A DNA stretch of 64,000 nt from the IMG/VR virus record IMGVR_UViG_3300020153_000001, positions 1-64,000 of that record; one strand, 5' to 3'. The notes beneath the pieces were generated by a model. That model searched no databases. It was not told the DNA's origin and saw only the letters and a list, made by a program, of their open reading frames with translations. Source of the DNA: a virus. The position numbers and the translations under genes were made by a program. Positions 1 through 64,000 of the stretch are shown here, in pieces (within the stretch, counting starts at the first letter, position 1; each line of letters opens with the position of its first letter).

Positions 1-98
1 GGAGAAATTATAGTTACTCCATTCGATTTCCAAGACCGCTAAGGAAATACAACCAAATAATCAAACCGTCTAATCCAATTCAATTTTGCTCACTGAGC

Positions 99-689
99 TT
101 ATTCCTCAACTTCGTCCGAAACCATAGTCTCAAACATCTCCCATATCTCAGCTAGAAAGGAATGCAAAGGAATCTCCTCATCTGGCTGTTCCCAGAGACG
201 CCATATGTAGTACTCCATTACTCGCTTGAATTTACGATATTCTTCCTCAACGGCATCGGTCCAACGACCATGCTTATTAACCGCAACATAAAAACCGCAC
301 AATATGAGAATGATCTTATACGCTTTAGCGGCCCAATGGAGCTTTCCGATATCATCTATTTGATGGTGACTAGTAATGTAACGACAAATATATTCTTCAA
401 ATTCATTTAGCCGAAAATCGGCACGAGTGGCCGCATGAAGCGTAGCACTATCAGTAAACAGCGACTCTTTTAATCTCTCTAGATGATTTATTAGCGCTAG
501 CCATGTAGCTCGTCTATACTGGAATAGATCAATTAACCCGTATAAACCTAACAAGGTCAACACATCGTCCTTGGATGGGTCAACCTCGTTAGATGACAAT
601 GAACTACTAACATCTTCCGCTAAATCTAGAAGAATATCCTCAACAAGAGTATTCCTAAGCGTTCTCCTCAGTATACTCTTTTCGTTCAT
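99..689 (-). CDS. Hypothetical alpha-helical protein B1, paralogue of 2155-2757
   Basis: Start moved to MNEKSIL (ATG 689, AAGGA SD). Shares LVEDILLxLAEDVS, TLLGLYGLxDLFQ and EExPLHSFLAE with 2155-2757. Confidence 0.8.
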   Translation of the reverse strand: MNEKSILRRTLRNTLVEDILLDLAEDVSSSLSSNEVDPSKDDVLTLLGLYGLIDLFQYRRATWLALINHLERLKESLFTDSATLHAATRADFRLNEFEEYICRYITSHHQIDDIGKLHWAAKAYKIILILCGFYVAVNKHGRWTDAVEEEYRKFKRVMEYYIWRLWEQPDEEIPLHSFLAEIWEMFETMVSDEVEE

Positions 690-1716
690 CGCTGTTTCCT
701 TTCGCAGCCTCTTTATATTCTTGCTGACTATACCTTGGATTTTGAATAACCGCCTTAACCAGTTCACATACTCTCCCCTCAGCGCTCCGTGGTAAAGACG
801 TTACCACCTTGGATAAATACTGTAATCGCCTTTTCGGAATATCCAATCTAGAAATTAAATCTAGTATAAGATCGGCTAGCTCGTCCCAATAGATTGTGTG
901 TTTAAGTCGTTCAGCTATGTCTTGAATTATGGTCTCAATATTATATTGAATCCCGTGTATAGGATCCGACAATATCAGTGTCAAAGCCTGTCTGAGTAAA
1001 TGTACCATTTGGCGGTTAGCAACATACTCGCTAACGCTTATCAAGAACGTCGCCCTAGAACAAGGACTTAAGGTGCTAGCTATTGCCGAAATAGCATCCG
1101 TCCTATTCTGCCAACAAACATTTCGAGAAAAGGTCTCGACAAAACGCTGCGCTGCAAATTGCTGACACATCACCAAACGAAGCAACAATTTACAAAATTG
1201 TCTTACTATATCATCAAACTCAATGCCGCTACTATAAAACAGTTGCAATATCCCTAAAATGAAAATAATATGCCTACTAAGTACGTGGCCGGACAAGCTC
1301 GCTGCATATTCCTGAAAAAATCGCCAGAGGGCTTTTGTGGTAAAATCATTACATTCCCTAGATTCCAGAATGCTATGTATTACAGCAAGGATATCCTCAG
1401 ACCGACGCTTCCGCTCAACCATACTACGTAGAACACCGTCGACCTGATCCCACGTGATACGTGCTAATAAAGTCCCGGCTACTTTGATTGACCATTTTGA
1501 ATATATTTCATTTAGAAGTAAATCGATGAAATGTAATAAATCCTTGCGCTGCTTAGGGAAAAACGGAGCAAGACACTGGGCAGCCAGAACGTCATCTCCC
1601 AGTGTGCTCTTGACCTGCTCCCATAGCTTGGCGGCGTTTATCATTGACTCACGCCGTTTGGCCTTAGGTGTTTTGATACCACCTTGCAACGTTCTTGATA
1701 CAACTTGCTTCTTCAT
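655..1716 (-). CDS. Hypothetical helical (HEAT/ARM-like) protein A1, paralogue of 2723-3781
   Basis: 353-aa ORF with GAGG SD. Shares LGDDVLxxQCLAPFFPK and RLQYLSK..LPRxxEGRVCE with 2723-3781. Confidence 0.85.
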   Translation of the reverse strand: MKKQVVSRTLQGGIKTPKAKRRESMINAAKLWEQVKSTLGDDVLAAQCLAPFFPKQRKDLLHFIDLLLNEIYSKWSIKVAGTLLARITWDQVDGVLRSMVERKRRSEDILAVIHSILESRECNDFTTKALWRFFQEYAASLSGHVLSRHIIFILGILQLFYSSGIEFDDIVRQFCKLLLRLVMCQQFAAQRFVETFSRNVCWQNRTDAISAIASTLSPCSRATFLISVSEYVANRQMVHLLRQALTLILSDPIHGIQYNIETIIQDIAERLKHTIYWDELADLILDLISRLDIPKRRLQYLSKVVTSLPRSAEGRVCELVKAVIQNPRYSQQEYKEAAKGNSDERKEYTEENA

Positions 1717-1756
1717 ACCTACGTCCTCTTGTTAAGACACAGAGACTAGTCAGTAG

Positions 1757-1776
1757 TTTTGACTCCGGAGTCAAAA
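1757..1776. repeat. 20-bp palindrome TTTTGACTCCGGAGTCAAAA (copy 1, perfect)
   Basis: Read directly; about 40 bp upstream of the A1 start. Confidence 0.95.
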
Positions 1777-1783
1777 ACAGCGT

Positions 1784-2053
1784 CTAGACGATACTACTTT
1801 TTGTCTCGTTCTGAAACGATTTGTCGTTACAATTATGTTCTCCCGATCTTAAATCTCGAACATATCTTAGAACCTCTTCCGCCGTCATGAGACGTAGTCC
1901 CTTTTTGATAGCTTTCAGGCGAAGTCGGCACAATCTTCTGGCTAGATTCGTCTTGAACTTCACTTTAGTCCTTTCTAATCTAAAAGTCGCTCGCAGAACC
2001 TTATCAATACTAAAATAATGATTTCGACGGTCGAGAAGCTCCCGCCAAAGCAC
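1784..2053 (-). CDS. Small basic hypothetical protein
   Basis: 89-aa ORF with GTG start after AAGG; fills the gap between the duplicated units on the coding strand. Confidence 0.5.
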   Translation of the reverse strand: MLWRELLDRRNHYFSIDKVLRATFRLERTKVKFKTNLARRLCRLRLKAIKKGLRLMTAEEVLRYVRDLRSGEHNCNDKSFQNETKSSIV

Positions 2054-2154
2054 AGATAACCTTATTGTCCAGGCGGCGGGAACTTCTCGACACAGTCGTT
2101 TATTACCGCAGTTTTATCGTGATGACGCTCGATAGTCGTTACATTTTTTATTTG

Positions 2155-2757
2155 CTAATTTTCGACCGAAATGGATCTAGCAGACAGTATCGTTGTTTTC
2201 GCAACTGGCCATACTTCGGCTAGGAAGGAATGTAAAGGTACCTCTTCGTCCGGTTCTCCTTTTAGACGCCAGACGTAATAATCCATTACCGTCGCAAATC
2301 TGTCATATGAGTAGTTTACATCATCGGTCCAACAGCCTTGATCTGCAACGGCAATGTATAACCCACACAACACAAGAACTAGTTTGTAGATATTGGAGGT
2401 CCAGTGTACTTCGCCTATAGGATCCAGACTATGGCGGCTAGCAACGTAATTGCAAATATACTCTTCGAGCTTATTTAACCTAAGATCGGCGCGAGTAGCT
2501 GCATGTAAGATGTTGCTGTCGGTAAATGCTTTATCCTTCATGTTTTCCATAATGCCGATTAACGATATCCGTGTGGTCCGGCCGCACTGAAATAGATCAA
2601 ATAATCCATACAGACCTAACAAAGTCAAAATGTCGCCTTTGTCCGAATCAATATCCCCTGTCGATAAGATATCGCTAACGTCCTCGGCTAGGGTTAGCAA
2701 AATATCCTCAACAAGGCGGTTTCTAATCGTTCTTGTCAGTTCCGTTTTCTTGTCCAT
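2155..2757 (-). CDS. Hypothetical protein B2, paralogue of 99-689
   Basis: 200-aa ORF with clear similarity to B1. Confidence 0.85.
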   Translation of the reverse strand: MDKKTELTRTIRNRLVEDILLTLAEDVSDILSTGDIDSDKGDILTLLGLYGLFDLFQCGRTTRISLIGIMENMKDKAFTDSNILHAATRADLRLNKLEEYICNYVASRHSLDPIGEVHWTSNIYKLVLVLCGLYIAVADQGCWTDDVNYSYDRFATVMDYYVWRLKGEPDEEVPLHSFLAEVWPVAKTTILSARSISVEN

Positions 2758-3781
2758 TGTTAGATCCTTTCACGTCCTGTTTAGACTCTTGCTGACTATA
2801 GCTTGGATCCCGGACAGCCGATTCAACAACTTCGCACACTCTACCCTCAACCCTCCGCGGCAAAAACGGAGCTATCTTGGACAAATACTGTAGTCGTTTT
2901 GTCGGAGTATCTAATTTAGAAATCGAGTCTAGTACAAGACTAGCTAGCTCAGTCCAGTAAGCCGTGTTCTTAATCTGTTCGGACATGCATAGAAGTATAG
3001 TCTCAATGTTATAAAGATTTCCATACGCTGGATTCGATAGTATCTTTGTCAGAGCCTGTTTGAGCAAACCGATTGCTTGATAGCTGGGGATATACTTACT
3101 GGAACTTATCAGAAACAACGCCCGATGATACGGATCTAAAAGTCGGTCTATCTCCGCGACAGCGTTCGACTGGCGTTGCAAACTAATACTCGAAGCAAAA
3201 CATTCGATAAAACGTTGCGCTATGAATGGTCGGCATACTTTGGTAAAGCGCGGCAGCAGATCACAAAACTGACGTGCTACGTCCTCAAATACGATACCAT
3301 TGTTATAAAATGATCGGAATATTTCCAAAATAGAAAAGGCACAACCCGTAATCGCACTACCGGGCAAATTTGTCAAATATTCCACGAAAAATCGCCAAAG
3401 AGCCCTCGCGGGACCACTATCGCATTCCCTAGATTCCAGTACGCTGTGTACTAGAGAAAGAATATCTTCGGGCCGACGATTTTGTGCAACCATATTGTTC
3501 AATACAGCGACTATCTGACCCGGCGGTCTACGGACCAGAAGCGTCCCCGCTGTCTTGATCGGCCATTTTGAATGCGTCTCCTTCAAAAGTATATCAATAA
3601 AACGTTGCAGACCCTTACATCGCTTAGGGAAGAATGGGGCAAGGCATTGGACTACTAGGACGTCATCTCCTAGCTTATTCTTAACTCGCTTCCACGTATT
3701 GGCGGCGTTTATCATTGACCTACGCCGCTTGGCCTTAGACGTTTTGACCTGCGGCCTTCTTGACATAACTTTCTTCTTCAT
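2723..3781 (-). CDS. Hypothetical helical protein A2, paralogue of 655-1716
   Basis: 352-aa ORF with AAGGAG SD and clear similarity to A1. Confidence 0.85.
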   Translation of the reverse strand: MKKKVMSRRPQVKTSKAKRRRSMINAANTWKRVKNKLGDDVLVVQCLAPFFPKRCKGLQRFIDILLKETHSKWPIKTAGTLLVRRPPGQIVAVLNNMVAQNRRPEDILSLVHSVLESRECDSGPARALWRFFVEYLTNLPGSAITGCAFSILEIFRSFYNNGIVFEDVARQFCDLLPRFTKVCRPFIAQRFIECFASSISLQRQSNAVAEIDRLLDPYHRALFLISSSKYIPSYQAIGLLKQALTKILSNPAYGNLYNIETILLCMSEQIKNTAYWTELASLVLDSISKLDTPTKRLQYLSKIAPFLPRRVEGRVCEVVESAVRDPSYSQQESKQDVKGSNNGQENGTDKND

Positions 3782-3821
3782 TTCTACGTTCTCCTTTTAA
3801 GACGCAACAACTAGTCAGTAA

Positions 3822-3840
3822 TTTTGACTCCGGATCAAAA
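3822..3840. repeat. Palindrome copy 2 (TTTTGACTCCGGA-TCAAAA, 1-nt deletion)
   Basis: Read directly; same position relative to A2 as copy 1 to A1, with the shared flank CTAGTCAGTA. Confidence 0.9.
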
Positions 3841-3845
3841 TCACG

Positions 3846-3879
3846 AAAAGAACAAACAGCAGGGGAGTACTTCCCCGCT
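3846..3879 (-). terminator. Putative intrinsic terminator
   Basis: Minus strand GCGGGGAA-GTA-CTCCCCTGC hairpin followed by TGTTTGTTCTTTT, just after the stop of 3890-4543. Confidence 0.5.
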
Positions 3880-3889
3880 CGTAGTAATC

Positions 3890-4543
3890 CTAGCTTATAT
3901 TCGTCTTATATCCTTTCTTCGTCTCCTCTAAAAGTTTTCTCCATAATTTGAATCCTTTATGGAATACCTTCAGCGTAGGACGAATAACATCATAATATTT
4001 TGCATACATAACACACTTGAAATAGTCGAGCACTAGATAATCCCAATATATATCAAGTTCTCCGTTACTTTTGGAAAAGCTTTCAAATTCTTCCATCGTG
4101 GGAAACGGGGCAGTATGCGGCAATTTCATGGCTTCATATAGTCTCTTCATGTCATCTAGACATGATTTAGCCAGAGGCTTTACCTCATATGGAAATTCTA
4201 TGTCTGCAGACGGGTTTATCGTCTTTGCAAATTCTTCGAGATCCATCCCCTCGAGCTCCGCGCCATCAATCATAAACCCGCCCTCGAATCCGCCATCGGT
4301 AAGTGTCCATAAAGCCCAATGAGAAGAACCGATCAGCACGGACTCCATGTCTAAATTACGATATGAACAACCGGGAAATACAATAAAACGATTAAATATA
4401 ACCCCAGACGGCTCTCCGTCGGTCATGAGACACGACAGCTCCGGATCAAGATGTCCTCCTTCCAGTAGGACTTTCTTGGCCCTTTCAAGTAGTACCCTCG
4501 TTCTGTACTTTCCCACGCCCTCAACAAACGTATAAACGCTCAT
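3890..4543 (-). CDS. Hypothetical protein
   Basis: Start moved to MSVYTF (ATG 4543, GGAGAGG SD). Confidence 0.75.
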   Translation of the reverse strand: MSVYTFVEGVGKYRTRVLLERAKKVLLEGGHLDPELSCLMTDGEPSGVIFNRFIVFPGCSYRNLDMESVLIGSSHWALWTLTDGGFEGGFMIDGAELEGMDLEEFAKTINPSADIEFPYEVKPLAKSCLDDMKRLYEAMKLPHTAPFPTMEEFESFSKSNGELDIYWDYLVLDYFKCVMYAKYYDVIRPTLKVFHKGFKLWRKLLEETKKGYKTNIS

Positions 4544-5525
4544 CAGCCAACCTCCTCTCCATATCAACAGCTTCGGTAAGCGCAGTACTAAGGAAGTCCA
4601 TCATAAAGTTATAGTCTCCACAAAACATGGAGCGCTCCATGTCGCCGCGCAACATATAGACGAACGGCAAAGCCCGTCTAGCCGACGGGCAGTTTACGCT
4701 ACTATCTATCATATTGAGTAACGATTCTAGATTCTTTTTGCCTACAGGCAACTGTAACAGTATAGTCCACTGTAACATGTAAGCTGCACTAGATGCTGTG
4801 TCGATAACGTTATGGAACAACGTCTCGTTTAGCTTGTCGAAACACAACAGTACTAGCGCCGCCTGCGTCGCCGTATATGTGCTACGTTCGGCCGCGATAA
4901 ACTTGAGCGCTTGGCTTATGATGCGATCTTCGAGATGTTGAGCATACCGCATATTCTTAAGAATAATGTCAAACAACATTGTTATAGCCTGAGGGTCGCT
5001 ACTATCTTCGAGCATATCTAGAGCACACAATAGTACCTTCTCGCCTTGGAAATGCTCCAATACAAAACAGCGCGCATATTCGCTAAGTTCGCCATTGAGT
5101 GCCTTATCTAAAAGCTCATATGCCGCAGCATCGCTGATATGCGTTATAGTCCTAACGACCAATCTTAGATATCGAGGCTTGCTGCGACCGTCTGTGCTCG
5201 ATAAAACGTTGAACAGAAGATTTTTTATCGTCGGATCTTTTCTTGCAAGCTCTGCAAGGTAGCCGACGATAGTATTGGCTGCCGCGCCAGTGGCTCGTTC
5301 CAGACAGATTAGTAAAGTCTCCTTATCTTTCAGGCATATTGCCAGCTTGGCTGCCGTCAGTACGCCACGGCTTTCTACCAATTTTGCCGCTTTTCGTAAA
5401 ATGGATATGAGCTCGTCTTCTGCTCGCATAGAGCGGCAGACAAGAAATGTAGAAAGAAGCGCGCACTCGTCGACGATATTCGAGTTGTCAAAGACAAGAC
5501 CTTCTAGCTTTGTTGCCTCTGCCAT
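4521..5525 (-). CDS. Alpha-helical repeat (HEAT/ARM-like) hypothetical protein
   Basis: 334 aa, Leu/Ala/Cys-rich helical pattern, AAGGAG SD. Confidence 0.75.
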   Translation of the reverse strand: MAEATKLEGLVFDNSNIVDECALLSTFLVCRSMRAEDELISILRKAAKLVESRGVLTAAKLAICLKDKETLLICLERATGAAANTIVGYLAELARKDPTIKNLLFNVLSSTDGRSKPRYLRLVVRTITHISDAAAYELLDKALNGELSEYARCFVLEHFQGEKVLLCALDMLEDSSDPQAITMLFDIILKNMRYAQHLEDRIISQALKFIAAERSTYTATQAALVLLCFDKLNETLFHNVIDTASSAAYMLQWTILLQLPVGKKNLESLLNMIDSSVNCPSARRALPFVYMLRGDMERSMFCGDYNFMMDFLSTALTEAVDMERRLADERLYVC

Positions 5526-6454
5526 GTTAACGCTCCTTCTGCAGACGCCTTAATAAAGACCGCTTCGACTACATCGAGGAAGCTGTCAATGCATGTTTCA
5601 TCAACCGGAACATTAAGCCAAAATAGCATCGTTGCAAAATCTGATGTTTTCACGTTGCGCATAAGTCTGATAATATAGGGCCATAGCAGCCGAGCATTTC
5701 TAAAAGACGCTCCGGCTACGTCAATAAGCTGCCAACAAATCAGACTAGCAGACGAGCTGTTATTCAACAAGTCTGTGCAACATTTCGACATGTCGGTTAG
5801 CGTATCTACAATAAGGCTAACGGCCTTTTCTTCTGAGGCGCGGCATGTTGTAGCAAGATTGACTAAAAACTCGATTCTAGATCGGCAGCAAAGCAGTTTA
5901 CATAGCCCTTCTATGTCCCTTTCGATAATCTCCGGACAACAATCCAACAGCTCCCGCAGCAGTAACAGCCTTCCTGCATCAGAAGTAATCCTGGCTGCGA
6001 CACTACGCACAAATGCCGTGCCGTCGATGTTGCTTGGAACTATTTTGAGAAGCACGCACAGCAGGCGCGCTATGCGGTAAGCCCGATCTTCCCTGTCTAA
6101 ATCAATTTCGTCTAATAGTTTCTCTGCAACGCGCCATAGCATCTGCTTGTCTGATTCCGAGAGGGCTGATCTGTCTATTGCTAGAAGATATGCCTCGAAA
6201 GCAGAAATCAAAACCAATGCGTCGTACGTGCCGATTCTATATAAGAACTCATCAACTACTCGGCGTACTGGCTCTACGGACAACAGCTTTCCAGCCGTAT
6301 GTCCTGCTTCTTCATCAAACATCAGCCCAATTAGCTCGTCGCGCTTGTCTTGCGACAAACAGGGCGCCAAGATAGCGCAAATATCCTTGAAGACGGTATC
6401 CTTAGCCGCATCGACAATTTGGCCAGCGCGCTCGTATAGCTTGTAGTCTGACAT
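5504..6454 (-). CDS. Alpha-helical repeat hypothetical protein
   Basis: 316 aa, AAGGAG SD, overlaps the next gene. Confidence 0.75.
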   Translation of the reverse strand: MSDYKLYERAGQIVDAAKDTVFKDICAILAPCLSQDKRDELIGLMFDEEAGHTAGKLLSVEPVRRVVDEFLYRIGTYDALVLISAFEAYLLAIDRSALSESDKQMLWRVAEKLLDEIDLDREDRAYRIARLLCVLLKIVPSNIDGTAFVRSVAARITSDAGRLLLLRELLDCCPEIIERDIEGLCKLLCCRSRIEFLVNLATTCRASEEKAVSLIVDTLTDMSKCCTDLLNNSSSASLICWQLIDVAGASFRNARLLWPYIIRLMRNVKTSDFATMLFWLNVPVDETCIDSFLDVVEAVFIKASAEGALTWQRQQS

Positions 6455-6466
6455 TCGACATCTCCT

Positions 6467-6886
6467 TTACTGACAAAAGTCTTTACCGCAGATGACATTC
6501 AGAGCGTCTAACGCGACCAGTGCTCTACACATGTTGTCAGTAGCTTGTACAACATCGTTAATTCTGATATATGCCGAACTGAACGATATGCTAGTATAAA
6601 TGTTATCGCCATCGACTGTCACGCCGAAACGATCCAAAACCTTAGCAATGTACTGCGCGTAATTCTCGTAAGCGCCACAGGACTTCAGAGCCGGGATAAT
6701 GACACTATTACATAGTTGTATATCGGATCCATCGATATAAATACGGAATGTCCGACTGTATTCCGTAAGATAGGTAGGCAGTGTAACGATGTAAGTTAGC
6801 CGATCATAGTCTTCACAACGGACCGATTGGAACTTTCTGTACAGCTCGAACGTTATGTAATGAAGTATTTCCTCGTCGTCGAACAT
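6467..6886 (-). CDS. YbjN/CesT-like (T3SS-chaperone fold) hypothetical protein
   Basis: Start MFDDEE (ATG 6886, AAGGAGG). Helix, three strands, helix, two strands, C-terminal amphipathic helix; the fold call is inference. Confidence 0.5.
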   Translation of the reverse strand: MFDDEEILHYITFELYRKFQSVRCEDYDRLTYIVTLPTYLTEYSRTFRIYIDGSDIQLCNSVIIPALKSCGAYENYAQYIAKVLDRFGVTVDGDNIYTSISFSSAYIRINDVVQATDNMCRALVALDALNVICGKDFCQ

Positions 6887-6931
6887 AGTTAGACCTCCTT
6901 TCCTCGGCGAGACTCTGACGCGCATGGTAGA

Positions 6932-7414
6932 CTATCTAACTTTATTACGACCCGCGCAACGCGTCGTATCTTGCTCGTTCGCAGCATCGCCAATAGTTAC
7001 CAGCAGTTCGAGCATATTACAGGCCGCGATAACAGACGAAACAGTCTCAAGTAAACTGTCTGTAACGTCTTCCTCTTCGATATTGTCAACGGATAGCTCT
7101 TTTCTCGACACTATGGTACCATCCTCTGTTATTTTGACATTACATATACCACGTATCTTTATCAAAATAGCATTATAAAGTGGAAACACGCAAAGACCTT
7201 TTAGCTTATCAATTGGTTCAAACGTGCTAGACGCCGTCAGTACGCGACCTTCCAACTTTACTCTAATGAACACGGCAGTCTTCTTGGAAAAATGCGCCCA
7301 TACTTCAAACGTTTTATCGTCGTATTTGTATATATATACTAAGTTTTCTGACAAACGCGCCATAGCACTGTGAAACGCAGATATAAGCTCGTCAGATGCC
7401 GCTTCTCTTACCAT
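6932..7414 (-). CDS. YbjN/CesT-like hypothetical protein
   Basis: Start MVREAA (ATG 7414, GGGAGAG). Same secondary-structure pattern as its neighbour. Confidence 0.5.
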   Translation of the reverse strand: MVREAASDELISAFHSAMARLSENLVYIYKYDDKTFEVWAHFSKKTAVFIRVKLEGRVLTASSTFEPIDKLKGLCVFPLYNAILIKIRGICNVKITEDGTIVSRKELSVDNIEEEDVTDSLLETVSSVIAACNMLELLVTIGDAANEQDTTRCAGRNKVR

Positions 7415-7498
7415 TTCATCTCTCCCAGAAGACAAAAAAACGCCCTGTCTAACTGACAGGGCTGGAACGACCGAGCAGATTAACAGCAAGATTTACTA

Positions 7499-8389
7499 CT
7501 ATCTTGGAGGTGCGGGCGTTGGTTCGCTTTTTCGCCCAATTACAAGCCTGGCCTCTGCTTCTCTCCTTAGCTGTTCTCTCTTCTCGAAGCATTCAGAAGG
7601 CTTGATCTTGCTGTCGGTAATAAACAGCAAGTGTTCCTCTTTGAGCCACTCCCTAACTCTTGTTATTGGTATGAACCACCCCATATGAGGAAAGATCTGA
7701 GACCAACTACCGGCTACTCGGCTAGGTACTCCTATAAAGTAATAATCGCTATTGTGTTCCGTAAAGACCGCGCCGCCGCTGTTTCCGAATACAATATTCG
7801 CCGTGCCCATCCAGTACACTTTTTTGTCGATAACATCGTCTAGATAGTTAATTTCGCCCTTTGTGGCTACCGGTGGGTGTCGCAACGAGCAGCCGACGGC
7901 GTAGATAGGCTGAAAGATATAGACCTTGGCGTCTGGCGGCAACAGCTTTGCGACGTGATCCAGCTTGCGGCTTGTCTTAAGCTTTAGAAGAGCCAGGTCG
8001 TGTTCCTTTGAATGGGCAACGATCTCTGCCTGACAAGCATCGGTAAAGTCCTGACGACTGCCGGCGGTATAGCGGAATATTTCCACCTTAACCTCGTCGT
8101 TTGCCTCTCTTTTAACATCCTGCTGCAACAGTGAAGACCACTCTGTCACCACGTTAATAGCGCCTTCGACAACGTGGTGATTGGTAAGAACGTAAGTCTG
8201 ACAGCCGTCTCCACGATCCTCGCTGTACAGGATAGTGCCGGACCCGCCCGCATTCTTTGCGGTGACTCTAACAACCGGATAAAGCATTTGGACATGCTTC
8301 TTTTCAACATCAGGAGGCAGATCTCCGGCTAGCAGTAAAGATGCCATAAAAGACAACAAAACGGCGCTTGTGGCGGTACGAACTGACAT
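7499..8389 (-). CDS. Exported trypsin-like (S1) serine protease
   Basis: Catalytic triad motifs TNHHV, HDLALL and GNSGG. Signal-peptide-like N-terminus MSVRTATSAVLLSFMASLLLAG; AGGAGG SD. Confidence 0.85.
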   Translation of the reverse strand: MSVRTATSAVLLSFMASLLLAGDLPPDVEKKHVQMLYPVVRVTAKNAGGSGTILYSEDRGDGCQTYVLTNHHVVEGAINVVTEWSSLLQQDVKREANDEVKVEIFRYTAGSRQDFTDACQAEIVAHSKEHDLALLKLKTSRKLDHVAKLLPPDAKVYIFQPIYAVGCSLRHPPVATKGEINYLDDVIDKKVYWMGTANIVFGNSGGAVFTEHNSDYYFIGVPSRVAGSWSQIFPHMGWFIPITRVREWLKEEHLLFITDSKIKPSECFEKREQLRREAEARLVIGRKSEPTPAPPR

Positions 8390-8477
8390 TTTTTCTTCCT
8401 CCTTACTAAACGGACAATACTTAAAAAAACCGACGAACAAATAAAGTCTAACGAATTACCACAAAACAAGCAAGCTT

Positions 8478-8497
8478 GTTTAACTCCGGAGTCAAAA
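8478..8497. repeat. Palindrome copy 3 (GTTTAACTCCGGAGTCAAAA, 2 mismatches)
   Basis: Read directly. Confidence 0.85.
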
Positions 8498-8578
8498 CCT
8501 GAAGAAAGGCGTAATGAAGCTGGCCTTGAATAACACGGTTAAGCCGCATTATTACTATCCTTGTAAACAATATGAAGA

Positions 8579-8598
8579 TTTTGACTCCGGAGTCAAAA
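8579..8598. repeat. Palindrome copy 4 (perfect)
   Basis: Read directly; 101 bp from copy 3. Confidence 0.95.
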
Positions 8599-8638
8599 AA
8601 TTCGCCCCGCCCGCCAAATCCGTTGTAGCGGGCGGGGC
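8595..8638 (-). terminator. Intrinsic terminator whose T-tract runs into palindrome copy 4
   Basis: 11-bp GC stem GCCCCGCCCGC/GCGGGCGGGGC (8604-8638), then GAATTTTTT on the minus strand. Confidence 0.65.
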
Positions 8639-8661
8639 ATTCCCCAAGGAGACGCGTATCG

Positions 8662-8952
8662 CTAATTATTACCGAAAAGCTTATCCAAGCACAACCGTAC
8701 TGTCACAGACGACGTGTTCTGTAATTCAGATTTTACTAATGACATAATATCGTCAACTTTACTGCATAACCAGGCAAAGCTATCGGCCGTAATGGCCACA
8801 ACTACTCTGGCGTTACCTGCTTCGTTAGTGTGTGGATCGTAAGGACTAATAATAAGTCCTATCATAACATCATCACCATTGCTAAGGCCGATTACGCCTC
8901 TGAGCGCAGCAGGTATTACTGGTACGTTGCTAGCGTCAAAGTTGTTTGCCGT
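8662..8952 (-). CDS. Hypothetical protein, possibly ACG-initiated
   Basis: The frame of 8662-8865 is open to an ACG at 8952 that lies 7 nt after AGGGAG. Confidence 0.45.
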   Translation of the reverse strand, partial: TANNFDASNVPVIPAALRGVIGLSNGDDVMIGLIISPYDPHTNEAGNARVVVAITADSFAWLCSKVDDIMSLVKSELQNTSSVTVRLCLDKLFGNN

Positions 8953-8954
8953 CG

Positions 8955-9308
8955 CTACGCTCCCTTCAGCGATTTGAAAGGGTCCATAAATAGCTTAATA
9001 CTGTCATCAGCTTTTTCGGCTTCTACAGACGTGATGTATTCCCAGCCCCTACTCCTAAGCCGTCTATCTAATATTTCGAGGCTGCACCAGCTAATCAGCC
9101 CGTTCGTAAATATAACGGCGAAAACGAGGCTTAATCCGCCAGCCCACAATGCCATAATCAATGTCATAAACCCCAATGCTTCAACATATGCCCCATGCCA
9201 CAAAAGCCAAAAGGGGCCAAATAGAAGAGCAGGGATATTAATCTTAGACACGCGAATGGTACGGAAACCGCCGTCGCAGCCAAACTTGTAAATCCTATAT
9301 ACTGCCAT
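8955..9308 (-). CDS. DUF2628-like small membrane protein
   Basis: ALLFGPFWLLWHGAY motif, two hydrophobic segments and an LRSRGWEY tail. Confidence 0.65.
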   Translation of the reverse strand: MAVYRIYKFGCDGGFRTIRVSKINIPALLFGPFWLLWHGAYVEALGFMTLIMALWAGGLSLVFAVIFTNGLISWCSLEILDRRLRSRGWEYITSVEAEKADDSIKLFMDPFKSLKGA

Positions 9309-9311
9309 TTT

Positions 9312-10175
9312 TTACTCCTCTAAGAGGGGTAACAAGGAACCCTTCGCCATGGCCGCCAACTTTTGACACTGTGCAAACATCTTACTCCGTTTTAACGACT
9401 TGAACTTTATGTTATATGATGACAGCATAGGTAACAGAGAATCACGCATCTCTTTCTCGCTAGGTGTAAGTCGCGATTTCTTATCGAATAAACTGCGCTC
9501 TATTCTTTTAACACTTCTCGAACCGCCTATTATGTTTATCGAAGAATGCACTGGAATGAATTTCAATACCTTACTTATTACCGACATATAAGCGTACGTA
9601 ACGGAAACGCGTGGCATATAGCCAACAAATTTTCCCATAACGACGTTGCGATCAACTAATAAGGCAGCCCAGCCCTTGATTGCATTTTTGCCCTTACCGT
9701 TGACGTGTATATACAAGTTATATGGTCTACCATCGTTAGACGGTAGTAGATCTGAACCAATTTGCGATGCGAGCTGTCTAGACCGCTCTTTGTTTAGATT
9801 CGTTAGAGATTCGACAGTCGACATATTAAGCCTTTCAAACAGATCACTAGGTTCGTCGCCATTGCTATCAGGTACGCGAGAGCTCCTTGTAGTTTTTATT
9901 ATGATCCGCTTGCGATCTTCTATCTCAGAAGGCGTTGGTACTTTGTGTCGACGAAGTAGAGAAAGCTCTTCCGGCGTGACTTCGCCGAATTCGCTATGTA
10001 CGAGCTCGCGTAGCTTTGCATAACAACCATCTACCGATAGCTCTACTGATGATTTAATAAGATCCCTTAGATGCTTTTTATCTATGTTTAGTAGCTTACT
10101 TAGATGTGATATCTTCGTAGGGCCGTGTCGTCTAACATAGTCTTCAACGAAGAGCAGAGCGGTTTCGTCGTTCAT
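9312..10175 (-). CDS. N-terminal HTH-like region plus C-terminal degenerate RNase H-like domain
   Basis: C-terminus follows the RNase HI pattern (LYIHVNG..GWAALL..CQKLAAMA) without the catalytic acids. Confidence 0.55.
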   Translation of the reverse strand: MNDETALLFVEDYVRRHGPTKISHLSKLLNIDKKHLRDLIKSSVELSVDGCYAKLRELVHSEFGEVTPEELSLLRRHKVPTPSEIEDRKRIIIKTTRSSRVPDSNGDEPSDLFERLNMSTVESLTNLNKERSRQLASQIGSDLLPSNDGRPYNLYIHVNGKGKNAIKGWAALLVDRNVVMGKFVGYMPRVSVTYAYMSVISKVLKFIPVHSSINIIGGSRSVKRIERSLFDKKSRLTPSEKEMRDSLLPMLSSYNIKFKSLKRSKMFAQCQKLAAMAKGSLLPLLEE

Positions 10176-10195
10176 CGATCATCTCCCTTTCTAAC

Positions 10196-10639
10196 CTACG
10201 TATTACATTTCACGTCTAGCATACACGCATACGCAATCAGTAGAGCGTCGGCTGTCTGCTCTGTAATATCGGCAACATTAGGAAACAGATTCTGTGCTTT
10301 CTGTTTGGCCAGCTTCTTGTTACCTTTTGAAGAAAACCTAATACGTCTCTGCCATGCTACAGGCCTTATGCCATCAAACGGTATCTCTAAAGCGGTGAGG
10401 ACGCCTCTTAAGAAACCATAGTTTTTGCCAAACTTAAATGTCGACGCTACGCCCTGCCTCGGCATGGCGTGTACGTCTTCTATATAGCACATTATCGGAG
10501 CATATTCCTCCTTTATTCTGCAAAATAAGTCAAATATATCGCGCTCTGTCGACGGCATCCTGAAAACAACAGCTGACATGTTATCTAAAATTACGGCAAC
10601 AGCGCCGTTTTGACCAGGATCTATGCCAAGAACGCTCAT
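10196..10639 (-). CDS. ruvC: RuvC-like Holliday junction resolvase
   Basis: VLGIDPG, YIEDV, FKFGKNYG, PVAWQ and ADALLIA motifs; true start MSVLG at 10639. Confidence 0.85.
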   Translation of the reverse strand: MSVLGIDPGQNGAVAVILDNMSAVVFRMPSTERDIFDLFCRIKEEYAPIMCYIEDVHAMPRQGVASTFKFGKNYGFLRGVLTALEIPFDGIRPVAWQRRIRFSSKGNKKLAKQKAQNLFPNVADITEQTADALLIAYACMLDVKCNT

Positions 10640-10641
10640 TT

Positions 10642-10661
10642 TTTTGACTCCGGAGTCAAAA
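10642..10661. repeat. Palindrome copy 5 (perfect), immediately upstream of the ruvC ATG
   Basis: Read directly. Confidence 0.95.
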
Positions 10662-10702
10662 GTTCGTAGATTCTCACATAAATTGTGCACAAACAGCTAA
10701 AA

Positions 10703-10756
10703 AATTCAACGGCGGCCTGACTGATCCAACCGGGGACCAGCCAGGCCGCCTTTTTT
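10703..10756. terminator. Bidirectional terminator-like hairpin
   Basis: GGCGGCCTG...CAGGCCGCC stem (10711-10750) with T6 after it on the plus strand and TTGAATTTTTT on the minus strand. Confidence 0.55.
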
Positions 10757-10774
10757 CAATGTCGAATCAAATTT

Positions 10775-11296
10775 TTATGGATTTCTAACCTTTCTGTGTA
10801 GGATGTAAGACCGCGGTAGGGCACTCGCTAGCGCGCGAGGTACGGCCCCGTACGCGGCCTTTGTCGTATACGGGACTATTGGCGGAAATATTGGATCTCC
10901 GCCCGGGAAGGTCGGCAGCACGTAAGCGCTGATAGGGTGTCTTGCCCCCGCCTCGGCTGCCCGAACTACGAGCCGGGCCATAGATGACACATAGGTCCTA
11001 GACGGGTCCCACGACCAGACCTCCCCAATCATCCTGCGGTCTACGCCCTCGCCGATAGGGTACGGCTCCAGCCGGATGCCGTAACACCGGGCGAACCCGT
11101 CTGGAAAGACGGTGACCGCGCCGCAGTAGAGACCGCGGTCGTTCGTCCCGTGGGCGGGCCAATATAGCCCTGTCACGGGAGTCTTCAGGGTCTTCGTCCG
11201 TTCCTTCATTTCGTCGATGTACGACGGCAGCAGACCGATCTCCGCCGCTACTTCGTCATGAGTAACTTCTACTTCATTACGAATGGCGTCCGACAT
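10775..11296 (-). CDS. Hypothetical protein of anomalously high GC
   Basis: Start MSDAIRN (ATG 11296, AAGGAG). Sampled 60-nt lines are about 50-68% GC, against AT-richer neighbours. Confidence 0.7.
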   Translation of the reverse strand: MSDAIRNEVEVTHDEVAAEIGLLPSYIDEMKERTKTLKTPVTGLYWPAHGTNDRGLYCGAVTVFPDGFARCYGIRLEPYPIGEGVDRRMIGEVWSWDPSRTYVSSMARLVVRAAEAGARHPISAYVLPTFPGGDPIFPPIVPYTTKAAYGAVPRALASALPRSYILHRKVRNP

Positions 11297-11315
11297 TGTG
11301 AACTCCTTCACTACT

Positions 11316-11385
11316 TTGGCCAGGGCCTGGGTTCCTGGCCAAGCAAAAAAAATGTTGCCTTGCTTGCCCAGGCACAAGCAAGGCA
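11316..11385 (-). terminator. Two tandem hairpins; the first is followed by T8 (terminator)
   Basis: TGCCTTGCTTG/CAAGCAAGGCA (11356-11385), then ACATTTTTTTT on the minus strand, then TTGGCCAGG/CCTGGCCAA (11316-11342). Confidence 0.6.
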
Positions 11386-11470
11386 TTCCCTAGTTAAAAA
11401 ACGACAAAAAGTAAACCGGGAAGGCTACAAAGCCTTCCCAATATTAAATGCCAACATTTTAGGCAACTAT

Positions 11471-13183
11471 TTAGAGTTGTATGACAGTATCGAACGCCGA
11501 TTGTATGTCCTGACAATGGCTAATAACTAGTAGCTTAGTCCCCTCGTTACGACACGCATCTGCAACCTTTCGCATCAGATCCCTAAGAGCAGAGATCCTG
11601 GCGCTGTCTAGGAAGGCTGTGGGCTCGTCTAACGCAATAAATTTGAATCGACCACCTAAAAGCCTTAAAATAGCAAGCTTCATAGCGACAGATATCGCAA
11701 CACGCTGTCCGCCAGATAATAAATTATCTGGAAGTGTATTTGAACCGAACACGGCAGATAACACCATTGATCCGTCTCGGTAGCAGGCCTTAAATGGCGT
11801 CTCTAATACGTCTAGGTATTCGTTAATACTATCGACAAGATTGCCTAGGACGAACGCAGATGCCTGTGCCGATAAATTACGCCAATGGAAAACATCCCTG
11901 ATTTTGTTTATATAATCTCTCTTTTGCTGGTATTTGCCCATTTTTAGAAGCCGCCGCTTTCGGCTAAGTTCTTCATACGCTTTAGCGATTTCGTTCATAG
12001 TAGCATCTGTTTCGGCTACCAATTGCTCGGCGTCAAGATCACAAAGTTCGCCATCTTCCGGTAACAGAAACGTGCTTATTCTATTAGCCAACGTTGCAAT
12101 TTCCGACTCTAACAATTTGGCTCTATCGTCAAGCGTCGATAGCTCGACGCGTTTACTGGATTGCTCGTTCGTATGATAAGCTATAGAAGCTCGAAGATCA
12201 GCAAGTTTGTTGATAGTTGACCGATCAATGTCCTTTGGCATAAGGTGAGTTAGAAGGTCGGCAACGTGTTGTAGAACGTCAGCGATAGCTTTATATTCGC
12301 CATCAGCACAGCCTTTGCGCTTTATATCGTCAATGACAAGTGAGTATGCTTCCTGAAGTTTAACACTTGCCTCGACAGAAGCAGCTTCTGGCTCAATCTC
12401 CTTGATTTTTGATACAATCTCGGAAATGGCGGTATTTATATTGTCGAGCTCAGCCTGCTTTTTGACAATCTGCTGCTTAGTCGCAGCGAGTTCGCCGTCT
12501 TTGATGACCATGAGTCGATTAAGCTCTTCAATCCTAGCGCGATTCTTTGCTGCGTTTTGCTTTGCAATGGCCGCATTGCGCTTTGATTTAAGCTCACTTA
12601 GCCTACTACGAAGCTCAGTAAGCTTATGTTCTAACCGATCAAGCTCGACCTCATCGACAGGCTCTACTTTACCGTAGTCCGGATATTCAGAGAGCGCGTC
12701 GGTCAACCATTCGTATCTTGATTTAATGCCACTTACTCCTGGGATAAGAGAAGATAACATATTGACACGCTTCGATTCCGTACCCATAAAGAACTCACAC
12801 ATCATTTCCTGTCTTGCTAATAGAGTATCAATGGCCTCTTCGGAAATATCAAAGTAGTCGAGAATATATTTAGTCGCCGCAGAAGACCCAGAAATGGTGT
12901 TATCGATATGGCGAAGTTCGGCCTGACTTCCACGCCTTCCTATCTTTCGTCTTATGAAAATATCATCGTCACATATAAGCTCAACAACAGCCTCGTCACT
13001 TCCTATAGATATCGTATCTTTTAGATCTCCATAGACACATCCGGTAAGTGTAAAGCGGATAGCTTCCACGATGGTGCTCTTGCCGGCCCCATTCGGCCCT
13101 AAAACCAATGTCGCAGGACCAAACTCAATTCTTATATCTTTATGCTTTCTAAAGTTATGTAGCGTTAAGCTTTTCAAACTCAT
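11471..13183 (-). CDS. sbcC: SbcC/Rad50 (T4 gp46-like) recombination ATPase
   Basis: GPNGAGKST Walker A, coiled coil, LSGGQ signature, LDEPT Walker B/D-loop and SH switch. Confidence 0.92.
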   Translation of the reverse strand: MSLKSLTLHNFRKHKDIRIEFGPATLVLGPNGAGKSTIVEAIRFTLTGCVYGDLKDTISIGSDEAVVELICDDDIFIRRKIGRRGSQAELRHIDNTISGSSAATKYILDYFDISEEAIDTLLARQEMMCEFFMGTESKRVNMLSSLIPGVSGIKSRYEWLTDALSEYPDYGKVEPVDEVELDRLEHKLTELRSRLSELKSKRNAAIAKQNAAKNRARIEELNRLMVIKDGELAATKQQIVKKQAELDNINTAISEIVSKIKEIEPEAASVEASVKLQEAYSLVIDDIKRKGCADGEYKAIADVLQHVADLLTHLMPKDIDRSTINKLADLRASIAYHTNEQSSKRVELSTLDDRAKLLESEIATLANRISTFLLPEDGELCDLDAEQLVAETDATMNEIAKAYEELSRKRRLLKMGKYQQKRDYINKIRDVFHWRNLSAQASAFVLGNLVDSINEYLDVLETPFKACYRDGSMVLSAVFGSNTLPDNLLSGGQRVAISVAMKLAILRLLGGRFKFIALDEPTAFLDSARISALRDLMRKVADACRNEGTKLLVISHCQDIQSAFDTVIQL

Positions 13184-14253
13184 CAGCCCAACTCCTTGCT
13201 AATCTTGGCGCCGTTTTCTCCGAGGATATTTTGCACTATAGACCTGATCTCGGACGGACTAGATGCCGATAGTACGCTTTCAATATCTTTAAGGCGCGGA
13301 TCTCCGGAGTACATCCGTGTTATGACTTGCTTAATGTCGAAACAGCCAGACATTGTTCTGTCTATATGCTGATCCTCCTTTTTATCTTGTAACAATACAT
13401 GTATACACACGGCATGCATGGTAGAAACCGCCTTTAACACAGTACTATGCAACTCAGCCGGATATCGCAGAATACATGCCGGTGTTGATAACTGATCCGG
13501 CGTATCTTGTGACGGATTGAACGAATTGACTTCGCTGATGGCCTCGTCTAGCGCATCGGCGTCGCGTATTGTAAAATCAAACCATTTCCGCGAAGGTATT
13601 CGTATGCTCGAATAGGAAAGATCGTCATATATAGCCCAAATGCTGCACGTCTTTGGTTCGCTAAGCCGTTGTGGTGTTATAGCGCCCGGCGATAAAATCT
13701 TCGGTAGGTCGTCGCCAAGGTCGAACACTACGTGTTCATGCCAGTCGCCAGAAATGACCAGCTTTTTCTTAGCTAACGCCGGTAACGGATCTTGTATACC
13801 GAACGGCCAATTAGGTCGTTTCCAGTTCTGATGTGTCACAAGGACGTCGCAAGATATAGGAGAAAGAGGCTTATACGAAAAGTCCAGCCCGCCTATCCAT
13901 ATGTTTTCGACCACGTACGATGATAATATACCATTCAAATGAAAGGCACGGCCAATGGACGACAAGATTGGTACCTTATTAAGGTCGTGCTGGCCTTGTA
14001 CGAATAGCACGGCACAGCCCGCGTTTTCGCATTGATAAACAAAGCGGGCACATTTTGATAACGATTCACCGTTTACTGCCTTAGTATCAAATATGTCGCC
14101 AGCCAGGATAAAACATCTAGGACACAGTCGTTCGACTTCGCGCCATATAAGATCAATTAGTATGTCCACATCGTTTTTTAGCTCTAGAGGGATATGGCTC
14201 CTCACGTGATCTGAGATGTGCCAATCAGCCGACGCTAAAGCTAGTACCCTCAT
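13183..14253 (-). CDS. sbcD: SbcD/Mre11 (gp47-like) metallophosphoesterase nuclease
   Basis: ADWH, AGDIFD, GQHD, TH and GDWH motifs; adjacent to sbcC. Confidence 0.9.
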   Translation of the reverse strand: MRVLALASADWHISDHVRSHIPLELKNDVDILIDLIWREVERLCPRCFILAGDIFDTKAVNGESLSKCARFVYQCENAGCAVLFVQGQHDLNKVPILSSIGRAFHLNGILSSYVVENIWIGGLDFSYKPLSPISCDVLVTHQNWKRPNWPFGIQDPLPALAKKKLVISGDWHEHVVFDLGDDLPKILSPGAITPQRLSEPKTCSIWAIYDDLSYSSIRIPSRKWFDFTIRDADALDEAISEVNSFNPSQDTPDQLSTPACILRYPAELHSTVLKAVSTMHAVCIHVLLQDKKEDQHIDRTMSGCFDIKQVITRMYSGDPRLKDIESVLSASSPSEIRSIVQNILGENGAKISKELG

Positions 14254-15161
14254 CGTATCTCCTTAGAAACAGCGTACTTGTAAGTTGGCAATCGCGCAGT
14301 CATACCAATAATACCCAGTAATGTCTTTCCATTGATACTGGCCAGTTTGTCTTTACCTATGAAAGCTATAGAGTAATCACCTAATGTAATCAGTAAACCT
14401 TTACTAACCAGTACGCACGCGGCAAACGGCGTGTCAACGACTACAGGATAGTCCGACGAAAAGTCGATATATATCGTTCCGATCCAAGATTGGCAATGGA
14501 CGATGCACGCGTCGCCGACGCTATAGACAGTAGCACGACTATTAGTTGTTGGAACACGTCGATATAACCTGTCACCTGTTATGATGTCAACAAGCCCGTC
14601 GGATACAGCTACCAGCGATGTAGCCGATACCGGGTATAACAACCTATATCTGTCCGCATTTACGCCGCAAAACCTACCGACGACCTCGTCAGTTGTAGCG
14701 TCGATAACTAGAACGTCGTTTTTGCTGCCATCAATCGCGGTGTATATGCATCTGTCGCTGTTGAACGACACGACACGATAACGCAAACGTTTACGTACGC
14801 CATCTATAACAACGCTTTCGTACGCATCATGTCTGCAAAAGAAACATCGCTTCCGCGCGCTGTAGTCGATAGCGCTTTTGTCGTATCTAATATGCGCAAA
14901 GCCTGGAACCTCGACGACAAATGAAGGAGTTACACGCGGCACCTCAAACAGCAGAAAGTAACCATTCCTACCTTCGCAATATGCGTAGTCAGACCTGGCC
15001 AATATACTGTCAAAAAGCGTAAACCGCCATTCTGGCAGTTCAACAAGATAGATATCATAGTTTCTGGCTTGTCGTTCAACATAATACAGCCGCCCATCAA
15101 GACCTTCTACAAAATGTCTTGCCGACTTAGCATAGACCGGTAGCAACTGACATACATCCAC
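14250..15161 (-). CDS. Beta-strand-rich (beta-propeller-like) protein, family X
   Basis: Shares VEGxDGxLY and YPVSxxxxV with 16417-17367 and 17378-18322. Confidence 0.7.
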   Translation of the reverse strand: MDVCQLLPVYAKSARHFVEGLDGRLYYVERQARNYDIYLVELPEWRFTLFDSILARSDYAYCEGRNGYFLLFEVPRVTPSFVVEVPGFAHIRYDKSAIDYSARKRCFFCRHDAYESVVIDGVRKRLRYRVVSFNSDRCIYTAIDGSKNDVLVIDATTDEVVGRFCGVNADRYRLLYPVSATSLVAVSDGLVDIITGDRLYRRVPTTNSRATVYSVGDACIVHCQSWIGTIYIDFSSDYPVVVDTPFAACVLVSKGLLITLGDYSIAFIGKDKLASINGKTLLGIIGMTARLPTYKYAVSKEIR

Positions 15162-15177
15162 ATTTCCACCTCCCTTA

Positions 15178-15978
15178 TCAATTCATAGTAAGACAAACGT
15201 AGTGCTCGTCGTAAAAGTCCGGAACACTAACAACTAATGTATTGTTTGTTCCGACTATAGCGCTAATAACACTTCTAATATCTAGCATAAACAAACGAGG
15301 ATAGCCTGTGCTCGCGGTAAATACAGCACAGCCGTCCCTTGTCGCAGCGAATTCTGACACGCCATTTAATATAACGCTATTATTTGTCTTTGGGTCAATA
15401 ACATGCACTTTATTGCAGTCTTTAAGAATAACGCAGCCAAACATGACCGACACTTTGGACACGAAATCTGTATAAATATCCGCCTCCGCTATAGGCAAAA
15501 GGTTACTATCGCACAGCTGCAAGTTAACGCGCGGGATACAAACGCACAAGTTAACGACGCATGAAAGATCTGTTGAAAGCACGCAGTCGTGACGACCTAA
15601 AACTTCATAACTGTTACGAGCTACGTCGAGCACTAGCATGCTCTGTGCCGTTTCTATAAAGAACTTGTTGTCGATGACAGCAAACCTGCGAACCTCGGAA
15701 TCTATCTTAAACGGGAAATATATTTGTATTGTGTTAGACTCGCCGCCATTTATGCAGACACTGTCATTCTTGAGCATGAAAATTGTTTCGTGCAATGCGA
15801 AAAGCGCAAGCGCATCTTCCACCTTTTCATGTTCCCCAAACAGTTCTGGTGCAGATCGGAGAATCCCGCTATTGCCGACGCGACTAACGTTATCGCCGAT
15901 TAATACCTTTGACGTGGAACCGGCTACCCCATCGCTACGCGGCACGAAAGCTATTACCCCGTCTCGGCAGACGAACAT
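15178..15978 (-). CDS. Beta-strand-rich protein, family Y
   Basis: FVCRDGVI and AATRDGCAV resemble FVSRDGRI and AVTNDGYIA of 18319-19356. Confidence 0.65.
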   Translation of the reverse strand: MFVCRDGVIAFVPRSDGVAGSTSKVLIGDNVSRVGNSGILRSAPELFGEHEKVEDALALFALHETIFMLKNDSVCINGGESNTIQIYFPFKIDSEVRRFAVIDNKFFIETAQSMLVLDVARNSYEVLGRHDCVLSTDLSCVVNLCVCIPRVNLQLCDSNLLPIAEADIYTDFVSKVSVMFGCVILKDCNKVHVIDPKTNNSVILNGVSEFAATRDGCAVFTASTGYPRLFMLDIRSVISAIVGTNNTLVVSVPDFYDEHYVCLTMN

Positions 15979-15997
15979 AGATGCTACATTCTGGCAG

Positions 15998-16406
15998 TTA
16001 CGTATTCGTCAGACATAAGGAAGGCCTCAGATCGTAGGAGCTTGCTGAACCAAAACACTCGATCTGCACAACGGACTCAGAGCAATACTGCTGATATCGC
16101 CTGTTTCGAGCTGGCTGTTGGGTATTAAAGACCAGTTATTACCTATCACACTACAGACGGCTACTCCATCAGACAAAAGCACCACATCTTTTGCATTATA
16201 TATGGTACATACACTGTTATTCTGCGCCCGCTCTTTATAAATCCCATCTTGTCATCAAACAGTTGATAGATATGAATGATTTTGCGACCGCATAATTCGT
16301 ACAGACTATGATCTACCACGTCAAATAAATATATATGCCCGTCGTAGCCTTCTATGACTTCACCGACAAAGCTGAATACTTCGTGGTCGCGGCATGCTAG
16401 ACCCAT
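15998..16406 (-). pseudogene. Internally deleted, frameshifted family-X copy
   Basis: N-part VIEGYDGHIYLFD..KSGR. A second frame from about 16218 to 15998 reads VCTIYNAKDVVLLSDGVAV..NNWSLIPNSQL, matching the C-terminus of 16417-17367. Confidence 0.8.
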
Positions 16407-16416
16407 AACAGCTCTC

Positions 16417-17367
16417 CTATAACAGCAATGGCGCCTCGCTGATCAAGACCGCGGATCGACGCAAAGGACTGATAACAATATGATTAGCAGGCTCGGCGTC
16501 AAGTTGACTATATGGTATGATAAACCAGCTGTTGCCTGTCGCCGCAAGCACAGCTAGCCTATCAGATAGTAGTACAGCATTCTGTGCGTTATATATAGTA
16601 CAGATATTACCATCCTTCGTGTTGATGTATACTAAGCACGACAGCGTCACGTGTTTAATAGCATGTCTAACGAGAGCTTTAGCAATCACTCTATCTCGCC
16701 GACTAGCTATATTCCACGGCCGAAATCGGCTATCTCTAAGGACGATCTGATCGTTTTTGATTATCGTTATACCGTGGCAGCTAGATATGACTGTATCGGC
16801 CGACACAGGATAAACATAATCAAAACTCGACACGCTTACAGGCGATTTGATTTCGGAGACGAGAGCGCCGCTGACTAAGTCATATATCTTGATTAGTTTA
16901 TCGCCATTTAACGCGCCTACTAGCAGCCTATCAACGTTTACTGAATCGTTCTGTACTCGTACATCCAACCGTTGCTGTCTGGCAGGCCTACGACTATGGT
17001 CGACGCAAATAACGTAAGAACGACCATGGTCTGTCAAAACAGCCACAGTTCGTTCAGCGTTGTAGCCCATAAAGATATGTCCTGGCAGATATACCAGCCG
17101 CTTAGAAAACGCCGGTACTGTGCACACTCGCCACACATAGCGACTGGCAAACCTGCGCCTAGCTATATAACCATACCCGGCTTTAAAGCCCTCTAAGCTT
17201 TCGCTTTGTTGTTCATTAAATAGTTGCCCAATCAAAGTAGTGCTACGCCCGTCGAGCTCAAATATGTAACTGTATAGGTAATCGTAAAGGTATATATGTC
17301 CGTTGCTGCCTTCCACAATACTTCCAGCAAAACTAACGACCTCGTAGTCGTAACGTGTAATATTCAC
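16417..17367 (-). CDS. Beta-strand-rich protein, family X
   Basis: GTG start at 17367 after AGGAGGAG; IVEGSNGHIY and YPVSADTVI. Confidence 0.75.
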   Translation of the reverse strand: MNITRYDYEVVSFAGSIVEGSNGHIYLYDYLYSYIFELDGRSTTLIGQLFNEQQSESLEGFKAGYGYIARRRFASRYVWRVCTVPAFSKRLVYLPGHIFMGYNAERTVAVLTDHGRSYVICVDHSRRPARQQRLDVRVQNDSVNVDRLLVGALNGDKLIKIYDLVSGALVSEIKSPVSVSSFDYVYPVSADTVISSCHGITIIKNDQIVLRDSRFRPWNIASRRDRVIAKALVRHAIKHVTLSCLVYINTKDGNICTIYNAQNAVLLSDRLAVLAATGNSWFIIPYSQLDAEPANHIVISPLRRSAVLISEAPLLL

Positions 17368-17377
17368 CTTACTCCTC

Positions 17378-18322
17378 CTATATCGTATAAGACTGAGCGA
17401 CAATTACCGATGAACAGTTAGCCGGAGAGAATTCAATATAGCTGGCACGGTCTAATAGAGATCCGTCATCGTCGATGATACACCATGCTTTCGTCGATGC
17501 TAGCTGAACCGCCAATCCCCTTTTAACAGCGACAGCGTATCTTGCGCCGTCGATACAACAATACATGTTGCGACTGATATCCCCATAGATACACCGACGA
17601 TAGTACTTAAAATCGACAATCTTCGCTATATTTATGACAACGCGACCATCGACGTTGCTTAGGCTGGTTATATTAAAGCCAAACATACTAAAAATGATCT
17701 TGTCCGGCGAAAGAATGGTCGTACCGTAACGATTGTTACCATAGGCTCCGTACGCTATAACCACCGTTTCGGACAAAGGATACAAAAATCCGACGAACGA
17801 AATACCTAACCTCGATGGGTTGATTATTGTTATTCTGTTATTGACAATGTCGCTGATTTTAATCTTGTCGTTTGCGTAAGAGGCCGCAAGCATACGCGAA
17901 TCATTAATAGCGCCTAATCCGGCTATAAAACCAAGGTGGCGTATGTTTCGCCGCTTGCGCGTGCAGTCGAACAGCATAAGGTTGGACGATCCAGTGTCAT
18001 AAAGTATGGCTATTTTGCTATCAGAGTTGTAGCCGTACACTACCGCGTGCGGGACGCGTATATGAAAACATTCCATCGAAGGAATAGAATAGATCTTCCA
18101 GACGTGTCTATCGTGGTTGCTTAATAGAACAACATAACCGCGTCCTGACTTATAATATGCATAACCGCGCTCGACGCTATCGACGTAACACAGGCGGCAA
18201 TGTTCTCCTATCTTATATATAGCCCCATTCGACACATCGAGCGCGTAAAGCTCATCGTCTGTACCCTCGACGATAACGCCAGCGAAAGCGGGGCACATAT
18301 ATTGGTCGTGACGTAACGTCAT
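17378..18322 (-). CDS. Beta-strand-rich protein, family X
   Basis: IVEGTDDELY and YPLSETVVI. Confidence 0.75.
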   Translation of the reverse strand: MTLRHDQYMCPAFAGVIVEGTDDELYALDVSNGAIYKIGEHCRLCYVDSVERGYAYYKSGRGYVVLLSNHDRHVWKIYSIPSMECFHIRVPHAVVYGYNSDSKIAILYDTGSSNLMLFDCTRKRRNIRHLGFIAGLGAINDSRMLAASYANDKIKISDIVNNRITIINPSRLGISFVGFLYPLSETVVIAYGAYGNNRYGTTILSPDKIIFSMFGFNITSLSNVDGRVVINIAKIVDFKYYRRCIYGDISRNMYCCIDGARYAVAVKRGLAVQLASTKAWCIIDDDGSLLDRASYIEFSPANCSSVIVAQSYTI

Positions 18323-19356
18323 AGCTTTAGTGCTCCTATGTTATTCCTATTCGACGATACCTCGTTGTCATTAAGATAAACAACATCTACAGTACTAACG
18401 TTGGCAAACAAACATAGGCCGCCTGTCCTAAACTGCCCCCACTTAACAGCAGGAATATCGTCTAGACGAAAGATGTGCGCCGTTTGTTGTGAGTGTAACG
18501 GATCCCAGCACGCATCGTCCGCCACTACGGCAATATAACCATCATTCGTCACAGCAGCAGACCTGGCTGGTACGATAATTGATCTGGAATCTTTAATGTT
18601 GTTTACCACAAAACACTCGGTTGGCGTGCGGTGTTCGATAATAATATAATCGCCGACGCATAAAACATTTCCTGCGTTGTTATAAAGAATATCATCAAAT
18701 ACCGTGTTTCCGTCCAAATCGAGAACAGTCAGCCGACTAGCCGTTTCGCTACCGGCACTTATGAGACGGTAATCGATAAGATATCGACCGTCCTGAGATA
18801 CAGTGTGATTATCCACGACATTGCAAAGCTTTCCAGCCCTAATGTCAAAGATCAGGACCGTTTTCTTGCGCAATTGATAGTAGGTCAACGCGGCCTTATC
18901 GTTGTATATTGCTGTAAGCTGAGCATTGTTAACGTTGCATCCGATGTTGGCGGCTATGCTGTCCGGAACTGGAATCTCCGCAATTTCGACCCAATCAAAA
19001 TTGATAACTGACACGCGGTCTTTATACAAGGCTGCGATGTAAGACTTTCCGATAGCCGCGTCTATGCATCTGAGCCCGATACTATCAAACGAGACATAAC
19101 GTGACACGCGTACTTGCGACGGCGACTTATTGACACAAATAATACGACCGTCGCGCGATACAAACAACTTATTTGATGTAATGTCGTCTTTCACCTTGTT
19201 TAACGACGGAATATAAACAATATAGTCGTCAGAAGAATAAGAATGACGATATTTATCGAATAACGTCGGTGTCTCAATGCGAAAAGCGTCGCCCAAGCTA
19301 GTAATGTTAGATCTATAATTGACTGGAATCGAAACGGTCTGGATCGCCGTGATCAT
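18319..19356 (-). CDS. Beta-propeller-like protein, family Y
   Basis: Repeated SxDG-type turns (VSRDG, VSQDG, TNDG); AAGGAG SD. Confidence 0.7.
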   Translation of the reverse strand: MITAIQTVSIPVNYRSNITSLGDAFRIETPTLFDKYRHSYSSDDYIVYIPSLNKVKDDITSNKLFVSRDGRIICVNKSPSQVRVSRYVSFDSIGLRCIDAAIGKSYIAALYKDRVSVINFDWVEIAEIPVPDSIAANIGCNVNNAQLTAIYNDKAALTYYQLRKKTVLIFDIRAGKLCNVVDNHTVSQDGRYLIDYRLISAGSETASRLTVLDLDGNTVFDDILYNNAGNVLCVGDYIIIEHRTPTECFVVNNIKDSRSIIVPARSAAVTNDGYIAVVADDACWDPLHSQQTAHIFRLDDIPAVKWGQFRTGGLCLFANVSTVDVVYLNDNEVSSNRNNIGALKL

Positions 19357-19410
19357 TAAAAGGCTCCTTCTAAAAATAGAACACTAAACCGACAAGTTAG
19401 GGCATAGCTA

Positions 19411-19440
19411 AAATAAAAAAGGGACGGCGAACCGTCCCAT
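19411..19440 (-). terminator. Intrinsic terminator ending the tail operon
   Basis: Minus strand GGGACGG-TTCG-CCGTCCC followed by TTTTTTATTT. Confidence 0.8.
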
Positions 19441-19451
19441 ATTTAAATGCC

Positions 19452-19483
19452 GCTAATTTTTGACTCCGGAGTCAAAAATTAGC
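19452..19483. repeat. Palindrome copy 6, extended to a 32-bp perfect palindrome
   Basis: GCTAATTTTTGACTCCGGAGTCAAAAATTAGC; core 19458-19477; overlaps the TAA of 19479-19889. Confidence 0.95.
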
Positions 19484-19889
19484 CGTTATCGGCGTATTTG
19501 CCCATAATATTTATAATCCTGTCAAAGTCCGGCAATACTTTGCCGCCAGACTGCTGGAATTTGACGCGCTCTTCTCGTATAGCAGCCGATAATTCAGGCC
19601 ATTGTAAGCTTTCTTCCTCTGCTTCGTGCAGATGGCCTATTATTCTAACCCTATACGGATACCCCTGTTGAAGCTCGGTAGATAGCACTATAGCAGCGCC
19701 TATGTGCTTCTCGACACATTGAATACAGCTTTTGCGATTATTTCCCATATCCATAGGCCTGACGACCTCCTCTGGTTTTACTCTGTCTTTTAGTGGACCA
19801 GCAGGCCGAGCGTTATTTGTACTACCATCAGCCGCGACAGTAGCGACGCTGGTCCTTTCAATCTTCTTTTTTCCGCAACCGCAACCCAT
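19479..19889 (-). CDS. Hypothetical protein (MGCGCG N-terminus, CxxC, HxHE)
   Basis: 136-aa ORF at the end of the tail module. Confidence 0.75.
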   Translation of the reverse strand: MGCGCGKKKIERTSVATVAADGSTNNARPAGPLKDRVKPEEVVRPMDMGNNRKSCIQCVEKHIGAAIVLSTELQQGYPYRVRIIGHLHEAEEESLQWPELSAAIREERVKFQQSGGKVLPDFDRIINIMGKYADNG

Positions 19890-19891
19890 TT

Positions 19892-21394
19892 TTAGTTTAT
19901 TATCGATGTCCCATTAAAGTATGTCCCATATAGCGGACTATAGGCAGGACAAAGATCATTATCTAAAGAGTTCCTGCAGTGTGTCAGCGAATACGCTATC
20001 TGAGCCTGACAGTTTTCGGAGTCTACAGATATTTTAACGCTATCAACACAACCATACCAGCTATACGTGCCGAACTGAGGACCGGAGAACGATATGATAC
20101 TGCCCGGGGACGCTACAAGAACGGCTGGCGTGGGGGCGCACACAACTATTGCTTCTCTCGTCTCCAACAGTTCGCGCATCATCATCGATCCAGCAACGTA
20201 GTTAGCAAGTAACATCGGATCAACGCCCTTATTGGCAGAAATAGGCGGCGCACCGCGGAGATCGTCTATGCTTAATATCTTGCCTGTATAAGTAACTGGC
20301 GGCGCTAGCGTTAATATATAGTCCAATATCGGCGGAGCGCGACGTAGCGTTACTGTACCAACAACGCCAGTGTTAATAGCTGCCAATATAGGTGTAGCAG
20401 AGAGGTCGCCCGGTCCTAGACCATAAATGCTCTGCACTTGGCCGTATATACCATAAAGCATTATAGGTTTCTGTAACGTTCTAGCACCAACAGACGCAAT
20501 CTGATTGCTTCTCGATATAACCAGAGCAGGATAAGGACACGTTGGAGTTGATGGTACTATAAAGGCCGAGTTGACACAAGGAATAATGTCCAACATAAAG
20601 TACGGACAAAAAGCCTCTACTAGACGGCGCCACAGCGTCGTTCCCCAGATTTCTTCGGGATTCTTCGGCAAATCTAACAGCAACGACGCAATTACATTAG
20701 GAAGTTCTGGTATTGCTGCCCCGATAAGCCCAAGTGGAAGACCACTAGAATAAATCCTTCTTAGAGCATCAGATACATCAGGTATAGGCGGCAGTGTCGG
20801 CAGACCGATATCCGCAAGAAAGTTGGTATTTAGTACTGTTAGTAAAAACGGTTTAACCCTGTCTTCCCACAGATCACCCCCACCCCCAAACAGATGGGTC
20901 ATTGCGCTAAAAAGATGCCCGCCTAGAGGTAGGCCGCCGGCGGGTAGGGCGAAGTTAGCCGGATGACCTGTCAAACATACTGGATTTGATGGTGCGCTAT
21001 ATGCCGAATGCGGCGCGGAGTAGTTCAGCCAGTCTAGCCAATGATTGACATACACCTCATATTGCAAACTGCCGCCAGTTTCCGTCTTGGTCAGATTGAC
21101 AACGGGACCGGAAATTAACGTAGTTCCGTTTAACGTTACGGTCGCGATAAGTACTGTGTTTAGACCGGGAACTACGTAGTGAATTCCGCTCAGATCCTGC
21201 ACTCTTCCAGCGCAATGCCTCGATAAGAACCTTTCAAATTCGTACCCACCAGCAACAAGAAGCGCTGCATTAGGTATTTGGTTCTTCGCGTACGTGCAGT
21301 CAATTTTCACTACGGGTACTATTGCAGACGTTAGTGTCCGTCTACTAAATATCGTGCAGTAGGCGCGAAATTCCGTAAACCGCAGTTCTGCCAT
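19892..21394 (-). CDS. Putative baseplate hub (gp27/gpD-like) protein
   Basis: Start MAELRF (21394). Position plus C-terminal PGSIISF..YGCVDSVKISVD..IAYSL pattern; inference. Confidence 0.5.
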   Translation of the reverse strand: MAELRFTEFRAYCTIFSRRTLTSAIVPVVKIDCTYAKNQIPNAALLVAGGYEFERFLSRHCAGRVQDLSGIHYVVPGLNTVLIATVTLNGTTLISGPVVNLTKTETGGSLQYEVYVNHWLDWLNYSAPHSAYSAPSNPVCLTGHPANFALPAGGLPLGGHLFSAMTHLFGGGGDLWEDRVKPFLLTVLNTNFLADIGLPTLPPIPDVSDALRRIYSSGLPLGLIGAAIPELPNVIASLLLDLPKNPEEIWGTTLWRRLVEAFCPYFMLDIIPCVNSAFIVPSTPTCPYPALVISRSNQIASVGARTLQKPIMLYGIYGQVQSIYGLGPGDLSATPILAAINTGVVGTVTLRRAPPILDYILTLAPPVTYTGKILSIDDLRGAPPISANKGVDPMLLANYVAGSMMMRELLETREAIVVCAPTPAVLVASPGSIISFSGPQFGTYSWYGCVDSVKISVDSENCQAQIAYSLTHCRNSLDNDLCPAYSPLYGTYFNGTSIIN

Positions 21395-21399
21395 ATCTG

Positions 21400-21807
21400 C
21401 TAGCCATAGACGCCAACAAGCCGTAGTCCAAACGACGACACGGGCCCGCCAATATAGCTTTCGACAACCTCTACACACTTTCCATGAAATCCGCCAACGT
21501 ATATTCTGCAACTACCGAGCATACGAAGTATAGAGCCGGCGGGTATCAGCGGGTTCGGGTTAGATTCCGTCGGGCATTGTCCGTACAAAACGCCTTGGAT
21601 ATCCACTACACACGCTCTTTCTACAAACCCAGCATAATATATCGCATTGCCGAGAGAGTGCAATACCTGATAGCCTGCCTTTCTATTGACTGTAACCCTG
21701 TTGACAGCGCCGCCCGAGACAGATAGCCCTATCGTAAGGGACAACGGTACAGCGTTGTCCACAAACGCTACGGCGCGATTCTTTACAGGAAGTATGGCTA
21801 CCGACAT
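21400..21807 (-). CDS. Putative tail-tube-like/tube initiator protein
   Basis: 135-aa all-beta protein (YQVLHSLGNAIYYAGFVERACVVDIQG) within the tail module. Confidence 0.45.
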   Translation of the reverse strand: MSVAILPVKNRAVAFVDNAVPLSLTIGLSVSGGAVNRVTVNRKAGYQVLHSLGNAIYYAGFVERACVVDIQGVLYGQCPTESNPNPLIPAGSILRMLGSCRIYVGGFHGKCVEVVESYIGGPVSSFGLRLVGVYG

Positions 21808-21809
21808 AG

Positions 21810-22145
21810 CTATGGATGCAGATCAACGTTATCCCATGATGATGTCGGCGATAGAGGCGGAAGTATAGACATCGGGGCCGATTGAGGAATAAAAGAATCA
21901 GCACTAATAGGCACAAACGCCGGACTCTGTGGAACAACAGTGCTTGGATTAAACAACGACAAAGCCGGTGATTGTGATAGCTGACTGACAAGTCTGTTTA
22001 CGGTATCAAACATAGATGATATATCTTCCCTCGAACGATCAAATAGCGATGCTGCATCAAAACTATACGGCATACTAGGTCTAAACCCTGGCGGAGACAG
22101 GCCGGTAACTACACTAGCTGCTCTTATGTAATATGGGTTCATCAT
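21810..22145 (-). CDS. Pro/Ser-rich hypothetical protein
   Basis: Start MMNPYY (22145); occupies the slot downstream of the chaperone. Confidence 0.5.
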   Translation of the reverse strand: MMNPYYIRAASVVTGLSPPGFRPSMPYSFDAASLFDRSREDISSMFDTVNRLVSQLSQSPALSLFNPSTVVPQSPAFVPISADSFIPQSAPMSILPPLSPTSSWDNVDLHP

Positions 22146-22832
22146 TGGTGCTTTTCCTGTTAGCAAGGATAATGGCCGAAATATTGCTAAAATCGTACAA
22201 AAACGCAAACGCGTCCGCAGCAAACGTACTCTTCCCTTTGTCTAAGGCAGCCAAAATGCTCAATATAGTTGCCGTGGTAACAGCACGCTCGACTTCGCTA
22301 ATACTATAATACGCAATCCTAACACCGACTGGCATTCTATCCATCGCAGCAAGAACTACTGCTCTTGCTGCGATGTTTTTACGAAAAAATCCGGATCAGA
22401 TGCCCTATCTATTAGCTTATTTATTCTAGTCTTGAAATCGTCGTAGACACGCTCAATAGCCTCGTATACGCTTACCGTCGTGACAACGTTTTCTCTAAAC
22501 CACTTGACAAGCTGAACAACCACGTCTTGTGTTGTTCTGGAAAGTTCAGATATAGGCCGAAACGTGTGGGACTTGCTTTGCAAGTTGTTGTTGAACTGAG
22601 AAATTGAGGCAAATATTTCAGCCTGCTTTTTATCAATACCGCGCGAGTATTCCGCATCCTGGATGATTTGCTTGTCTTGTAGCGACAGTTCTCGAAAAAC
22701 TATCTCTATGTTGCCGAATAGTACGTACTTTGCCTCAAACGGCTTACCGGTTGCTAAACACTTTAAGTACTCTACAACATCAAGATCTTGGCTTGCGGAC
22801 TGTTGAAGCCGCTGAAGATCGCTTTCTGACAT
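22114..22832 (-). CDS. Tail assembly chaperone GT (-1 frameshift product)
   Basis: The -1 frame after the slippery site reads RKNIAARAVVLAA, in frame into ORF 22114-22344. Confidence 0.7.
22342..22389 (-). promoter_or_regulatory. -1 programmed ribosomal frameshift signal
   Basis: T TTT TTC heptamer (22383-22389), 7-nt spacer, 13-bp perfect stem CATCGCAGCAAGA/TCTTGCTGCGATG with an 8-nt loop. Confidence 0.8.
22356..22832 (-). CDS. Tail assembly chaperone G
   Basis: 158 aa with IVFRELS motif, ending DPDFF at the slippery site; in the tail module. Confidence 0.7.
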   Translation of the reverse strand: MSESDLQRLQQSASQDLDVVEYLKCLATGKPFEAKYVLFGNIEIVFRELSLQDKQIIQDAEYSRGIDKKQAEIFASISQFNNNLQSKSHTFRPISELSRTTQDVVVQLVKWFRENVVTTVSVYEAIERVYDDFKTRINKLIDRASDPDFFVKTSQQEQ

Positions 22833-22850
22833 GGTCTACTCCTCCCCTTC

Positions 22851-25436
22851 TTACCCTTCCTCTCCTTCCTCCTCGCACTCAACACCACGCCCACATTTTT
22901 TAATACCATATATATTAAGTCCCTTATTACTTTTAATGTTTATCGTAATGTCAGATGCGCGCTCGATTTTGGGTGGCGGGTCCTTGGCCGTATTATCGTC
23001 TTCTAGTATGGTCTCATTTTGATCGTATTCTTTGGGCTTGGCTTTTCCGGTGGGATCATAGCCGGGATACGATCCCGATATTCTCGGGTGAAGCGTGTTT
23101 ATACGCATATTGGATTTTCTGATAGCAGCGGCACGCTCTTCGTCGTCTTCCGCCAACCTATACCATCGTGGCTTTATAAGCTCGATGCACTTTGTACACA
23201 TTTGATTCACGGATCTGAATGTGAAGCAAAAACTATATGTCTTTATGTCGTCATATGCGTTTGGATGAATTGCAGAAATATGGTTTTTAACTGAGATTAA
23301 CGACTTATTATATCTACCGACATCAAATCCAGACTCGTCGACCGTTTTACATTTTACGCTATCTACTATGTACAACACCGGCGCCATGAAGTGGTCTTTT
23401 GCGGCGAAGTATATCGTAGACGGGTTACCGTATGCAGGATATCTGAATATAACAGCACAGTCGACGTGATGGTTTACGGTGTCGCCAACGAGAACCACAC
23501 GACCATTAGGACGTCCTGGATTTTTGCCGCAAGCTTCAACACGCACCTCGCCGCCACTAACAGTGCCGTGCGCCACCATATGGATGTTACTCGCATAGGC
23601 AGCTATTACATGTCTCGGGCACAGCAGCCTAATACCACCTATAGTCACACCCTCTCCAACAGCGTCGGGATCTCCGCTGAAAAACCATCTCGGGTTATCG
23701 GATGTGCTTCTGCTCTCAATAAGTACTCCGTGTGCACCGCCTGCCAACGCACCAGCTAAATGCAGGTTGTGTCGTGCAGCAACACGAACGTCTTTCTTTG
23801 CCGCAACATCAATACTATTATCGGCAGTTACGATAAAATCGCTACCAGGAAAAATCCCGACTTCTCTGCCAGACCTTATAAAGACACCACCCGGGGCATC
23901 GATAAAGACCTTACCGCCGGCCATTGCTATTTCGCTACCGTATCCGTCGCCTATAGTAATCCCGCCGTCCGGTAGCATGGCTATATAAGAAACACTATTG
24001 AACACAGTACCGTCGGATAAACCGAGCACGTCTACAAACGCTTTTTCGGGAGGCGGCATAAACTTACCAGATTCTAGTTCCTCAAATCCATTCATACTCA
24101 TCACGCGCCTCCACCCTTGCCGCTTAAACGTGTTTTCAAAGAAATCAGACTCGCTAGCGCATACAAAATCGCCGCCATGAATAAAGTTTTGTGAACCAAA
24201 CCACACAAAAGAATGCAACAAAACATCCCACGTGGTTAGTGCATAAGAAACGGACTTAACTGTTTTTGTATCATTATCAATCGGAAACGGGCGATAAGCA
24301 TCGTTTAAGCTTAGTCCGGTACCGTTAATCCTTACTGCCCTGCGCGGTGCCGATATGATGGGCGTCTTTAGCCAACCAAAACCAGCGGCCGATCTAGCGC
24401 AGTAGAGGCCATCGACGCCTAAAAACTCATCAAACAGACCAGTATAGCCGATCTCTGGAGGCGGCGGAGACGACGACGAGGAGGAGGAAGAGTCGCCTTC
24501 CTCGTTTTCTTCGTCTTTCATTACATGGAGCTGCCCATACTTATCTACTGGGGGAGAGACTAAGAACGAACGCTTGAAGAATCCTAATGCGCCGCTATAC
24601 TGCTGAAGCCGATGGAACGGGAACTGGCCAAAGTCTACACAGTCAATAGGCGCTTCCCAGGTCTTGCTAGTATCCGATTTTTGCTCGCTTATTTCCGTAG
24701 AACCGTCACCATAATACGCGCCAGCTTGCTCGTCTGCGGTAAGATTAACTCCTTCATACAGACAAGTCAGACCAGACGCTGCCCAACCGCTTCGTTCGTG
24801 TGCCGCCGACCATTCTTGATACGTCTTACCACTAATACGAACGAGACGATCCATTGCGAATACAAACAGACCCGTCGCCTCGTCGTATCTTATCTGGGCA
24901 AGGAACGGGTCGATGGTAATGGCCATCCCCGAGGCGGCGCTGAATCCTTGCTCAAGCCCCGATGCGTCGGCGAACATTCTGCCGGATAGATCCGGATATC
25001 TGAGCGCCGTAGCAACCGGATACCAAAGGGAATTGTAGAAGTCGAATCCTATAATAGATACCTTGTCCGGCAGCGGCAGTTGGCCTACTTTTCCAAGCGG
25101 TATCGAGCCCAATATGAACCCGTAGGGAAACGCCGAATGACAAAGTACGGCAACGAAATCACCTGGGGTATAAGTCGGGGTAGATACAACTCCTACCTGG
25201 CCTGGTCCTCCCCATCTCAACGGTGTAGCAAGTATAGGCGGTCCTTCGCCCGTAATGACCTTATATACTTGCAAATACGGGGACATGCTGACAACGCGGC
25301 CTATCCGTATAGAACTACGACCGCCGGCTGCTGTCGTAAGAATATGCGTCGGAATCAGCCGCGGCCCGCCGGCATATGTGTCAGTCTGCACAGATGGGGA
25401 TAGCGGCGGCAATTTTATCAGATTGTAATCTTGCAT
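22851..25436 (-). CDS. Baseplate spike/VgrG-gp5-like protein
   Basis: N-terminal OB-like region (GRVVS..PTYTPGDFVAV..GFILGSIP) and later beta-helix repeats (GITIGDGYGSEIAM..VFIDAPGGVFIRSG..IDVAAKKDVRVAA). Confidence 0.65.
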   Translation of the reverse strand: MQDYNLIKLPPLSPSVQTDTYAGGPRLIPTHILTTAAGGRSSIRIGRVVSMSPYLQVYKVITGEGPPILATPLRWGGPGQVGVVSTPTYTPGDFVAVLCHSAFPYGFILGSIPLGKVGQLPLPDKVSIIGFDFYNSLWYPVATALRYPDLSGRMFADASGLEQGFSAASGMAITIDPFLAQIRYDEATGLFVFAMDRLVRISGKTYQEWSAAHERSGWAASGLTCLYEGVNLTADEQAGAYYGDGSTEISEQKSDTSKTWEAPIDCVDFGQFPFHRLQQYSGALGFFKRSFLVSPPVDKYGQLHVMKDEENEEGDSSSSSSSSPPPPEIGYTGLFDEFLGVDGLYCARSAAGFGWLKTPIISAPRRAVRINGTGLSLNDAYRPFPIDNDTKTVKSVSYALTTWDVLLHSFVWFGSQNFIHGGDFVCASESDFFENTFKRQGWRRVMSMNGFEELESGKFMPPPEKAFVDVLGLSDGTVFNSVSYIAMLPDGGITIGDGYGSEIAMAGGKVFIDAPGGVFIRSGREVGIFPGSDFIVTADNSIDVAAKKDVRVAARHNLHLAGALAGGAHGVLIESRSTSDNPRWFFSGDPDAVGEGVTIGGIRLLCPRHVIAAYASNIHMVAHGTVSGGEVRVEACGKNPGRPNGRVVLVGDTVNHHVDCAVIFRYPAYGNPSTIYFAAKDHFMAPVLYIVDSVKCKTVDESGFDVGRYNKSLISVKNHISAIHPNAYDDIKTYSFCFTFRSVNQMCTKCIELIKPRWYRLAEDDEERAAAIRKSNMRINTLHPRISGSYPGYDPTGKAKPKEYDQNETILEDDNTAKDPPPKIERASDITINIKSNKGLNIYGIKKCGRGVECEEEGEEG

Positions 25437-25444
25437 AACACAGC

Positions 25445-25939
25445 CTATGAGCCAGAAGACGATGAAGACTCGACAACTTCTATTTCCATGTTGTAGCAGC
25501 TTATAGCGATGCTGGTCATAGGAGCAGGGGTATTAACAGAAATTGCGCCCCCTATACTTTTCATAATAGCAGTCGAAAATTTTATCTTTATATAAGACGG
25601 GTCGTTAGGACAGGCCGTCTGGGACCTTATTTCTATGCTTCCGCCTGCCGAACAAGCCGTAGAAAATGCCTGTATAAAACTTATAATATCGTTTGTACCA
25701 CCAACCATCCCTGACAAGTTGATCTCTCCCATAGGGATACCGCGAATTAGAATCATATCTTTCGATACGAGGTCAAATATGGGAGAGACCTGCGTAGAAA
25801 AACCGTACTGCACCTGTAGTACGGCCATGGGCTCCGCAATCGCCTGGCCTTCGTCGTCCTTTACCGTGATCGTAACGCCGCCTATCGTGTATACTGCGGC
25901 CAATGTTGGATTTGCGTCGAAGACATTTAATCTGGGCAT
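25445..25939 (-). CDS. Putative tail tube(-like) protein
   Basis: 164-aa beta-rich protein following the completion protein. Confidence 0.5.
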   Translation of the reverse strand: MPRLNVFDANPTLAAVYTIGGVTITVKDDEGQAIAEPMAVLQVQYGFSTQVSPIFDLVSKDMILIRGIPMGEINLSGMVGGTNDIISFIQAFSTACSAGGSIEIRSQTACPNDPSYIKIKFSTAIMKSIGGAISVNTPAPMTSIAISCYNMEIEVVESSSSSGS

Positions 25940-25957
25940 TTTCAGCTCCTAATGCCT

Positions 25958-26542
25958 TCAGGTATGTTTTAATATGTCAAATGATTTCTGGAATATGTAG
26001 GTTATAACGACGGGCGTCTCCCATAGCTCGGCAACATGCTGCGACTGCGTTGTAGCGCCGAGCCTACTCACAATGAGCTTTTCTACGCCTATCATTGTCT
26101 CAACAGGACGACGTTTCGATATGAACAAGTTAGCGACCTCAAACGCTAGTTCCGCGGACTCAATAGGCACAGCAGATACACAGTTAAACAAATGCGACCC
26201 CTGCCACAACGACGGTACAACGGCAGCAATATTGCTTATATTAGTATAACCACGCATTAGTTTGTTAAATATCGGAGACCAGTCTGTCCTAGTAATAATA
26301 ACAGCTGGGCCGCTGTCGGCTGACTCCGGTGTCCATACGTAATATGGCTCAATTCGGATAGAGTTATTCTTATAGTCATCGACACACAGTTTATTTCTAA
26401 GGTATGGTGAAACTATAGCGGTTGACTCAGAAAAATGCTCGGAAATTACCCGCCTGAAAACTCTGTCAAAATACAACGGCGAAGGACCTAATGTGCAAAC
26501 TTCTTCGTCGGGTGCTAGGTCAAACGGATGGTCTGACATCAA
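25958..26542 (-). CDS. Putative tail terminator/completion protein
   Basis: Size, position and the PAVIITR..FNCVS..ESAELAFEV pattern. Confidence 0.5.
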   Translation of the reverse strand: MMSDHPFDLAPDEEVCTLGPSPLYFDRVFRRVISEHFSESTAIVSPYLRNKLCVDDYKNNSIRIEPYYVWTPESADSGPAVIITRTDWSPIFNKLMRGYTNISNIAAVVPSLWQGSHLFNCVSAVPIESAELAFEVANLFISKRRPVETMIGVEKLIVSRLGATTQSQHVAELWETPVVITYIFQKSFDILKHT

Positions 26543-27339
26543 TTAACCTCTATTGCGTATATAGGGCTATCTGGAGGTATGAGGCCCATTGTTGCTTGTA
26601 TTATAAGCGGAATTCCGTTTAGCTCCGCAGCAATGTTGGCTTCTCTTATTATATAACGCAATCGAGATACACTATCAACCCAAACGTCCCTAGGATAGAC
26701 AAGCGGCAGACCTACAAATAGCCCTTGCTTGGCTACATTCACCGTAGTCCCCAGTTTCATGTCTATCCTGGCAGCGCTTTGTTGCGCGCTTATGAGAATA
26801 ACAGGGGAATCCGCGGGTTTCCAAAATCCGCCAATAACACCAGTACCATAACATATTCGACACTTGCTATCGGTAGCAGCCTTAATCTGGCTAGAGCAGG
26901 TACACGGACTCCCAACGGCCTTGCGGTGCAGTAACCATCCCCTCAGTCTCGGCATGGACGGTCGTTCCAATCGCAAGAGCCGATACAACTTCTTAGCTAT
27001 ATATCTCTGACGCCACGTCAGTTCGCCTAATGATGAAACTGCGCCCGAGGTATAAGCACCTTGCGGCGTCGTCAGTATTACCCTAAACAGAGGTGTAACG
27101 TTCGGTATATAATGTCGACCTTGTTCTATACGCACGAAGTTGGCATCTTGGACAGGATCTCCGATATTTTCCCATGCGTCATCCTGTCCGTTAAGGTTAT
27201 TTATCTGAACCTGGAACGTCCACGGGGTCGGATCCGAAAACGGTCCTTCCAAGTCCCAGGATATACGGTAATATCCTGTGTCTGTTTCACATATGACCCA
27301 CTTAAACGGTGGTGTGTTGGGTGGTAGATTCGGCCACAT
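26539..27339 (-). CDS. Putative head-closure/neck protein with Zn finger
   Basis: CTC..CRICYGTG..GGF motif, as in neck proteins of large myoviruses; beta-sandwich N-terminus. Confidence 0.6.
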   Translation of the reverse strand: MWPNLPPNTPPFKWVICETDTGYYRISWDLEGPFSDPTPWTFQVQINNLNGQDDAWENIGDPVQDANFVRIEQGRHYIPNVTPLFRVILTTPQGAYTSGAVSSLGELTWRQRYIAKKLYRLLRLERPSMPRLRGWLLHRKAVGSPCTCSSQIKAATDSKCRICYGTGVIGGFWKPADSPVILISAQQSAARIDMKLGTTVNVAKQGLFVGLPLVYPRDVWVDSVSRLRYIIREANIAAELNGIPLIIQATMGLIPPDSPIYAIEVN

Positions 27340-28546
27340 TGGAAGCCGTCAGTCTATGTAAAAGCGCCTTTACCGATCTAATAATAGCTATAAACCTATC
27401 AAGTTCTTTATTTTGACCTTGGGAAGGATCCAATAGCGCGCTACCTCTGGTCGCCGGAGGTTTGTCTATTGTTGGTCGTAGCTGGCTAAGAGGCTGATTC
27501 TGTCCTGTCATAGCTGCTGCCTTACTGTAGATAGATGGTTTTGATATGGCCCACCACATATCAAGCAACTTGTACCATCCTTTACGAAACGTACCAATAT
27601 TTTTGTATTTCGATAGCTCTTCCACAAGCGGTATATGCTCGTTGTCGCCAGCTAGTATCTCAACAGGGTGTCGAACTATAGCTGGCGGATTTATTTGGAT
27701 ATTGTTCTCCCTAACGAACCTCTTCCATTTTGGCGTATCCGGAACAGGAAGAATGCCATTAGCAATAGCCGCGACAACGCCAGGAGTATAGTTCTCGGTG
27801 ACCCAGTTGTGGAACGCCCTAGTGGTCGCCTCGGCCGCTATTTCTTGTATCAATCGCACTTTATCTTTCTCGACGTCGCTAACGCGCGGATGCGTCTGCA
27901 GTTGGTACAGGCTGGTAGGTGATGTGGCATGTACAAGTTCGTGAAATAGCGTCTGCAAGAAACTTGCGCCTTGCATTGGCGACATCACTACAGTCGGAGT
28001 CTTCTTATCCACGAAGAAGAACCCCAACAGATTGCCCATGTTGGGGGCTTCCATGTATAGGCGGCCAATATCGAGATTAAACTTTTTCTTGAAATGACGG
28101 AAAGCCTGCCTTACTCTGGGATTAACGACGTACTTGTCGCCTTGTCTAATAAAATATGCATCAACTTCTTCGTGCGGCGCAATAACGTATTTTTGCCATG
28201 TGCTTCTTAGTTCAACATTGGGTGCGACGGCGTACTCTGGCAATCCCTTCCTCAGCTCGTCCGGGTCTATCTTGCTAATATCTTCGTCTTGTTCGTGGAA
28301 TCGCTGTTGCACAGCGCTCCACCATTCATCGACATATGTCGGATCGAGCTTTTCGACAACGTCGCGGAATAGGTCGATAACAAGGTTTATAGCTGCAACT
28401 TCCGCCGGTCTCTTGCCGTAGGTAAGCGCTATGCGAAGCTGCCGAAGGCGTTTACGCGCTTCGTCCCTGTTAGTGGAGCCTGCGACAATGCGGGCTGCTC
28501 TATCTCCGACTTCCTTAAGTAGTTTTCTCGTTGCAAGCTTTAGCAT
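27302..28546 (-). CDS. HExxH metallopeptidase-like protein (ImmA/IrrE-like), paralogue of 56740-57816
   Basis: FHELVH plus downstream QEIAAE; shares GxLPxPDxPxWK with 56740-57816. Confidence 0.7.
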   Translation of the reverse strand: MLKLATRKLLKEVGDRAARIVAGSTNRDEARKRLRQLRIALTYGKRPAEVAAINLVIDLFRDVVEKLDPTYVDEWWSAVQQRFHEQDEDISKIDPDELRKGLPEYAVAPNVELRSTWQKYVIAPHEEVDAYFIRQGDKYVVNPRVRQAFRHFKKKFNLDIGRLYMEAPNMGNLLGFFFVDKKTPTVVMSPMQGASFLQTLFHELVHATSPTSLYQLQTHPRVSDVEKDKVRLIQEIAAEATTRAFHNWVTENYTPGVVAAIANGILPVPDTPKWKRFVRENNIQINPPAIVRHPVEILAGDNEHIPLVEELSKYKNIGTFRKGWYKLLDMWWAISKPSIYSKAAAMTGQNQPLSQLRPTIDKPPATRGSALLDPSQGQNKELDRFIAIIRSVKALLHRLTASNVAESTTQHTTV

Positions 28547-28554
28547 AGCCGGCC

Positions 28555-29373
28555 CTACGGAATAATTCGGAATATATTTCGCATGTTTTTATGGTACTTC
28601 AACCGAAATACTTCCTCTAGGTACTTACGCTGAGCCTCCGCTAATGCTGTGCTATACTCTTGCAGCTTGCTATCGTTAATAGCAATACCAGCAGCCTGGT
28701 ACACGAGACTATTTTTACGATAGTGTTCTACAAGCATAGAATAGAGTTTTAGCTTGACGCCTACGATGAAATTGCAACAATCCCATATTGTGCTTGTCGT
28801 AACTGTAAGCGTAGGGACGAACGGCGCTGAGGTATTCCATTCATCAACAGCGGCTACCGCCGCCGTGCATATATCTGTTAAATTAAACTGCTTCTGGCCA
28901 AGAAGCTCATTTTCTATGTAGCTAGTGTCGAAAAGCTCTGTACGAACCCTAGAAAGCGGTGGGAACTCGGTAGGTTTGCTCTGATCGGGAGACGGATCCA
29001 GGTAGATGTAGTACTCTCTGGAATCGACCCATTTGTCGTCGCTGTTTATTATCTTGACAAGCACATCATACACGCCCGGCACGTTCTTTACGTCATCGTG
29101 CAGTGTAAAGGCTATTTTGCCGGCGGGCCTGTCCAAAATACTAACGTCTTTATGCCCGTCTAGCCAGCTAGTACTGCTACCTTCCTTGAAATAGGCTTTA
29201 AGCGTTGCCTGACCGTAAGGTCCAGAAGAACCTAAGTTGATCGGATTTCCGTTTTCGTCTCTGATAGTGGCTTCAAACTCAACATCCATGCCTGCCCTGG
29301 CGTGGAAGGCTGACTTTTTGGCATAAACGGGCTGTCCAAGAAATTGCGGTATCTCTTCTTGTATCCTAGCCAT
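28555..29373 (-). CDS. Putative head-tail adaptor with N-terminal BppU/Ig-like domain
   Basis: Start MARIQEE (29373). N-terminal DENGNPINL..AGKIAFTL..PGVY Ig-like pattern; helical C-terminal adaptor-like part. Confidence 0.55.
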   Translation of the reverse strand: MARIQEEIPQFLGQPVYAKKSAFHARAGMDVEFEATIRDENGNPINLGSSGPYGQATLKAYFKEGSSTSWLDGHKDVSILDRPAGKIAFTLHDDVKNVPGVYDVLVKIINSDDKWVDSREYYIYLDPSPDQSKPTEFPPLSRVRTELFDTSYIENELLGQKQFNLTDICTAAVAAVDEWNTSAPFVPTLTVTTSTIWDCCNFIVGVKLKLYSMLVEHYRKNSLVYQAAGIAINDSKLQEYSTALAEAQRKYLEEVFRLKYHKNMRNIFRIIP

Positions 29374-29377
29374 AACA

Positions 29378-29593
29378 CTAGCCCTTGCGTCCGAACTGGT
29401 CCTCGCCAAACACAGTGTATAGCAAGTCAAAAAGCTGTTTGCGTTCGAGACTATCTGTCTTAGACAGCTCTAGTTGATACAAGATATTGGCTATATGGAC
29501 CCTGTCGTCGGCAAGCTTCGTAAGATCAAACAAAGCTACCGGCTCGTCGTTTAGAGCCTTCTGTAGAATGTTATATCTATTATCTAGTGGCAT
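29378..29593 (-). CDS. Small hypothetical protein
   Basis: 71-aa ORF packed between genes on the coding strand. Confidence 0.55.
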   Translation of the reverse strand: MPLDNRYNILQKALNDEPVALFDLTKLADDRVHIANILYQLELSKTDSLERKQLFDLLYTVFGEDQFGRKG

Positions 29594-29629
29594 ATCACAG
29601 ATCCCGCTATGGTGGTAGCTTTAAAACTT

Positions 29630-29649
29630 TTTTGACTCCGGAGTCAAAA
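29630..29649. repeat. Palindrome copy 7 (perfect)
   Basis: Read directly; 1 nt after the TAA of 29651-30418. Confidence 0.95.
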
Positions 29650-29650
29650 A

Positions 29651-30418
29651 TTAGCTTGGTAATTTGATCCGGACATAACCTAGCTCGTCCACCCACAGCT
29701 GATAGTTGCTAAGACCCACATCTGAGGTCGGTAGTCCTTGTAATATCACGGTCAGCGGCGAGGCGGTTGCTGATATGGAAGATTTAGTGATAGCAACCGA
29801 CGACGTACCATCAGAAACGGTAACGCTATCGCCGTCGACAACCACCGAGGTATTCCCTAGTACAATCTCTATGCTTCCAGGACTACCGGTATTTATTGCC
29901 ACTGTAGACGACGATATTGAACCGTAGCTATTTGCTACAAGAGCTTTATTGGGAACGATGCTACCGGGCGTAACATTTAATACTTGGAACTGTTCGCTAG
30001 AAACGGAATTAACTTTACCGTCGCTTCCAACAACAAGCGCCTTATTTTCCGTCCAACTACCCGGCGTTGTGTCAATATAGGCAAACTGGGTACTATTAAC
30101 GCCGTTTACTTCGCCATTGTTATCTACGACAAGAGCTTTTCCAGTCGTCCACGTACCTGGCGTAACATTGAGCCTTACTAGTTCGTTCTGCCCGACCCCA
30201 GGCGCTACATTACCAGATGGGTCTGCGACAACGGCCGCATTCGCCACTATAGTTCCAGGTACGGCATTCAGGAGTTCCCCTACTAAATTACCAGCCGTGA
30301 TAGCTTTATTAGTGCCGGTAGGCGCCATAGAATGGTCGCTAACGTCGAGAATTTCTAGTTTGTCGTCGGCGGCAAGGTTGGCTTTTGTAAGCGCAGATAA
30401 TTCGCTAATTTTAACCAT
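29651..30418 (-). CDS. Putative virion fibre/decoration protein with ~29-aa repeats
   Basis: VKISEL N-terminus; three NVTPG/DTTPG..KALV repeats; ends with a LWVDELGYVRI motif. Confidence 0.6.
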   Translation of the reverse strand: MVKISELSALTKANLAADDKLEILDVSDHSMAPTGTNKAITAGNLVGELLNAVPGTIVANAAVVADPSGNVAPGVGQNELVRLNVTPGTWTTGKALVVDNNGEVNGVNSTQFAYIDTTPGSWTENKALVVGSDGKVNSVSSEQFQVLNVTPGSIVPNKALVANSYGSISSSTVAINTGSPGSIEIVLGNTSVVVDGDSVTVSDGTSSVAITKSSISATASPLTVILQGLPTSDVGLSNYQLWVDELGYVRIKLPS

Positions 30419-30468
30419 TGCGTGTTACTCCTAAGATAAAAAAATTACACAGACACGACTTTTCTTCT

Positions 30469-30477
30469 ATTATAACA
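30469..30477 (-). promoter_or_regulatory. Extended -10 promoter element TGTTATAAT
   Basis: About 50 nt upstream of the ATG at 30418 and just past a terminator. Confidence 0.55.
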
Positions 30478-30502
30478 TTGCTACATAATTAGTTCAGCAT
30501 AA

Positions 30503-30534
30503 ACGAAAAGGGCCGCGTTATTCTAACGCGGCCC
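30503..30534 (-). terminator. Intrinsic terminator
   Basis: 11-bp stem GGGCCGCGTTA/TAACGCGGCCC, then TTTTCGTTT on the minus strand. Confidence 0.75.
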
Positions 30535-30563
30535 AATACTGTCAGATAGCAAAGTCGTACTAT

Positions 30564-31046
30564 CTATTTTTCTAAGCTATTTAAGCATTCTGCGCAGGCT
30601 GGAAATACTCCATCTACTCTATATGAGCGCTCGTCGCATACGTCATAGGAGTTGCTAGATATAACTAATCCACATATCGCATTACCATCTTCCGATACAA
30701 CTTTAACTATCTTGTCGTTGTACTCCTCTAATCCTTTTAGCGATGGTACAAATACCTTATCTAAAGTAACACAGTCTACTAGCACCCAATATTTATTCGA
30801 CTCCTGGTCTAACCCCAAAGGTAACGTATACGATCTTGTTACATCGACAATATGGCTAGCCGATACAAGCCGCTGTACCGTCTCTTCTAACCGCGAAAGA
30901 AACGAGCCAAGCGTTCCGAGGCTTATATGGCATAGCCTGATAAGCTCTAGTACCACATCTGTCACACTATCGCCTGTAACTGTATCGCCAGAATGAAACT
31001 GACGCCCGGCGATATTCACGTCGGTGTTAAACGTCACCCTGGCCAT
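30564..31046 (-). CDS. Hypothetical protein
   Basis: 160-aa ORF with GGAG SD. Confidence 0.65.
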   Translation of the reverse strand: MARVTFNTDVNIAGRQFHSGDTVTGDSVTDVVLELIRLCHISLGTLGSFLSRLEETVQRLVSASHIVDVTRSYTLPLGLDQESNKYWVLVDCVTLDKVFVPSLKGLEEYNDKIVKVVSEDGNAICGLVISSNSYDVCDERSYRVDGVFPACAECLNSLEK

Positions 31047-31051
31047 TACGA

Positions 31052-31261
31052 CTACTCCGTCTCAATCGTTACCTTGCCGCTGCTTGCAAGTGCGGCCAAT
31101 AAAGCTTCTACTTTACTAATAACCTTACGCCGTCTGCGAAGCATGCCACGTTGGGACCTGGCAAACGCTTCAGCGTAGGAGTCGGCCTCCACAGTATAGT
31201 TTTGCGGAAACCGTCTTCCCATTATGTCTACACCACCAGGTTTTACCACCTTGAGTATCAT
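31052..31261 (-). CDS. Small hypothetical protein
   Basis: 69-aa ORF, tightly packed. Confidence 0.6.
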   Translation of the reverse strand: MILKVVKPGGVDIMGRRFPQNYTVEADSYAEAFARSQRGMLRRRRKVISKVEALLAALASSGKVTIETE

Positions 31262-31264
31262 AGC

Positions 31265-31531
31265 CTAGTCCCTACCGAAGAGAGTGCAAACGGCTTCGAT
31301 AAGTTTCGGATCATTATATGCAGAGCTATCCGCAGCGAACTTCTCCATTTCAGCGTTGCTGAGACGTCGAAGAAGTTCGCCAGCTTCTTCGCCGAGTTTG
31401 ATTAGGACTTCGGCTTCCTTCTCGTTTTCCGGAATGATACCAAGTTCCGCAAGCCTACGAAAGAAGGCAGGCTTAGCGTAGTTGTCGTCAATATATTCCA
31501 GAGCTTCGATAATCTTTTCTCTGTCGGGCAT
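31265..31531 (-). CDS. Small helical hypothetical protein
   Basis: 88 aa, AGGAG SD, directly after the MCP; contains EKFAA. Confidence 0.7.
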   Translation of the reverse strand: MPDREKIIEALEYIDDNYAKPAFFRRLAELGIIPENEKEAEVLIKLGEEAGELLRRLSNAEMEKFAADSSAYNDPKLIEAVCTLFGRD

Positions 31532-31561
31532 AGCGTTTTCTCCTGCAACTCGGGCACACGA

Positions 31562-32524
31562 TTACGTTACGTTGAATTTCGCGCGGGCCATAGCATAACC
31601 GTTAACAATGGCCGTGCCGATCTCTTCGTAGCAGAACCAGAGGATATTCCAGGCCTTGGTATCAACGAACATGGTGACGTCTTCCAGGCTATAGGCCTTA
31701 CCAAGACCTCTCGGATCGGCGAACAGGTAGTACTCTTGGTCAGGAACGAGATGTCGTTTAATGGTAACGACCCACTTAATATCCTCGAATTGGTCATAAG
31801 CGTTACCGCCAAACAGAACTTCCTGGCTACGCTGACCACCCAATTCCATGAAGTCCCACTTTCTGATTTCTTTGGCAGTAACGTTATTGACGACAATGGT
31901 TTGAGTCTCGAAGTGGGCCGGGGTGCTGGGCAGAATCTGCAAAGAGCTCACAAAGGTTTCACGGCTAAAGCCGCCGCTATAACCAACATACTGCACAACA
32001 CCAGTCATCGGACTGGCGCCGTTTACCGTGGTGCCGAGCGCACTATTGACGGCGGCAAAGAATCGGGAATCCTCCTGAGCCATTAGGTCCAGCACCAGCT
32101 GGTCAGTAACGACTTGGCGAATATCGTACTGATAGGTTCTCAGCAGGCTCTTATCGCACCACAGAGTCGGACTGAGAACTCTGTTGAAAGTGAGCAAGAA
32201 ACGATCACCGTGGACGAACCAGGCGCTGTTGTTGGTATTGTAACCAACGTTAATGGCACCGGGGCTGTTGGGCTCCTTGAACAGGATCACAGCCGGCACG
32301 TCAGTATTAACTTGCGGGGTCAGCTGGTCGTTGGTGATCGGCAAAAACGGCAGGAACCGACGCTGGACGCCGGTTTCACGAGCCATCAGTCGAACAAAGT
32401 TATCCAAATCCTGTTGGGCTGCCGCTTTTTCGTACGGATCGCCCATCAGTTGGTTAAATAGCGCTTCATTCAACAGTCTATAATCCTTAATGGGATCACC
32501 TGTTTTGACTGCAGGATCTGCCAT
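31562..32524 (-). CDS. Major capsid protein (HK97-like fold)
   Basis: 320 aa, GAGGAG SD, strong codon bias, DIRQ..QEDSRFF pattern; lies downstream of protease, scaffold and decoration genes. Confidence 0.8.
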   Translation of the reverse strand: MADPAVKTGDPIKDYRLLNEALFNQLMGDPYEKAAAQQDLDNFVRLMARETGVQRRFLPFLPITNDQLTPQVNTDVPAVILFKEPNSPGAINVGYNTNNSAWFVHGDRFLLTFNRVLSPTLWCDKSLLRTYQYDIRQVVTDQLVLDLMAQEDSRFFAAVNSALGTTVNGASPMTGVVQYVGYSGGFSRETFVSSLQILPSTPAHFETQTIVVNNVTAKEIRKWDFMELGGQRSQEVLFGGNAYDQFEDIKWVVTIKRHLVPDQEYYLFADPRGLGKAYSLEDVTMFVDTKAWNILWFCYEEIGTAIVNGYAMARAKFNVT

Positions 32525-32582
32525 AGTTTTCGTCTCCTCATATCTTAGAATTACAGTTGCAAGCTCGGTTTTTATCTAGTCA

Positions 32583-33203
32583 TTAAGAAGAGGTCTTCGG
32601 CAAGAAGTAACTCCAGAACGTGAGCACGTTTCTTCGCATAGCGTTCACGCCAACGGGACTAGTCGGATATTGGCCGGGGCCGAGGGCTTGATAGTCATAT
32701 CCCCAGTGCAAAGAAGCAATACCGCAAACCCAGTTGGTATAAAACGCACCGTTCGTAATAAGACCACCTACGTTGTCGCTATCCAGACGGACCGTAAGCG
32801 GTGTATTAGGCGCGTAGGTACCACTGGTGTAGTACTCCGTGGTCTGTAGTTCAAAACCACCAGTCGCCACGAGACCGGTTATCATACCGCCTGGCGAGGC
32901 ATTAACTTGGACAATGTTACCGGCGGCGTTTACGCCTGTATCCGAAACGTCATAGCTCTGGCCGCCTTGCAAGAGGTAAAGAGGCATCGGGTTTCCGGAC
33001 ACGTTGGTCGGAGTAGCCAAAGTGATAGTACCAGCGTTGCCGCCAGAACCGGACACAAAACCAACGCGCCCAGCAGGCCACGAGCTAATGGTCTGCAAAA
33101 GCGCGCTATCGACAGGGGCGACCTTTTGCAGATGAGTCGGCGGATTCCAGCCACGCACGACGTTCAATGCGTGATCGTATGCTTGAACAATCAGTCTAGC
33201 CAT
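32583..33203 (-). CDS. Head decoration/cement protein
   Basis: Gly/Thr-rich beta protein directly upstream of the MCP. Confidence 0.6.
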   Translation of the reverse strand: MARLIVQAYDHALNVVRGWNPPTHLQKVAPVDSALLQTISSWPAGRVGFVSGSGGNAGTITLATPTNVSGNPMPLYLLQGGQSYDVSDTGVNAAGNIVQVNASPGGMITGLVATGGFELQTTEYYTSGTYAPNTPLTVRLDSDNVGGLITNGAFYTNWVCGIASLHWGYDYQALGPGQYPTSPVGVNAMRRNVLTFWSYFLPKTSS

Positions 33204-33234
33204 CGTTATATTCTCCTCTTTAGATTGTTTTCAA

Positions 33235-33612
33235 TTATGACCGAGATAGAATCTTTTGTGCGAACTCTTGTGCTACCGGAAGATCATCTATCCGCGGGAC
33301 ATGGTCTACGGCCACACGCCGAATACTCTGCGTCGAACTTCCAACCGGCTCTCCAATAAACCCGGACGGACGAGCACTGGCCTTTTTGGCCATTCGCTCA
33401 ATAATCTCCAAGCTTCCTTCGTGTGTATTAAGAAGCTTAGCCGCGACTTCCCGTTGGTTCACAGTAATAAACGAGTTTGCAACCAAGGTGTCGACGATTT
33501 CCGGGACGCGTTTGGCCACCTCGGCCCGTTTTTCAAACTGCCGGGCAGCCCTTTTGGAGAGCTCGCTAACGATGAGGCCTAGGTTCTCTGCATATTCTGC
33601 AATTCTTGCCAT
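33235..33612 (-). CDS. Small head-module protein with K-x-A motifs
   Basis: LSKRAA, FEKRAE, AKKAS; GAGGAG SD. Confidence 0.75.
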   Translation of the reverse strand: MARIAEYAENLGLIVSELSKRAARQFEKRAEVAKRVPEIVDTLVANSFITVNQREVAAKLLNTHEGSLEIIERMAKKASARPSGFIGEPVGSSTQSIRRVAVDHVPRIDDLPVAQEFAQKILSRS

Positions 33613-33627
33613 ATTTATCTCTCCTCG

Positions 33628-34809
33628 TTAGTTTCTACTTTTATTATACAAATCCGCTATAAAGTCCTCAACGTGATCGCGGAGGCGCTTAGCGCGAGCA
33701 CGCTTCTCTGCGGGTAGCCGAGAAAGAGGAACGTATTTACCGCTCTTTAAATGCACTTCCGCGGACTTGGCCAGGCGATAACCCGTCCTACCGCCTTTTG
33801 ACGCGAGGTCGGTAAGACTTTCTCCTCTGGCCAGAAGCGCATCTAGAGTGGCCGAAAGGATTTCTTCGTCACTAGCGTTTTTTATTTCCTCCGGAGGAGC
33901 CGCTTCCTGCGCTGGGGCCGGAGAGCCGGCCAGCAATCGTTCCATGATTTCTCCTTTATCTTCGGGCGACTCTTCCGGCGTCTCCTCTTCTTCCTGCCCT
34001 TCCTCAGTAGGCTCTTCCTCCTCTTCTAGCGTTTCAGGACTACCTTGCTCGATAGGTTCACTTCTAGCGAGATCGACTATCGCATCAAGCAGTTTGTCTA
34101 TATCTTCGTTAGAAATAGCGGGCTGTTCTTCTTCGGGGGAAGTAGGAATTTCTGACTCGATCTCGTCTTCTTTACTTCTCCTTTCTTCCTCCTCAGCTTC
34201 AGGCTCTTCTTCCTCGGCCTCTTCTTCCTCGACACTCGCATCTTGGGCCAATTTCACCGAATACAATATGGCACCTACCATATTGGCCCGGCTTCTAGCG
34301 TCTTCGACCACTTTGTCTGCGACAATTCTAGATAGTATTCTCGGCGAAATCTCGCTAAGAAGATATCCACCGTCTTCGGATGCCTCTTTTACGAACTCGG
34401 CGATACTAGATGCATAGAATATAGCTGCGTCGGAAAGTTCGTTTGTGCTTGCTTGTTTTATATGGCTTTGCTTCTCGACGCTGGCAGGCGAGGAAGTAGG
34501 GCTATCTGTCGGCGTATCGGACGGTTCTGGGACGCCCTCGAACCCCGCAGGACCGGCAAGCAAATTCTCGGCGCCTTCAATAGTCTCCAGTTCTTTATCC
34601 TCGTCCGTGTCTTTCTCTTCCTCTTCGTCGTGGCTCTCGACACCGGACGGGATCGTATCCTTATTTTCCTGGATCAGTTCTTCGCCGTGTTCGCCGATCT
34701 CCGCAGGTTGGGTCTTATCGTCCTCGTTGTCGCCGATAGATGCTTGCTTTATTTTTCCCTCGATTATCTGCCGAAGAACGTCAGTCACTTCGCGCAAAGA
34801 TTTGCTCAT
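33628..34809 (-). CDS. Acidic scaffolding-like protein
   Basis: Start MSKSLRE (34809, GAGGAG). Very Glu-rich; lies between protease and MCP; IKQAS x2, VKEAS, VKLAQ, IKNAS. Confidence 0.7.
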   Translation of the reverse strand: MSKSLREVTDVLRQIIEGKIKQASIGDNEDDKTQPAEIGEHGEELIQENKDTIPSGVESHDEEEEKDTDEDKELETIEGAENLLAGPAGFEGVPEPSDTPTDSPTSSPASVEKQSHIKQASTNELSDAAIFYASSIAEFVKEASEDGGYLLSEISPRILSRIVADKVVEDARSRANMVGAILYSVKLAQDASVEEEEAEEEEPEAEEEERRSKEDEIESEIPTSPEEEQPAISNEDIDKLLDAIVDLARSEPIEQGSPETLEEEEEPTEEGQEEEETPEESPEDKGEIMERLLAGSPAPAQEAAPPEEIKNASDEEILSATLDALLARGESLTDLASKGGRTGYRLAKSAEVHLKSGKYVPLSRLPAEKRARAKRLRDHVEDFIADLYNKSRN

Positions 34810-34872
34810 ATTTTTCTCTCCTCGTTTAAGCTTCAAAGGTAAATCAGACAACAAACTACTACCTTAATATCT

Positions 34873-34902
34873 ATGATAGCATTTATAAAGCCGGGCGCTC
34901 AA
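34873..34902 (-). promoter_or_regulatory. Sigma70-like promoter TTGAGC-N18-TATCAT (TGCTATCAT)
   Basis: Lies between palindrome copy 8 and the scaffold gene. Confidence 0.5.
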
Positions 34903-34904
34903 TA

Positions 34905-34930
34905 CAATTTTGACTCCGGAGTCAAAATTG
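34905..34930. repeat. Palindrome copy 8 (core 34908-34927, extended to 26 bp); contains the protease TGA stop
   Basis: CAATTTTGACTCCGGAGTCAAAATTG. Confidence 0.95.
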
Positions 34931-36319
34931 CATGGAAACGGCCGCGGCAGCCATTTTCTTGAAATCGGGACTATCTATGTGGTTTGACAACACCGCTAAC
35001 TGATACATTGCATACTCGCACGCTAGCACCGGGCCTAGGGCAGCGTCTGCTTTATCGGCCAGCCTAACGTAGCCTAGACTGCTGGCACTCTTAACAGAAA
35101 GGTCAAAAGGTTTAATAGAGTAGCACAAGAGCGAGCTATCTAGCGATCCGGCGCATTTTGTCATTTCGCGTTGGACGTACGGATTACTTTCCAAGACGGA
35201 GACAACGTCAGCTTGTCGTGACAGCTTGGTAAATACACCCGGCAGATGATCTGTAAAGTCAGGAGCGCCTAACAAATCAGCCCAAACTTTAGGGGGTAGT
35301 AATATACCCAATCGGCCGGCCGCCGATAGCTGCTCGTATTTGTCGGCATCTTTTATAAAAACGCGATTTCCGCTACTCGCTACGCGGGAGATGTCGGCTA
35401 GTCTCCTTGCATAACTTTCGTCAAATGCCGCTGTTTTCTCAACTTCAGCTAACGTGACTAACGCTTTATACTGCTTCTTAACGGCTGACGACGGAAGAGC
35501 GTCAATATACCAGACAGGAAGCGCTAGTTTTATCCGCTCGGCAAGCTCTGCCCCAGAGATAACACGGCCAGAAGCTTCTGCCTGCTTAGTAAGCTCTCCA
35601 TATACGGCAATCGAATACGCTATTCTGTCGGCGGGACGAAGAACATGGGAGATATCGAACCACTCGCAGATGGGGTTTACGGCACATAGGGTATGGCCGT
35701 CGTCAAACGTTTTGCCTATGTTGTTCTTTAGCCCGCCGTACTTAACACATCGATCAGGCCCGCAGTACTCAAGCCTATTCCTGGCTTTGTTGCCGCAACC
35801 AGAACATACGTCGTACGGCACCCTGGTCGCCATGCTTACGGGTATATCCTCCCCTTTTGACAGAAGCTCTATTTCATCGTCGGCGACCAGTCCCTTATTA
35901 CGCTCTGCGGCTTCTTTAGTGCCGTTCAGGTATACTAAGAGCTCTATTCTTCCAGCAGGCTTATTGTAATATGACGCTTTTACAATGCCATAGCTACGTC
36001 TAGGGTCTTTATTGATGTGAGACCTGTAAAAGTAAGCAAACTTAGTGAATGTGGGATGGTCTCGTTCACAAGTCTCTGAAGGAAAATAGTCGCCGTTTTT
36101 ATTTGGACCGAAGTGTTCTCCGTCTCCAAGCGCTATAACATGGATAGGGACTTCGCCCTTCTTAGGCGGCGACTTTTGTAGCACATCTACAAAATACGCA
36201 GCCGCACGCTTTAGCAGCTGCTTCTTATCCTCCCCAACCAGCCCACGAGAAGCCACTTTAATAGCATATGTGACTGGCTCGTCAAAGGACTGGCTATTTG
36301 GAGGAACAACCTTGAGCAT
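34922..36319 (-). CDS. Prohead (capsid maturation) protease with Zn-finger insert and C-terminal extension
   Basis: PNKNGDYF, HINKDP, VSMATRVPYDVCSGCG and FDISHVLRPAD motifs; upstream of scaffold and MCP. Confidence 0.8.
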   Translation of the reverse strand: MLKVVPPNSQSFDEPVTYAIKVASRGLVGEDKKQLLKRAAAYFVDVLQKSPPKKGEVPIHVIALGDGEHFGPNKNGDYFPSETCERDHPTFTKFAYFYRSHINKDPRRSYGIVKASYYNKPAGRIELLVYLNGTKEAAERNKGLVADDEIELLSKGEDIPVSMATRVPYDVCSGCGNKARNRLEYCGPDRCVKYGGLKNNIGKTFDDGHTLCAVNPICEWFDISHVLRPADRIAYSIAVYGELTKQAEASGRVISGAELAERIKLALPVWYIDALPSSAVKKQYKALVTLAEVEKTAAFDESYARRLADISRVASSGNRVFIKDADKYEQLSAAGRLGILLPPKVWADLLGAPDFTDHLPGVFTKLSRQADVVSVLESNPYVQREMTKCAGSLDSSLLCYSIKPFDLSVKSASSLGYVRLADKADAALGPVLACEYAMYQLAVLSNHIDSPDFKKMAAAAVSMQF

Positions 36320-36473
36320 TTGTGGCTGCTAAAAGCTGACAGTTTGTTAAAGTAATATAGAACTACTCTAATTTTTGACTGCAATTAATAAGCGTGTAAC
36401 AAAACATAACACGCTAACATACAAGTTAGCACATAATCTGAGCGGAGCAGTTATCTACCGCGACATCAATTAA

Positions 36474-37526
36474 TTAATACTCTCTTCTCAAGTCGAAGAC
36501 GTCAGCCACAGCTCTGCCTAATCCATAGCCGGCAAGACCGCCAACAAGACCACGTGCGCCGCTGCGGCCTAAAGCTTTCTTATTCTTAACTGCGCTTTGC
36601 GCGAGTCCTTTCAAAGCCGCCAAACCACCTCCGGCACGCTGGACGCCGGCTTGATATAGACCCTTAGCGGCTCCGGGCACACGCTTCACAAGCGCGCCTA
36701 GCTGCTTAGCGTAGTCTTTAGCGAGTTCGGGCGAGCGCTTCACAAGCGCGCCTAGCTGCTTAGCGTAGTCTTTAGCGATTTCGGGCGATCGCTTCGCAAG
36801 CGCAGCTAAGTGTCTAGCGTAGTCCTTCGCGATTTCGGGCGAGCGCTTCGCAAAATCGCCTAAGCGCTTAATATATTCCTTTGCGGCTTCGGGCGCGTGT
36901 TTCGCAAGTTCACCTATGTGCCTCGCATATTCCTTTGCAATTTCGGGCGAACGCTTCGCAATGTCCCCTAAGACCTTAATATATTGCTTTGCGATTCCAG
37001 GCGTACGCATCAAAAAGTCGGGCACACCCATAGCTTTAACCAGATCTTTCGCTTTCCCAACCGCTCCGGGAAATGCTCCAATACCTGCGCCTGTAGCCGC
37101 AGAAAGCCCGATGAGCCCTTTTCCAAATGGCGTATAACCGCTCTCACCTTTCTCCAACGATCTGAGTGCCTCCTCGATTTGCTTAATAGTATCAGGCGAT
37201 AGGGCCCCGGCGGCGCCGCCTCCTGCGCCCGCTGCACTTAGCGCACCTAATGCGCCTCCACCTCCTCCCCCGCCTCCCCCGGCCTTACCGCCGAATATAG
37301 ATGTAATACCGCTGGCTCCCAGGCCGGCTCCCGCAACGGCCCCCAAAACGGTCAGCAGTGCCGATGTTTTCTTATCAAACCCCAACAGTTGGCTTAAAAT
37401 GAGCGCTGTCATTCCGAGCCCTGCGCCCGGTATAACAATATCCCATACATCAGCAGCCTCTTTCACATAATCATCGTCAAGGGGAATCCTAGAAGCTATA
37501 TTTGCGACGTGATAAATATCATGCAT
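36474..37526 (-). CDS. Membrane-segment protein with Gly linker and 18-aa amphipathic repeats
   Basis: VKEAA followed by hydrophobic Gly-rich helices; repeats AKxYxxxLGxLAKRSP. Confidence 0.8.
   Translation of the reverse strand: MHDIYHVANIASRIPLDDDYVKEAADVWDIVIPGAGLGMTALILSQLLGFDKKTSALLTVLGAVAGAGLGASGITSIFGGKAGGGGGGGGGALGALSAAGAGGGAAGALSPDTIKQIEEALRSLEKGESGYTPFGKGLIGLSAATGAGIGAFPGAVGKAKDLVKAMGVPDFLMRTPGIAKQYIKVLGDIAKRSPEIAKEYARHIGELAKHAPEAAKEYIKRLGDFAKRSPEIAKDYARHLAALAKRSPEIAKDYAKQLGALVKRSPELAKDYAKQLGALVKRVPGAAKGLYQAGVQRAGGGLAALKGLAQSAVKNKKALGRSGARGLVGGLAGYGLGRAVADVFDLRREY
36675..36998 (-). repeat. Six 54-bp (18-aa) coding tandem repeats
   Basis: An identical 43-nt stretch recurs at 36682 and 36736. 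Confidence 0.9.
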
Positions 37527-37579
37527 TATTTTGTCTCCTCTGCCATCAAAGATCGGTCTTTATGCCGTCAACAAGTAAT

Positions 37580-37588
37580 ATTATACCA
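37580..37588 (-). promoter_or_regulatory. Extended -10 element TGGTATAAT
   Basis: 54 nt upstream of the ATG at 37526. Confidence 0.55.
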
Positions 37589-37605
37589 CAAACAACGTTA
37601 AAAGA

Positions 37606-38469
37606 CTATTTCTCTCGTGGTGACGCAAACAAATGCCCTAACAAGCTACCTAAAAACCCCCACCCAGCCCAGCGGGCACCGCGACGTAAAACATCTTTAC
37701 CCGTCAGCCTGAGCCGGCCAATCGAGAATCTAGGAAGAACACCCGCGCTCCTACCTATGTTATTAAGAGAGCGTAGCTGGTTTTCTAGCGTGCGAAGCCG
37801 GGCCTGAGTCTGTCGGTTTAACGGACCCCGTTGACCTAACCGAATCTGTCGGATCTCATTATTGATCACTTCTATAGCCCTAGTAAGGTCGCTATGTCTT
37901 GGCTTGATAGGGATGTCCCCGATTTCTCTTCTTAGTTCTTTTCTTATTTTGTCAAAGTCGGGTATTTCAGGGTTAACCCATCTAGCCCACATGGGTTTTG
38001 TAGCAGCCGAACCAGCTCCGGCTAGTCCACTAAGTCCGGCTGTGGTAGCAGGATCAAACCACGATACAAGGTCGGCCAGAGAACCGATAGCACCTGACGT
38101 CCGACTATCCGGCTCAGGTATCACTCTTGTTACAAACCTCTCTAAACCGCTAACCATACCCTCTAAACGACCGGCGCCACCACCACCGCTAGTATCTTTC
38201 TCTACGTCTAACTTTACTTCTTTTCCCATACTATATAACCCGACGCCAACACCAATTGCAGCTCCAAGGGCGCCTAAGGCCGCGCTCAGCCCAGAAAAGA
38301 TTCCATGCTTTTTATCAAACAAAACGCCAAGCAGAACACCTACTGCGCCGAGACCCAAAGCTGGCGGTAACGTAGCAGTCAAGATCTCCCTTGCTTTTTC
38401 GACATCGAACGCCGCCTTGACATGGTTTTTGTAGGCGCGTATTTCGTTCAGTACGCTGTTGTTGCGCAT
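37606..38469 (-). CDS. Gly-rich membrane-segment protein
   Basis: VKAAF followed by two hydrophobic segments; hydrophobic C-terminus. Confidence 0.75.
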   Translation of the reverse strand: MRNNSVLNEIRAYKNHVKAAFDVEKAREILTATLPPALGLGAVGVLLGVLFDKKHGIFSGLSAALGALGAAIGVGVGLYSMGKEVKLDVEKDTSGGGGAGRLEGMVSGLERFVTRVIPEPDSRTSGAIGSLADLVSWFDPATTAGLSGLAGAGSAATKPMWARWVNPEIPDFDKIRKELRREIGDIPIKPRHSDLTRAIEVINNEIRQIRLGQRGPLNRQTQARLRTLENQLRSLNNIGRSAGVLPRFSIGRLRLTGKDVLRRGARWAGWGFLGSLLGHLFASPREK

Positions 38470-38500
38470 AGCAAGGCCCTGTTCGTTACCTCGTTATTAT

Positions 38501-38764
38501 TCACTTAGATACGTACTTCTTACGCGTCGAACTCCACCGATAGCGCAACGGGGCAGTATAGCCGGTACCAGGCTTTTTGCCCTTAGCACGAGCAAGTGCT
38601 ATGCGAGCCTTGACTTCGGCGGGCATTTCTTCGCCGTATTCGCGTTTAAGGGATCTATATATCTCTTTTGCCTTTTCCGGATAGTTCTTCTCCGTAAAAC
38701 TCTTGGACTTTCTTCCCGATTTCACAAGCTCTGCAAGCTTCTGCAGCGGATATAGGCAAAACAT
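38501..38764 (-). CDS. Small basic protein
   Basis: 87 aa, Lys/Arg-rich, QKLAE motif. Confidence 0.65.
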   Translation of the reverse strand: MFCLYPLQKLAELVKSGRKSKSFTEKNYPEKAKEIYRSLKREYGEEMPAEVKARIALARAKGKKPGTGYTAPLRYRWSSTRKKYVSK

Positions 38765-38785
38765 AAGTAAAGCTCTCCTTTACGG

Positions 38786-40132
38786 CTAGACCAATGATTC
38801 TTCTTTGCCTCTTTCTGGTTCAGCTAAATTAAACATACCGGACGACATTCCAGTAGCGATCCGATCTAGCTCTCTGTTGAGAGATACAAGCGAGTTCGTA
38901 TGGAATGTGTCTAGAACGCCGCCAGATTGCAACGCGATACGCAGATACATACGGATGAGGTTAGGTTGCTGCATGGCTCTGGGAGCCAGTCGGCTTAGCG
39001 CGTTATATACCTTCACAATTTCATCGGAAGGATACTTGCTTATAACAGGGTCATTTGCCATCAAGTAAATAAGATAGCTTTTGACCTTAAGCGACGCAGC
39101 TTCGATATTCATTGAAACGTCTTTCGGCTTTACTACTGACGGCTGTGTCTTTCCGAAAATTTCGCCAACAGACTGACCGAAGCTAGAGATAGAGCCCACA
39201 TCAGGGAACATGGAAGACTTGGCCTCTTTCCTAAAGTCGAGCTCTGGGAAAATGGTTTGCCACCGCTCGGGCTCAAGCTCTGGGAAGATGGTTCCGTAGA
39301 TAGGCCTTCTCAGGTCGGCAATATCAAGTTTCTTCTTCGGCGGAGATGCGAAATTGGCAAGCTTTTCTGCCTTAACGGCCTCTAAATACTCGTTGCAGCA
39401 GTCAACAGCCTGTTTAATAAGCGAATATGGAGGTCGTTTGGCGTCGAATATCGGGTCGTTCGAGTAAATAGGAGGATGTTTTAGATTGGCCACGTCAAGC
39501 GCCAGCTTGACGATGGTCTCTCCCTCTTTACCAAATACAGCTACAGCGTTTTGCTTGACAACGTCGGGGTGGACAGAACCGTGACAAGAAAAATACTGTG
39601 CAAGTGCGTCAATAGCATTAGCAAAGCGCCGTTCTGATGCTAGCTTAGCAATTCCGGCTTCTTTCCTTGCTTGGTCAGCCACAAACGGCGTTACGTCTTT
39701 TCTATTAGGCTTTGGTCTGTCTAACGAAGCTAGTTTAATGCTAGCAGACCCTGTTTTAATGGTTGTGGGTCTTATAACGCTACTAACCGGAAGCTTCCAG
39801 TCAGAAGATACCGCTGCAGACTCGTTATAGGAAGGTTGACTAGCAGTCTTTATTGATGTATTTCGGCTAAATACGGCTTTTACGACGTCTTCTGCGTTTA
39901 TAACGCGGGGTACTTCGGCGCGCTTGTCTAAATCTTCTAGTTGAGATAGAGAAGCGGCCGTATTATACGCGCGGACGACCATTCTTATTTGGTCTTTTGT
40001 AAGGTCATAAACCCTTGCGATTTTGACCGCGGCGGTCTGTGGCTCCTCCCCCATTTCTACTAGGTCAATAAGCTCGTTGGCCGCCTTCTTGATCTTCTCT
40101 TTTGTAGCCGGCGTTATGCGCTTAGCTGCCAT
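38786..40132 (-). CDS. Hypothetical (putative inner-head) protein with multiple K-x-A motifs
   Basis: IKKAA, IKTAS, IKLAS, AKLAS, EKLAN, RKEAK; SD supplied by palindrome copy 9. Confidence 0.8.
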   Translation of the reverse strand: MAAKRITPATKEKIKKAANELIDLVEMGEEPQTAAVKIARVYDLTKDQIRMVVRAYNTAASLSQLEDLDKRAEVPRVINAEDVVKAVFSRNTSIKTASQPSYNESAAVSSDWKLPVSSVIRPTTIKTGSASIKLASLDRPKPNRKDVTPFVADQARKEAGIAKLASERRFANAIDALAQYFSCHGSVHPDVVKQNAVAVFGKEGETIVKLALDVANLKHPPIYSNDPIFDAKRPPYSLIKQAVDCCNEYLEAVKAEKLANFASPPKKKLDIADLRRPIYGTIFPELEPERWQTIFPELDFRKEAKSSMFPDVGSISSFGQSVGEIFGKTQPSVVKPKDVSMNIEAASLKVKSYLIYLMANDPVISKYPSDEIVKVYNALSRLAPRAMQQPNLIRMYLRIALQSGGVLDTFHTNSLVSLNRELDRIATGMSSGMFNLAEPERGKEESLV

Positions 40133-40904
40133 TTTTTGACTCCGGAGTCAAAATTTCAAAGTTCGGCACTAATTTGGCGCTTTCGAGAAGCTTCTTGTCA
40201 CCCCAGTTCCAACCCAGTCGGCTTATGCTGTCAGCCAGGACTTTATGCAGATTGTCGATTTCTGGTCTCTTCGCGTCATCTGACACGGCCGACAGGAACT
40301 TCTCGGCGTTTGTTTCGACAAGTCTATCGCTAAACGCTACCTTAACAGCTAGACGTCGCAGGGCAGTTTGCTTAAGGCATATCTTCCAGAAATCTTTACT
40401 CGAAACGCCGGACATTATCGAAGCATCATATATCACCTCGTCGATAACTTCCTTACCGCCGCAGAACGCAAAGAACTTCCATATAGCCTCCCTGGACGGC
40501 TTACCATCAATTACTTCTATAATGGGGTATATAAGCCGTTGGAATATGTAGCTGTGATTGTTCAACCTATCTCTTATATTATAAAACCAAGCTTCGTAAA
40601 ACCGCACGACGTCACTAGATGCGGATAGTCTGCTGGCTATATCGTTGTCAGACTGACCGGCTATAATCCTTGCCTCAATTTCCCACTTCACCGAAGCCAA
40701 CACTTCTTTGGAGTAAATGCTCTCAGCCGTACGCTGCTCAGAAGTTTGCTTGCCGCGCATGTAATCTATAGCTAAAAGCACATAATCATCGTTATCGTCG
40801 GTACGCGGCAATTCTGAATTGTCCTTGAGCGTTTGCGCACGGCGCCATCGCCAGTCCGGTGGTCGCCATATATCGGACTTGGTAAATTCGTGCTCTGATT
40901 TCAT
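40122..40904 (-). CDS. Hypothetical protein (possible HTH; small-terminase-like candidate)
   Basis: 260 aa; IAGQSDNDIASRLS HTH-like segment; C-terminal LTPESK is encoded by the palindrome. Confidence 0.6.
   Translation of the reverse strand: MKSEHEFTKSDIWRPPDWRWRRAQTLKDNSELPRTDDNDDYVLLAIDYMRGKQTSEQRTAESIYSKEVLASVKWEIEARIIAGQSDNDIASRLSASSDVVRFYEAWFYNIRDRLNNHSYIFQRLIYPIIEVIDGKPSREAIWKFFAFCGGKEVIDEVIYDASIMSGVSSKDFWKICLKQTALRRLAVKVAFSDRLVETNAEKFLSAVSDDAKRPEIDNLHKVLADSISRLGWNWGDKKLLESAKLVPNFEILTPESKNGS
40134..40153. repeat. Palindrome copy 9 (perfect)
   Basis: Inside the 3' end of 40122-40904; 1 nt before the ATG at 40132. Confidence 0.95.
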
Positions 40905-41308
40905 TACATGATAGCTCCGCCAACGTGAATTACAAGCGACAAAGCAAACTTAGAGTTAGCCGGTATGTTGCTGCCAGCGGTTATCTTCAGAAACAATGTT
41001 CCGCCGGCAGCATCCCGACGGCTGACAACCGAATAAGCCGCCTCTCCGATATATTGAACAGGGGCAGAGGTTTGCGTGGGTATAACTTCGCAAATATGAT
41101 TATACGCCTGGTCCGTGCTAGAAGGTTGGGCGTCGTATAGATCCACTGCCGTTATTGTTGGCACTCCATCTGACTCTACCGCCAGCGAGAAGCGCTTGAT
41201 CAGCCCTTCGGCGGGCACGGGGATGGAAAATACCACTGAAGTAGCCTCTTGCGCTACAACTAGCGGATTTCCTGTAACAGTCGAACGTTTAATTTCGTGT
41301 ATTTTCAT
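40904..41308 (-). CDS. Small beta-sandwich (structural-like) protein
   Basis: 134 aa with alternating beta pattern. Confidence 0.65.
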   Translation of the reverse strand: MKIHEIKRSTVTGNPLVVAQEATSVVFSIPVPAEGLIKRFSLAVESDGVPTITAVDLYDAQPSSTDQAYNHICEVIPTQTSAPVQYIGEAAYSVVSRRDAAGGTLFLKITAGSNIPANSKFALSLVIHVGGAIM

Positions 41309-41314
41309 ATCTTG

Positions 41315-43555
41315 TTATCCTAACTCTCTAGCCGAACCAAATTCGCCAGTACCTTCATCGATATGCCGTGTCGTTGCAGTCTGCTGCTGCTCTTTTAGCA
41401 TTACGGCTAGCTTGCCTAATTGTTTGAATTGAGCAGAAAGCATATTCTTAATTCGTTCGACGTCGTATTGTCCGTAACGCTTCTCGAAATCGTCGCTATG
41501 CCAATAGAACGTAAATAGAATACGACCTAGCGCGTCGACGGCCTGTAATACGTCAGGTAAGTGCTTGTCTATGATTTCTCTGTCGTCTGCGATAGATAGA
41601 AGCGAAGACAAAGTAGTTGTGTCGAATACTTCTTTTTGGCCCGTTTGGGCTGCTTCTTGTACAGCCCTTACAAGTTCTGGATTTAACGGCTCATTAGCCC
41701 GACGTCGAACGGGCATAATCCCTTTCACGGAAGATACTGTCATCAGGTATCTTAGACCTGGCTTTGTAGGCACTTGGCTCCCAAAGAGCATATCAGGAAC
41801 GGTAGGGGGTTCTATCATTCCGGGGGCTGGTGTTAGCCTTGGATCAAGTGATATCTGCTCGGCTTGTTTCTCGATAATCCATCTCGTTCCTTGCCGCGTC
41901 GACTTATTTAGAACATCTTCTGCAGACTTTTCGCTAAGCCCATACACAATGAGCAGATCGCTTATTGCTTGCTTACGATCTTTATCTTCGCCGTTTATCG
42001 CGTAATGATCTTTGTTGAACTTGATAACAACGAGCTCGTCGAAATCTCCTTTTGCCACCCTCTTTTGGAGTATATCCGGTCTGCCAGTAAAGTTTAGTTT
42101 CTTGACCTTCTTGTAAGTTATTGGAACAGCTCTCGCGTCTGGCGGTACGAATATGCTATGAGCGCCGAACACAATATTACCGGTCGGCGTTTCTTTGATC
42201 TCAACAGGTTTGTCTTCCGCGCTGGCTCGCAAACCGATACTATGGCCGTCTCGTCCAGCATGTCCAGATACAACAACACGGATAACACTATTTTCTTTAT
42301 CTATAATAATGAATTCTTCATCGCCGAACGTCTTGTTAGTTATCTCTCGAATTATCCCTCTAGGCGTAATGCTGCGTTTTTCCAAGGCTTTATGGAACTT
42401 TTCATCTGGCTCTTTGCTATCGACCTGTACGAGTAGATCGTGCGGATGATAAACATATTTTTCGTCTTTATCGCCGAGAAATTCGACGTATATCCTGGTC
42501 GGTAGATCGCTATAGTACTTATTGGGATACGGTTCGGCAAAATCTACGGATCGAGATGTCGAGCAAAGCCGAGGCGGTACTCTGAACGGTATAACAAGCG
42601 CTCGATGGAACTTGCCATCTTCCCCGCACAGTACTTTGTATATGCCGGGCTCGCTCACGCCGGACTGAATCTGCTCTCGTAGCGTTATCTCAACGTCATC
42701 CGCCTTGGCATATTTCGAGAATGCTTTACGCTTGTCTATTATAAAATAGCCATTCTTTTTAAGCTTAATTTTATCTTCGACAGACAGCCTAGGATCATTA
42801 ATGTCATCTGTCGTTAGTACTTCAACTGCGGCAGTCTTTACTTGCTGACGTTTCGTAGGCTGATATAGTATCGATTGGCCGGCTTTGACAGACCCTTTGG
42901 CTATCTTTAGAAGCCTGTCCACGCCGAAACTCTTATATAGCTTAATAGCGGGCCAGGCCTCGCTAAGCTTTATAAATGCAGCAGCTATTTTTGGACTATT
43001 AGCAATAGCTCGCTCTAGGTTAACGCCTTTCAGTCTTGGCGGATTGTACCTAGCATACGCAATATCTGGCAAATAATTCGTTAACCAATCGGCACTAGCT
43101 GCCTTGGTCGGCAGAAAACGCAGAAAGTCCATGGTGGGCTGAATCGGCCGGATATTCTCCGACACAAGCGTGCCGAGCGGCATATGATGATGCATCATAA
43201 GATGGTCAATCCACTCCGGTATCTTCGGCACGAATATATTACCCTCTGCCAACCACAACAGCTCGTTGCCGACTAGCTCGCCTTTATTGAAAAAGAACGG
43301 CGCAAGAGCAAGCTTACCGCCGATATCAAGCCCCATTACACCAATGGCTTTTCTTTCGTCTTCGCTTTTCTCGATAACCTGGAACCCCAGCATCCGCTCT
43401 GACAGCTGAGGGAACTGATCTATCATCACGGCCATGACGAGATTCGAGAACGCCTTCTCAAACTCTGTCGAACTAGAAGTATCGTCGGCCTTTTTGATGC
43501 CGCGAAGACTGGCAAGTTTGCTTAAAACGGCCTTGCTGGCGAGATAGTTTTGCAT
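41315..43555 (-). CDS. Large hypothetical protein with K-x-A motifs
   Basis: 746 aa; IKKAD, TKAAS, VKTAA, EKQAE. Confidence 0.85.
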   Translation of the reverse strand: MQNYLASKAVLSKLASLRGIKKADDTSSSTEFEKAFSNLVMAVMIDQFPQLSERMLGFQVIEKSEDERKAIGVMGLDIGGKLALAPFFFNKGELVGNELLWLAEGNIFVPKIPEWIDHLMMHHHMPLGTLVSENIRPIQPTMDFLRFLPTKAASADWLTNYLPDIAYARYNPPRLKGVNLERAIANSPKIAAAFIKLSEAWPAIKLYKSFGVDRLLKIAKGSVKAGQSILYQPTKRQQVKTAAVEVLTTDDINDPRLSVEDKIKLKKNGYFIIDKRKAFSKYAKADDVEITLREQIQSGVSEPGIYKVLCGEDGKFHRALVIPFRVPPRLCSTSRSVDFAEPYPNKYYSDLPTRIYVEFLGDKDEKYVYHPHDLLVQVDSKEPDEKFHKALEKRSITPRGIIREITNKTFGDEEFIIIDKENSVIRVVVSGHAGRDGHSIGLRASAEDKPVEIKETPTGNIVFGAHSIFVPPDARAVPITYKKVKKLNFTGRPDILQKRVAKGDFDELVVIKFNKDHYAINGEDKDRKQAISDLLIVYGLSEKSAEDVLNKSTRQGTRWIIEKQAEQISLDPRLTPAPGMIEPPTVPDMLFGSQVPTKPGLRYLMTVSSVKGIMPVRRRANEPLNPELVRAVQEAAQTGQKEVFDTTTLSSLLSIADDREIIDKHLPDVLQAVDALGRILFTFYWHSDDFEKRYGQYDVERIKNMLSAQFKQLGKLAVMLKEQQQTATTRHIDEGTGEFGSARELG

Positions 43556-43575
43556 AACTAGGCTCCGTTTCGCCG

Positions 43576-44061
43576 TTATCGTCGAAAGACCGCTGATAAA
43601 ATACTAGCGACCGCGTAAAGTATGGATCCTAGAACGCCTAGTATGATTATGCCACTGGTAACAATCACATTAACGACGACGTTTACCACAACTCCACCTG
43701 CTTTGGCTGTGCGGCGGCTTCTTCCCTTCTTTCTAAAACTAAATATCGACAGCAAAAAATCTTTCACGCTGACTGCTGCATTATATAGAGCTAATAATGC
43801 AGACCTTAACGCATTCACTACAGAAAGACAGACCGCGCACAATAACGACTGAACGGCAAGAAATATGTCGTACAGGTGTAAGCTATCAATAGGCACTTCT
43901 GCTGGCGAATATCTGAGTTTGAACGTCGTGCTTCTACGCTCCTTGCCAAATATTTTGGCGAAAAGATTGTACACAGCGGTAAGAAGATATCCCGCCATAA
44001 CGCTCATAATTTCCACAAACGTCATAAGTTGCCTTTTAACCCTTTCCCAAGTTTCGTTCAT
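43576..44061 (-). CDS. Multi-pass membrane protein
   Basis: Three hydrophobic segments separated by basic clusters; AAGGAG SD. Confidence 0.65.
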   Translation of the reverse strand: MNETWERVKRQLMTFVEIMSVMAGYLLTAVYNLFAKIFGKERRSTTFKLRYSPAEVPIDSLHLYDIFLAVQSLLCAVCLSVVNALRSALLALYNAAVSVKDFLLSIFSFRKKGRSRRTAKAGGVVVNVVVNVIVTSGIIILGVLGSILYAVASILSAVFRR

Positions 44062-44290
44062 TGTTTCTTTGCTCCTTTCGCTTATTTATGATATACTGCA
44101 GACACAGCCTGGCAAAATAATACGTCCTCCAGTTGCTTAGCTCGCCGGATTGATAAAAGTCGTTAACATCCTTGAGCAGCTCTTTAATCTGATCGTCGTC
44201 GAGACGCGAGAAGCGCTCGATCCCTTCAGGCTCAACAGCCCTGTCGTGGATGATCTTACCAAGCCTTGCTAGCTCTTCTATGTAATCCAT
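44036..44290 (-). CDS. Small hypothetical protein
   Basis: 84-aa helical ORF. Confidence 0.6.
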   Translation of the reverse strand: MDYIEELARLGKIIHDRAVEPEGIERFSRLDDDQIKELLKDVNDFYQSGELSNWRTYYFARLCLQYIINKRKEQRNNERNLGKG

Positions 44291-44355
44291 TCTTAAGATA
44301 TAGCACTGAAGATACGACGTTGGATGTTAGTTCCCGGACCGCTGCCGAAACACAT

Positions 44356-45213
44356 TTAAGCTACTTCCTCTTCAGACGATTCTTCAGGTTCCTCATCGAT
44401 CCGACGCCAGGGCGAATGCCAGATCAGAGGTGATCTCTTTCTACTTTTACGCCGTTCGCCCCACATAACATCAGCCGCAACGTCCGTCATCGTACCCATA
44501 AGTTCGTCCATATTTCTGGCAGTACCTCTAATGGGTTCCTGCCCCGGCGCACGGACCATATAGTTAAATCCACCGTCCGGATTTTGTGTAAATATATACG
44601 AAAACGGCTGGCCGGCGGGCGGCGGACCAAATGCATGGGGATAGTTGTACAAAAAGGTTATTGGACTAAGCACATACCACAGCCACGACCAGAAGCTCCA
44701 AGGATTGACGGGGGGATACCAACCTGGGTACCAACCTGGGTACCACCCCGGATACCAACCTGGGTACCACCCTGGATATACCTGCCCGGCGTATCCCCTC
44801 TGACTTTTCCTAGGCCTTCTACCTGGCGCACCGCCTTGTCTAGGCGGAGGAGTTGTACCGCCGCCTGGCGGAGGAGTTGTACCGCCGCCTGGTGGAGGAG
44901 TTGTACCACCGCCTGGTGGAGGAGTTGTACCGCCGCCTGGTGGAGGAGTTGTACCGCCGCCTGGTGGAGGAGTTGTACCGCCGCCTGGTGGAGGGGTCAT
45001 ACCAGCGCCCGGCGGAGGGGTAGGTCTAGCGCCCGGCGAGGCCATATAGTCCGGGCCTCCAAGTCGCTCTGAAAGGACTCGAGCCGCATGTGGCGACGCG
45101 CCGTATCCAATAAGTGTCTCATCGCTTACGTCGCCGATTTCGGCTAGCCTAGCAAGATCGTCTAACGGCGATTCGGCCGAAAGTTTTTCTAGTTTCTTAA
45201 TCAGTCGGTTCAT
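44356..45213 (-). CDS. Low-complexity Pro/Gly protein with (GGGTTPPP)6 and (PGWY)5
   Basis: Read from the translation; AAGGGAG SD. Confidence 0.8.
   Translation of the reverse strand: MNRLIKKLEKLSAESPLDDLARLAEIGDVSDETLIGYGASPHAARVLSERLGGPDYMASPGARPTPPPGAGMTPPPGGGTTPPPGGGTTPPPGGGTTPPPGGGTTPPPGGGTTPPPGGGTTPPPRQGGAPGRRPRKSQRGYAGQVYPGWYPGWYPGWYPGWYPGWYPPVNPWSFWSWLWYVLSPITFLYNYPHAFGPPPAGQPFSYIFTQNPDGGFNYMVRAPGQEPIRGTARNMDELMGTMTDVAADVMWGERRKSRKRSPLIWHSPWRRIDEEPEESSEEEVA
44713..44778 (-). repeat. 12-bp coding repeat x5 (PGWY)
   Basis: Synonymously diverged units. Confidence 0.9.
44843..45018 (-). repeat. 24-bp coding tandem repeat x6 plus one variant unit
   Basis: Plus-strand unit GGYGGAGGAGTTGTACCRCCGCCT. 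Confidence 0.95.
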
Positions 45214-45520
45214 CGTCGTCTCCCTTTTTATCTATCTCTATGCGAACGCCGTCTTTTGTTATCTCGGATATAAACTCGGCCATACTAGGCCCATGATATA
45301 CTAAGCGGTCATTTTCTATATTAACTTGTATAGAATTTTGGCTGTTTCGCTTTATCCCTCCTATAATATCCATTATAAATGAATCCGGTTTAGAATCTGA
45401 TACGCATTTCGATACAAAGACTACTCCCGACGCGATTTCAAAGGCCATTAATGGCTCGGACTCGTCTTTCCATATAACAACCAAAAACTCGTCATTAGTA
45501 GATGAGATCGTTATAAACAT
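45197..45520 (-). CDS. Small acidic hypothetical protein
   Basis: 107 aa with AGGA SD. Confidence 0.65.
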   Translation of the reverse strand: MFITISSTNDEFLVVIWKDESEPLMAFEIASGVVFVSKCVSDSKPDSFIMDIIGGIKRNSQNSIQVNIENDRLVYHGPSMAEFISEITKDGVRIEIDKKGDDDEPTD

Positions 45521-45540
45521 TGTCCTGTCCTATCGTGCTT

Positions 45541-48500
45541 TTAAGCGATAAGGTCAGTCTCTATACCAGCTAATGGTACGCTAGCCGTTCCAAAGGAATC
45601 ATTTCGTTTACCAGACTGGGCTATATTCTGACCTGGTGGGTTAACCTGAGGTGCTGTTCGAGTTGGAGGAACTCCCGACGATCTAGACGAGAGAGTACGC
45701 ACAAGAGGAGGAACTTCCTGAGTTGCAACTAGCGGCGGCTGGCTGCCGCCCGCAGAATATATAGACCGACGACCGGGAGCCGGCAACGATTGAACATTTT
45801 CGTCGAACGGAGCTGGAGGCTTATGGCCTTCAGATAATCGTTTTAGGGAAGAATACATTTGGTAGTAGCCTTCGCTTAACTTACCAGGAATATTCCGAAC
45901 ATCGCCGCTTAAGATTGCCCCAGCGACTCGGTGAATATAATCCATATTTCCTCCCGTACCGGACGCGAGCAACGCATAAACTACATCGCGGTATTCGATC
46001 TTACCGAGTTGATAGTCTCTCACAATCTTACTCACCACGTCTACAAACTCTGGTGTAAATCTACCCCTACCTACAGTGGCAAACTGCTTCCTAATTATAT
46101 ACGCGGAATAGTTCGCCAAGTCCTGCCGGGTAGGATTTTCTGGCAGCAAATACACGGGCGGACCATAGTCCGGTTGTGTCGTATCTGACTGAGACGCCGG
46201 CGGTCGGGTCGGACGCGTTTGTGCTACCGTAAATTCATCGTCCAATGACTCCCTTTGCCCGCGAAGAAACTCTCTTACACGCCGCCTTTCAGCTATTCCA
46301 GGATCTATAGGCACTCTATTTTCTCCAGCATATTGGCGATCACGCGACCTATCCCTGAACGGTAATGGTGTTCTTTTCTGTCTTTCTTCCCAGGCCTTTC
46401 TCCACCAGTCGTGTTCGTGGCCGAAGTTGCCGCCCGGGAATAATTCATCAACGTCTTTAGAAGCTCCCGGATACGCCGCGGATCTGCCGTGTAACATGAT
46501 GTCGTAGTCATCAAGAACTTTAGTACCACGGTTGGTGATCTGGTTATATGCTTCCTTGATCTTGTCCCATTCTTCCGGAGAGTAAATACTCTTTAGCTGA
46601 GCTACTAAATTTTCAACTGATGCCCTACCCTTTGGACCATGTCTAGCCTCGTGCCCTAGAGAACTTTGAATTTGCAACAGCCTTATCAGACCTATCGCAT
46701 TTCTGACGGAATGGCCGTCGACGTACTGATTACCGTTTTCGTCCTGTTTAGCAAAATGCCGGCTCGCAATACCTATAACGTCTGCTTTATCCCAAAACGT
46801 GTCATAGCCTAACCTGCGCCAGTTGTAGCTATCGCTCCACTGGTCCGCGATTTTTAGCGCGTCCTCAGAAACCTTTCCATACACAGTATCAATAACTCTG
46901 GTGTAGTCTTTATAATCCCGGTTCTTCATTACTTGGTTGTAATAGCTAGTCGCTTCCTTGTGTTTTTGCGCCGATTCCTCCAGCCTCTCATCTATGGTTT
47001 TTTGTACGGTCACTACTCTACCGTCCGGGAACACGGCAAACGTTCGACCGGTCTTTTCATCTTTGTATACGCCAGGCGATAAGCCCTTAGGCGGCGGCTG
47101 CTGCAAGACCTTGATGTGTGGTGGTATATTTTGTGCCGGTTCCCTTGCAGCTTGTTGTTGTTGCTGTTGTTGGTCAGCCTCCGGTTGTTGGTCAGCCTCC
47201 GGTCGCCGGTCAGTACGTCTAGTACGAGCCTCCTGCACTCCATCTTGCGTAAATCCTGGGGCTATGCTTAGGTTTGGCGCACGTTTAGACAGTTTACTAG
47301 CGTCAGCCTTGTCGACATATTGGTTTACGTGCGGCCTTGCCAGCAGCTGTCCAACAAGCACGTGACCTAGCGACGCTTTTTGGTCTTTCGGCAGAGACTG
47401 AAGTAGTGCTAAGTATGGCTCCAATGTATATAAAAGCTTACCATATTCGTCCTGCGGAAGCACATCGCTAAGTTCTTCCATCGAAATTCTGAGCTCATCG
47501 GCCAGCTTTCCAACGGTCATGTTGAGATCGACGGGCTGCTTCTCATTTATTAATTCGGCAAGTTTCAATATACCATCATATCGATCAAGCCCCCTTAAGA
47601 AGTTGATGATATCTATAATCGCCTTGAATGGAACTTTATCGTCGACGCTTTCAACATATTTCTGTTTTATAAAATGCGACACCATAAAATTAATCGCATC
47701 ATCGGGCACGTTGGCCGCTTTTGCTTTAGCGATTAACTCTCGCAGCGTTATTTCCGGCAGGTTTAACTCTATCCACGCGTCATTCACCGATTCTTGTGCT
47801 TGTTTCGTAAACGGAAGCAGCGCTGTCGCGATAGACGCAAGCTTACTATTGAGTCTGCGTAGATAAGTTTGCCTCACGTTATCCGAGAATTCTCCTCCGA
47901 AAATAACCTTGCAGGCTTCGTCTAACCGGCCTTGCTTGGCAGCGCCTTTAAGGTATGATCTTAAAAAATAGTACCACGTGCCAGAATCGACCTGTCTTGA
48001 CTCCTTTATTTGCTTAGCGAAAAAGTTCGCGGCTGTCGCTTCTGGCGAAGGAAGCGGAGTAGTACTGAGCTTTCTATATATCTCGTTAAAACGAGAATAT
48101 GGCGGCGGCTGGATGCCGAGTCTGCTTGCTAGTTGTTCTCCAATCTTGTCGGCAAGCGGTTGTAGTTGTGGATGGTGTGGATAGTATCGAGAAACTATCC
48201 CAAGGAACTTATCAACAAACTCTGGGGGCAGATTGTTGCCACTATATATCTCTGGATGTTTTCGGATAAGATCGCGAGCCTGCGCTACGAAATCCTCAGG
48301 AAACGCGCCCGGATTTATCCCTGATACTCGCAGCAGCGCTGCGGCGGCGGTTCTCTGAAAAAAGCTGCTTTCGGGGTTAAAGTAGTCCAAAATCGGCTTG
48401 ATCTCGTCTCTTTTAACAGGCGGAACTATAATCTTGTAGTACTTATGAATGTCGCCAGCGTCCGTCGATTCTTTAATAAGTGGTCGCGGGCAGTTAGATA

Positions 48501-48543
48501 AGTTATTGATAGCGTTATTGAGTCTGTTGACATATGCGGACAT
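45541..48543 (-). CDS. 1000-aa multi-domain hypothetical protein (putative inner-head/ejected)
   Basis: Helical domains joined by Q/P-rich linkers; FTKQAQ; isolated HEARH; SD from palindrome copy 10. Confidence 0.85.
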   Translation of the reverse strand: MSAYVNRLNNAINNLSNCPRPLIKESTDAGDIHKYYKIIVPPVKRDEIKPILDYFNPESSFFQRTAAAALLRVSGINPGAFPEDFVAQARDLIRKHPEIYSGNNLPPEFVDKFLGIVSRYYPHHPQLQPLADKIGEQLASRLGIQPPPYSRFNEIYRKLSTTPLPSPEATAANFFAKQIKESRQVDSGTWYYFLRSYLKGAAKQGRLDEACKVIFGGEFSDNVRQTYLRRLNSKLASIATALLPFTKQAQESVNDAWIELNLPEITLRELIAKAKAANVPDDAINFMVSHFIKQKYVESVDDKVPFKAIIDIINFLRGLDRYDGILKLAELINEKQPVDLNMTVGKLADELRISMEELSDVLPQDEYGKLLYTLEPYLALLQSLPKDQKASLGHVLVGQLLARPHVNQYVDKADASKLSKRAPNLSIAPGFTQDGVQEARTRRTDRRPEADQQPEADQQQQQQQAAREPAQNIPPHIKVLQQPPPKGLSPGVYKDEKTGRTFAVFPDGRVVTVQKTIDERLEESAQKHKEATSYYNQVMKNRDYKDYTRVIDTVYGKVSEDALKIADQWSDSYNWRRLGYDTFWDKADVIGIASRHFAKQDENGNQYVDGHSVRNAIGLIRLLQIQSSLGHEARHGPKGRASVENLVAQLKSIYSPEEWDKIKEAYNQITNRGTKVLDDYDIMLHGRSAAYPGASKDVDELFPGGNFGHEHDWWRKAWEERQKRTPLPFRDRSRDRQYAGENRVPIDPGIAERRRVREFLRGQRESLDDEFTVAQTRPTRPPASQSDTTQPDYGPPVYLLPENPTRQDLANYSAYIIRKQFATVGRGRFTPEFVDVVSKIVRDYQLGKIEYRDVVYALLASGTGGNMDYIHRVAGAILSGDVRNIPGKLSEGYYQMYSSLKRLSEGHKPPAPFDENVQSLPAPGRRSIYSAGGSQPPLVATQEVPPLVRTLSSRSSGVPPTRTAPQVNPPGQNIAQSGKRNDSFGTASVPLAGIETDLIA

Positions 48544-48544
48544 T

Positions 48545-48564
48545 TTTTGACTCCGGAGTCAAAA
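48545..48564. repeat. Palindrome copy 10 (perfect); holds the beta'-C TGA stop and the next gene's GGAG
   Basis: Read directly. Confidence 0.95.
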
Positions 48565-50412
48565 TTGCCTGGCCTGTTCGACAACACCCTTAGCCCATTG
48601 CTGAAGGGGTATACCTATTGCTTTAGCAGGAACAAAGCTTGTGCCGTAAATATCAGCCATAGAACCCTGTCTTACCGCCGATAGCAGCGCGCGTACCTGG
48701 TTCGAGCCAAACAGTCTGGTCATCCAGTTAGGATCAAATTCAAGCGTAGAAGCCGCACGGACCATGTATGGTTCAAACGGCGGCGGCTCGCTATGAACAA
48801 CGATGTCTTTTATACCAGCTTCCCTTAGCTCTTTAACGACAGACTGTTTGATCTTCGTACCTATGGTATAGTGCAACACGGGAACCTCTAAGTAATAGCC
48901 TATAGCGCTATCGACGGGCACCCTCATACTACCACGACGGGGCTTCCATCGCTTTACTATTTCGCCATACGGCACAATTTCGTCTAAATAAAACCCCCCA
49001 AACGGCTGGGTTATAACAACATGGTCGATAAGCCCACGTGCTAACAGCTCGACGTTTCGTCTATGTACCGGCTGACCAGCATCTCGCATGGCGTCGCAAA
49101 ACATCTTAACAAACGCGCGTCGACCTTCGCCTATTCCTTTTTGTCTCACTACCTCGGCAGGGTTAGGTAGCCCCTCCGTAATCATGTCACCGGCTTCTAC
49201 AGTATCGCCTTCTTTCACTATAGGAGGATGGCTAGGCGGCGAAAGATGCTCCACGTCGCCAACAACGATTTTCCATTGGCCGATCTCGTTTCTTGTGATG
49301 GACCGAACTTTACCATCAACCTGACTGTGTATTGCCCCGCCCACAAACGTCTTTGGGACGTTTAGCATCTGTTCGAGTACCTTAAAACCACTAAACTTCG
49401 TCACACCGCCCGTGTGCTTTGAGCTTATAGATGTTTGCGTTATTCGCTCTCCTATGGCCTGCGCCGCGGAAAGACCAGGTATGCTACCGATTTCAGGAAG
49501 TCGACCGTGTTCGCGTATACCAGCATCGACAGCATAGACGCCGTCAACTGCCGGGCTAGCAATAGGACTACGAACAACGATCTTTTTAATGCCGTCTTTC
49601 TTGAGGTCTTCGTATACCGCCGGAGTAATCTCTGTACCGGCTGGCCATCTTCCTGCAGGAAGGGCTAAGAATGCGCCGATATTGTCGGGGTCGTCTGCAT
49701 TTACCGGCAACCCTAACGGGTAAGGTAGCTTAGCCTTATGATCATGGCCTATGACAACTAATCTATGAGCCGCTCTGTTTAGAAGTTTTGAAAGATAACC
49801 GCTTCTGGCGACGCCCAGCTTAGAATCTGCTAGTCCCTTTCTTGCTCCGTAGCAAGCAGCCCAGAACTCTGCTGTCGGTACACCAGCTGAATAGCTAGAA
49901 AGGACAGGGAATGGTACAACTTCGCCAGCCCTGTCGAAATACGCCGTATCGCCCATAATAAGCCGCTTAAGCATTGCAGGATTGCCTCTGGCGCCGGAAT
50001 AGACGTGTTCATAGAATCGGTTATTCCGCGCCTTGGCCTCATCCATCGTCAATTGAAGCAGCGTTTGCGAATGGGCAAATATAGCTTCAGATATCTTTTT
50101 GCGCTTCTCGTCGTCTGGCAGATCGCTTCCCGCAATACGCTCAATATCTTTTAAGATGGCTGGACGGTAGGAATAAGAAGATGGGAGGGGCTTTAAGTCT
50201 TCAAGGGAAAAAGATGCGCCGTCGCTGGCTAGTAGCGCCTGGACCGCGAGCTGGTTAAGCCGCCTTGTAATTTGCCCGTACTTATCAGGATACTTCTTAG
50301 CAAGTTCGGCGTAGAAGCTATTTACAGACTTCTTCGTGAACTCCTCGGGCAGACTAAGGTCAGAAGGGAGAACTTCCGAGAGTAAAAGGCGGCCTACCGT
50401 AACCTGATTCAT
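48559..50412 (-). CDS. rpoC: RNA polymerase beta' subunit, C-terminal half
   Basis: TVGRLLL, SGARG, bridge helix GARKGLAD..SGYL, trigger loop AAQAIGERITQ..HTGG, VHRRNVELLARG. Confidence 0.93.
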   Translation of the reverse strand: MNQVTVGRLLLSEVLPSDLSLPEEFTKKSVNSFYAELAKKYPDKYGQITRRLNQLAVQALLASDGASFSLEDLKPLPSSYSYRPAILKDIERIAGSDLPDDEKRKKISEAIFAHSQTLLQLTMDEAKARNNRFYEHVYSGARGNPAMLKRLIMGDTAYFDRAGEVVPFPVLSSYSAGVPTAEFWAACYGARKGLADSKLGVARSGYLSKLLNRAAHRLVVIGHDHKAKLPYPLGLPVNADDPDNIGAFLALPAGRWPAGTEITPAVYEDLKKDGIKKIVVRSPIASPAVDGVYAVDAGIREHGRLPEIGSIPGLSAAQAIGERITQTSISSKHTGGVTKFSGFKVLEQMLNVPKTFVGGAIHSQVDGKVRSITRNEIGQWKIVVGDVEHLSPPSHPPIVKEGDTVEAGDMITEGLPNPAEVVRQKGIGEGRRAFVKMFCDAMRDAGQPVHRRNVELLARGLIDHVVITQPFGGFYLDEIVPYGEIVKRWKPRRGSMRVPVDSAIGYYLEVPVLHYTIGTKIKQSVVKELREAGIKDIVVHSEPPPFEPYMVRAASTLEFDPNWMTRLFGSNQVRALLSAVRQGSMADIYGTSFVPAKAIGIPLQQWAKGVVEQARQF

Positions 50413-50674
50413 GGTATCGAGCTAAGTCCTGATCCGATGGTTGTGCGGGAACAGACAACTGTGGCATAAACGGCTTGGCATCGATAACTTGCGTAGGAGC
50501 GCGTTCGGCTGGATAACCTGTCATTGACAGTACTTTTGGGAAATCAGCGCTTACGCAAGTATCGAATACAAGCACGTTTCCATTATCAAATCCTGCAGCC
50601 ACAGCGTTGCCGAATGTATCTAGTACGACAAACTTCTTACACTCTAACTCTTTATCGTCTATGATAATTTTCAT
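50360..50674 (-). CDS. Small hypothetical protein
   Basis: 104 aa; overlaps the beta'-C start by 53 nt. Confidence 0.55.
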   Translation of the reverse strand: MKIIIDDKELECKKFVVLDTFGNAVAAGFDNGNVLVFDTCVSADFPKVLSMTGYPAERAPTQVIDAKPFMPQLSVPAQPSDQDLARYHESGYGRPPFTLGSSPF

Positions 50675-50721
50675 TGTGCTACACCAACTGTAAGTTTAAT
50701 TTGAAATGGCCGACGTTACGG

Positions 50722-50886
50722 CTATATCTTTGGAGCTTTAGTAGGTTTAACGTACTTTGGCATTACGGCACGCGCGGTACGCGCTGGCTGATTTGTCTTC
50801 TTCGCCTCTGATTCGGCACGACGAAGAAGATGCTTCAACGACAAAACGGGCCGTAGCGAGAAAAACTGTCTCTTTTTTCTAGCCAT
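50722..50886 (-). CDS. 54-aa basic ORF below the track threshold
   Basis: MARKKRQFFSLRPVLSLKHLLRRAESEAKKTNQPARTARAVMPKYVKPTKAPKI, preceded by AGGGTG. Confidence 0.4.
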   Translation of the reverse strand: MARKKRQFFSLRPVLSLKHLLRRAESEAKKTNQPARTARAVMPKYVKPTKAPKI

Positions 50887-50904
50887 AGTTAAAGTCACCC
50901 TATT

Positions 50905-51678
50905 TTATGGCTGTATGCCGAATAGTGCGTGTGGTAACATCCAACCATACGTTGTTGGACTGCGCAGGATCATTTCGAGTTGTTGGTTATTAGCGGACAG
51001 CGCACTTGTAATAGCAGCCCTTGCAGTTTGCGCGTCCGCTAGCATGCGCTGCGCATCCTTACTACTCTTATTAGGTGTCGCCTGATATGCTATCCTGCTC
51101 GCTAAGTACGTGTTCAGTCTATCGTTTATCTTATTGCGGTCCGCGGGGTCGGATAGAGTCAAATGAGATAAAACCTTAACGGTCCGCGCAAACATCGCAT
51201 CGTCTAATGCGGTGTAGAATACGTTGAGCTCGTTGACGGTTTTATTCGACCGGAGTGCGCTACGAAGCAATTTCAAGTCGCCGTCTTGTATCGCTTCGTA
51301 GGTTTTCATATATAGCTCTGTCTCGTCACCATGACCTATCACATCCTTGAGCGAGCTGATGCCAGACGAGGCGGGCGGCTGCCTTGTAAGCCACGCTAGC
51401 TGACTAAACTCCTCAAGCTCTTTAAGCCCCTTAAGCTCATCAGCAGGTTCTGTCGGTTTCGAGTAGTTTAATAGAGAATATAAACCACCGCCCGCGGCAC
51501 CCAAAAGCCCGCCAAGCAAAGTCTTGCTTCTTTGGCCTGGAAACAGTAAATCAAGCAGGGCGCCTATCGCTAGACCGGCCCCACCGCCCAATAGGGCGGG
51601 CTTTGCAAATCTAGCTAACTCCTCCCAATCAAGGGCAAGCTTTGTAAAACTGTCGTTTGCAAAATCGTAGATTAGCAT
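50905..51678 (-). CDS. Membrane-segment protein
   Basis: FTKLAL followed by two Gly-rich hydrophobic helices; AAGGAGG SD. Confidence 0.8.
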   Translation of the reverse strand: MLIYDFANDSFTKLALDWEELARFAKPALLGGGAGLAIGALLDLLFPGQRSKTLLGGLLGAAGGGLYSLLNYSKPTEPADELKGLKELEEFSQLAWLTRQPPASSGISSLKDVIGHGDETELYMKTYEAIQDGDLKLLRSALRSNKTVNELNVFYTALDDAMFARTVKVLSHLTLSDPADRNKINDRLNTYLASRIAYQATPNKSSKDAQRMLADAQTARAAITSALSANNQQLEMILRSPTTYGWMLPHALFGIQP

Positions 51679-51706
51679 ACCTTATCTGCCTCCTTATATA
51701 TGCATT

Positions 51707-52081
51707 CTATTTAGTAAACCATTTCTGTTGTATTGCTTTATACCAGTTCGCAAAGTTGACCTTTTCCCTCAACCCCGGCGACATCGCAGTTAACGCAAGA
51801 CCGCCTAACGCAAGAAGTATCGGCACAAACGGCTCTTTCGACACAAAAGAGCCAAGTACCGCCAATATAGTTGGCAATGTACCATAACCAGCGAGCTCGG
51901 TAGGCAACTGGCGTCGTAATTCCTGTTCCGCTGCAGCTCGTTGTTTGCTTACGTAATCACCAATTAAGTTGGTTAGCTCATCTGCTTTATCTTGTGGAAG
52001 TATACCAGCCAGCGTCTGGCGTATTTTACCAAGAGTATCTTGCTGTGCCTGTGCTTGCTTTGATAGTAGCCTTATGGACAT
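51707..52081 (-). CDS. Small membrane protein
   Basis: LSKQAQ; two C-terminal hydrophobic segments; GGAGG SD. Confidence 0.75.
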   Translation of the reverse strand: MSIRLLSKQAQAQQDTLGKIRQTLAGILPQDKADELTNLIGDYVSKQRAAAEQELRRQLPTELAGYGTLPTILAVLGSFVSKEPFVPILLALGGLALTAMSPGLREKVNFANWYKAIQQKWFTK

Positions 52082-52083
52082 GT

Positions 52084-52803
52084 CTATCCTCCGAATATCG
52101 ATTTCTTAATATCCGGCGGTATAGATGCCGTATTTTCGTTGGGCTGCGCCGTCTCAGGTGGCGGCGATAGTGCCGGAGTAGTTTGTTCTTTTTCCTTAGG
52201 CGACTGCCGTACTTCTTCCTTTTCTGTCAAGTATACCTCTTCGTCAGACAACGCGTCTGACGGTATTTTCAAATTCAGCGCGTCGTAGATGCCTACTAGC
52301 AGCTTCCTGACTTTTACGAGTTCTGTATAAAGCGTAGTCGGTGTAACTTCTGCTTTTTGCACCTTGGGTGTCTCTTCACGCTCTAGCTCTTCTTTTGGCT
52401 TGCCTTCCGGTTTTTCCTCGGGTTTGCCCTCAGGCGGAGGTTCAGGCGGAGGAGGAGGCATAGCACCGAGTAAACCCATTAACGAGCCAAGGTCACCAGC
52501 GCCGGCAATCGGCATTGGTCCACCCGGCCCGGGAGGCATCGCGCCAGGCGGACCGCCCATAGGAGGCCCACCCATAGGAGGCCCACCCATTGGTGGGGCG
52601 CCTGGAGGACCACCAGGAGGAGCCATGCCAGCCATATCCATTGGCGGCATGCCACCTGTAGGTGGGGGCATCATACCAGCAGCTGGATCCTGCCCCGCTT
52701 TGACCGGAGTAAAGCCGCGTTTTTCCATATCCTTCTGCAAGGCGTTCGATAAGTACATCGCAATGATTGATCTAGCGAGATCGTCGACGTTATATGTCGC
52801 CAT
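52084..52803 (-). CDS. Pro/Gly/Met-rich low-complexity protein
   Basis: GGPPM repeats followed by an acidic segment; AGGGAG SD. Confidence 0.75.
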   Translation of the reverse strand: MATYNVDDLARSIIAMYLSNALQKDMEKRGFTPVKAGQDPAAGMMPPPTGGMPPMDMAGMAPPGGPPGAPPMGGPPMGGPPMGGPPGAMPPGPGGPMPIAGAGDLGSLMGLLGAMPPPPPEPPPEGKPEEKPEGKPKEELEREETPKVQKAEVTPTTLYTELVKVRKLLVGIYDALNLKIPSDALSDEEVYLTEKEEVRQSPKEKEQTTPALSPPPETAQPNENTASIPPDIKKSIFGG

Positions 52804-52814
52804 CTTTGTCTCCC

Positions 52815-53096
52815 TTATAGCTTTATGACTACACGTCGCTTGCCTTCCTGGTCGATTTCGCCGTTGTCGCTTAAGTATGCTGTATGTTCTTTTTCGGCTT
52901 CTTCGTCCTCTTCGCTGCTTCCAAACCAGTTTTTATACGCATACCAACCAAGCAAAGACAGTCCGGCTAGGCTAAGTACTACAGGCCAAAACGCAGAATA
53001 AGAAACTGTCGACGTGGTCGATGGCCCGGCGCTATTTGTCGCGGCGTTTGCTGTTGCACTAGCGGCCTGGCCGAGCTTTACGGCTTTATTTTTCAC
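52815..53096 (-). CDS. Small single-pass membrane protein
   Basis: AFWPVVLSLAGLSLLGWYAY; AAGGAGG SD. Confidence 0.7.
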   Translation of the reverse strand: MKNKAVKLGQAASATANAATNSAGPSTTSTVSYSAFWPVVLSLAGLSLLGWYAYKNWFGSSEEDEEAEKEHTAYLSDNGEIDQEGKRRVVIKL

Positions 53097-53128
53097 TAGA
53101 CGCCTCCTTTACCGATTTCTTATTATAT

Positions 53129-53137
53129 ATTGTACCA
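53129..53137 (-). promoter_or_regulatory. Extended -10 element TGGTACAAT
   Basis: Intergenic, 33 nt upstream of the 53096 start. Confidence 0.5.
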
Positions 53138-53234
53138 GATAAAAGTCTTATGTTGGACAATCCGGTCTAATATATTTAGCCAGACGCTAATCTCCTCGGA
53201 ATCATTTGTAAGTAAAACGGGACGATCAATTTTC

Positions 53235-54866
53235 CTAAGGCTGGTATTTAAAAAAGCCTTTTGTCAAAATATCAATTATCGGCGTTGTATATGTTTTACT
53301 AAACTCGCTTTCAGGGATAGGCGGCTTATATCCATATCTCATTCGACGTATATTAATATACCCGTCGCCAAGTCTGCTGCGGCTGGGTCCGATTGTACGA
53401 AAATATGGAATTACGTCTTCTACAACCCAGTCAATCGGGGTCTTGACTACATCTGAACCGCCTGGCAGCAGCCCCGCGCGCTTAGCCGACTGAACAAGTG
53501 GATGGTCGTCAAGACCTTTTACATATCCAATGAAAGCTATACTAAACGCATCAGCCGCAATCTCGCTTACAGTCCTTTGTAGGGAGTTCTCGATAGGAAG
53601 CGGGTAATTCATACTATGCCCAAACTCGTGGGCGAATACAGGCAGCTTATCCGATGTTTCAATGGTGTGCGTGCGAGGGCGATAAGCGCCTAGTAATTCC
53701 GGTGGCGGTGATTTTACCGATAGTCCGGGAAACCTAGTACCGAACTTGTTGTATAGATGATTTAAAACTTCTCCTACTCTACTCCATTCTTCAGTTTTCA
53801 ATTGCACCCGGCGATCTACTATTGCTGACGCCGCTTCGACTTCGCCAAGTATCAACTCAAGTTCATCTAAGTCACTTTGCAAAATTGTAGACATATTTTC
53901 TGGCTTGACCGCCGTTGGGCTCTGTGCAATGCCGAGGCGCTCGCTAAGCCTCCTGAGTGGGCCGGGCAGTTTTGGTGTTCTGCTAATTTCTGGATACGTA
54001 TAAAGCTCAGCTACAACTGGGCGTTTTGAAGGAAACAAAGTACGAAGATGGGACATTTGGCTGTCGCCTGTAATGAGCCCCTTTACTACCTGCTGTGCTT
54101 GCTCTCGACCGAATCTTTTCGTGAGAAACTGTTTCAAACTGTCTATAGATTCGCCACCATGAACCACTCCAACAGCCAACGAAACGCGCGCCGGATCTGC
54201 GAGTATTCTTTTTACAGCAATCTGCCTCTCTGACGGATCAATATCGAACATATTTACAAAAGACTCAACAGCAGAACGCACTTCATCCGAAGTCATCTGG
54301 CTGATGACAGGAGCATATTTGTCGTGGAAGCTGCTTAGGAGATGCTGTGCGGCCACGTCCGCGACGCCAGGATAGAGCCTCATTGTCAAATCCATTACTA
54401 GCCTGTCTCTTAGCGTCGCGTCAAACCGCTGCCCACCAACTATAGACCTTACCTCTTCAGGATAAGATATTAGAATCGCAGACAAATAGCGCCCAGCTAG
54501 ATCATTTTTGGTCTTATCGTCAATGCTCGCCAGATAGGCGTTAAAATCGGGCTTATCCGATGAAAATATATGTTGCTGTACCGGCTTTGCCAGCAGCGAT
54601 CTGGCAAAGAATTCAAAATCAGGTCTGAAGCTAATTGCCGAACGGCCCAACAACGCGTGGTACGATCTGTCTAGCGGCGCTATTCCAATAGCTCGATTAA
54701 GAGCTGCTGCTAGGGGGTGCCCGAGAACGTCCGGAGTAGTCTTTACTTCAATAGGCTCAAACTCGCTATAACGCCCCGTTGCTGCAGAGTATGTCTTCTC
54801 AAGCGCGCGCTCTCCGGATAAAAGTTTCCTTAAGTATGTATATACGTTCGATACCGCGGCTGGCAT
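53235..54866 (-). CDS. HExxH metallopeptidase-like protein, paralogue of 54985-56703
   Basis: AHEFGH and SEIAADAF; shares LYPGVAD and DDHPLVxxAKRAGLLPGG with its neighbour. Confidence 0.85.
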   Translation of the reverse strand: MPAAVSNVYTYLRKLLSGERALEKTYSAATGRYSEFEPIEVKTTPDVLGHPLAAALNRAIGIAPLDRSYHALLGRSAISFRPDFEFFARSLLAKPVQQHIFSSDKPDFNAYLASIDDKTKNDLAGRYLSAILISYPEEVRSIVGGQRFDATLRDRLVMDLTMRLYPGVADVAAQHLLSSFHDKYAPVISQMTSDEVRSAVESFVNMFDIDPSERQIAVKRILADPARVSLAVGVVHGGESIDSLKQFLTKRFGREQAQQVVKGLITGDSQMSHLRTLFPSKRPVVAELYTYPEISRTPKLPGPLRRLSERLGIAQSPTAVKPENMSTILQSDLDELELILGEVEAASAIVDRRVQLKTEEWSRVGEVLNHLYNKFGTRFPGLSVKSPPPELLGAYRPRTHTIETSDKLPVFAHEFGHSMNYPLPIENSLQRTVSEIAADAFSIAFIGYVKGLDDHPLVQSAKRAGLLPGGSDVVKTPIDWVVEDVIPYFRTIGPSRSRLGDGYINIRRMRYGYKPPIPESEFSKTYTTPIIDILTKGFFKYQP

Positions 54867-54883
54867 GGATTATTAATGGCAAC

Positions 54884-54903
54884 TTTTGACTCCGGAGTCA
54901 AAA
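54884..54903. repeat. Palindrome copy 11 (perfect)
   Basis: 17 nt upstream of the ATG at 54866. Confidence 0.95.
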
Positions 54904-54984
54904 TTCTTGTTGGCTTATGGCCTAAAATCCGAAGTGTCACCAACGACATCATCACTTACTCATTTAGTTTGTGCTTTTTCTTAT

Positions 54985-56703
54985 CTATTCGCGATTATCG
55001 TTTTTAATAGTCGAGTGGGCTCGTTCCAAATCGTCGACGTTCGGCGCAAGCGGTCTGGCAAGGTCGCGCATTAACGGGCTTAGGAAGTTATCCGACCCTA
55101 TTACGCGGCCGAGCGAAGAGCGTCCAAGCTTCCTATACACAGAGATACTGACATCACCTAAAGCGCTTCGACTGGGGCCTGCGCGTTCTACATAAGGTAT
55201 GACGTCCTTTATCACCCAGTCAAAAAGGCCTGTTGTTTGTTTTGCCCCGCCCGGAAGCAAACCAGCGCGCTTGGCTAATATAACAAGCGGATGATCGTCC
55301 TTACCATACACGTATGCCGTTGCTGCTATCGAAAAGGCGTTAGCGATGATCTCCCCGACTAGATTCGTATAGTAATCGTTTTCTAGCGGACTACCCTCAA
55401 ACGAATAGGTCAGGCCGTGGGCGAGCTCGTGGAAAAACGTAGATAATTTTCTATCCATCATCAGCTTTCGTTCCCGCGGCAGGTAAAGACCTGCCGCGTC
55501 GGGCGTAGGCTCCTCCGGCGAAATCCCTGGCAGAGTTCCACCGAATCTTTCATATAAGTGTTTGACGACCTCTTCGGCTCGCGCCAGCTCTTTGTCCGAC
55601 AACGTTTTATCTTCAATCGCTACACCAATAAGTCCTAATGTCCCTGCTAGCTCTCCGTGAACTAGCTCAAGCCTTCCTACTTCTCTAACTCCATCCCTCA
55701 AATCTTCTAAATCTTTTATTGATACATCGAGAAACCATATTAGATTTTCTCTGGAAGGCTCTGTTATCGGTCTGCCGTATTGCGGTCTTATTCTCGTTTG
55801 TGGTAACGCAAGAATTTCCGTGACAAGTCCGCGACCTTCTCTAGGTGTCGAATAAAGCGGCCTGACGCGCTCACTTGCTCTGCCAGCGGTAAGCCCGCGC
55901 ATGATGGACTTGATCTGCTCATCATCTACTTTGCCAGCTAGGAAATCCTTTAACTGATCAATAGAGTAGCCTCCGCTTGCTACCACTGCTGCTAGGGTAG
56001 TTCGTCTTGGGCTTAGTAGTATCTGCGATATGGCTTTTTCCCTATCCTTGCCGCTAATACCAAACATGTCAACATACTTTTCGGCAAGCAAGCGTTTATC
56101 CGCCGGGCTCATTTGATTAACGATAGGGCCGAATATTCTGTAATATTCGTCTGCCAACTGGTCGGCGGCGATGTCAGCTACACCAGGATAAAGATGAAAG
56201 ATAAGCTTTAAGAACAAGGTATCTCTTAGCGCGTCGTTAAATGGTAATCTTCCTATTATTTCCCGCTCTTTTTCTGGCGTACGCGCGAACAGGTGGCTTA
56301 GGAAACGACCGGCCAAACTGGCACGTACGTTAGGGTCAACGCTCGCTAAGAATTTAGAAAAATCTGGATTTTCGGAAAGAAGATACCTTCTGACAGGCTC
56401 GTCTAGGGCTTGTACAGCCTCTCGTCTGAACTTATCGTTGAACGTAAGGATTGATTTACGTTTTAGTTCTTCGTAAGTAGGCGTTAGCGCTTGTATTCCA
56501 GTAACTCTTGTTGTAGCGGCCTCTAACGGCGTAAGGTACGACGGCAAATACGTGGGTAATATAGCATTAGCTGCAGAATATTCCTTGGGACGGCCAGTTA
56601 GGGCAGAATAAGTAGAAGCCGGACCGGTAGGTTCCGGCTTACCTGACAGTAGTTGCTTCAGCTGGTTATAGACATAGCCTATAGGACCACCGTTACCATT
56701 CAT
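54985..56703 (-). CDS. HExxH metallopeptidase-like protein, paralogue of 53235-54866
   Basis: FHELAH and GEIIANAF; AAGGAGG SD. Confidence 0.85.
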   Translation of the reverse strand: MNGNGGPIGYVYNQLKQLLSGKPEPTGPASTYSALTGRPKEYSAANAILPTYLPSYLTPLEAATTRVTGIQALTPTYEELKRKSILTFNDKFRREAVQALDEPVRRYLLSENPDFSKFLASVDPNVRASLAGRFLSHLFARTPEKEREIIGRLPFNDALRDTLFLKLIFHLYPGVADIAADQLADEYYRIFGPIVNQMSPADKRLLAEKYVDMFGISGKDREKAISQILLSPRRTTLAAVVASGGYSIDQLKDFLAGKVDDEQIKSIMRGLTAGRASERVRPLYSTPREGRGLVTEILALPQTRIRPQYGRPITEPSRENLIWFLDVSIKDLEDLRDGVREVGRLELVHGELAGTLGLIGVAIEDKTLSDKELARAEEVVKHLYERFGGTLPGISPEEPTPDAAGLYLPRERKLMMDRKLSTFFHELAHGLTYSFEGSPLENDYYTNLVGEIIANAFSIAATAYVYGKDDHPLVILAKRAGLLPGGAKQTTGLFDWVIKDVIPYVERAGPSRSALGDVSISVYRKLGRSSLGRVIGSDNFLSPLMRDLARPLAPNVDDLERAHSTIKNDNRE

Positions 56704-56739
56704 CGGGAAAACCTCCTTTTTGTTAAAGATAGGTAACTA

Positions 56740-57816
56740 CTATTTTGACTCCGGAGTCAAAGATTTTTGGGCCCTGCTACCTAAAGCCCGAATTATGGGG
56801 TCAAGCAGTCTTCCTAATCCGCCTCGCGGCCTATCGTTTCCGAATTTATCCATAAACTCCTTCACCTTCTTATAAGTGTTCGCTCTTTCCGGATACCAAC
56901 TTATCCAATGCTGCGCCAACCATCTATCCGGAATAGTGCCGCTATATCCCAGTACGGCTAGAGACGGCGGAACAAATTTCTTAGAAATCGGGAAATCCGG
57001 TACGGCTTCTTTTAAGGCCTTCCATTCTGGCCAATCTGGTTCCGGCAGCCAACCGGCGCTTACTGCCATCACGACAGGCCATGTCAGCTTATTGTTATAG
57101 TAGTCGAGAACTGCGGCGGCAAACGTGTTTGCGCCAATTTCATTTATAGTACGCCATATCGTTACCATCGAAGCCAGCCTTGGGTCTCTTACCATAACAT
57201 AAGGCTGATCTTCGTCACCCTGCAGACCAAAGTAGTCAAAAATACTTTTAGCCATGAGCGTATCCAACGAGTGTCCTAACTCGTGGGCGATAACGGCTGT
57301 TCCTTTAGGCGTTGCCATGACATCTGGATCGATGATCAGCTTACCTGTGAGTGCGTTAAATCCACCCAACAAGGAGGGCTGTCTACCGACTTCGGCTGAT
57401 GTGATATATGGCATGGCTCGAAGTGCGGCATAATCTAGAATCTGCTTAACCTTTGCCGTATCAACCAACCTTCCGCCGCTTGTAGCTGCATTGAGCGCTT
57501 GCCACAAACGCTCCTCGGATTCGGTTTGCGCCCTACCTATCGGGGAGGAAAAAAATGCCGGTGCAGAAGAACTAGCGTCTTCGGGCATAATACTATGTAG
57601 TTTGGCAACCATTTTTGTTACCGGACCGCGCAACTCCTGTTCTTCCTGATAACGAATGTCTTTTATAGTAGGACCATATTCCGACCATTGATACAGACTA
57701 TTTAATAGGTCAACATTATGTGCCCGTTGTTCGTGGTGATGTGTAACGGGGGGTTCTTTGCTTTGGGCGTTTTTTAGCAGGTTTTGTAGATCATTAACGG
57801 CTCGTTTGCAGATCAT
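56740..57816 (-). CDS. ImmA/IrrE (M78)-like metallopeptidase-domain protein
   Basis: IAHELGH and NEIGANTFAAAVL; ends in LTPESK*, encoded by the palindrome. Confidence 0.8.
   Translation of the reverse strand: MICKRAVNDLQNLLKNAQSKEPPVTHHHEQRAHNVDLLNSLYQWSEYGPTIKDIRYQEEQELRGPVTKMVAKLHSIMPEDASSSAPAFFSSPIGRAQTESEERLWQALNAATSGGRLVDTAKVKQILDYAALRAMPYITSAEVGRQPSLLGGFNALTGKLIIDPDVMATPKGTAVIAHELGHSLDTLMAKSIFDYFGLQGDEDQPYVMVRDPRLASMVTIWRTINEIGANTFAAAVLDYYNNKLTWPVVMAVSAGWLPEPDWPEWKALKEAVPDFPISKKFVPPSLAVLGYSGTIPDRWLAQHWISWYPERANTYKKVKEFMDKFGNDRPRGGLGRLLDPIIRALGSRAQKSLTPESK
56743..56762. repeat. Palindrome copy 12 (19/20 match)
   Basis: TTTTGACTCCGGAGTCAAAG. Confidence 0.93.
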
Positions 57817-57832
57817 CTTTCTAGGTCCTAAG

Positions 57833-60800
57833 TTATTTCTCGATTATCTTTATTGGCTGGTCTATAGCAATTTCTCCTCTAGCAAACGCGGCAAGCGCGT
57901 CTTTTTTCGTTTTAAATATTTTTACTGGTTTACGGCTATCGACGCGACTAGCATACCATAGGCCGATGAGATAGTCTTGTTGGGGGGTATAAACAGGCTC
58001 TGCAAATATGGCTGCTTTGAATAGATTCTTCGACGGTAGCAATTTATCGTAGGCTTCCTTGACGGCGTCGTCGGATGCGGGTACATGGAATTGCATCGTA
58101 TCGCCGTCGAAGTCAGCGCCAAAGGCCTGTGTAATAAGAGGGCTTATCTCTATGGTTTTACCCGGTATAAGAACGGGTCGAAACGCCATAATTCCGTACT
58201 TGTGAAGCACGGGCGCGCGGTTTACTACAACAGGCCGCTCTTGGATAACACGTTCCAAAGACTGCTTAGCATAGGGATGGCGCTCATTAACAAGCATATT
58301 CGCCACTAGAAACGGCGAAGCACGTAACGCTGGCGGAACGTTACGAAGCACGCTATCAGGAAGGCCGCGATGCATTAGGTCGCGAATAATAAACGGCTTA
58401 TACGCGACCCAAGCCGCCTCCTCGGGAATACCTATCTCGTCAATATCTAAAGAACTGTTCGGCGTAATGACTGCCCTACCAGCCAGCGTGGCACTAATAC
58501 CAAGCATTTTTCTCTGCATTATGCTGGCTTTCGGGCTGGAACCAACCACGGTAGCCAGCAAACCCTTAATACCCTGCTTCTTCAGGGCGTAGCTATGTGG
58601 ATCGTCTAGGCCTGTAAGCCCGTAAAAGATGGACATGAGCGATCTTCGCTCTTCCCGTAGATCGCTAATATCCGAGGCCAGTTCTTTATAAGCGCCGATG
58701 AAGTCGATGAGCTCTTTATAAAGATAGTTCGCATCATTAACGACAAGCGTGCCGTCTTTAATCATCGAGATAGGTCGAAAGATGGGCGGAATGACTGGAA
58801 CTTTGGTCCAAAATAGCTCGGACGGGTGGATACTAAAGCGTTTGAGGCCTTCAAGGTAGTTTAGCTTTTTGATAAGCGACGACCGTTTCGATGGCGTAGC
58901 AGTTTGGAGTTCTTCCCTGGTACGCGTTATTTCTCTATCGACGTCATAGTTTTTAAATAGTTCATAAAGCGCCATCGGACCGGATATAGGCCCTTTTGAT
59001 TGACGATACCGTTCAGGTATGGGAAGCTCGCCAGCAAATATGCTAATGAGGTCCTTCTCGCTTACGCCAATCAATCTACCAAGCAGTTCCACCATGATTG
59101 GGTTTGGAACCGGCTCTGGTAGCTTGATGGCGCTCCACCGCGTGCCAGCTAGACCTCCGGTAAGACCGTCGTCAAACAGCCCACCCTCTACCGTTCGGAA
59201 ACCGTCGCTATAGACACGAACTGTCTCGGAGTTCTGAACATATCGGTTACCCGCTAGTTGATCTATATCTTTATCTCGAAGCGCAAGAAGCCGTATACCA
59301 GAACGTTCTTGGATGGGGTTAATCCCTGCCCCTCTAAGCAAGGCGACAAATTTGTGCCATATATGCGGGATCTTGGGCTGCGGTAGGCTGTGGCCAGTCA
59401 TAAATTGTCGCCATGCCTCATCGTTCGCTTGTCCGCGGATAAGTGCGGCATCGGTTATTGTGTTGTACGCGCCGTGCGCCAACAGCGCGTTAAGCTCAAG
59501 GATCCCCAACCGTTTGGCTTTTCCCGATTCACCAACAGTGGGGATATCTTCTGCGCTTGCAGCAATAGCCTCGTCTACGGCCTGAAGCTTATCTTCTGCA
59601 ATATGGCACAGGCGCAGAATATATCCATAGCCTGTAAGCGCGCGTATTTTTCTACCCGTAACGGGATCTGTGAGCACTTCTGTATCGCTAACACCATGCT
59701 TCTTTAGCACGTCAGAAACGTATTGATGCAGCCTGTCGGCGTGTTCAAAATCCTTTACATAGATTGGCTTTCCTATCTTCTTAGCAACCTTCCCTAGAAG
59801 TGCTTCATATATTTGACCAATATTAGCCCGCGAAATAATAAACGGCGACGCGATGATATCGACAGGCTTGCCATCTTCGCCTATGGGCATCTGGCTATCG
59901 GGTTTAATGATAACGACGCCTTTATTTCCATATAGCCCCGCAATCTTATCTCCTTGTTGGGTCTCGAATATCGACTTTACGATAGCAACAATGCCCTCTT
60001 TTGTCTTACCAGCCGCTATTACTATCCCAGGCGCGTCATAGTCCCACGTAACGCTGTCATCAACAAACATCTTGTGGGAAGCTCTAGCGGTGGTGATAGG
60101 AAGCATCTTGGCACTAAGAATAATCGGCTCGCCCTTACGGAGAACCGTTCCTGGCCGCGCCACGCCCTCGTTAGTATACTTCTCTAAGTCCTCAGCGGTC
60201 ATTTTGCCAGGAAATAGCGACACGTAAGCCTGTTTTCCGCTAGGCTCTGCTGTTTGGTGCTGATAGACAAAAAGATTCTCGGCAGACAGTTTGCGCGCAA
60301 ATGACTGTGAGATAACGAAAGCGTCTTCGTATGTATCGCCGGTAGCCATATAGGCAATCTTTGCGTTTGTTCCCACCGCAAGATTGCCGTTTATATCGGT
60401 AAAATTGCTATAAGCCAAAAGCTGGCCAGGCTTTACGACATCGCCAGGCTTTACAAGCGGCTCGTTATATAAAGCCGTCTGCCTGGCATAAGGCGTATTG
60501 TTGTGCAACCAGATCTTCTTTGTGCTTCGGCTGTCAGCGTCATAAAGCTCGATAAAATCGGGAGTTACTTTGCGTACGACCCCCTTATATGGGCTATAAA
60601 CGGCACCAGCGTATTTTCCAAATATTGATACAAACGGTCTTCCACGGCTATCAACCGATTGCACTAAAGGCGCTTCTCTGTTTATGATGGGCAATGCTTG
60701 CGTAATAAATCGGCTTCCCATCGCCACGCGCTGCGGGAAGCAGGCGCTTTTCATGGGGATAAGTGACGCAAGCGGACCAAAGATATGCGTTGCATCCTTG

Positions 60801-62191
60801 ATGTAATGCGTTATTTTTTCCCTTGGTACGAAGAGCTCGTAGCCTTTTGATATTGCACGAACGTAACGACGACCGCTTTCTAGCTCGCCAGGGAACGCTA
60901 TCGTAACGTCCTCTACTTGATCCGATCTTAGCCAAGTCTCCTTATTTGTCTTTGCGTCGATGACTGGAATATAAAGAAGGCCGTCCGATCCTCGTCTTGC
61001 CGAGATTGTCATCCTTGTTTCTACCCCTACTTTGAGGGATTCTGGGGTAGTAACAGGGTCGATAAATCCTAGCTGCGTAGCATGGACGTCCCTGGCAGAA
61101 GATGGGATGGCCTCTACGGCGCCTATACCACCCTCCCCCATTCGTGTAAGACGGAAGGCGTGGTCAAGGATTTCGACGGGGTTGATCTCGGCTGGCGCCA
61201 TCACAAGCCCAGAAGCGCGAATTACATGATCAACGATAGGCTGGGCTGGTCTTGGCGGTATGATCTCTTTTTTGGGATTACGCATGGCCTTCCAGAGGAT
61301 ATTTCTTAAAATGAGGCGCATCTTTGCAGGGACGTTTTCGGCAAAGATATCCTCTGGACCAAGGAACTGCTGGTTGGCCAAAGAGTCTCTATCGTCTTCT
61401 CTGGCCTTGCCTTGGAGAAGCTGGATCATCTTGGCTGTAGCTGCTAGCGCCGCGCGTTTGTCGACATAGTTCTGCATTAGCCCTAAGTTGCGGCGCATCA
61501 CGTCCTGCGCTACAGGAACTTGCAAGAACTCGCGCGCAAGATCTACATCCGTAGAGCCAAACATTCTTTTGGCAAAACGCCGCGCATCTTCTACTTTCTC
61601 TGTTACATTGCGTGCCAGAAGATCAGCACCCCATGCTTGCCTTAGCTCTTCATCAGTTACTCCGATAGCTCTTAGAATAGGATAAAGCCGAAACTTCGCC
61701 TGTCCTGCTTGTATGTAGAATATGCCTGTCGTAGGGTCGAGTACGTAACGATGGGTTTTGCCGGCTGGGAGGTTGATGAAAGCCTCCGGCTCCCCTGTCT
61801 GACGGAACCGGACGTAGACGCCAGGTTTTAGCCGTTGTTGGTTCGTAATGGAATACTCAACGCCGCCTATAACAAAGACGCCTCGGTCGGTAAGATAGGG
61901 AACTTTGGCAAGAAGTGTGCGTTTCTCGATAACGCCTGATGGCGTTGTTATTCGTATCGTTCCATAAAGATCCCGCGCCAGTGTGCTGTTTGTGATAATG
62001 GCGCGCTTGTGATTAATAGGGCTTAAGATTTCTTCTTCTGGTTCCTTGTCTTTATATTCCACGTCTTTTAGCTCGATAGTCCAGTTACCCTGGCTATAAG
62101 AAGGCGTGGAAATAAAAGAATTACGGACAGCGTCGAAGATACGCTGCCGTATCGTCTTAACATCGGCAATATCGATAAGCTCGCCAGTCAT
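57833..62191 (-). CDS. rpoBC: RNA polymerase beta subunit fused to the N-terminal half of beta'
   Basis: Beta motifs: RDVHATQLG..TPES, GDKIAGLYGNKG, SRANIGQIYE, RLGILELNAL. Junction near 59305. Beta' motifs: PVIPPIFRP, GRAVI, NRAPVLH, GADFDGD (58100-58120). Confidence 0.95.
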   Translation of the reverse strand: MTGELIDIADVKTIRQRIFDAVRNSFISTPSYSQGNWTIELKDVEYKDKEPEEEILSPINHKRAIITNSTLARDLYGTIRITTPSGVIEKRTLLAKVPYLTDRGVFVIGGVEYSITNQQRLKPGVYVRFRQTGEPEAFINLPAGKTHRYVLDPTTGIFYIQAGQAKFRLYPILRAIGVTDEELRQAWGADLLARNVTEKVEDARRFAKRMFGSTDVDLAREFLQVPVAQDVMRRNLGLMQNYVDKRAALAATAKMIQLLQGKAREDDRDSLANQQFLGPEDIFAENVPAKMRLILRNILWKAMRNPKKEIIPPRPAQPIVDHVIRASGLVMAPAEINPVEILDHAFRLTRMGEGGIGAVEAIPSSARDVHATQLGFIDPVTTPESLKVGVETRMTISARRGSDGLLYIPVIDAKTNKETWLRSDQVEDVTIAFPGELESGRRYVRAISKGYELFVPREKITHYIKDATHIFGPLASLIPMKSACFPQRVAMGSRFITQALPIINREAPLVQSVDSRGRPFVSIFGKYAGAVYSPYKGVVRKVTPDFIELYDADSRSTKKIWLHNNTPYARQTALYNEPLVKPGDVVKPGQLLAYSNFTDINGNLAVGTNAKIAYMATGDTYEDAFVISQSFARKLSAENLFVYQHQTAEPSGKQAYVSLFPGKMTAEDLEKYTNEGVARPGTVLRKGEPIILSAKMLPITTARASHKMFVDDSVTWDYDAPGIVIAAGKTKEGIVAIVKSIFETQQGDKIAGLYGNKGVVIIKPDSQMPIGEDGKPVDIIASPFIISRANIGQIYEALLGKVAKKIGKPIYVKDFEHADRLHQYVSDVLKKHGVSDTEVLTDPVTGRKIRALTGYGYILRLCHIAEDKLQAVDEAIAASAEDIPTVGESGKAKRLGILELNALLAHGAYNTITDAALIRGQANDEAWRQFMTGHSLPQPKIPHIWHKFVALLRGAGINPIQERSGIRLLALRDKDIDQLAGNRYVQNSETVRVYSDGFRTVEGGLFDDGLTGGLAGTRWSAIKLPEPVPNPIMVELLGRLIGVSEKDLISIFAGELPIPERYRQSKGPISGPMALYELFKNYDVDREITRTREELQTATPSKRSSLIKKLNYLEGLKRFSIHPSELFWTKVPVIPPIFRPISMIKDGTLVVNDANYLYKELIDFIGAYKELASDISDLREERRSLMSIFYGLTGLDDPHSYALKKQGIKGLLATVVGSSPKASIMQRKMLGISATLAGRAVITPNSSLDIDEIGIPEEAAWVAYKPFIIRDLMHRGLPDSVLRNVPPALRASPFLVANMLVNERHPYAKQSLERVIQERPVVVNRAPVLHKYGIMAFRPVLIPGKTIEISPLITQAFGADFDGDTMQFHVPASDDAVKEAYDKLLPSKNLFKAAIFAEPVYTPQQDYLIGLWYASRVDSRKPVKIFKTKKDALAAFARGEIAIDQPIKIIEK

Positions 62192-62194
62192 TGT

Positions 62195-63172
62195 TTAAGA
62201 GAGGAAGTGAATCGTACGCTTTTCGTTGGTGCGTTTTGGACCTTCTTTAGCAAGCCCGTAAGGTATGGCGGGACGACCTGCGCTTTGCTCGACGGTCTTA
62301 TGCTGGAAGATCTGCTGGAATTCGTCAGGATCGATCTCAACAGGGTAAGGGGAACCAGACAGAATACTAAGCGCTTTCCCTACAGCAGCTTGCTCTGGGT
62401 CAGGAGAATGCGGGCTGGCTTGCTCGAAGGCACGATATGTTAAAAGGGCCGCAACGACTCCTAAACCATATAGCCCATAGACAAACGCCGGCGGGACGGC
62501 CGATATAATCTGCCATAATACGCCTGAAGAAGCCGTCTTTGTAAGCGTTACTCCCACTTCTGGCTTTGCGGGACTATCGTCCGTGCTCACTGCGGAGTCA
62601 AACGGCTCTGGCATCTTAGCCTTAATTAGCCGTTTCAACGACGCAAGCATCCTCTTCTTGGCCGCCGCTACGTCTTCTGAGACCTCTGCTGTAAGCTTTG
62701 AATTTGTAATAAGATCGCCTATCTTTCCTCCTACCCACGACCCAAGCCACACTAAGAGTCCCGTCATCGTAAAGCCTGCAACATGCCTTAGCGATTGTAT
62801 GGGCATATAGCCAGAAACATACTCAATACCTTCCGCAGTAAGCGCAACGGGAAGGGGAAGGGTAACGGACTGTTGAGCCTGCTTAACTTCTTTAACCACA
62901 CCTATCCACTCTTCCTTAGGGATGCCGCCATAAAAACGCTGCTGACGAACCTTCTCTATCGCAGACCGCACGGAATCGCGTAGCTTGTGGAGGCTAAATA
63001 CACTTCCTATCGCCGATATCGCCATTGAGCCTAGCAAGGCATACCACATGATTTCCGCGGCAGTAACGCTTTCGGGGGATAGGGCAGACATTGTTTGGGC
63101 GTTCTTAACGAATCTCTTGTCAATATAGTCAAAGAAATCTTCAAGGTCGCGTCGGGTGATCGTAACACTCAC
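62195..63172 (-). CDS. Membrane-segment protein with three K-x-A-delimited hydrophobic units
   Basis: Probable GTG start at 63172 (frame open to 63262); VKNAQ, VKQAQ and TKTAS each precede a hydrophobic helix. Confidence 0.7.
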   Translation of the reverse strand: MSVTITRRDLEDFFDYIDKRFVKNAQTMSALSPESVTAAEIMWYALLGSMAISAIGSVFSLHKLRDSVRSAIEKVRQQRFYGGIPKEEWIGVVKEVKQAQQSVTLPLPVALTAEGIEYVSGYMPIQSLRHVAGFTMTGLLVWLGSWVGGKIGDLITNSKLTAEVSEDVAAAKKRMLASLKRLIKAKMPEPFDSAVSTDDSPAKPEVGVTLTKTASSGVLWQIISAVPPAFVYGLYGLGVVAALLTYRAFEQASPHSPDPEQAAVGKALSILSGSPYPVEIDPDEFQQIFQHKTVEQSAGRPAIPYGLAKEGPKRTNEKRTIHFLS

Positions 63173-63184
63173 GAAACCGCTCTT

Positions 63185-63204
63185 TTTTGACTCCGGAGTC
63201 AAAA
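63185..63204. repeat. Palindrome copy 13 (perfect)
   Basis: 2 nt after the TAA of 63207-63608. Confidence 0.95.
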
Positions 63205-63206
63205 TT

Positions 63207-63608
63207 TTACGTAAAATGGGATGCATCTTTCGTAAGCTCCGAATAAAGTTGTGCCCATTCAAGATAAATGTGATAGTTTTTCCGTTCGTCGTCCCAGTGC
63301 CGCTCTACAAAGATCTGTCGGAACCAACCATTTGCAATCCTGTCTTGTACCCACTGGTACGCTTTACGATCATCTTCATTAGACAAATCAAAAAGATCGT
63401 GCCGCCAATCAGCGACAAGCGTCGTATACTCGTAAATCTCGTTCAGGTCAAGCTTAGGAAGTACGTTTGAAGACCTTAGACGTAGCGGTAGACCGAACGG
63501 CATGAACTGCCAGTAAAGATAGCCGTTATGCCGTTCGTCTTGCTCACCGGCGTACTTATAGATTGCCGCAGGACGCTGACCTGTAAACGTCTGCTGTAGA
63601 TTGGACAT
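63207..63608 (-). CDS. Hypothetical protein
   Basis: 133 aa, aromatic-rich, YKYAG motif. Confidence 0.7.
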   Translation of the reverse strand: MSNLQQTFTGQRPAAIYKYAGEQDERHNGYLYWQFMPFGLPLRLRSSNVLPKLDLNEIYEYTTLVADWRHDLFDLSNEDDRKAYQWVQDRIANGWFRQIFVERHWDDERKNYHIYLEWAQLYSELTKDASHFT

Positions 63609-63639
63609 TGAAACATACTTTTTTATTTATTACCTGGCA

Positions 63640-64000
63640 TCAAGCTACCTCTTTTTTAGCCTTTTCCTCTTCGGCTTTTTGGGCCTCTGCATCGAATTCG
63701 TCTGCTAGTTCTTCGCAGACAGTCTTTATGGCTTCATCGCGCGCCCATTCGTCGGACGATCTAGCATGGCCTCTAGTCACCTGCTTATAGGCGCCAAATA
63801 GGCTATGCACCGTAACAAAACCAGCACCAAAGAGGGTAGGTAGAACCAACCAGGAGAGTGCTTTCTCTAATACCGAACCAGCAGTACCGGTGAGAAAGGA
63901 CAGGCCTTTGGTGGCTATTGTCCCAAATATGGATCCTCCTCCACCAGCGGCTGCTTTCTTTACGCGTTTCTTGGCTGCTGGTTTTCGATTTTGTTTGCTG
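63640..64000 (-). CDS. 5'-truncated membrane-segment protein
   Basis: Frame is open to the window edge: ..KRVKKAAAGGGGSIFGTIATKGLSFLTG..WLVLPTLFGAGF. Confidence 0.7.
   Translation of the reverse strand, partial: SKQNRKPAAKKRVKKAAAGGGGSIFGTIATKGLSFLTGTAGSVLEKALSWLVLPTLFGAGFVTVHSLFGAYKQVTRGHARSSDEWARDEAIKTVCEELADEFDAEAQKAEEEKAKKEVA

Follow-up and report, generated by a model that had tools for sequence, protein, structure and literature searches.

A 20-bp palindrome dispersed over the gene junctions of a phage genome and its putative ParB-HTH-type reader

What does a short palindrome do that recurs, almost letter for letter, at gene junctions throughout a phage genome? The 135,539-bp genome of the uncultured phage studied here (G000) holds 32 copies of the 20-bp palindrome TTTTGACTCCGGAGTCAAAA, 28 of them perfect. 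An initial annotation of a 64-kb stretch of phage DNA (64,000 nucleotides; the window) had proposed a phage-specific cis-element with four candidate roles: an N4-like hairpin promoter, an operator or parS-like site for a homodimer, an RNA processing site, and a recombination or packaging site. We weighed these roles against the placement of the copies, their counterparts in related phages, and the proteins that could read them.

A symmetric element at gene junctions

The window contains 10 perfect and three variant copies (Table 1), exactly the number and the starts annotated earlier. A motif search allowing up to three mismatches gave 12 matches in the window (the deletion copy at 3822-3840 was found separately), compared with a chance expectation of about 0.01, and none of 100 shuffles reached 12. 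The 20-mer is its own reverse complement, and its dyad symmetry is complete, with the central CCGG symmetric too. The T-tract before and the A-tract after the element had been described correctly; because of the self-complementarity, this order holds on both strands. Only the 20 bp and symmetric A/T flanks are conserved across copies, with no mark of direction.

The 20-mer is essentially absent from other public DNA (no match elsewhere in IMG/VR, two single matches in 241 million metagenome records, and one in 596 Gb of genomes), which rules out a host repeat. DNA carrying the element is labeled only as hot spring or sediment metagenomes. The view that this is a phage-specific cis-element is supported by this near absence and by relatives that keep sites at orthologous junctions, and the initial annotation's remark that the sequence matches no described element holds up. 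Elements of this kind, however, are already known. Cluster O mycobacteriophages carry a 17-bp dyad repeat, TGTTCGGNNNCCGAACA, in more than 30 invariant copies per genome, many of them in short intergenic gaps, mostly at the same places in relatives, and absent from the host; the repeat was proposed there to be bound by a dimeric protein, its regulatory effect being unclear (PMC4351075). Likewise, the palindrome studied here occurs in tens of invariant dyad copies, keeps its position in relatives, and is not found in other genomes beyond the matches above. Unlike this palindrome, the Cluster O repeat has a 3-bp variable spacer and a third of its copies inside genes; no allelic series or ParB-type candidate reader has been reported for it, and the phage lineage is unrelated (PMC4351075).

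All 32 copies lie at gene junctions. The centers of 27 fall outside ORF interiors, which make up 85% of the genome (P ~1e-22), and the remaining five lie inside ORF calls that are spurious or extended too far, so the annotated placement of nearly all copies at or across gene boundaries was borne out. The element is also kept where it is coding, as had been noted (LTPESK at 40134 and 56743; TGA as stop at 34908 and 48545). About 15 of the 32 copies overlap the upstream stop or lie within 7 nt of it (12 of 38 in the sister phage G001), and at seven junctions a start codon follows 1 to 3 nt after the element. At several genes of G000, the GGAG of the palindrome stands 7 to 9 nt ahead of the ATG. 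The genome is transcribed almost wholly in one direction, and one copy, at 71063, lies between divergent genes. Seven of the 32 sites cluster in a 6-kb early/ncRNA region; overall, the spacing is more even than chance (maximum gap, 10.2 kb; P = 0.017).

Table 1. Copies of the palindrome in the window
Copy	Position	Gene context	Other features	Orthologous site in G001
Perfect	1757..1776	7 nt past stop of ORF 1784-2053(-), 40 nt ahead of start of ORF 655-1716(-)	Leader after the copy shared with 3822 copy; genes paralogous
Variant, 1-nt deletion in one arm	3822..3840	Between ORF 3890-4567(-) and ORF 2723-3781(-)	Directly after hairpin and T-run
Variant, 2 mismatches in one arm	8478..8497	37 nt upstream of trypsin-like protease gene 7499-8440(-) (Pfam)	Pair with 8579 copy, 101 bp apart
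Perfect	8579..8598		Directly after strong terminator hairpin (-29.9 kcal/mol); TTTT of the palindrome serves as its T-run
Perfect	10642..10661	Ends 3 nt ahead of ATG of RuvC-like Holliday junction resolvase gene 10196-10638(-) (phrog_1770, E=1e-26)
Perfect	19458..19477	1 nt past stop of ORF 19479-19889(-)	6 nt downstream: motif GGCATTTAAATATGGG, hairpin, U-run	71019
Perfect	29630..29649	1 nt past stop of ORF 29651-30418(-)		60566
Perfect	34908..34927	Internal TGA is stop of ORF 34922-36319(-)		55143
Perfect	40134..40153	In last codons (..ILTPESK..) of ORF 40122-40904(-); ends 1 nt before ATG of ORF 38786-40132(-)
Perfect	48545..48564	Internal TGA is stop of RNA polymerase beta'-like gene 48559-50412(-); next ATG (ORF 45541-48543) 1 nt beyond		41095
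Perfect	54884..54903	Between ORF 54985-56703(-) and ORF 53235-54866(-)	Region without orthologues in relatives
Variant, 1 outer-base mismatch	56743..56762	Encodes C-terminal ..LTPESK* of ORF 56740-57816(-); 39 nt before ORF 54985-56703(-)
Perfect	63185..63204	2 nt past stop of ORF 63207-63608(-)	Upstream of block ending in RNA polymerase beta-beta'N gene 57833-62191(-)	20513

Allelic change and synteny in sister phages

The initial annotation had advised counting the motif in the full genome and in relatives and checking orthologous junctions. Three sister lineages differ by one symmetric base change (GACTCC/GGAGTC, GATTCC/GGAATC, and GAATCC/GGATTC), the only variable position being the N of GANTC in both halves. 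Beside the 32 copies in G000, there are 38 copies of TTTGATTCCGGAATCAAA in G001, and TTTGAATCCGGATTCAAA occurs 13 times in G006 and 7 times in G007. The palindrome of G002 is unrelated in sequence, and its center is likewise symmetric. A site is also present at the orthologous junction in 16 of 25 testable cases in G001 and 5 of 10 in G006, a placement maintained at about 50% protein divergence. Flanking-gene synteny and tblastx mapping place a site 3' of the protease orthologue in both G001 (84336) and G006 (64256); a stricter junction test gave no G001 site for 8478/8579. The 40134 site survives in G001 as a decayed "fossil" copy keeping the G000-type GGAGTCAAA half, with both flanking genes persisting.

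Sets of sites that change together have precedents. The stoperators of Cluster A mycobacteriophages and the conserved inverted repeats of phiC31 are dozens of near-identical repressor sites that lie in short intergenic gaps across the phage genome and co-evolve with their repressor, and both systems serve lysogeny. Stoperators are asymmetric and orientation dependent, unlike the perfect palindrome described here.

The element holds two GANTC words and TCCGGA and could in principle be a selfish or defense-related word, that is, a mobile miniature palindrome or a target of restriction, nicking, or methylation. The restriction of variability to the N of GANTC would fit this, as would variant copies in relatives, which often have CTGG or CCAG for the central CCGG, and paralogous genes that carry their own copy along. 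Nonetheless, we consider it extremely improbable: outside the element, CCGG, GANTC, and TCCGGA show neither avoidance nor enrichment, a search for an N6/N4 methyltransferase domain gave none, and the copies kept at orthologous junctions over such divergence do not resemble a recent insertion. Nor was there a clean presence/absence polymorphism of the 20 bp. A recombination core site (7-6-7, tyrosine-recombinase type) is not favored: deletions and inversions would be expected if 32 such symmetric sites lay between essential genes.

Terminator, promoter, and RNA readings

The hairpins that the palindromes could form are all weak (-5.7 kcal/mol in G000, -2.5 kcal/mol in G001, and -3.2 kcal/mol). 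An intrinsic terminator was rejected on this energy and on the A's, rather than U's, that follow the hairpin in G000; canonical strong terminators are present elsewhere in the genome. A sigma-70-type promoter, with direction and with -35 and -10 boxes 16 to 18 bp apart, was also rejected, as TTGACT is present but nothing is conserved outside the 20 bp, and TATAAT-like boxes around the palindromes had no fixed position.

A broader promoter role, in which the palindrome is a specificity element for the phage's sigma-dependent multisubunit RNA polymerase (as an N4-like extruded hairpin or with TTGAC as the -35 box), seems to us quite unlikely. A set of near-identical copies, spaced about 4 kb apart and placed just ahead of genes, is reminiscent of T7-type promoters, some copies directly follow strong terminators, the element includes TTGACT, and the copies change in concert between phages, as the promoters of T7 and T3 do. 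The phage also has a virion-type RNA polymerase and a sigma-70-family factor (Arash virion proteome, PMC10585845). Against this, a perfect dyad carries no orientation in a genome with almost entirely unidirectional transcription, no -10-like box stands at a fixed distance, and the start codons 1 to 3 nt past the element at seven junctions fit poorly. G000 and G001 share an identical sigma region-4 recognition helix despite their different palindromes, all three phages keep a separate directional two-box motif, GCTAAAGA..GGCATTTAAATATGG, without change, and the 40134 site decayed in G001 while both of its flanking genes were kept. N4 itself has three directional hairpin promoters, each with a 5- to 7-bp stem closed by a 3-nt loop, and its virion RNA polymerase, which reads them, has a single subunit. 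The short inverted repeat recalls these promoters, and recognition by the phage transcription machinery is a feature of N4; in contrast, the 32 sites here are directionless, with an even-length symmetric center and a weak hairpin, and the polymerase found is multisubunit with a sigma factor. Given the lack of direction, the weak hairpin, the separate directional motif, and the unchanged sigma helix, the N4-like candidate of the initial annotation is not favored.

RNA processing fares no better, in view of the weak folding and a loop that is symmetric as well. More generally, the element might act in RNA as an intercistronic hairpin cut or bound by a factor, in 3'-end protection, or in translational coupling. 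Nearly every copy is transcribed, many hug the upstream stop in both G000 and G001, GGAG is suitably placed ahead of several G000 start codons, and the allelic change preserves pairing (C-G to U-A or A-U). We still find a role in RNA very doubtful. Folding energy falls to -2.5 kcal/mol in G001, relatives lose GGAG (GGAA or GGAT), and structure alone would not hold all copies identical. A hairpin loop would not need the symmetry seen in the central CCGG and in the center of the G002 palindrome. The copy between divergent genes, the absence of any Rfam family match in the window, and the hot spring or sediment labels of the DNA holding the element also speak against it. A dimeric reader of double-stranded DNA is favored over an RNA hairpin or promoter because the symmetry is full, the hairpin is weak, direction is lacking, and no promoter box lies at a fixed distance.

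A candidate reader and its proposed role

The candidate reader is a 402-aa protein encoded outside the window (genome positions 121880-123088, minus strand). Its gene lies in a replication/recombination module, adjoining and overlapping a RecA-like gene, and this order is kept in distant relatives. In the structural model (pLDDT 95), the C-terminal domain is a ParB/Noc/KorB-type HTH; the C-terminal half comprises this HTH domain (Pfam DUF1016_N type), then a loop rich in Arg, Gly, and Pro, and a helical hairpin. ParB, Spo0J, and Noc DNA-binding domains take the first 12 places among the structural matches (Z, 9.3 to 7.2; ~100 residues; rmsd, 2.9 to 4.0 Å, apart from one row, 6s6h_B, with 121 residues at 10.7 Å), with Z-scores that are middling for an all-helical domain, so that the assignment is at the fold level, and sequence identity to the matched ParB/Noc domains is 12 to 19%. 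Further matches include KorB-operator (Z, 5.4 to 5.8), SopB, and VirB. A structural search independent of Foldseek placed ParB-parS first (Z, 7.5), and the reader-family profile matches Spo0J (E=0.0013).

The match of the G000 protein to DUF1016_N (YhcG-like N-terminal domain; 23.7 bits; E=5.7e-5) is below the curated cutoff of 32.8, as all of its own Pfam matches are under curated cutoffs. DUF1016_N matches occur in 43 of 48 profile-found homologues (best, 4.6e-12), and HTH_ParB matches are weak. A six-frame genome search for the ParB_N CTPase domain (PF02195) gave no match at E<=0.1, and the first 170 residues have no Pfam match; for these reasons, we describe the modeled protein as carrying a ParB-like HTH and do not file it in the ParB-CTPase family. 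No ParA-like partner or membrane helix was found.

A profile of the 48 homologues found the reader in G000, G001, G002, G005, G006, and G007; G003 and G004 gave no match. Dispersed palindromes occur in exactly these six of eight records (5 of 7 lineages), whereas G003 and G004 have neither. This count is soft, since the records of G002, G003, G004, G006, and G007 are fragmentary. The G003 fragment does cover the syntenic DNA polymerase/RecA-like locus, where the reader gene is missing, and the G005 palindrome has only ~5 to 8 copies, several inside crude ORF calls. The recognition helix of the reader differs among lineages. A palindrome heads the operon of the RecA-like and reader genes in G000 (124366), G001 (101304), and, with its different palindrome, G002 (9849); no site precedes this operon in G006 or G005.

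With a putative ParB-HTH-type reader at hand, the operator or parS-like site for a homodimer is the best fit of the four roles first proposed. Our preferred reading, held with modest confidence, is that the palindrome is a double-stranded DNA recognition site for a phage-encoded dimer, most likely the 402-aa protein, exerting KorB-like control at borders. The dimer would read the 20-bp site with two-fold symmetry, each recognition helix contacting one half-site, TTGA-N-TCC, in the major groove and the AT-rich ends being contacted in the minor groove, while the N base would co-evolve with the reader. The array may then work as KorB-OB does on plasmid RK2, one protein setting genome-wide transcription at unit borders by repression or insulation, autoregulation included. 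This role is suggested by sites at operon and gene borders, mostly just past a stop, one of which stands at the head of the operon encoding the reader itself. The sites keep no fixed distance to promoter-like boxes, so that no simple operator mechanism stands out.

KorB of the IncP plasmid RK2 uses a ParB-type HTH to exert global control through many identical short palindromes on one replicon (PMC11790492; structure 1r71). The core of OB is TTTAGCGGCTAAA, with AT-rich arms around a GC center, and KorB has a CTPase domain and forms a sliding clamp with KorA (PMC11790492). The phage system shares the many short palindromes dispersed over one replicon, and the structural matches include the DNA-binding domain of KorB. 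It differs in a candidate reader without a CTPase domain and, relative to the OB sites (about a dozen copies on RK2), in its 20-bp site, its 32 copies, and its replicon, a phage of lytic appearance that encodes its own RNA polymerase.

Noc and ParB of Bacillus/Caulobacter also bear on the preferred reading. NBS sites are scattered genome-wide, a dimer binds the palindrome with two-fold symmetry, and four residues switch Noc/ParB specificity between two palindromes differing at two bases per half-site (PMC7383237), a precedent for the one-base allelic series in the phages. Their DNA-binding domains are the best structural matches to the candidate reader; unlike it, Noc and ParB are encoded by cells, use a CTP switch, and act in membrane binding or segregation.

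The same type of reader could instead have a nontranscriptional job, the array marking phage DNA in the manner of Noc-NBS or ParB-parS for recombination-dependent replication, compaction and organization, or self-recognition. The reader gene's place in the replication/recombination module, the even spacing, the free geometry between sites and promoter-like boxes, and the RuvC-like and SbcC-like proteins encoded by the phage all fit DNA marking. We judge it unlikely on balance: the sites avoid gene interiors and hug borders, as a purely architectural site need not, seven of them cluster in the early/ncRNA region, and neither a ParA-like partner nor a CTPase domain was found. Beside the 402-aa protein favored here as the reader in border control, the genome encodes a second DNA-binding candidate, an 80-aa winged-helix protein (101379-101621).

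Palindrome copies and their placement in the phage genome

The initial annotation had reported a 20-bp perfect dyad (half-site TTGA-N-TCC, core GACTCC/GGAGTC) in 13 copies in the window. All 13 were recovered at the positions claimed by a pattern search and a whole-genome count that included a deletion copy. The pattern search, which would give only ~0.01 chance matches in the window, returned 10 perfect copies, the 8478 copy with two mismatches, and the 56743 copy with one; the third variant (3822-3840) has one base deleted. The full contig of this phage (G000; 135,539 bp, GC 47%, estimated completeness 94%) contains 32 copies, 28 of them perfect, and its genes lie nearly all on the minus strand.

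The placement at gene boundaries noted in the window held across G000, with each of the 32 copies at a gene junction. ORF interiors make up 85% of the genome, yet 27 of the 32 site centers fall outside them (P ~1e-22); the remaining five lie inside over-long or spurious ORF calls. At the 10642 copy, the ORF call is over-long, and the true start of the RuvC-like gene lies 3 nt past the palindrome. The sites hug the upstream stop codon: about 15 of 32 overlap it or sit at most 7 nt away, and at three copies the palindrome-internal TGA is itself the stop. The next start codon is within 5 nt for only seven copies. Sites in the related phage G001 show the same bias toward the upstream stop. Conservation among the G000 copies beyond the 20 bp is limited to weak symmetric A/T flanks with no mark of direction, and one copy lies between divergent genes. 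Seven copies are grouped in a 6-kb early/ncRNA/tRNA region (65.7 to 71.6 kb). Overall, the sites are distributed slightly more evenly than random placement would give, the largest gap being 10.2 kb (P = 0.017).

Some copies belong to repeated or paired arrangements. Each member of a pair of paralogous ~352-aa genes, which lack homologues in the relatives, has its own palindrome copy and a 40-nt leader common to both (..CTGACTAGT..GTCTTAA..); here, the palindrome was duplicated along with its gene. Similar duplicated units occur in G001 at 28736/30467 and 36326/37959. Between the paired copies 8579 and 8478 is a possible 33-codon mini-ORF, probably not a real gene, whose frame crosses the 8478 copy. 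G001 has four site pairs 55 to 61 bp apart, with a small hairpin inside each pair.

The proposals that the element is phage specific, not a host or common repeat, and matches no described element both stood. The exact 20-mer had 0 matches in IMG/VR; elsewhere, two single copies among 241 million metagenome records and one in 596 Gb of reference genomes are at chance level. A literature search for the core turned up no paper. No named phage gave a megablast match to 20 kb of G000, and RNA polymerase (RNAP) identity to the closest named ones, Salmonella phage Arash and Vibrio phages, is only ~30%.

Related phages and a mirrored allelic series

Five related viral contigs were recovered with the RNAP beta-beta'N protein, encoded at 57833-62191, as the query. 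The records compared are listed in the table together with the positions of the features discussed here.

Records compared with G000 and positions of features (window or G000 coordinates unless another record is named)
Feature	Position	Strand	Description
G001			144 kb, complete, terminal repeats, collinear with G000; RNAP identity 83%; palindrome TTTGATTCCGGAATCAAA, 38 copies (33 perfect), A5 and T5 flanks usual
G006/G007			one phage in two fragments, 74 kb and 43.5 kb; proteins ~50-60% identical to those of G000; palindrome TTTGAATCCGGATTCAAA, 13 (G006) and 7 (G007) copies
G002			85-kb fragment; RNAP identity to G000 39%; unrelated palindrome TCTATTGGCGCCAATAGA, 5 copies, four at junctions
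G005 (IMGVR_UViG_3300018080_000104)			195 kb, complete; RNAP identity to G000 41%; palindrome AATTTGTCTGYCGRCAGACAAATT, ~5-8 copies, placement less clean
G003, G004			fragments; RNAP identity to G000 39% and 31%
RNAP gene 1	57833-62191	-	1452-aa product matching both beta and beta' families
RNAP gene 2	48559-50412	-	617-aa beta'-like protein, 7.4 kb from the 1452-aa gene
Sigma-70-family factor	88383-89198	-	outside window
Two-box motif, window	19436-19451, 11437-11452	-	
Two-box motif, rest of genome	128708, 100735, 91536, 89833, 73904, 70323, 69956, 68986, 68336, 67264		
Word TTTTTAGCT(A), examples	19392-19402, 10692-10702		at ends of terminator T-runs
Candidate reader	121880-123088	-	402 aa; outside window
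80-aa winged-helix protein	101379-101621	-	outside window
RuvC-like Holliday junction resolvase	10196-10638	-	phrog_1770
SbcC-like ATPase	11471-13183	-	
Gene neighboring SbcC-like ATPase	13183-14253	-	
Paralogous genes	655-1716, 2723-3781	-	~352 aa each
Possible mini-ORF	8498-8578		33 codons
Group-1 glycosyltransferase	65889-66968	+	early region
Two radical-SAM genes	74245-75748	-	adjacent
G005 array	184.9-190.3 kb of G005		near one genome end

The alleles of G000, G001, and G006/G007 differ at one position per half-site, mirrored between the halves (C/G, T/A, and A/T). A search for the fourth possible allele, TTTGAGTCCGGACTCAAA, did not find it. Dispersed palindromes were also sought in the G003 and G004 fragments, and none was found. 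Repeats in G004 and G005 were rejected as dispersed sites, being coding tandem repeats or a local array. The G005 array has ~25 units of ~95 nt; in each, a conserved 40-mer (GATTATGTTCTGTTGGTCTTGGTAGTAAAGTGTGCTTTGC) precedes ~55 nt in which ..GC recurs with a period of 5 nt.

Synteny at orthologous junctions, a check suggested by the initial annotation, supports the element. For G000 sites flanked by a gene with an orthologue in the relative, a site is shared at 16 of 25 testable junctions in G001 and at 5 of 10 in G006. Flanking-gene synteny combined with tblastx mapping places a site in all three phages at the primase/DNA polymerase junction, at the junction after a 640-aa protein, and upstream of a trypsin-like protease. 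The orthologous-flanking-gene test upheld the first two in G001 and all three in G006; the 8478/8579 sites had no G001 counterpart in this test. The G001 junction orthologous to that of site 40134 carries a decayed copy, ACGAATCCGGAGTCAAA, half of which is of the G000 type and not the G001 allele. This copy looks like a fossil predating the allele switch.

Among the eight single-mismatch copies in the relatives, five have CCGG changed to CTGG or CCAG at the dyad center (e.g., G001 16889, 28737, and 30468; G006 11391; G007 32204). Such changes are transitions of the kind that CpG deamination gives, a possible hint that cytosines in the site are methylated.

The phage polymerase and readings of the element

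The phage encodes a multisubunit RNAP split over two genes. It also encodes a sigma-70-family factor, which matches Pfam regions 3 and 4 above the cutoff and was missed by a six-frame search with the region-2 model PF04542. This factor is a homologue of gp10 of Salmonella phage Arash, a sigma factor that occurs in Arash virions (PMC10585845).

A directional two-box motif, GCTAAAGA, then ~12 to 14 nt, then GGCATTTAAATATGG(G), occurs in 12 copies in G000 and ~20 in G001, where its copies group in the early region, and G006 has it in the same form. The motif is often followed directly by a perfect hairpin (from GGG) and a U-run, and it probably serves the phage polymerase and sigma factor as promoter, with a 5' stem-loop or attenuator. 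One rival reading, less likely, takes the palindrome itself as a promoter. Palindromes lie upstream of two-box motifs, at distances from 4 to 143 nt with no fixed spacing, and no -10/TATAAT-like box stands at a fixed distance from them, as a sigma-70-type promoter would have. The two-box motif is the better candidate for the polymerase's promoter. The sigma factor was also rejected as the reader of the palindrome because G000 and G001 share an identical region-4 recognition helix, although their palindromes differ exactly in the TTGA-N-T word.

At the RNA level, the palindrome forms only a weak hairpin (in kcal/mol: G000, -5.7; G001 core, -2.5; G006, -3.2), which in G000 is followed by A's. 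An intrinsic terminator was rejected. Ordinary strong terminators occur elsewhere in G000, some immediately upstream of a palindrome. Many terminator T-runs end in a fixed word, TTTTTAGCT(A), found genome-wide in 13 copies in G000 and 14 to 19 in G001 and also in the distant G005. The word looks like one half of TTTAGC, the KorA/KorB operator words, probably by coincidence.

An RNA-processing site, another less likely rival, would use the hairpin as transcript. A purely RNA-level role leaves three observations unexplained: the letter identity of every copy, the symmetry of the four loop positions (found also in the independent palindrome of G002), and the loss of GGAG from the sister phages. 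Rfam had no family matching within the 64-kb window. A restriction or methylation target was rejected as well, with GANTC, CCGG, and TCCGGA at their expected frequencies. The variable base of the palindrome is the N of two GANTC words, and a search for an N6/N4 methyltransferase domain (PF01555) found none. We therefore consider it likely that the palindrome is a duplex-DNA site for a symmetric dimer.

A candidate ParB-like reader and its possible role

The ParB CTPase domain is absent from G000. The ParB HTH model gave a weak match in an ORF of 402 aa, our candidate reader; PF12728 and PF08535 gave no match, and a word-indexed homologue search returned only the protein itself. A profile built from three orthologues recovered 239 relatives of the candidate's C-terminal 230 residues and no match in the PDB. 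A 48-sequence profile matched ParB chains in the post-HTH helices, among them Bacillus subtilis Spo0J (E = 0.0013). Pfam DUF1016_N was matched by 43 of these 48 relatives (best, 4.6e-12), with the G000 protein itself below the cutoff.

A first full-length model was poor (pLDDT 48); the AlphaFold model of the C-terminal domain had a mean pLDDT of 95. Its best Foldseek matches were the DNA-binding domains of ParB, Noc, and SopB (probability 0.99 to 1.0, E ~0.08). VIA-align gave twelve ParB, Spo0J, and Noc entries at Z 9.3 to 7.2 over ~100 residues, with an rmsd of ~3 to 4 Å in eleven of the twelve (6s6h_B aligned over 121 residues at 10.7 Å), followed by KorB-operator (Z 5.4) and SopB and VirB (4.6). 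A Foldseek-independent structure search ranked ParB-parS first (Z 7.5). For a helical domain these Z values are middling; three methods agree on the ParB fold, and no one score carries the assignment alone. In the model, residues 154 to 228 form a long helical hairpin, plausibly a dimerization element. Between the HTH part and the hairpin is an Arg/Gly/Pro-rich loop (KPRGRGP in G000), conserved in kind across five lineages. ParB has a Lys/Arg loop that contacts the minor groove (PMC7383237); by analogy, the phage loop could read the AT-rich palindrome ends. The predicted recognition helix varies between lineages, reading NNTIRTLYK in G000, NRTIRTLLN in G001, and LKSTRSLHY in G006.

A profile search of eight records found the reader in G000, G001, G002, G005, G006, and G007; neither G003 nor G004 gave a match. 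The records with the reader are exactly those with a dispersed palindrome; several are fragments, and this count is suggestive only. In G003, the DNA polymerase/RecA-like neighborhood, the reader's usual place, is present without a homologue. The reader gene lies 3' of a RecA-like gene (Pfam RecA) with a 4-nt overlap, and the order DNA polymerase, RecA-like, reader is the same in G002 and G005. A palindrome heads the RecA-like/reader operon in three lineages: G000 (124366), G001 (101304), and G002, where the site is that phage's own different palindrome, directly 3' of a terminator. G005 and G006 have no palindrome at the head of this operon. A palindrome in this position is the arrangement expected for autoregulation.

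Other proteins were weighed as readers. An 80-aa winged-helix protein (a genuine DNA-binding domain matching HTH_24, MarR, and others; G001 orthologue, 46% identical) is encoded next to an SNase-like gene and a retron-type reverse transcriptase region. Its gene adjoins no site, is missing from the syntenic place in G006, and was not found in G002, G005, G006, or G007; we keep the protein as a second candidate only. The RuvC-like resolvase is unlikely to set specificity because it is unusually conserved in G002 (53% identical), where the palindrome is unrelated. No additional DNA-binding candidate emerged when ~90 other proteins were scanned against Pfam and PHROG. The ParB-fold protein is the most likely reader, with about an even chance of being the right one.

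Binding by such a reader may exert a global control at unit borders similar to that of KorB-OB. Like KorB-OB on RK2 (PMC11790492) and operator-like phage repeats (PMC4351075), the sites lie at unit borders directly after stop codons, cluster in the early region, and precede the reader operon. Unlike KorB, the phage protein has no CTPase domain, which rules out a sliding clamp of the KorB type; the simplest reading is that the bound reader would act as a fixed roadblock, insulator, or repressor. The main alternative is that the array, like Noc or parS systems, has an architectural function or one tied to recombination, as suggested by the RecA-like neighbor of the reader gene and by the even spacing of the sites. 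More speculatively, and less likely than not, the CTPase-less ParB-fold protein and its 20-bp array may form a fast-evolving "address system" of hot-spring phages with their own sigma-dependent polymerase. The mirrored base pair and the recognition helix would have switched together across the three sisters, leaving fossils, and the array would be a genome-partitioning insulator or silencer for the phage polymerase. An array partitioning the genome into polymerase units is not described for any phage.

Genome-wide invariant palindromes without a known reader or function occur in a few phages, e.g., Cluster O (PMC4351075). The kind of element is already known; new are the family of palindrome sequences, the series of three mirrored alleles that occupies orthologous junctions and includes a fossil site, and the putative pairing with a CTPase-less ParB-fold protein in a clade with its own sigma-dependent RNAP. 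Three points make the question testable: there is a named candidate with a confident ParB-like model; the three natural alleles (C:G, T:A, and A:T at one mirrored position) predict a 3x3 binding matrix; and more distant relatives combine the same protein family with quite different palindromes. If true, KorB/Noc-style multisite control would extend to lytic-type phages with their own RNAP and would offer orthogonal protein-site pairs, possibly useful as tools.

Three further loci are worth recording. The gene next to the SbcC-like ATPase may be SbcD-like. The glycosyltransferase gene has palindromes on its flanks, and this gene and the two radical-SAM genes may have to do with modifying DNA or nucleotides.

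Follow-up and report, generated by a model that had tools for sequence, protein, structure and literature searches.

A recurrent Lys-x-Ala motif in phage head proteins as a candidate cleavage signal of a gp21/assemblin-fold prohead protease

The cut-site codes of prohead proteases are well known for T4 and for the phiKZ-like phages, and they always have Glu at P1. A 64,000-nt stretch of viral DNA (IMGVR_UViG_3300020153_000001:1-64000; here called the window) raises the question of whether a protease of the same fold can use a code built on Lys and Ala instead. The source phage is uncultured, comes from a hot spring, and has a genome of 135.5 kb (150 ORFs in the whole-genome counts). A preliminary description of positions 31265 to 64000 had noticed the motif [IVLFT]-K-x-A in many proteins and had proposed that the protease of this phage cleaves after K-x-A. 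Every listed peptide was indeed found in the gene named for it, including SKQAQ (aa 7-11 of the 51707 protein) and VKKAA at 63640, in an ORF that runs past the end of the window.

The candidate enzyme and its main features are the following:
34922-36319, minus strand: predicted prohead maturation protease, 465 aa, gp21/assemblin-fold N-terminal domain and helical C-terminal extension
35621-36280, minus strand: protease domain, aa 14-233, gp21/assemblin fold
36140-36142, minus strand: H60, candidate His partner, at least 90% conserved in 31 homologs
36017-36019, minus strand: H101, candidate His partner, invariant in 31 homologs
35825-35839, minus strand: V-S-M-A-T with Ser162, candidate nucleophile
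35693-35695, minus strand: H209, candidate His partner, at least 90% conserved in 31 homologs
35576-35590, minus strand: TKQAE, aa 244-248, R-site-like candidate directly behind the protease domain, in a low-confidence linker
35081-35095, minus strand: VKSAS, aa 409-413, M-site-like candidate about 55 aa before the C-terminus

The AlphaFold model of the protein has pLDDT values of about 80-95 over aa 11-220, and it aligned to T4 gp21 (5jbl_A) with a VIA-align Z of 10.4 (rmsd 3.4, 142 of the 165 gp21 residues) and to the herpesvirus proteases of VZV and HCMV with Z values of 6.8 and 5.0, respectively. Gp21 also ranked first in a Foldseek search of the PDB, although with a weak E value of 0.08, and BFVD contained 40 matches at E<=1e-3, many of which are annotated as prohead protease. 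More than 565 homologs were found. No Pfam family, Peptidase_S77, S78, and S80 included, matched at E<=0.01, the sole PHROG match was phrog_2774 ('unknown function', E 2e-5), and a search of the PDB sequences with the protease profile gave zero matches. Therefore, the protein is a relative of the clan SH prohead serine proteases (MEROPS S77, S78, S80, and S21) at the level of the fold, outside the described sequence families. The fold thus supports its earlier designation as a prohead protease, with a predicted activity, and the active-site string VSMAT that had been proposed is present, with Ser162 invariant in 31 homologs.

For the distribution of the motif, within-protein shuffles served as the background. 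From 31.26 to 64 kb, [IVLFT]K.A occurs 42 times compared with 18.6 expected, and none of 300 shuffles reached 42. The excess that had been anticipated for 31-64 kb relative to 0-19 kb thus exists, but it is confined to the head module at 31.3-43.6 kb. Four proteins (33628-34854, 34922-36319, 38786-40132, and 41315-43555) contain 24 occurrences vs 4.6 expected, and 10 vs 0.32 of the narrower [IV]K.A[SA]. Across the other 27 proteins between 31 and 64 kb, the count is 18 vs 14.2 expected, a number reached by 15% of the shuffles, so that the single sites at 50905, 51707, 56740, 57833, 62195, and 63207 do not exceed chance. Thus, the suggestion that the motif identifies the packaged proteome fails between 44 and 64 kb, where the genes include those of the RNA polymerase subunits, and the idea of N-terminal sites near hydrophobic helices survives for 36474 and 37606 but not for 50905, 51707, and 62195. 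The genes at 1-19.4 kb, which had been described as poor in the motif, contain 5 occurrences vs 7.9 expected; this is background, and the depletion is not significant.

The residue class before the Lys had been drawn too narrowly: the residue most often preceding K at the sites is Glu, and sites in the major capsid protein (MCP; YEKAAA, aa 31-36) and in the 33235 and 31265 proteins had therefore been missed. The true core is K-x-A, with a fuller profile of [L/F/Y]-[E/V/I/T]-K-x-A-[A/S], and when all gapped patterns of three residues were scanned without bias, EK.A, K.AA, K.AS, VK.A, and IK.A came out on top. Across the whole genome, [EVIT]K.A[AS] occurs 16 times vs 1.2 expected in the head module (31265-43555; P=1.6e-13) and 9 times vs 6.5 outside of it, with five of the nine within one protein beyond the window. 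An extra K-x-A-dense protein is encoded 72 kb from the head module, adjoining the portal gene. The extended site, a pattern defined post hoc, is found in the first 60 aa of 5 of the 13 head-module ORFs vs 2 of the 137 others (7 vs 1.7 expected).

The six head proteins contain 49 K.A compared with 16.9 expected (2.91x). By the same count, neither the T4 motif [LI].E (32 vs 31.2, 1.02x) nor the phiKZ motif [SAG].E (43 vs 47.3, 0.91x) is enriched in them, which bears out the view that the motif differs from L/I-x-E and S/A/G-x-E. In the T4 genome, used as a positive control, the enrichment of [LI].E was 2.07x (P=7e-6) for the proteins known to be cut by gp21 and 1.19x for non-substrates.

Two further motif-rich proteins are a scaffold-like protein and a 448-aa protein:
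33628-34854, minus strand: acidic scaffold-like protein, K-x-A-rich
34738-34752 and 34447-34461, minus strand: scaffold IKQAS sites
34378-34392, minus strand: scaffold VKEAS
34243-34257, minus strand: scaffold VKLAQ
33871-33885, minus strand: scaffold IKNAS
38786-40132, minus strand: 448-aa motif-rich protein, N-terminal 140 aa predicted to dock on the protease
40079-40093, minus strand: IKKAA of the 448-aa protein
39839-39853, minus strand: IKTAS of the 448-aa protein
39725-39739, minus strand: IKLAS of the 448-aa protein

The real start of the scaffold-like protein is probably Met16, at 34809. In its family, which has a mean identity of 31%, only 10 columns are invariant, and K201 and A203 are two of them. 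Similarly, K37-x-A39 and K70-x-A72 of the 448-aa protein are invariant, and the K and A of these two motifs account for 4 of the 15 invariant columns. The ortholog groups of the two proteins have K.A[SAG] at 3.8x and 5.1x, respectively.

Further motif-bearing proteins of the head module are:
41315-43555, minus strand: 746-aa virion protein, homolog of Arash gp218 (hhalign probability 97%, E 3.5e-11)
43508-43522, minus strand: SKLAS of the 746-aa protein
43484-43498, minus strand: IKKAD of the 746-aa protein
43094-43108, minus strand: TKAAS of the 746-aa protein
42827-42841, minus strand: VKTAA of the 746-aa protein
41918-41932, minus strand: EKSAE of the 746-aa protein
41858-41872, minus strand: EKQAE of the 746-aa protein
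37606-38469, minus strand: 287-aa Gly/Ala-rich hydrophobic protein, HVKAAF at aa 16-21
36474-37526, minus strand: 350-aa Gly/Ala-rich hydrophobic protein, YVKEAA at aa 20-25 (VKEAA 37452-37466)
33235-33612, minus strand: 125-aa protein after the scaffold gene, with SKRAA, EKRAE, and KKAS; positional ortholog group 7.9x
31562-32524, minus strand: MCP, 320 aa (phrog_2522, major head protein)
32414-32434, minus strand: MCP YEKAAAQ, aa 31-37
31265-31531, minus strand: 88-aa protein after the MCP gene, with EKEAE and EKFAA; positional ortholog group 6.8x

Among the relatives of the 746-aa protein, whose group has the motif at 4.5x, 97% have K.A within the first 60 aa compared with 28% expected. The corresponding values for the ortholog group of the 350-aa protein, encoded before the protease, are 87% vs 37%, and its counterparts in D69 and Arash (gp221) have N-terminal sites, too. 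The EKFAA column of the 88-aa protein is shared by 46 of 55 sequences. In the MCP homologs, K.A is present at aa 25-42 in 98% vs 17% expected, with the consensus [ML][QE]K.A[IVLA]D; however, the whole MCP N-arm is conserved, so that this site is weaker evidence and its conservation need not mean cutting. A portal identity of the 746-aa protein was considered and set aside as unsupported: its profile matched none of the PDB sequences, tblastn to phages gave zero matches, the Atlas held no usable match, the AlphaFold model is poor (pLDDT 59) and retrieved generic helical matches below Z 6, and hhalign to the Pupper portal gave a probability of 0.4%. The portal of Arash is gp204, and a gp204 homolog is encoded at 113.0-115.0 kb of the genome of the source phage.

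The K-x-A pattern is common to the source phage and about 160 relatives (at least 160 IMG/VR contigs, 140-230 kb); cultured phages that share it are Arash (Salmonella Typhimurium) and the Vibrio phages D69, D148, and D181. A megablast of the head module against known phages gave zero matches. We compared 80 related loci (20-47% identity). The order of the head genes (448-aa protein, two Gly-rich proteins, protease, scaffold, 125-aa protein, 206-aa protein, MCP) is the same in the 80 loci, in Arash, and in D69. Within the 80 loci, six syntenic groups are enriched 3.8-7.9x for K.A[SAG], whereas no K-x-A enrichment was found in the MCP body or in the 32583, 40122, RNAP, and tail-side groups; because of the kinship among the homologs, counts over the 80 loci overstate independence. 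Members of the head groups have an N-terminal site in 87-100% of the cases vs 17-49% expected, and about 56-76% of the sites occupy conserved alignment columns of related sequences. Arash and D69 share the pattern, and a D69 scaffold-like protein has 10 occurrences vs 0.9 expected. Actinophages with a related protease (Pupper and Cali) have little K-x-A enrichment, and the K-x-A code is therefore clade-specific. The Arash virion proteome paper and its supplement contain protein-level tables only. We found no description of a K-x-A prohead specificity in the literature searched, the coverage of which was incomplete and does not prove absence.

Taken together, the fold of the protease, the distribution and conservation of the motif, and a predicted interface between the protease and the 448-aa protein make it probable that K-x-A, within the fuller profile, serves the phage's own prohead protease as its signal for recognition and cleavage. 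The motif carriers (scaffold, protease, internal head proteins, and, at their N-termini, the MCP and small hydrophobic proteins) are the very types of protein that prohead proteases process. The protease itself carries candidate sites. In 61 of 65 family members the TKQAE column contains K.A[SAGE], and pLDDT falls below 50 at aa 225-241 and 256-261 around it. The VKSAS site is kept as [EVT]K.A[SGA] in most homologs, with pLDDT below 50 at aa 412-414, and the C-terminal K-x-A columns are filled in 47 of 65 and 44 of 65 sequences. Other K-x-A peptides of the protease are IKVAS, LKRAA, and EKTAA. The well-conserved motifs at K37 and K135 sit within confidently folded regions; thus, some occurrences cannot be accessible cut sites. 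A relation of the sites to low-confidence, presumably disordered, segments was a trend only (6 of 12 sites in the 746-aa protein, P=0.3).

Alternatively, K-x-A could be a docking or assembly motif, a short linear peptide through which internal head proteins attach to the scaffold core, to the protease, or to the inner face of the capsid and which acts in capsid targeting or co-assembly, with proteolysis taking place elsewhere or not at all. The predicted complex between aa 1-240 of the protease and aa 1-140 of the 448-aa protein scored 0.84, and the best of 3 controls 0.01; of the solved complexes, 58 of 80 attain the score mark, compared with 2 of 110 mismatched pairs, a calibration that is rough here because our own alignments were used. 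The contacts agree between runs by at least 43%, and the pLDDT of the partner is at least 65. On the protease side, the modeled interface (62, 67-71, 158, and 203-210) flanks H60, S162, and H209; the closest contacts are made by a conserved helix of the 448-aa protein (aa 47-58) and its first residues, and no K-x-A strand lies in the active site. This model speaks for binding rather than cutting, and conserved motifs fall within folded, interface-forming parts of both proteins, including the K37 and K70 motifs in confidently folded regions of the 448-aa protein. The N-terminal position of the motif would also suit a targeting leader. Nevertheless, the several copies per scaffold-like protein, the sites bracketing the protease domain, the small residues at and after the Ala, and a statistical signature like that of the T4 cleavage motif all fit cleavage better, and we regard docking as an unlikely explanation. 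In T4, the leader used for targeting coincides with the cut site, so that the two readings are compatible.

It is very unlikely that the motif has no shared function and is a by-product of Lys/Ala/Glu-rich helices and ordinary family conservation. The proteins are indeed rich in Ala, Lys, and Glu, EK.AA resembles a helix former, and many sites lie in conserved columns. However, only one spacing and orientation is enriched (K-x-A 2.66x; other K/A spacings 0.66-1.32x; A-x-K 0.91x), and Arg is no substitute for Lys (R-x-A 0.86x). These controls rule out a helix or composition artefact and largely refute the by-product reading. In addition, the motif occurs in at least eight unrelated families of the module and not in compositionally similar neighbours, K and A are invariant amid variable flanks, and the T4 scaffold, which is likewise helical and charged, has K.A at only 1.8x vs 1.3x in non-substrates. 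A DNA-level repeat was also ruled out as the origin, as synonymous codons at the sites match the background usage; selection on K-x-A acts on the protein, not on the DNA. It is hardly credible that the conserved Lys undergoes a covalent reaction, being cross-linked through an isopeptide bond or otherwise modified, with the Ala sterically required: Lys cross-links exist in HK97-type capsids and the Lys is strict, with no Arg substitution, but the highest motif density is that of scaffold-like and internal proteins, which normally leave or are degraded, the motif is essentially missing from the MCP body, and no candidate modifying enzyme was spotted within the module.

If K-x-A is a cleavage signal, known systems suggest which bond would be cut. 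The HK97 prohead protease gp4, of the same superfamily, cuts gp5 after Lys103, which fits an alternative reading of the profile as [L/F]-x-K, followed by the cut and x-A. In HK97, a single long delta domain is removed from the MCP and a separate scaffold is absent, and we know of no repeated K-x-A code described for it. T4 gp21 (5JBL; substrates gp22, gp67, gp68, gp23, gp24, and internal proteins) shares the fold; in both phages the protease gene adjoins the scaffold and MCP genes, a short motif is repeated in scaffold and protease and follows N-terminal stretches, which in the source phage are candidate leaders, and the bare-motif signal is of equal size (2-3x). However, T4 cuts after Glu, whereas the conserved residues here are Lys and Ala, and the T4 enzyme has 212 aa, without detectable sequence similarity to the 465-aa protease with its C-terminal extension of roughly 230 aa and four-Cys insertion. 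The proteases of phiKZ (gp175) and SPN3US (gp245) follow the rule S/A/G-x-E, with A-x-E and Ser at P1' in SPN3US, and trim N-terminal propeptides that contain several motif copies (PMC5694885, PMC10052503). These phages are likewise large, encode multisubunit RNA polymerases, and possess numerous internal head proteins, but, apart from the missing [SAG].E signal, the RNA polymerase subunits here lack motif enrichment. The herpesvirus pUL26/UL80a sites have Ala followed by Ser/Thr (YLQA-T, VQA-S), and the arrangement of a protease domain and a C-terminal extension, with one site after the domain, one near the C-terminus, and conserved internal sites, is similar (PMC4498786). Here, similarly, the residue behind the Ala is Ala/Ser, and one of the upstream residues is aromatic or aliphatic. 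Unlike in the herpesvirus consensus, a Lys two residues before the Ala is obligatory, and the scaffold has its own gene downstream, with no in-frame nested product implied by the sequence. By analogy with assemblin, we lean slightly towards a scissile bond between Ala and Ala/Ser; a cut between Lys and x, as in HK97, is an alternative that we entertain with some doubt.

Under the cleavage reading, the protease, inside the assembled prohead, would release its own catalytic domain by cutting at the site behind aa 245, and its C-terminal anchoring tail would be cut away near aa 410. Several cuts each would fall in the scaffold and in the proteins at 38786, 33235, and 31265, and the protease would remove short N-terminal leaders from the MCP, the 746-aa virion protein, and the small Gly/Ala-rich proteins, as well as from a DUF6582 protein, the gene of which adjoins the portal gene. 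The motif thus predicts about ten substrates in the region of 31.3-43.6 kb and one remote gene. More specifically, and only tentatively, the clade may possess an assemblin-like endopeptidase that cuts between Ala and Ala/Ser with a mandatory Lys at P3 and has release, maturation, and internal sites on its precursor, as the phage equivalent of the protease-scaffold system of herpesviruses.

A Lys-x-Ala code, if true, would be a new specificity for the gp21/assemblin enzyme fold. The motif is present in cultured, tractable phages (Arash, D69, D148, and D181), so that the claim is directly testable. If it holds, mature protein boundaries would become predictable in a clade in which nearly all head proteins are unannotated, as would the processed or capsid-loaded proteins, including those of distant genes such as that of the DUF6582 protein, in hundreds of metagenomic phages. 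The mechanistic tie between phage and herpesvirus capsid maturation would then be tighter.

The K-x-A motif is concentrated in the head module (31265-43555) of an uncultured phage with a contig of 135,539 bp; the window covers the initial 64 kb, and all its long ORFs are on the minus strand. A nucleotide search of 50,697 phage records returned nothing for the head module, which is almost unannotated, as only the MCP and the 465-aa protein matched Pfam or PHROG entries, the latter weakly and to an entry of "unknown function". The relevant genes are as follows.

31562-32524, minus strand: MCP (phrog_2522)
33628-34854, minus strand: scaffold-like protein
34922-36319, minus strand: 465-aa protein, the putative protease
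36474-37526 and 37606-38469, minus strand: Gly/Ala-rich pre-protease proteins
38786-40132, minus strand: protein 38786
41315-43555, minus strand: protein 41315 (746 aa), no recognisable fold or family
Genome 115954-117117 (L085:2955-4118, outside the window), minus strand: DUF6582 protein (387 aa), two genes upstream of the portal homolog

Motif counts were compared with shuffles preserving the composition of each protein. The preliminary description had proposed [IVLFT]K.A as the motif of the region from 31 to 64 kb, apparently scarce in the accessory genes at 4-19 kb, and every peptide it listed was found in the window. Overall, the region from 31.26 to 64 kb was indeed enriched (42 observed, 18.6 expected). 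However, the scaffold, the protease, 38786 and 41315 accounted for 24 matches versus 4.6 expected, and the remaining 27 proteins for 18 versus 14.2, which is not significant. Thus, the enrichment is confined to 31.3-43.6 kb rather than extending over the entire range. The five matches at 1-19.4 kb (7.9 expected) represent background, not a depletion, and the single matches at 50905, 51707, 56740, 57833, 62195 and 63207 were indistinguishable from chance. In the same four proteins, [IV]K.A[SA] occurred 10 times versus 0.32 expected. Across the 150 ORFs of the genome, the family-derived pattern [EVIT]K.A[AS] was found 16 times in the head module versus 1.2 expected (P=1.6e-13) and nine times outside versus 6.5 expected. 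Significance was reached with the window alone, without homologs.

When every three-residue gapped pattern was scanned without bias in head proteins from 80 related loci, EK.A, K.AA, K.AS, VK.A and IK.A came out on top, and the position profile was [L/F]-[E/V/T/I]-K-x-A-[A/S]-[A/D/E]. The class [IVLFT] originally proposed before Lys excludes Glu, the most common residue at this position. The pattern is specific: K-x-A was enriched 2.66-fold, versus 0.66 to 1.32 for other K/A spacings, 0.91 for the reverse order A-x-K and 0.86 for R-x-A. Codon usage at the sites matched the rest of the same genes, both for Lys (AAG 31/AAA 27 versus 116/102 elsewhere) and for Ala, which rules out a DNA repeat as the origin of the motif and indicates selection on the peptide.

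More than 565 homologs of the 465-aa protein, unannotated and about 485 aa long, occur on contigs of up to 212 kb. About 160 IMG/VR contigs encode such a homolog; 80 loci were retrieved together with flanks of 10 kb, and ortholog groups were set by BLAST and position. K.A[SAG] was enriched in the groups of the small post-scaffold protein (7.9x), the small post-MCP protein (6.8x), the protease (6.2x), 38786 (5.1x), 41315 (4.5x) and the scaffold (3.8x), but not, in these 80 loci, in the MCP body, 32583, 40122, 48559 (an RNA polymerase fragment) or the tail-side groups. The 38786 family, whose mean identity is 27%, has 15 invariant columns, four of which are K37, A39, K70 and A72; in the scaffold family, K201 and A203 account for two of the 10. 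K-x-A was present within the first 60 residues in 98% of the MCP homologs (17% expected), 97% of the 41315 homologs (28%) and 87% of the Gly/Ala-rich pre-protease proteins (37%), versus 0-22% in non-head groups (12-27%). The value for the Gly/Ala-rich proteins supports the earlier remark on sites just before hydrophobic helices for 36474 and 37606. An extended N-terminal site, defined post hoc, occurred in 5/13 head-module ORFs versus 2/137 elsewhere. As the homologs are mutually related, these counts overstate independence, and a weak point is that the MCP site lies in an N-arm conserved as a whole.

The C-terminal half of 36474-37526 repeats a unit of roughly 20 residues (KRSPEIAKDYA.xLG-like) about five times in tandem, after some ten consecutive glycines and hydrophobic stretches rich in Gly and Ala. 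The closest relative (L001:8396-9853) has one 485-aa gene in place of 37606-38469 and 36474-37526. The small proteins 50905-51678 (TKLAL) and 63640-64000 (VKKAA) are built like 36474 and 37606, with a short K-x-A leader followed by Gly/Ala-rich hydrophobic segments; their sites are each at chance level, and their orthologs lie outside the fetched flanks. The first start of the scaffold ORF is a TTG at 34854; in relatives, the protein begins at the counterpart of Met16 (34809, MSKSLRE), the probable true start.

The N-terminal domain of the 465-aa protein was modeled confidently by AlphaFold (31 homologs). In VIA-align, T4 gp21 ranked first (Z 10.4, rmsd 3.4, 142/165 residues), followed by the varicella-zoster (6.8) and cytomegalovirus (5.0) proteases, well above unrelated entries, and the BFVD matches included phage G gp19 as well as many proteins annotated as prohead proteases. 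The candidate catalytic residues are Ser162 (in VSMAT) and His101, both invariant, and His60 and His209, both nearly invariant in the 31 homologs. C172, C175, C186 and C191 (CSGC...C....C; aa 172-191, 35747-35806), invariant in 31/31 aligned homologs, constitute an insertion within the protease domain that T4 gp21 lacks and that may be a zinc-binding knuckle.

K-x-A is retained directly after the protease domain (aa 245, 61/65 sequences) and about 55 residues before the C-terminus, both in lower-confidence model segments. This layout resembles the herpesvirus precursor, with protease domain, R-site, scaffold part, M-site and tail; in R- and M-sites, Ser/Thr comes after a final Ala, and additional internal sites exist in some viruses (PMC4498786). 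The signal is also of the same kind and size as in T4, where the enrichment of [LI].E was 2.07-fold (P=7e-6) among the known substrates of gp21 and 1.19-fold among other proteins, compared with 2.91-fold for K.A in six head proteins here. The T4 and phiKZ motifs themselves are at background in this phage (1.02 and 0.91), in agreement with the different specificity suggested before. The K-x-A motif is thus real, specific and conserved, and its best explanation is, with fair probability, a recognition signal at which the prohead protease would cleave, either after Ala or after Lys.

The chief alternative is that the motif serves docking or targeting and is not cut. A complex model of protease 1-240 with 38786 1-140, each with its own alignment, scored 0.84 (best control 0.01), a mark attained by 58/80 solved complexes and 2/110 mismatched pairs, which is a rough calibration because author-supplied alignments were used. 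Contact agreement between runs was at least 43%, and partner pLDDT at least 65. On the protease, the interface (62, 67-71, 158, 203-210) lies around the candidate catalytic residues; on 38786, it is formed by the conserved helix aa 47-58, the initial residues and the segment following K70-x-A72. The model supports binding, which fits both readings, and shows no strand of the motif at the active site. A weak point for cleavage is the burial of some of the best-conserved sites inside folded domains; K37 and K135 of the protease belong to conserved K-x-A within the fold, and the association of sites with disorder was not significant.

In tblastn, the protease domain was 39-41% identical to Salmonella phage Arash gp222 and to proteins of Vibrio phages D69, D148 and D181. 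Judged by their sequences, these head modules carry the same K-x-A pattern as that proposed here as a protease signal: Arash gp220, gp223, gp225 and gp224 have 7, 6, 5 and 4 sites, respectively, the D69 scaffold-like protein has 10 (0.9 expected), and both MCPs have K-E-A-G near residue 27. Mass spectrometry identified the Arash proteins in virions, at the protein level (PMC10585845). PHROG matches of 48559-50412 and 57833-62191 to RNA polymerase beta/beta' subunits point to a split multisubunit RNAP encoded beside the head module; neither protein is enriched in K-x-A. The presence of this RNAP mirrors Arash, whose virion preparations have RNAP subunits as some of their most abundant proteins.

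A portal label for 41315 is not supported; the protein is homologous instead to Arash gp218, an abundant virion protein. The Arash portal, gp204, has a separate homolog at genome 113.0-115.0 kb (about 113031-114953), with no motif enrichment. Spectra of gp218 were about as many as those of the MCP, and 41315 is predicted to be an abundant head or internal protein. Among the 150 ORFs, the DUF6582 protein is the only motif-dense one outside the head module (five strict sites versus 0.19 expected, P=1.8e-6), and K29-x-A31 and K145-x-A147 are invariant in its family. Thus, the motif points to at least one candidate substrate whose gene is remote from the head module. In actinophages whose protease is more distant (Pupper, Cali), K-x-A is little enriched, so that the K-x-A code is specific to this clade.

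Follow-up and report, generated by a model that had tools for sequence, protein, structure and literature searches.

A 20-base palindrome repeated at gene junctions of a phage with a split cellular-type RNA polymerase as a putative protein-bound DNA signal

The stoperators of Cluster A mycobacteriophages, read in phage L5 by gp71, are more than 20 near-identical short sites spread genome-wide over short intergenic spaces (PMC9283540). Contact with a start or stop codon is frequent, and a single phage protein that acts on transcription recognises them (PMC9283540). Each is a 13-bp, asymmetric site that is bound by a monomer, works in one orientation only, and serves lysogenic immunity. In the SPbeta prophage of Bacillus, the 15-bp SPBRE motif is bound by the phage master repressor MrpR, and in silico work had proposed it as the site of a regulator well ahead of the discovery of its binder (PMC10516654). 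SPBRE has about 9-10 copies in a temperate phage, and its binder has a recombinase fold. At the level of translation, coupling via hairpins that sequester a Shine-Dalgarno (SD) sequence is known from the MS2 coat-replicase and the ribosomal-protein operons, where the structures are gene-specific. The promoters of T7-class polymerases and of the phiKZ and AR9 non-virion polymerases are asymmetric and directional.

Here we describe M1, a 20-base perfect palindrome (TTTTGACTCCGGAGTCAAAA) of G000, a phage represented by a viral record of 135.5 kb that is 94% complete (CheckV). The window, which is the whole stretch of DNA shown, is the first 64 kb of this record. Like the stoperators, M1 comprises many near-identical sites dispersed in short intergenic spaces, and like SPBRE it is a conserved repeat of intergenic or promoter regions. 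Unlike the stoperators, it is a 20-26-bp perfect palindrome with symmetric flanks, and thus lacks their asymmetry; it serves genes on both strands of a phage with its own RNA polymerase, and its binder is putative. Nor were marks of a temperate, immunity-type system found in G000: no Phage_integrase domain or tyrosine integrase and no ParB_N domain or ParB was detected, and no Cro/cI-type HTH_3 domain scored above cut-off, other modes of lysogeny being conceivable. Compared with SPBRE, M1 has 31 copies and full symmetry, and the candidate for its binder is a winged-helix protein of small size. The junction at position 48545 resembles the coupling hairpins in having a stop codon in one arm, an SD in the other, and 15 nt between stop and start, whereas M1 is a single 20-nt sequence occurring 31 times, with a marginal stem and mostly without an adjacent start. 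M1 is also similar to phage-polymerase promoters, being highly conserved, multicopy, and located ahead of genes in a phage equipped with a polymerase of its own, but it is not directional, and a separate directional motif (M2) exists in the same phage. As in CsrA/RsmA sites, a GGA lies at the apex of a short hairpin and overlaps the SD, and the phage encodes a CsrA homologue; however, the A(N)GGA consensus is absent, and sister palindromes have no GGA.

Nearly all genes of G000 are carried by the minus strand. Its cellular-type RNA polymerase is split into two parts, a fusion of beta with the N-terminal part of beta' (beta'N) and a separate C-terminal part (beta'C), and the record also holds a sigma-like protein.

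57833..62191, minus strand: RNA polymerase beta and beta' N-terminal fusion, 1452 aa
48559..50412, minus strand: RNA polymerase beta' C-terminal part, 617 aa (Pfam RNA_pol_Rpb1_5)
88383-89198 of the record: sigma-like protein with regions 3 and 4

The closest cultured relatives, Salmonella phage Arash and Vibrio phages D69, D148, and D181, are about 28-30% identical, and a megablast search of the 48545 locus against cultured phages returned 0 matches. Virions of Arash contain the polymerase and a sigma factor, and the paper describing this phage gives no promoter or motif information (PMC10585845).

The site under study separates the beta'C gene from a large open reading frame (ORF) on the same strand.

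48545..48564, listed without strand: M1 copy, TTTTGACTCCGGAGTCAAAA
48559..48561, minus strand: TGA stop of the beta'C ORF (end ...ARQF*), within the 5' arm of M1
48551..48554, minus strand: GGAG in the 3' arm with the ATG 7 nt downstream, a probable SD by exaptation, judging from spacing and orthologues
48541..48543, minus strand: ATG of the 1000-aa ORF
45541..48543, minus strand: 1000-aa ORF downstream of M1, without a Pfam or PHROG match

Read on the minus strand from 48564 to 48541, the junction is TTTTGACTCCGGAGTCAAAA-A-ATG, and no other SD-like string is visible upstream of the ATG at 48541-48543. The preliminary description had reported that the 3' arm places GGAG before this start codon, and a spacing of 7 nt was confirmed. 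The other sites that it cited hold as well: the 5' arm supplies the upstream TGA both here (beta'C) and at 34908 (ORF 34922..36319), the ORF upstream of the 40134 copy crosses the palindrome as ...ILTPESKNGS* and overlaps the next ATG, and AAAAAA-ATG comes after the palindrome at 10642. The other copies in the window, likewise listed without strand, are the following.

1757..1776: M1 copy
8478..8497: M1 variant with 2 mismatches; next copy 101 nt away
8579..8598: M1 copy; its T-run is fused with the T-tail of a GC-rich terminator hairpin
10642..10661: M1 copy; ATG of a RuvC-like gene 2 nt after it, no nearby upstream ORF
19458..19477: M1 copy; stop codon 1 nt before it, promoter-like motif M2 6 nt downstream
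29630..29649: M1 copy
34908..34927: M1 copy; its TGA is the stop of the ORF at 34922..36319 (minus strand), next start about 98 nt off
40134..40153: M1 copy; upstream ORF reads through as LTPESK, ATG 1 nt after it
54884..54903: M1 copy
56743..56762: M1 variant with 1 mismatch; upstream ORF reads through as LTPESK*
63185..63204: M1 copy

When up to three mismatches were allowed, the 20-mer matched 12 times in the window against 0.01 expected, and its 12-nt core matched 13 times against 0.09 expected. Across the whole 135.5 kb of G000, M1 occurs 31 times and a reversed control pattern 0 times, and 28 of the 31 copies share all 20 nt. With about one copy per 4.4 kb, it is the most over-represented intergenic motif of the genome. 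Half-sites are hardly ever single (30 of 32 are paired), and the only conservation in the flanks is an extension of the palindrome to a slightly longer one, so M1 carries no directional signal. In the variant copies of G000 and of its relative G001 (144 kb, direct terminal repeats present, beta'C identity 82%, median protein identity 61%), the changes fall mostly at the centre or the ends or lead to wobble-compatible bases. Among IMG/VR viral contigs, no record besides G000 holds the exact 20-mer. In 596 Gb of bacterial genomes, the 18-mer gave 9 single matches while 8.7 were expected by chance, which rules out a host regulon site.

The copies take up several positions relative to genes. A start codon follows M1 within 0-4 nt at seven of the 31 copies (113008, 106951, 85947, 77435, 48545, 40134, and 10642), while the other 24 have no adjacent start and many of these have a separate SD downstream. 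The TGA of M1 is the upstream stop in three copies (128713, 48545, and 34908), about four others are crossed by the reading frame of the preceding ORF, and the remaining copies lie free within intergenic gaps. Of the copies, 12 of 31 in G000 and 15 of 35 in G001 fall within -25 to +10 nt of a long-ORF stop, compared with 6-11% of random positions (6% in G000). The order within a gap is stop codon, any terminator hairpin (with T-run and AGCTA tail), M1, any M2 or SD, and start codon. At least seven G000 copies come just after intrinsic-terminator-like hairpins, of which one example is given here.

10699..10750, minus strand: intrinsic-terminator-like GC hairpin with T-run, about 40 nt upstream of the 10642 copy

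Separate canonical terminators lie upstream of several copies; M1 itself was rejected as an intrinsic terminator in G000, as its weak stem is followed by an A-run and not a U-run. Plus-strand genes also adjoin copies (65782, 66937, and 71561), the 66937 copy being in a convergent gap and the 71063 copy in a divergent one. Placement upstream of genes is partly conserved between the two phages: M1 precedes both orthologues in 9 cases, that of one phage only in 6 and 4 cases, and neither in 71. A G000-specific gene (54985-56703) has M1 at both flanks, and G001 has paralogous cassettes each with M1 in front.

Where genes of G000 abut M1, its GGAG is very likely their SD, as suggested by its usual spacing and by comparison with the G001 orthologues. 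The distance from GGAG to ATG is 6-8 nt in six of the seven abutting genes and 10 nt at 77435, and GGAG-to-start spacing peaks at 6-8 nt genome-wide. GGAG, GAGG, or AGGA stands 3-12 nt before the start in 83% of genes versus 9% of random positions, although the 83% is partly circular because the choice of starts used the SD score. Among the G001 orthologues of the seven abutting genes, three carry their own GGAG or GAGG, one retains a degenerate palindrome in which GGAGTC is preserved, two abut a palindrome with GGAA, and one, whose orthology is uncertain, has neither M1 nor a clear SD. At six of the seven (48545, 40134, 113008, 106951, 85947, and 77435), the stop of an upstream ORF falls within M1, at it, or shortly after it, which makes ribosome-mediated coupling geometrically possible, and an upstream ribosome could help there. 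At 10642, no upstream ORF is present and a strong terminator hairpin lies upstream instead, so the stem cannot be an obligatory lock. The proposal that the palindrome doubles as a stop codon plus SD therefore holds for a minority of copies (TGA in 3 of 31, abutting start in 7 of 31) and not for most of them. These overlaps are most likely secondary to the role of M1, with neighbouring genes borrowing its TGA and GGAG.

As RNA, M1 is predicted to form a hairpin of -5.7 kcal/mol for the 20-mer alone, with a range of -5.7 to -6.6 kcal/mol. Folding of the junctions, by which the preliminary description had proposed to check its idea, returned the hairpin in every context folded, but its stability was marginal (-6.4 to -9.5 kcal/mol, z-scores of -0.6 to -2.1) and the z-scores at 40134 and 10642 were not significant. 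The corresponding hairpin of G001 reaches -3.5 kcal/mol, and those of more distant lineages reach -2.9 to -5.1 kcal/mol.

Related phages carry palindromes of their own. The palindrome of G001 is TTTGATTCCGGAATCAAA, in about 33-35 copies, and the element can be written (A)ATTTGATTCCGGAATCAAAT(T), that is, M1 with a C to T change and a G to A change mirrored in its two halves, whereby GGAG becomes GGAA in every copy. Further relatives were contigs found through homologues of beta'C; the palindromes of five of them are listed with the beta'C identity to G000.

L018: 53%; TTTTGAATCCGGATTCAAAA, immediately behind the beta'C stop
L017: 50%; TTAGAATTTAAATTCTAA, 4 copies in 12 kb
L015: 52%; TTAGAATTTAAATTCTAA, 1 perfect and 1 imperfect copy
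L021: 55%; AATTAGTTAATATTAACTAATT, single copy
L020: 45%; GAATAAACGTTTATTC, 10 copies in 22 kb

In L020, GAATAAACGTTTATTC is the top k-mer of an unbiased count and adjoins genes on both strands. The sister-lineage palindromes GATTCCGGAATC, GAATCCGGATTC, TTAGAATTTAAATTCTAA, and GAATAAACGTTTATTC differ from M1, and each is uniform within its genome, symmetric through its centre, and intergenic, mostly with the SD outside. In the more distant relatives, the palindromes are AT-rich and the SD usually lies 10-25 nt downstream. The centres (CCGG, TTAA, ACGT, and ATAT) are self-complementary in every lineage, for which the chance is about (1/16)^3 over the three lineages obtained from unbiased k-mer counting, and every change between lineages is mirrored in the other half. 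The apex sequence CCGGA is common to G000, G001, and L018, among which one pair of the stem covaries (C-G, U-A, and A-U), and the palindromes of L017, L015, L020, and L021 have no GGA. No repeated palindrome was seen in L016, in L024, or in 44 kb each of Arash and D69.

Stems that are shared by all copies of a genome and change together from one genome to another, mirrored changes, and self-complementary centres argue that M1 is recognised as duplex DNA by a protein with two-fold symmetry that changes along with its sites. Were M1 a structural RNA, its copies could differ in their stems, so the uniform stems favour DNA, and since neither identical copies nor a symmetric centre is needed to sequester an SD, both argue against an RNA switch. 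Read from sequence comparison, the pattern is a better fit to duplex DNA bound by a co-evolving homodimer than to such a switch, and bases are more plausibly read in the major groove of DNA than in a short RNA stem.

M1 is accompanied by a second signal, M2, with the form CTAAA-N16-17-GGCA(T/A)TTAA. It occurs 11 times on the coding strand and 0 times on the other in G000, and 15 versus 0 times in G001. Two cores in the window are listed.

19443..19451, minus strand: M2 core GGCATTTAA, strand-specific promoter-like motif, separate from M1
11444..11452, minus strand: M2 core GGCATTTAA

M2 ends 5 nt ahead of the 5' end of the phage tmRNA and also precedes small hairpin RNAs, and its layout is promoter-like, of the sigma type. 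M1 is thus not the sole transcription signal of this phage. The distance between M1 and M2 varies from 4 to 34 nt, so M1 was rejected as a fixed-geometry activator site for M2. We likewise rejected M1 as the -35 box (TTGACT) of a sigma-70 promoter, as no -10 element lies 17 nt downstream and transcription would start within the abutting genes.

Two explanations place the function of M1 in RNA. According to the preliminary description, a hairpin in the mRNA hides the GGAG until a terminating upstream ribosome melts the stem. The arrangement itself is suggestive, with TGA in the 5' arm, GGAG at optimal SD spacing in the 3' arm, the end of an upstream ORF within reach of the stem at six of seven abutting genes, a hairpin predicted in each folded context, and G001 orthologues that gain their own SD where the palindrome lacks GGAG. 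However, such a switch would cover at most 6-7 of the 31 copies and would leave the 24 without an adjacent start aside, it lacks an upstream ORF at 10642, and its stem offers only -5.7 to -6.6 kcal/mol, without significant z-scores at 40134 and 10642. In G001, GGAG is missing from all of about 35 copies and two genes nonetheless abut the palindrome, and the stems of sister lineages consist of A and U alone, the SD lying beyond them. Identical stems, palindromic centres, and copies beside non-coding RNAs or in convergent gaps would also stay unexplained. As the purpose of M1, the switch is therefore not upheld and we consider it quite improbable, though coupling may arise as a local side-effect at the six genes; if true, it would be an ordinary coupling device for a handful of genes only. 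It is also improbable that M1 functions in RNA as a hairpin with a protein partner, either a phage CsrA homologue, for which the GGA in the loop would be the contact, or an endoribonuclease, which would process polycistronic RNA at the junctions so that a hairpin stays behind as protection. CsrA scores above the Pfam cut-off in G000 (73309-73479) and G001, the relative L019 has CsrA directly behind beta'C, and the CCGGA apex with its covarying stem pair is kept in G000, G001, and L018. CsrA is known to bind a GGA in a hairpin loop that overlaps an SD (PMC4066749). Yet M1 has UCCGGA at its apex in place of A(N)GGA, the palindromes of L017, L015, L020, and L021 have no GGA, the stems are weak, stems identical in all copies of a genome are needless for recognition of a loop, and the centres are always self-complementary. 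A role of CsrA at the RNA level is possible for the lineages with CCGGA and fails for those without GGA.

In the main rival explanation, M1 would form a self-contained promoter of the phage's multisubunit RNA polymerase, maybe with a dimeric specificity factor, and transcription would start at or near the edge of the palindrome and yield leaderless or short-leader mRNAs. Several observations are consistent with this explanation: the phage has its own polymerase (the beta-beta'N fusion and beta'C) and a sigma-like protein, no other intergenic motif is as over-represented as M1, its near-identity is typical of phage-polymerase promoters, and copies are placed after terminators. Moreover, the interval from M1 to the ATG resembles a 5' untranslated region, with 0-4 nt in seven cases and 15-40 nt including an SD in others of G000, and 11-26 nt from M1-like palindromes in L015, L017, L018, L020, and L021, and TFE-alpha, an archaeal initiation factor, is the top structural match of the winged-helix protein described below. 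On the other hand, full symmetry without a directional flank would cause antisense firing everywhere in a genome transcribed almost one way, and the strand-specific sigma-type motif M2 already exists. In addition, some copies have no downstream gene (the convergent gaps at 66937 in G000 and 3253 in L020), and the RuvC orthologue in G001 gets by without M1. Taken together, we regard the promoter as unlikely, albeit as the strongest competitor. Very improbable in our view is a role of M1 as a DNA site outside transcription, whether it is nicked or cleaved, methylated, or used as a hotspot of recombination by which gene cassettes are shuffled. Two GANTC motifs and one TCCGGA occur within M1, homodimeric nucleases and methyltransferases typically have perfect palindromes as their sites, and the gene with M1 on both sides (54985-56703) and the paralogous G001 cassettes preceded by M1 would suit shuffling. 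However, the strict placement at intergenic junctions, partly conserved at orthologous ones, points to gene expression, while GANTC, CCGG, and TCCGGA are not avoided elsewhere in the genome and all these enzyme sites are absent from the sister palindromes.

When about 48 proteins were scanned against Pfam, only two DNA-binding helix-turn-helix proteins came up, the sigma-like protein and a small winged-helix protein.

101379-101621 of the G000 record: conserved 80-aa winged-helix protein (Pfam HTH_24, E = 4e-10)

The winged-helix protein is present in all four palindrome-bearing relatives checked (G000, G001, L017, and L015). The G001 orthologue is 45% identical, below the genome median of 61%, and in L017 the stop codon of the gene falls in a palindrome copy. 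The recognition helix varies with the motif: its sequence is TVQRR in G000 but TALRR in G001, and the helices of L017 (LVRKR) and L015 (KVRDR), two lineages with one common palindrome, agree in V and R at the same two positions. An AlphaFold model (mean pLDDT 80) shows a winged helix and matches winged-helix regulators, the best structural matches being TFE-alpha at the top, PefI/PapI, Stf76, and MarR proteins. No homologue was found in the sampled parts of Arash, D69, L016, and L024, which are partial contigs; tblastn with the protein gave no match in Arash or the Vibrio phages, and a word-index homology search recovered only the protein itself. Two distant homologues sit on uninformative contigs of 3-5 kb, and the gene is not adjacent to an M1 copy in G000 or G001. 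The winged-helix protein is the best candidate for the binder of M1, a lead drawn from the sequences of four genomes with negatives from partial contigs.

M1 is most likely a genome-wide, lineage-specific DNA signal for transcription that is probably bound by a protein. In our preferred explanation, which we hold at about even odds (a probability near 0.5), M1 would be a dyad-symmetric putative site at the DNA level for a phage-encoded homodimer, marking the boundaries of genes or transcription units. The homodimer, for which the winged-helix protein is the best candidate, would bind the M1 duplex at gene junctions, and the bound protein would gate transcription across the junction. We favour a stoperator-like operator or roadblock, which could act in either orientation because the site is symmetric, although M1 may instead start or end transcription. 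Since the genome is tightly packed, genes butt against M1; some upstream ORFs end at its TGA, and seven downstream genes very likely use its GGAG as SD. Some facts count against this preferred explanation. Near-perfect identity across about 30 sites is seldom seen in operators and is a commoner trait of phage-polymerase promoters, and a place behind terminators would be more natural for a signal to start than for a further signal to stop. The best-known global roadblocks belong to temperate phages, and a tyrosine integrase was not found here. The changes in variant copies, which lie at the centre or ends or are wobble-compatible, are also predicted by the hairpin model.

It is conceivable, if rather unlikely, that in this phage clade with its own multisubunit RNA polymerase a winged-helix dimer reads a symmetric 18-26-bp site as a self-contained start and/or stop signal. 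If true, this would represent a promoter or terminator logic unlike sigma-type or T7-type recognition, in which site and reader drift together across lineages and genes parasitise the site for stop codons and ribosome binding sites. If a phage protein does read M1, the palindrome would be a compact, portable transcription signal whose specificity has visibly drifted. One position of the half-site has three different bases in three relatives, and wholly different palindromes occur further out; if the explanation holds, these phages would provide a natural series for the co-change of a DNA-binding protein and about 30 dispersed sites. M1, the directional promoter-like motif M2, and the terminators with an AGCTA tail would then form the first regulatory grammar for a large uncultured clade with a split cellular-type RNA polymerase.

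A promoter-like, strand-specific motif, M2, with the consensus CTAAA-N16-17-GGCA(T/A)TTAA, constitutes a signal separate from the palindrome M1. In the whole 135.5-kb record (G000), the coding strand carries 11 copies of M2 and the opposite strand 0; the corresponding counts in the 144-kb sister phage G001 are 15 and 0. The motif was also found in relatives L015, L017, L018, and L019. It precedes small hairpin RNAs, and the 5' end of the phage tmRNA gene (G000 73528-73890) begins 5 nt past the end of an M2 copy.

M2 and terminator sites.
Window 19443-19451, minus: M2
Window 11444-11452, minus: M2
G000 73904, 70323, 69956, 68336, 67264, and others: M2
Window 10699-10710 and the 19400 region; G000 66990, 67090, and 89310; 13 sites in G001: terminator T-run with AGCTA

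Two near-identical mini-units lie directly after M1 on the minus strand (window 19380-19451 and G000 128640-128708). Each consists of M2 and then a GGGACGG..CCGTCCC hairpin, which is followed by a T-run in the window copy; the mini-units look like transcripts of ~25 nt. A conserved AGCTA follows terminator T-runs. The pattern TTTTAGCTA has 9 matches in G000 versus 0 on the opposite strand, and 13 versus 1 in G001.

A phage-encoded CsrA homologue is located directly downstream of the tmRNA gene, and in relative L019 CsrA comes immediately after the C-terminal part of RNA polymerase beta'.

Phage-encoded proteins.
G000 73309-73479 (outside the window), minus: CsrA homologue, Pfam CsrA, E = 2.5e-16
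G001 5391-5570: CsrA homologue
G000 88383-89198, minus: sigma-like protein, 271 aa, Sigma70 regions 3 and 4
G000 98714-99679, minus: reverse transcriptase domain, RVT_1, E = 7e-18

While regions 3 and 4 were detected in the sigma-like protein, Sigma70 region 2 was not. Its G001 counterpart is 77% identical, and an M1 copy is located 91 nt upstream of the G000 gene. Near the RNA polymerase region of G001, a gene carries, at L001 1428-2288, a 51-nt tandem coding repeat of ~16 units as well as proline-rich repeats.

At G001 50400-50424 (locus L004), orthologous to the 40134 junction, a degenerate palindrome, TACGAATCCGGAGTCAAAT, is retained; its 3' half is of the G000 type (GGAGTC), and an ATG follows 11 nt after.

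M1 also flanks a gene on both sides.

M1-flanked gene.
Window 54985-56703, minus: 572-aa gene between the M1 copies 56743 and 54884

No G001 orthologue of this gene was found, and in G001 M1 stands before each of the paralogous gene cassettes (36329/37962; 41097/42056/43056). Because M1 flanks a gene absent from G001 and precedes paralogous cassettes there, the palindromes may be sites of cassette shuffling.
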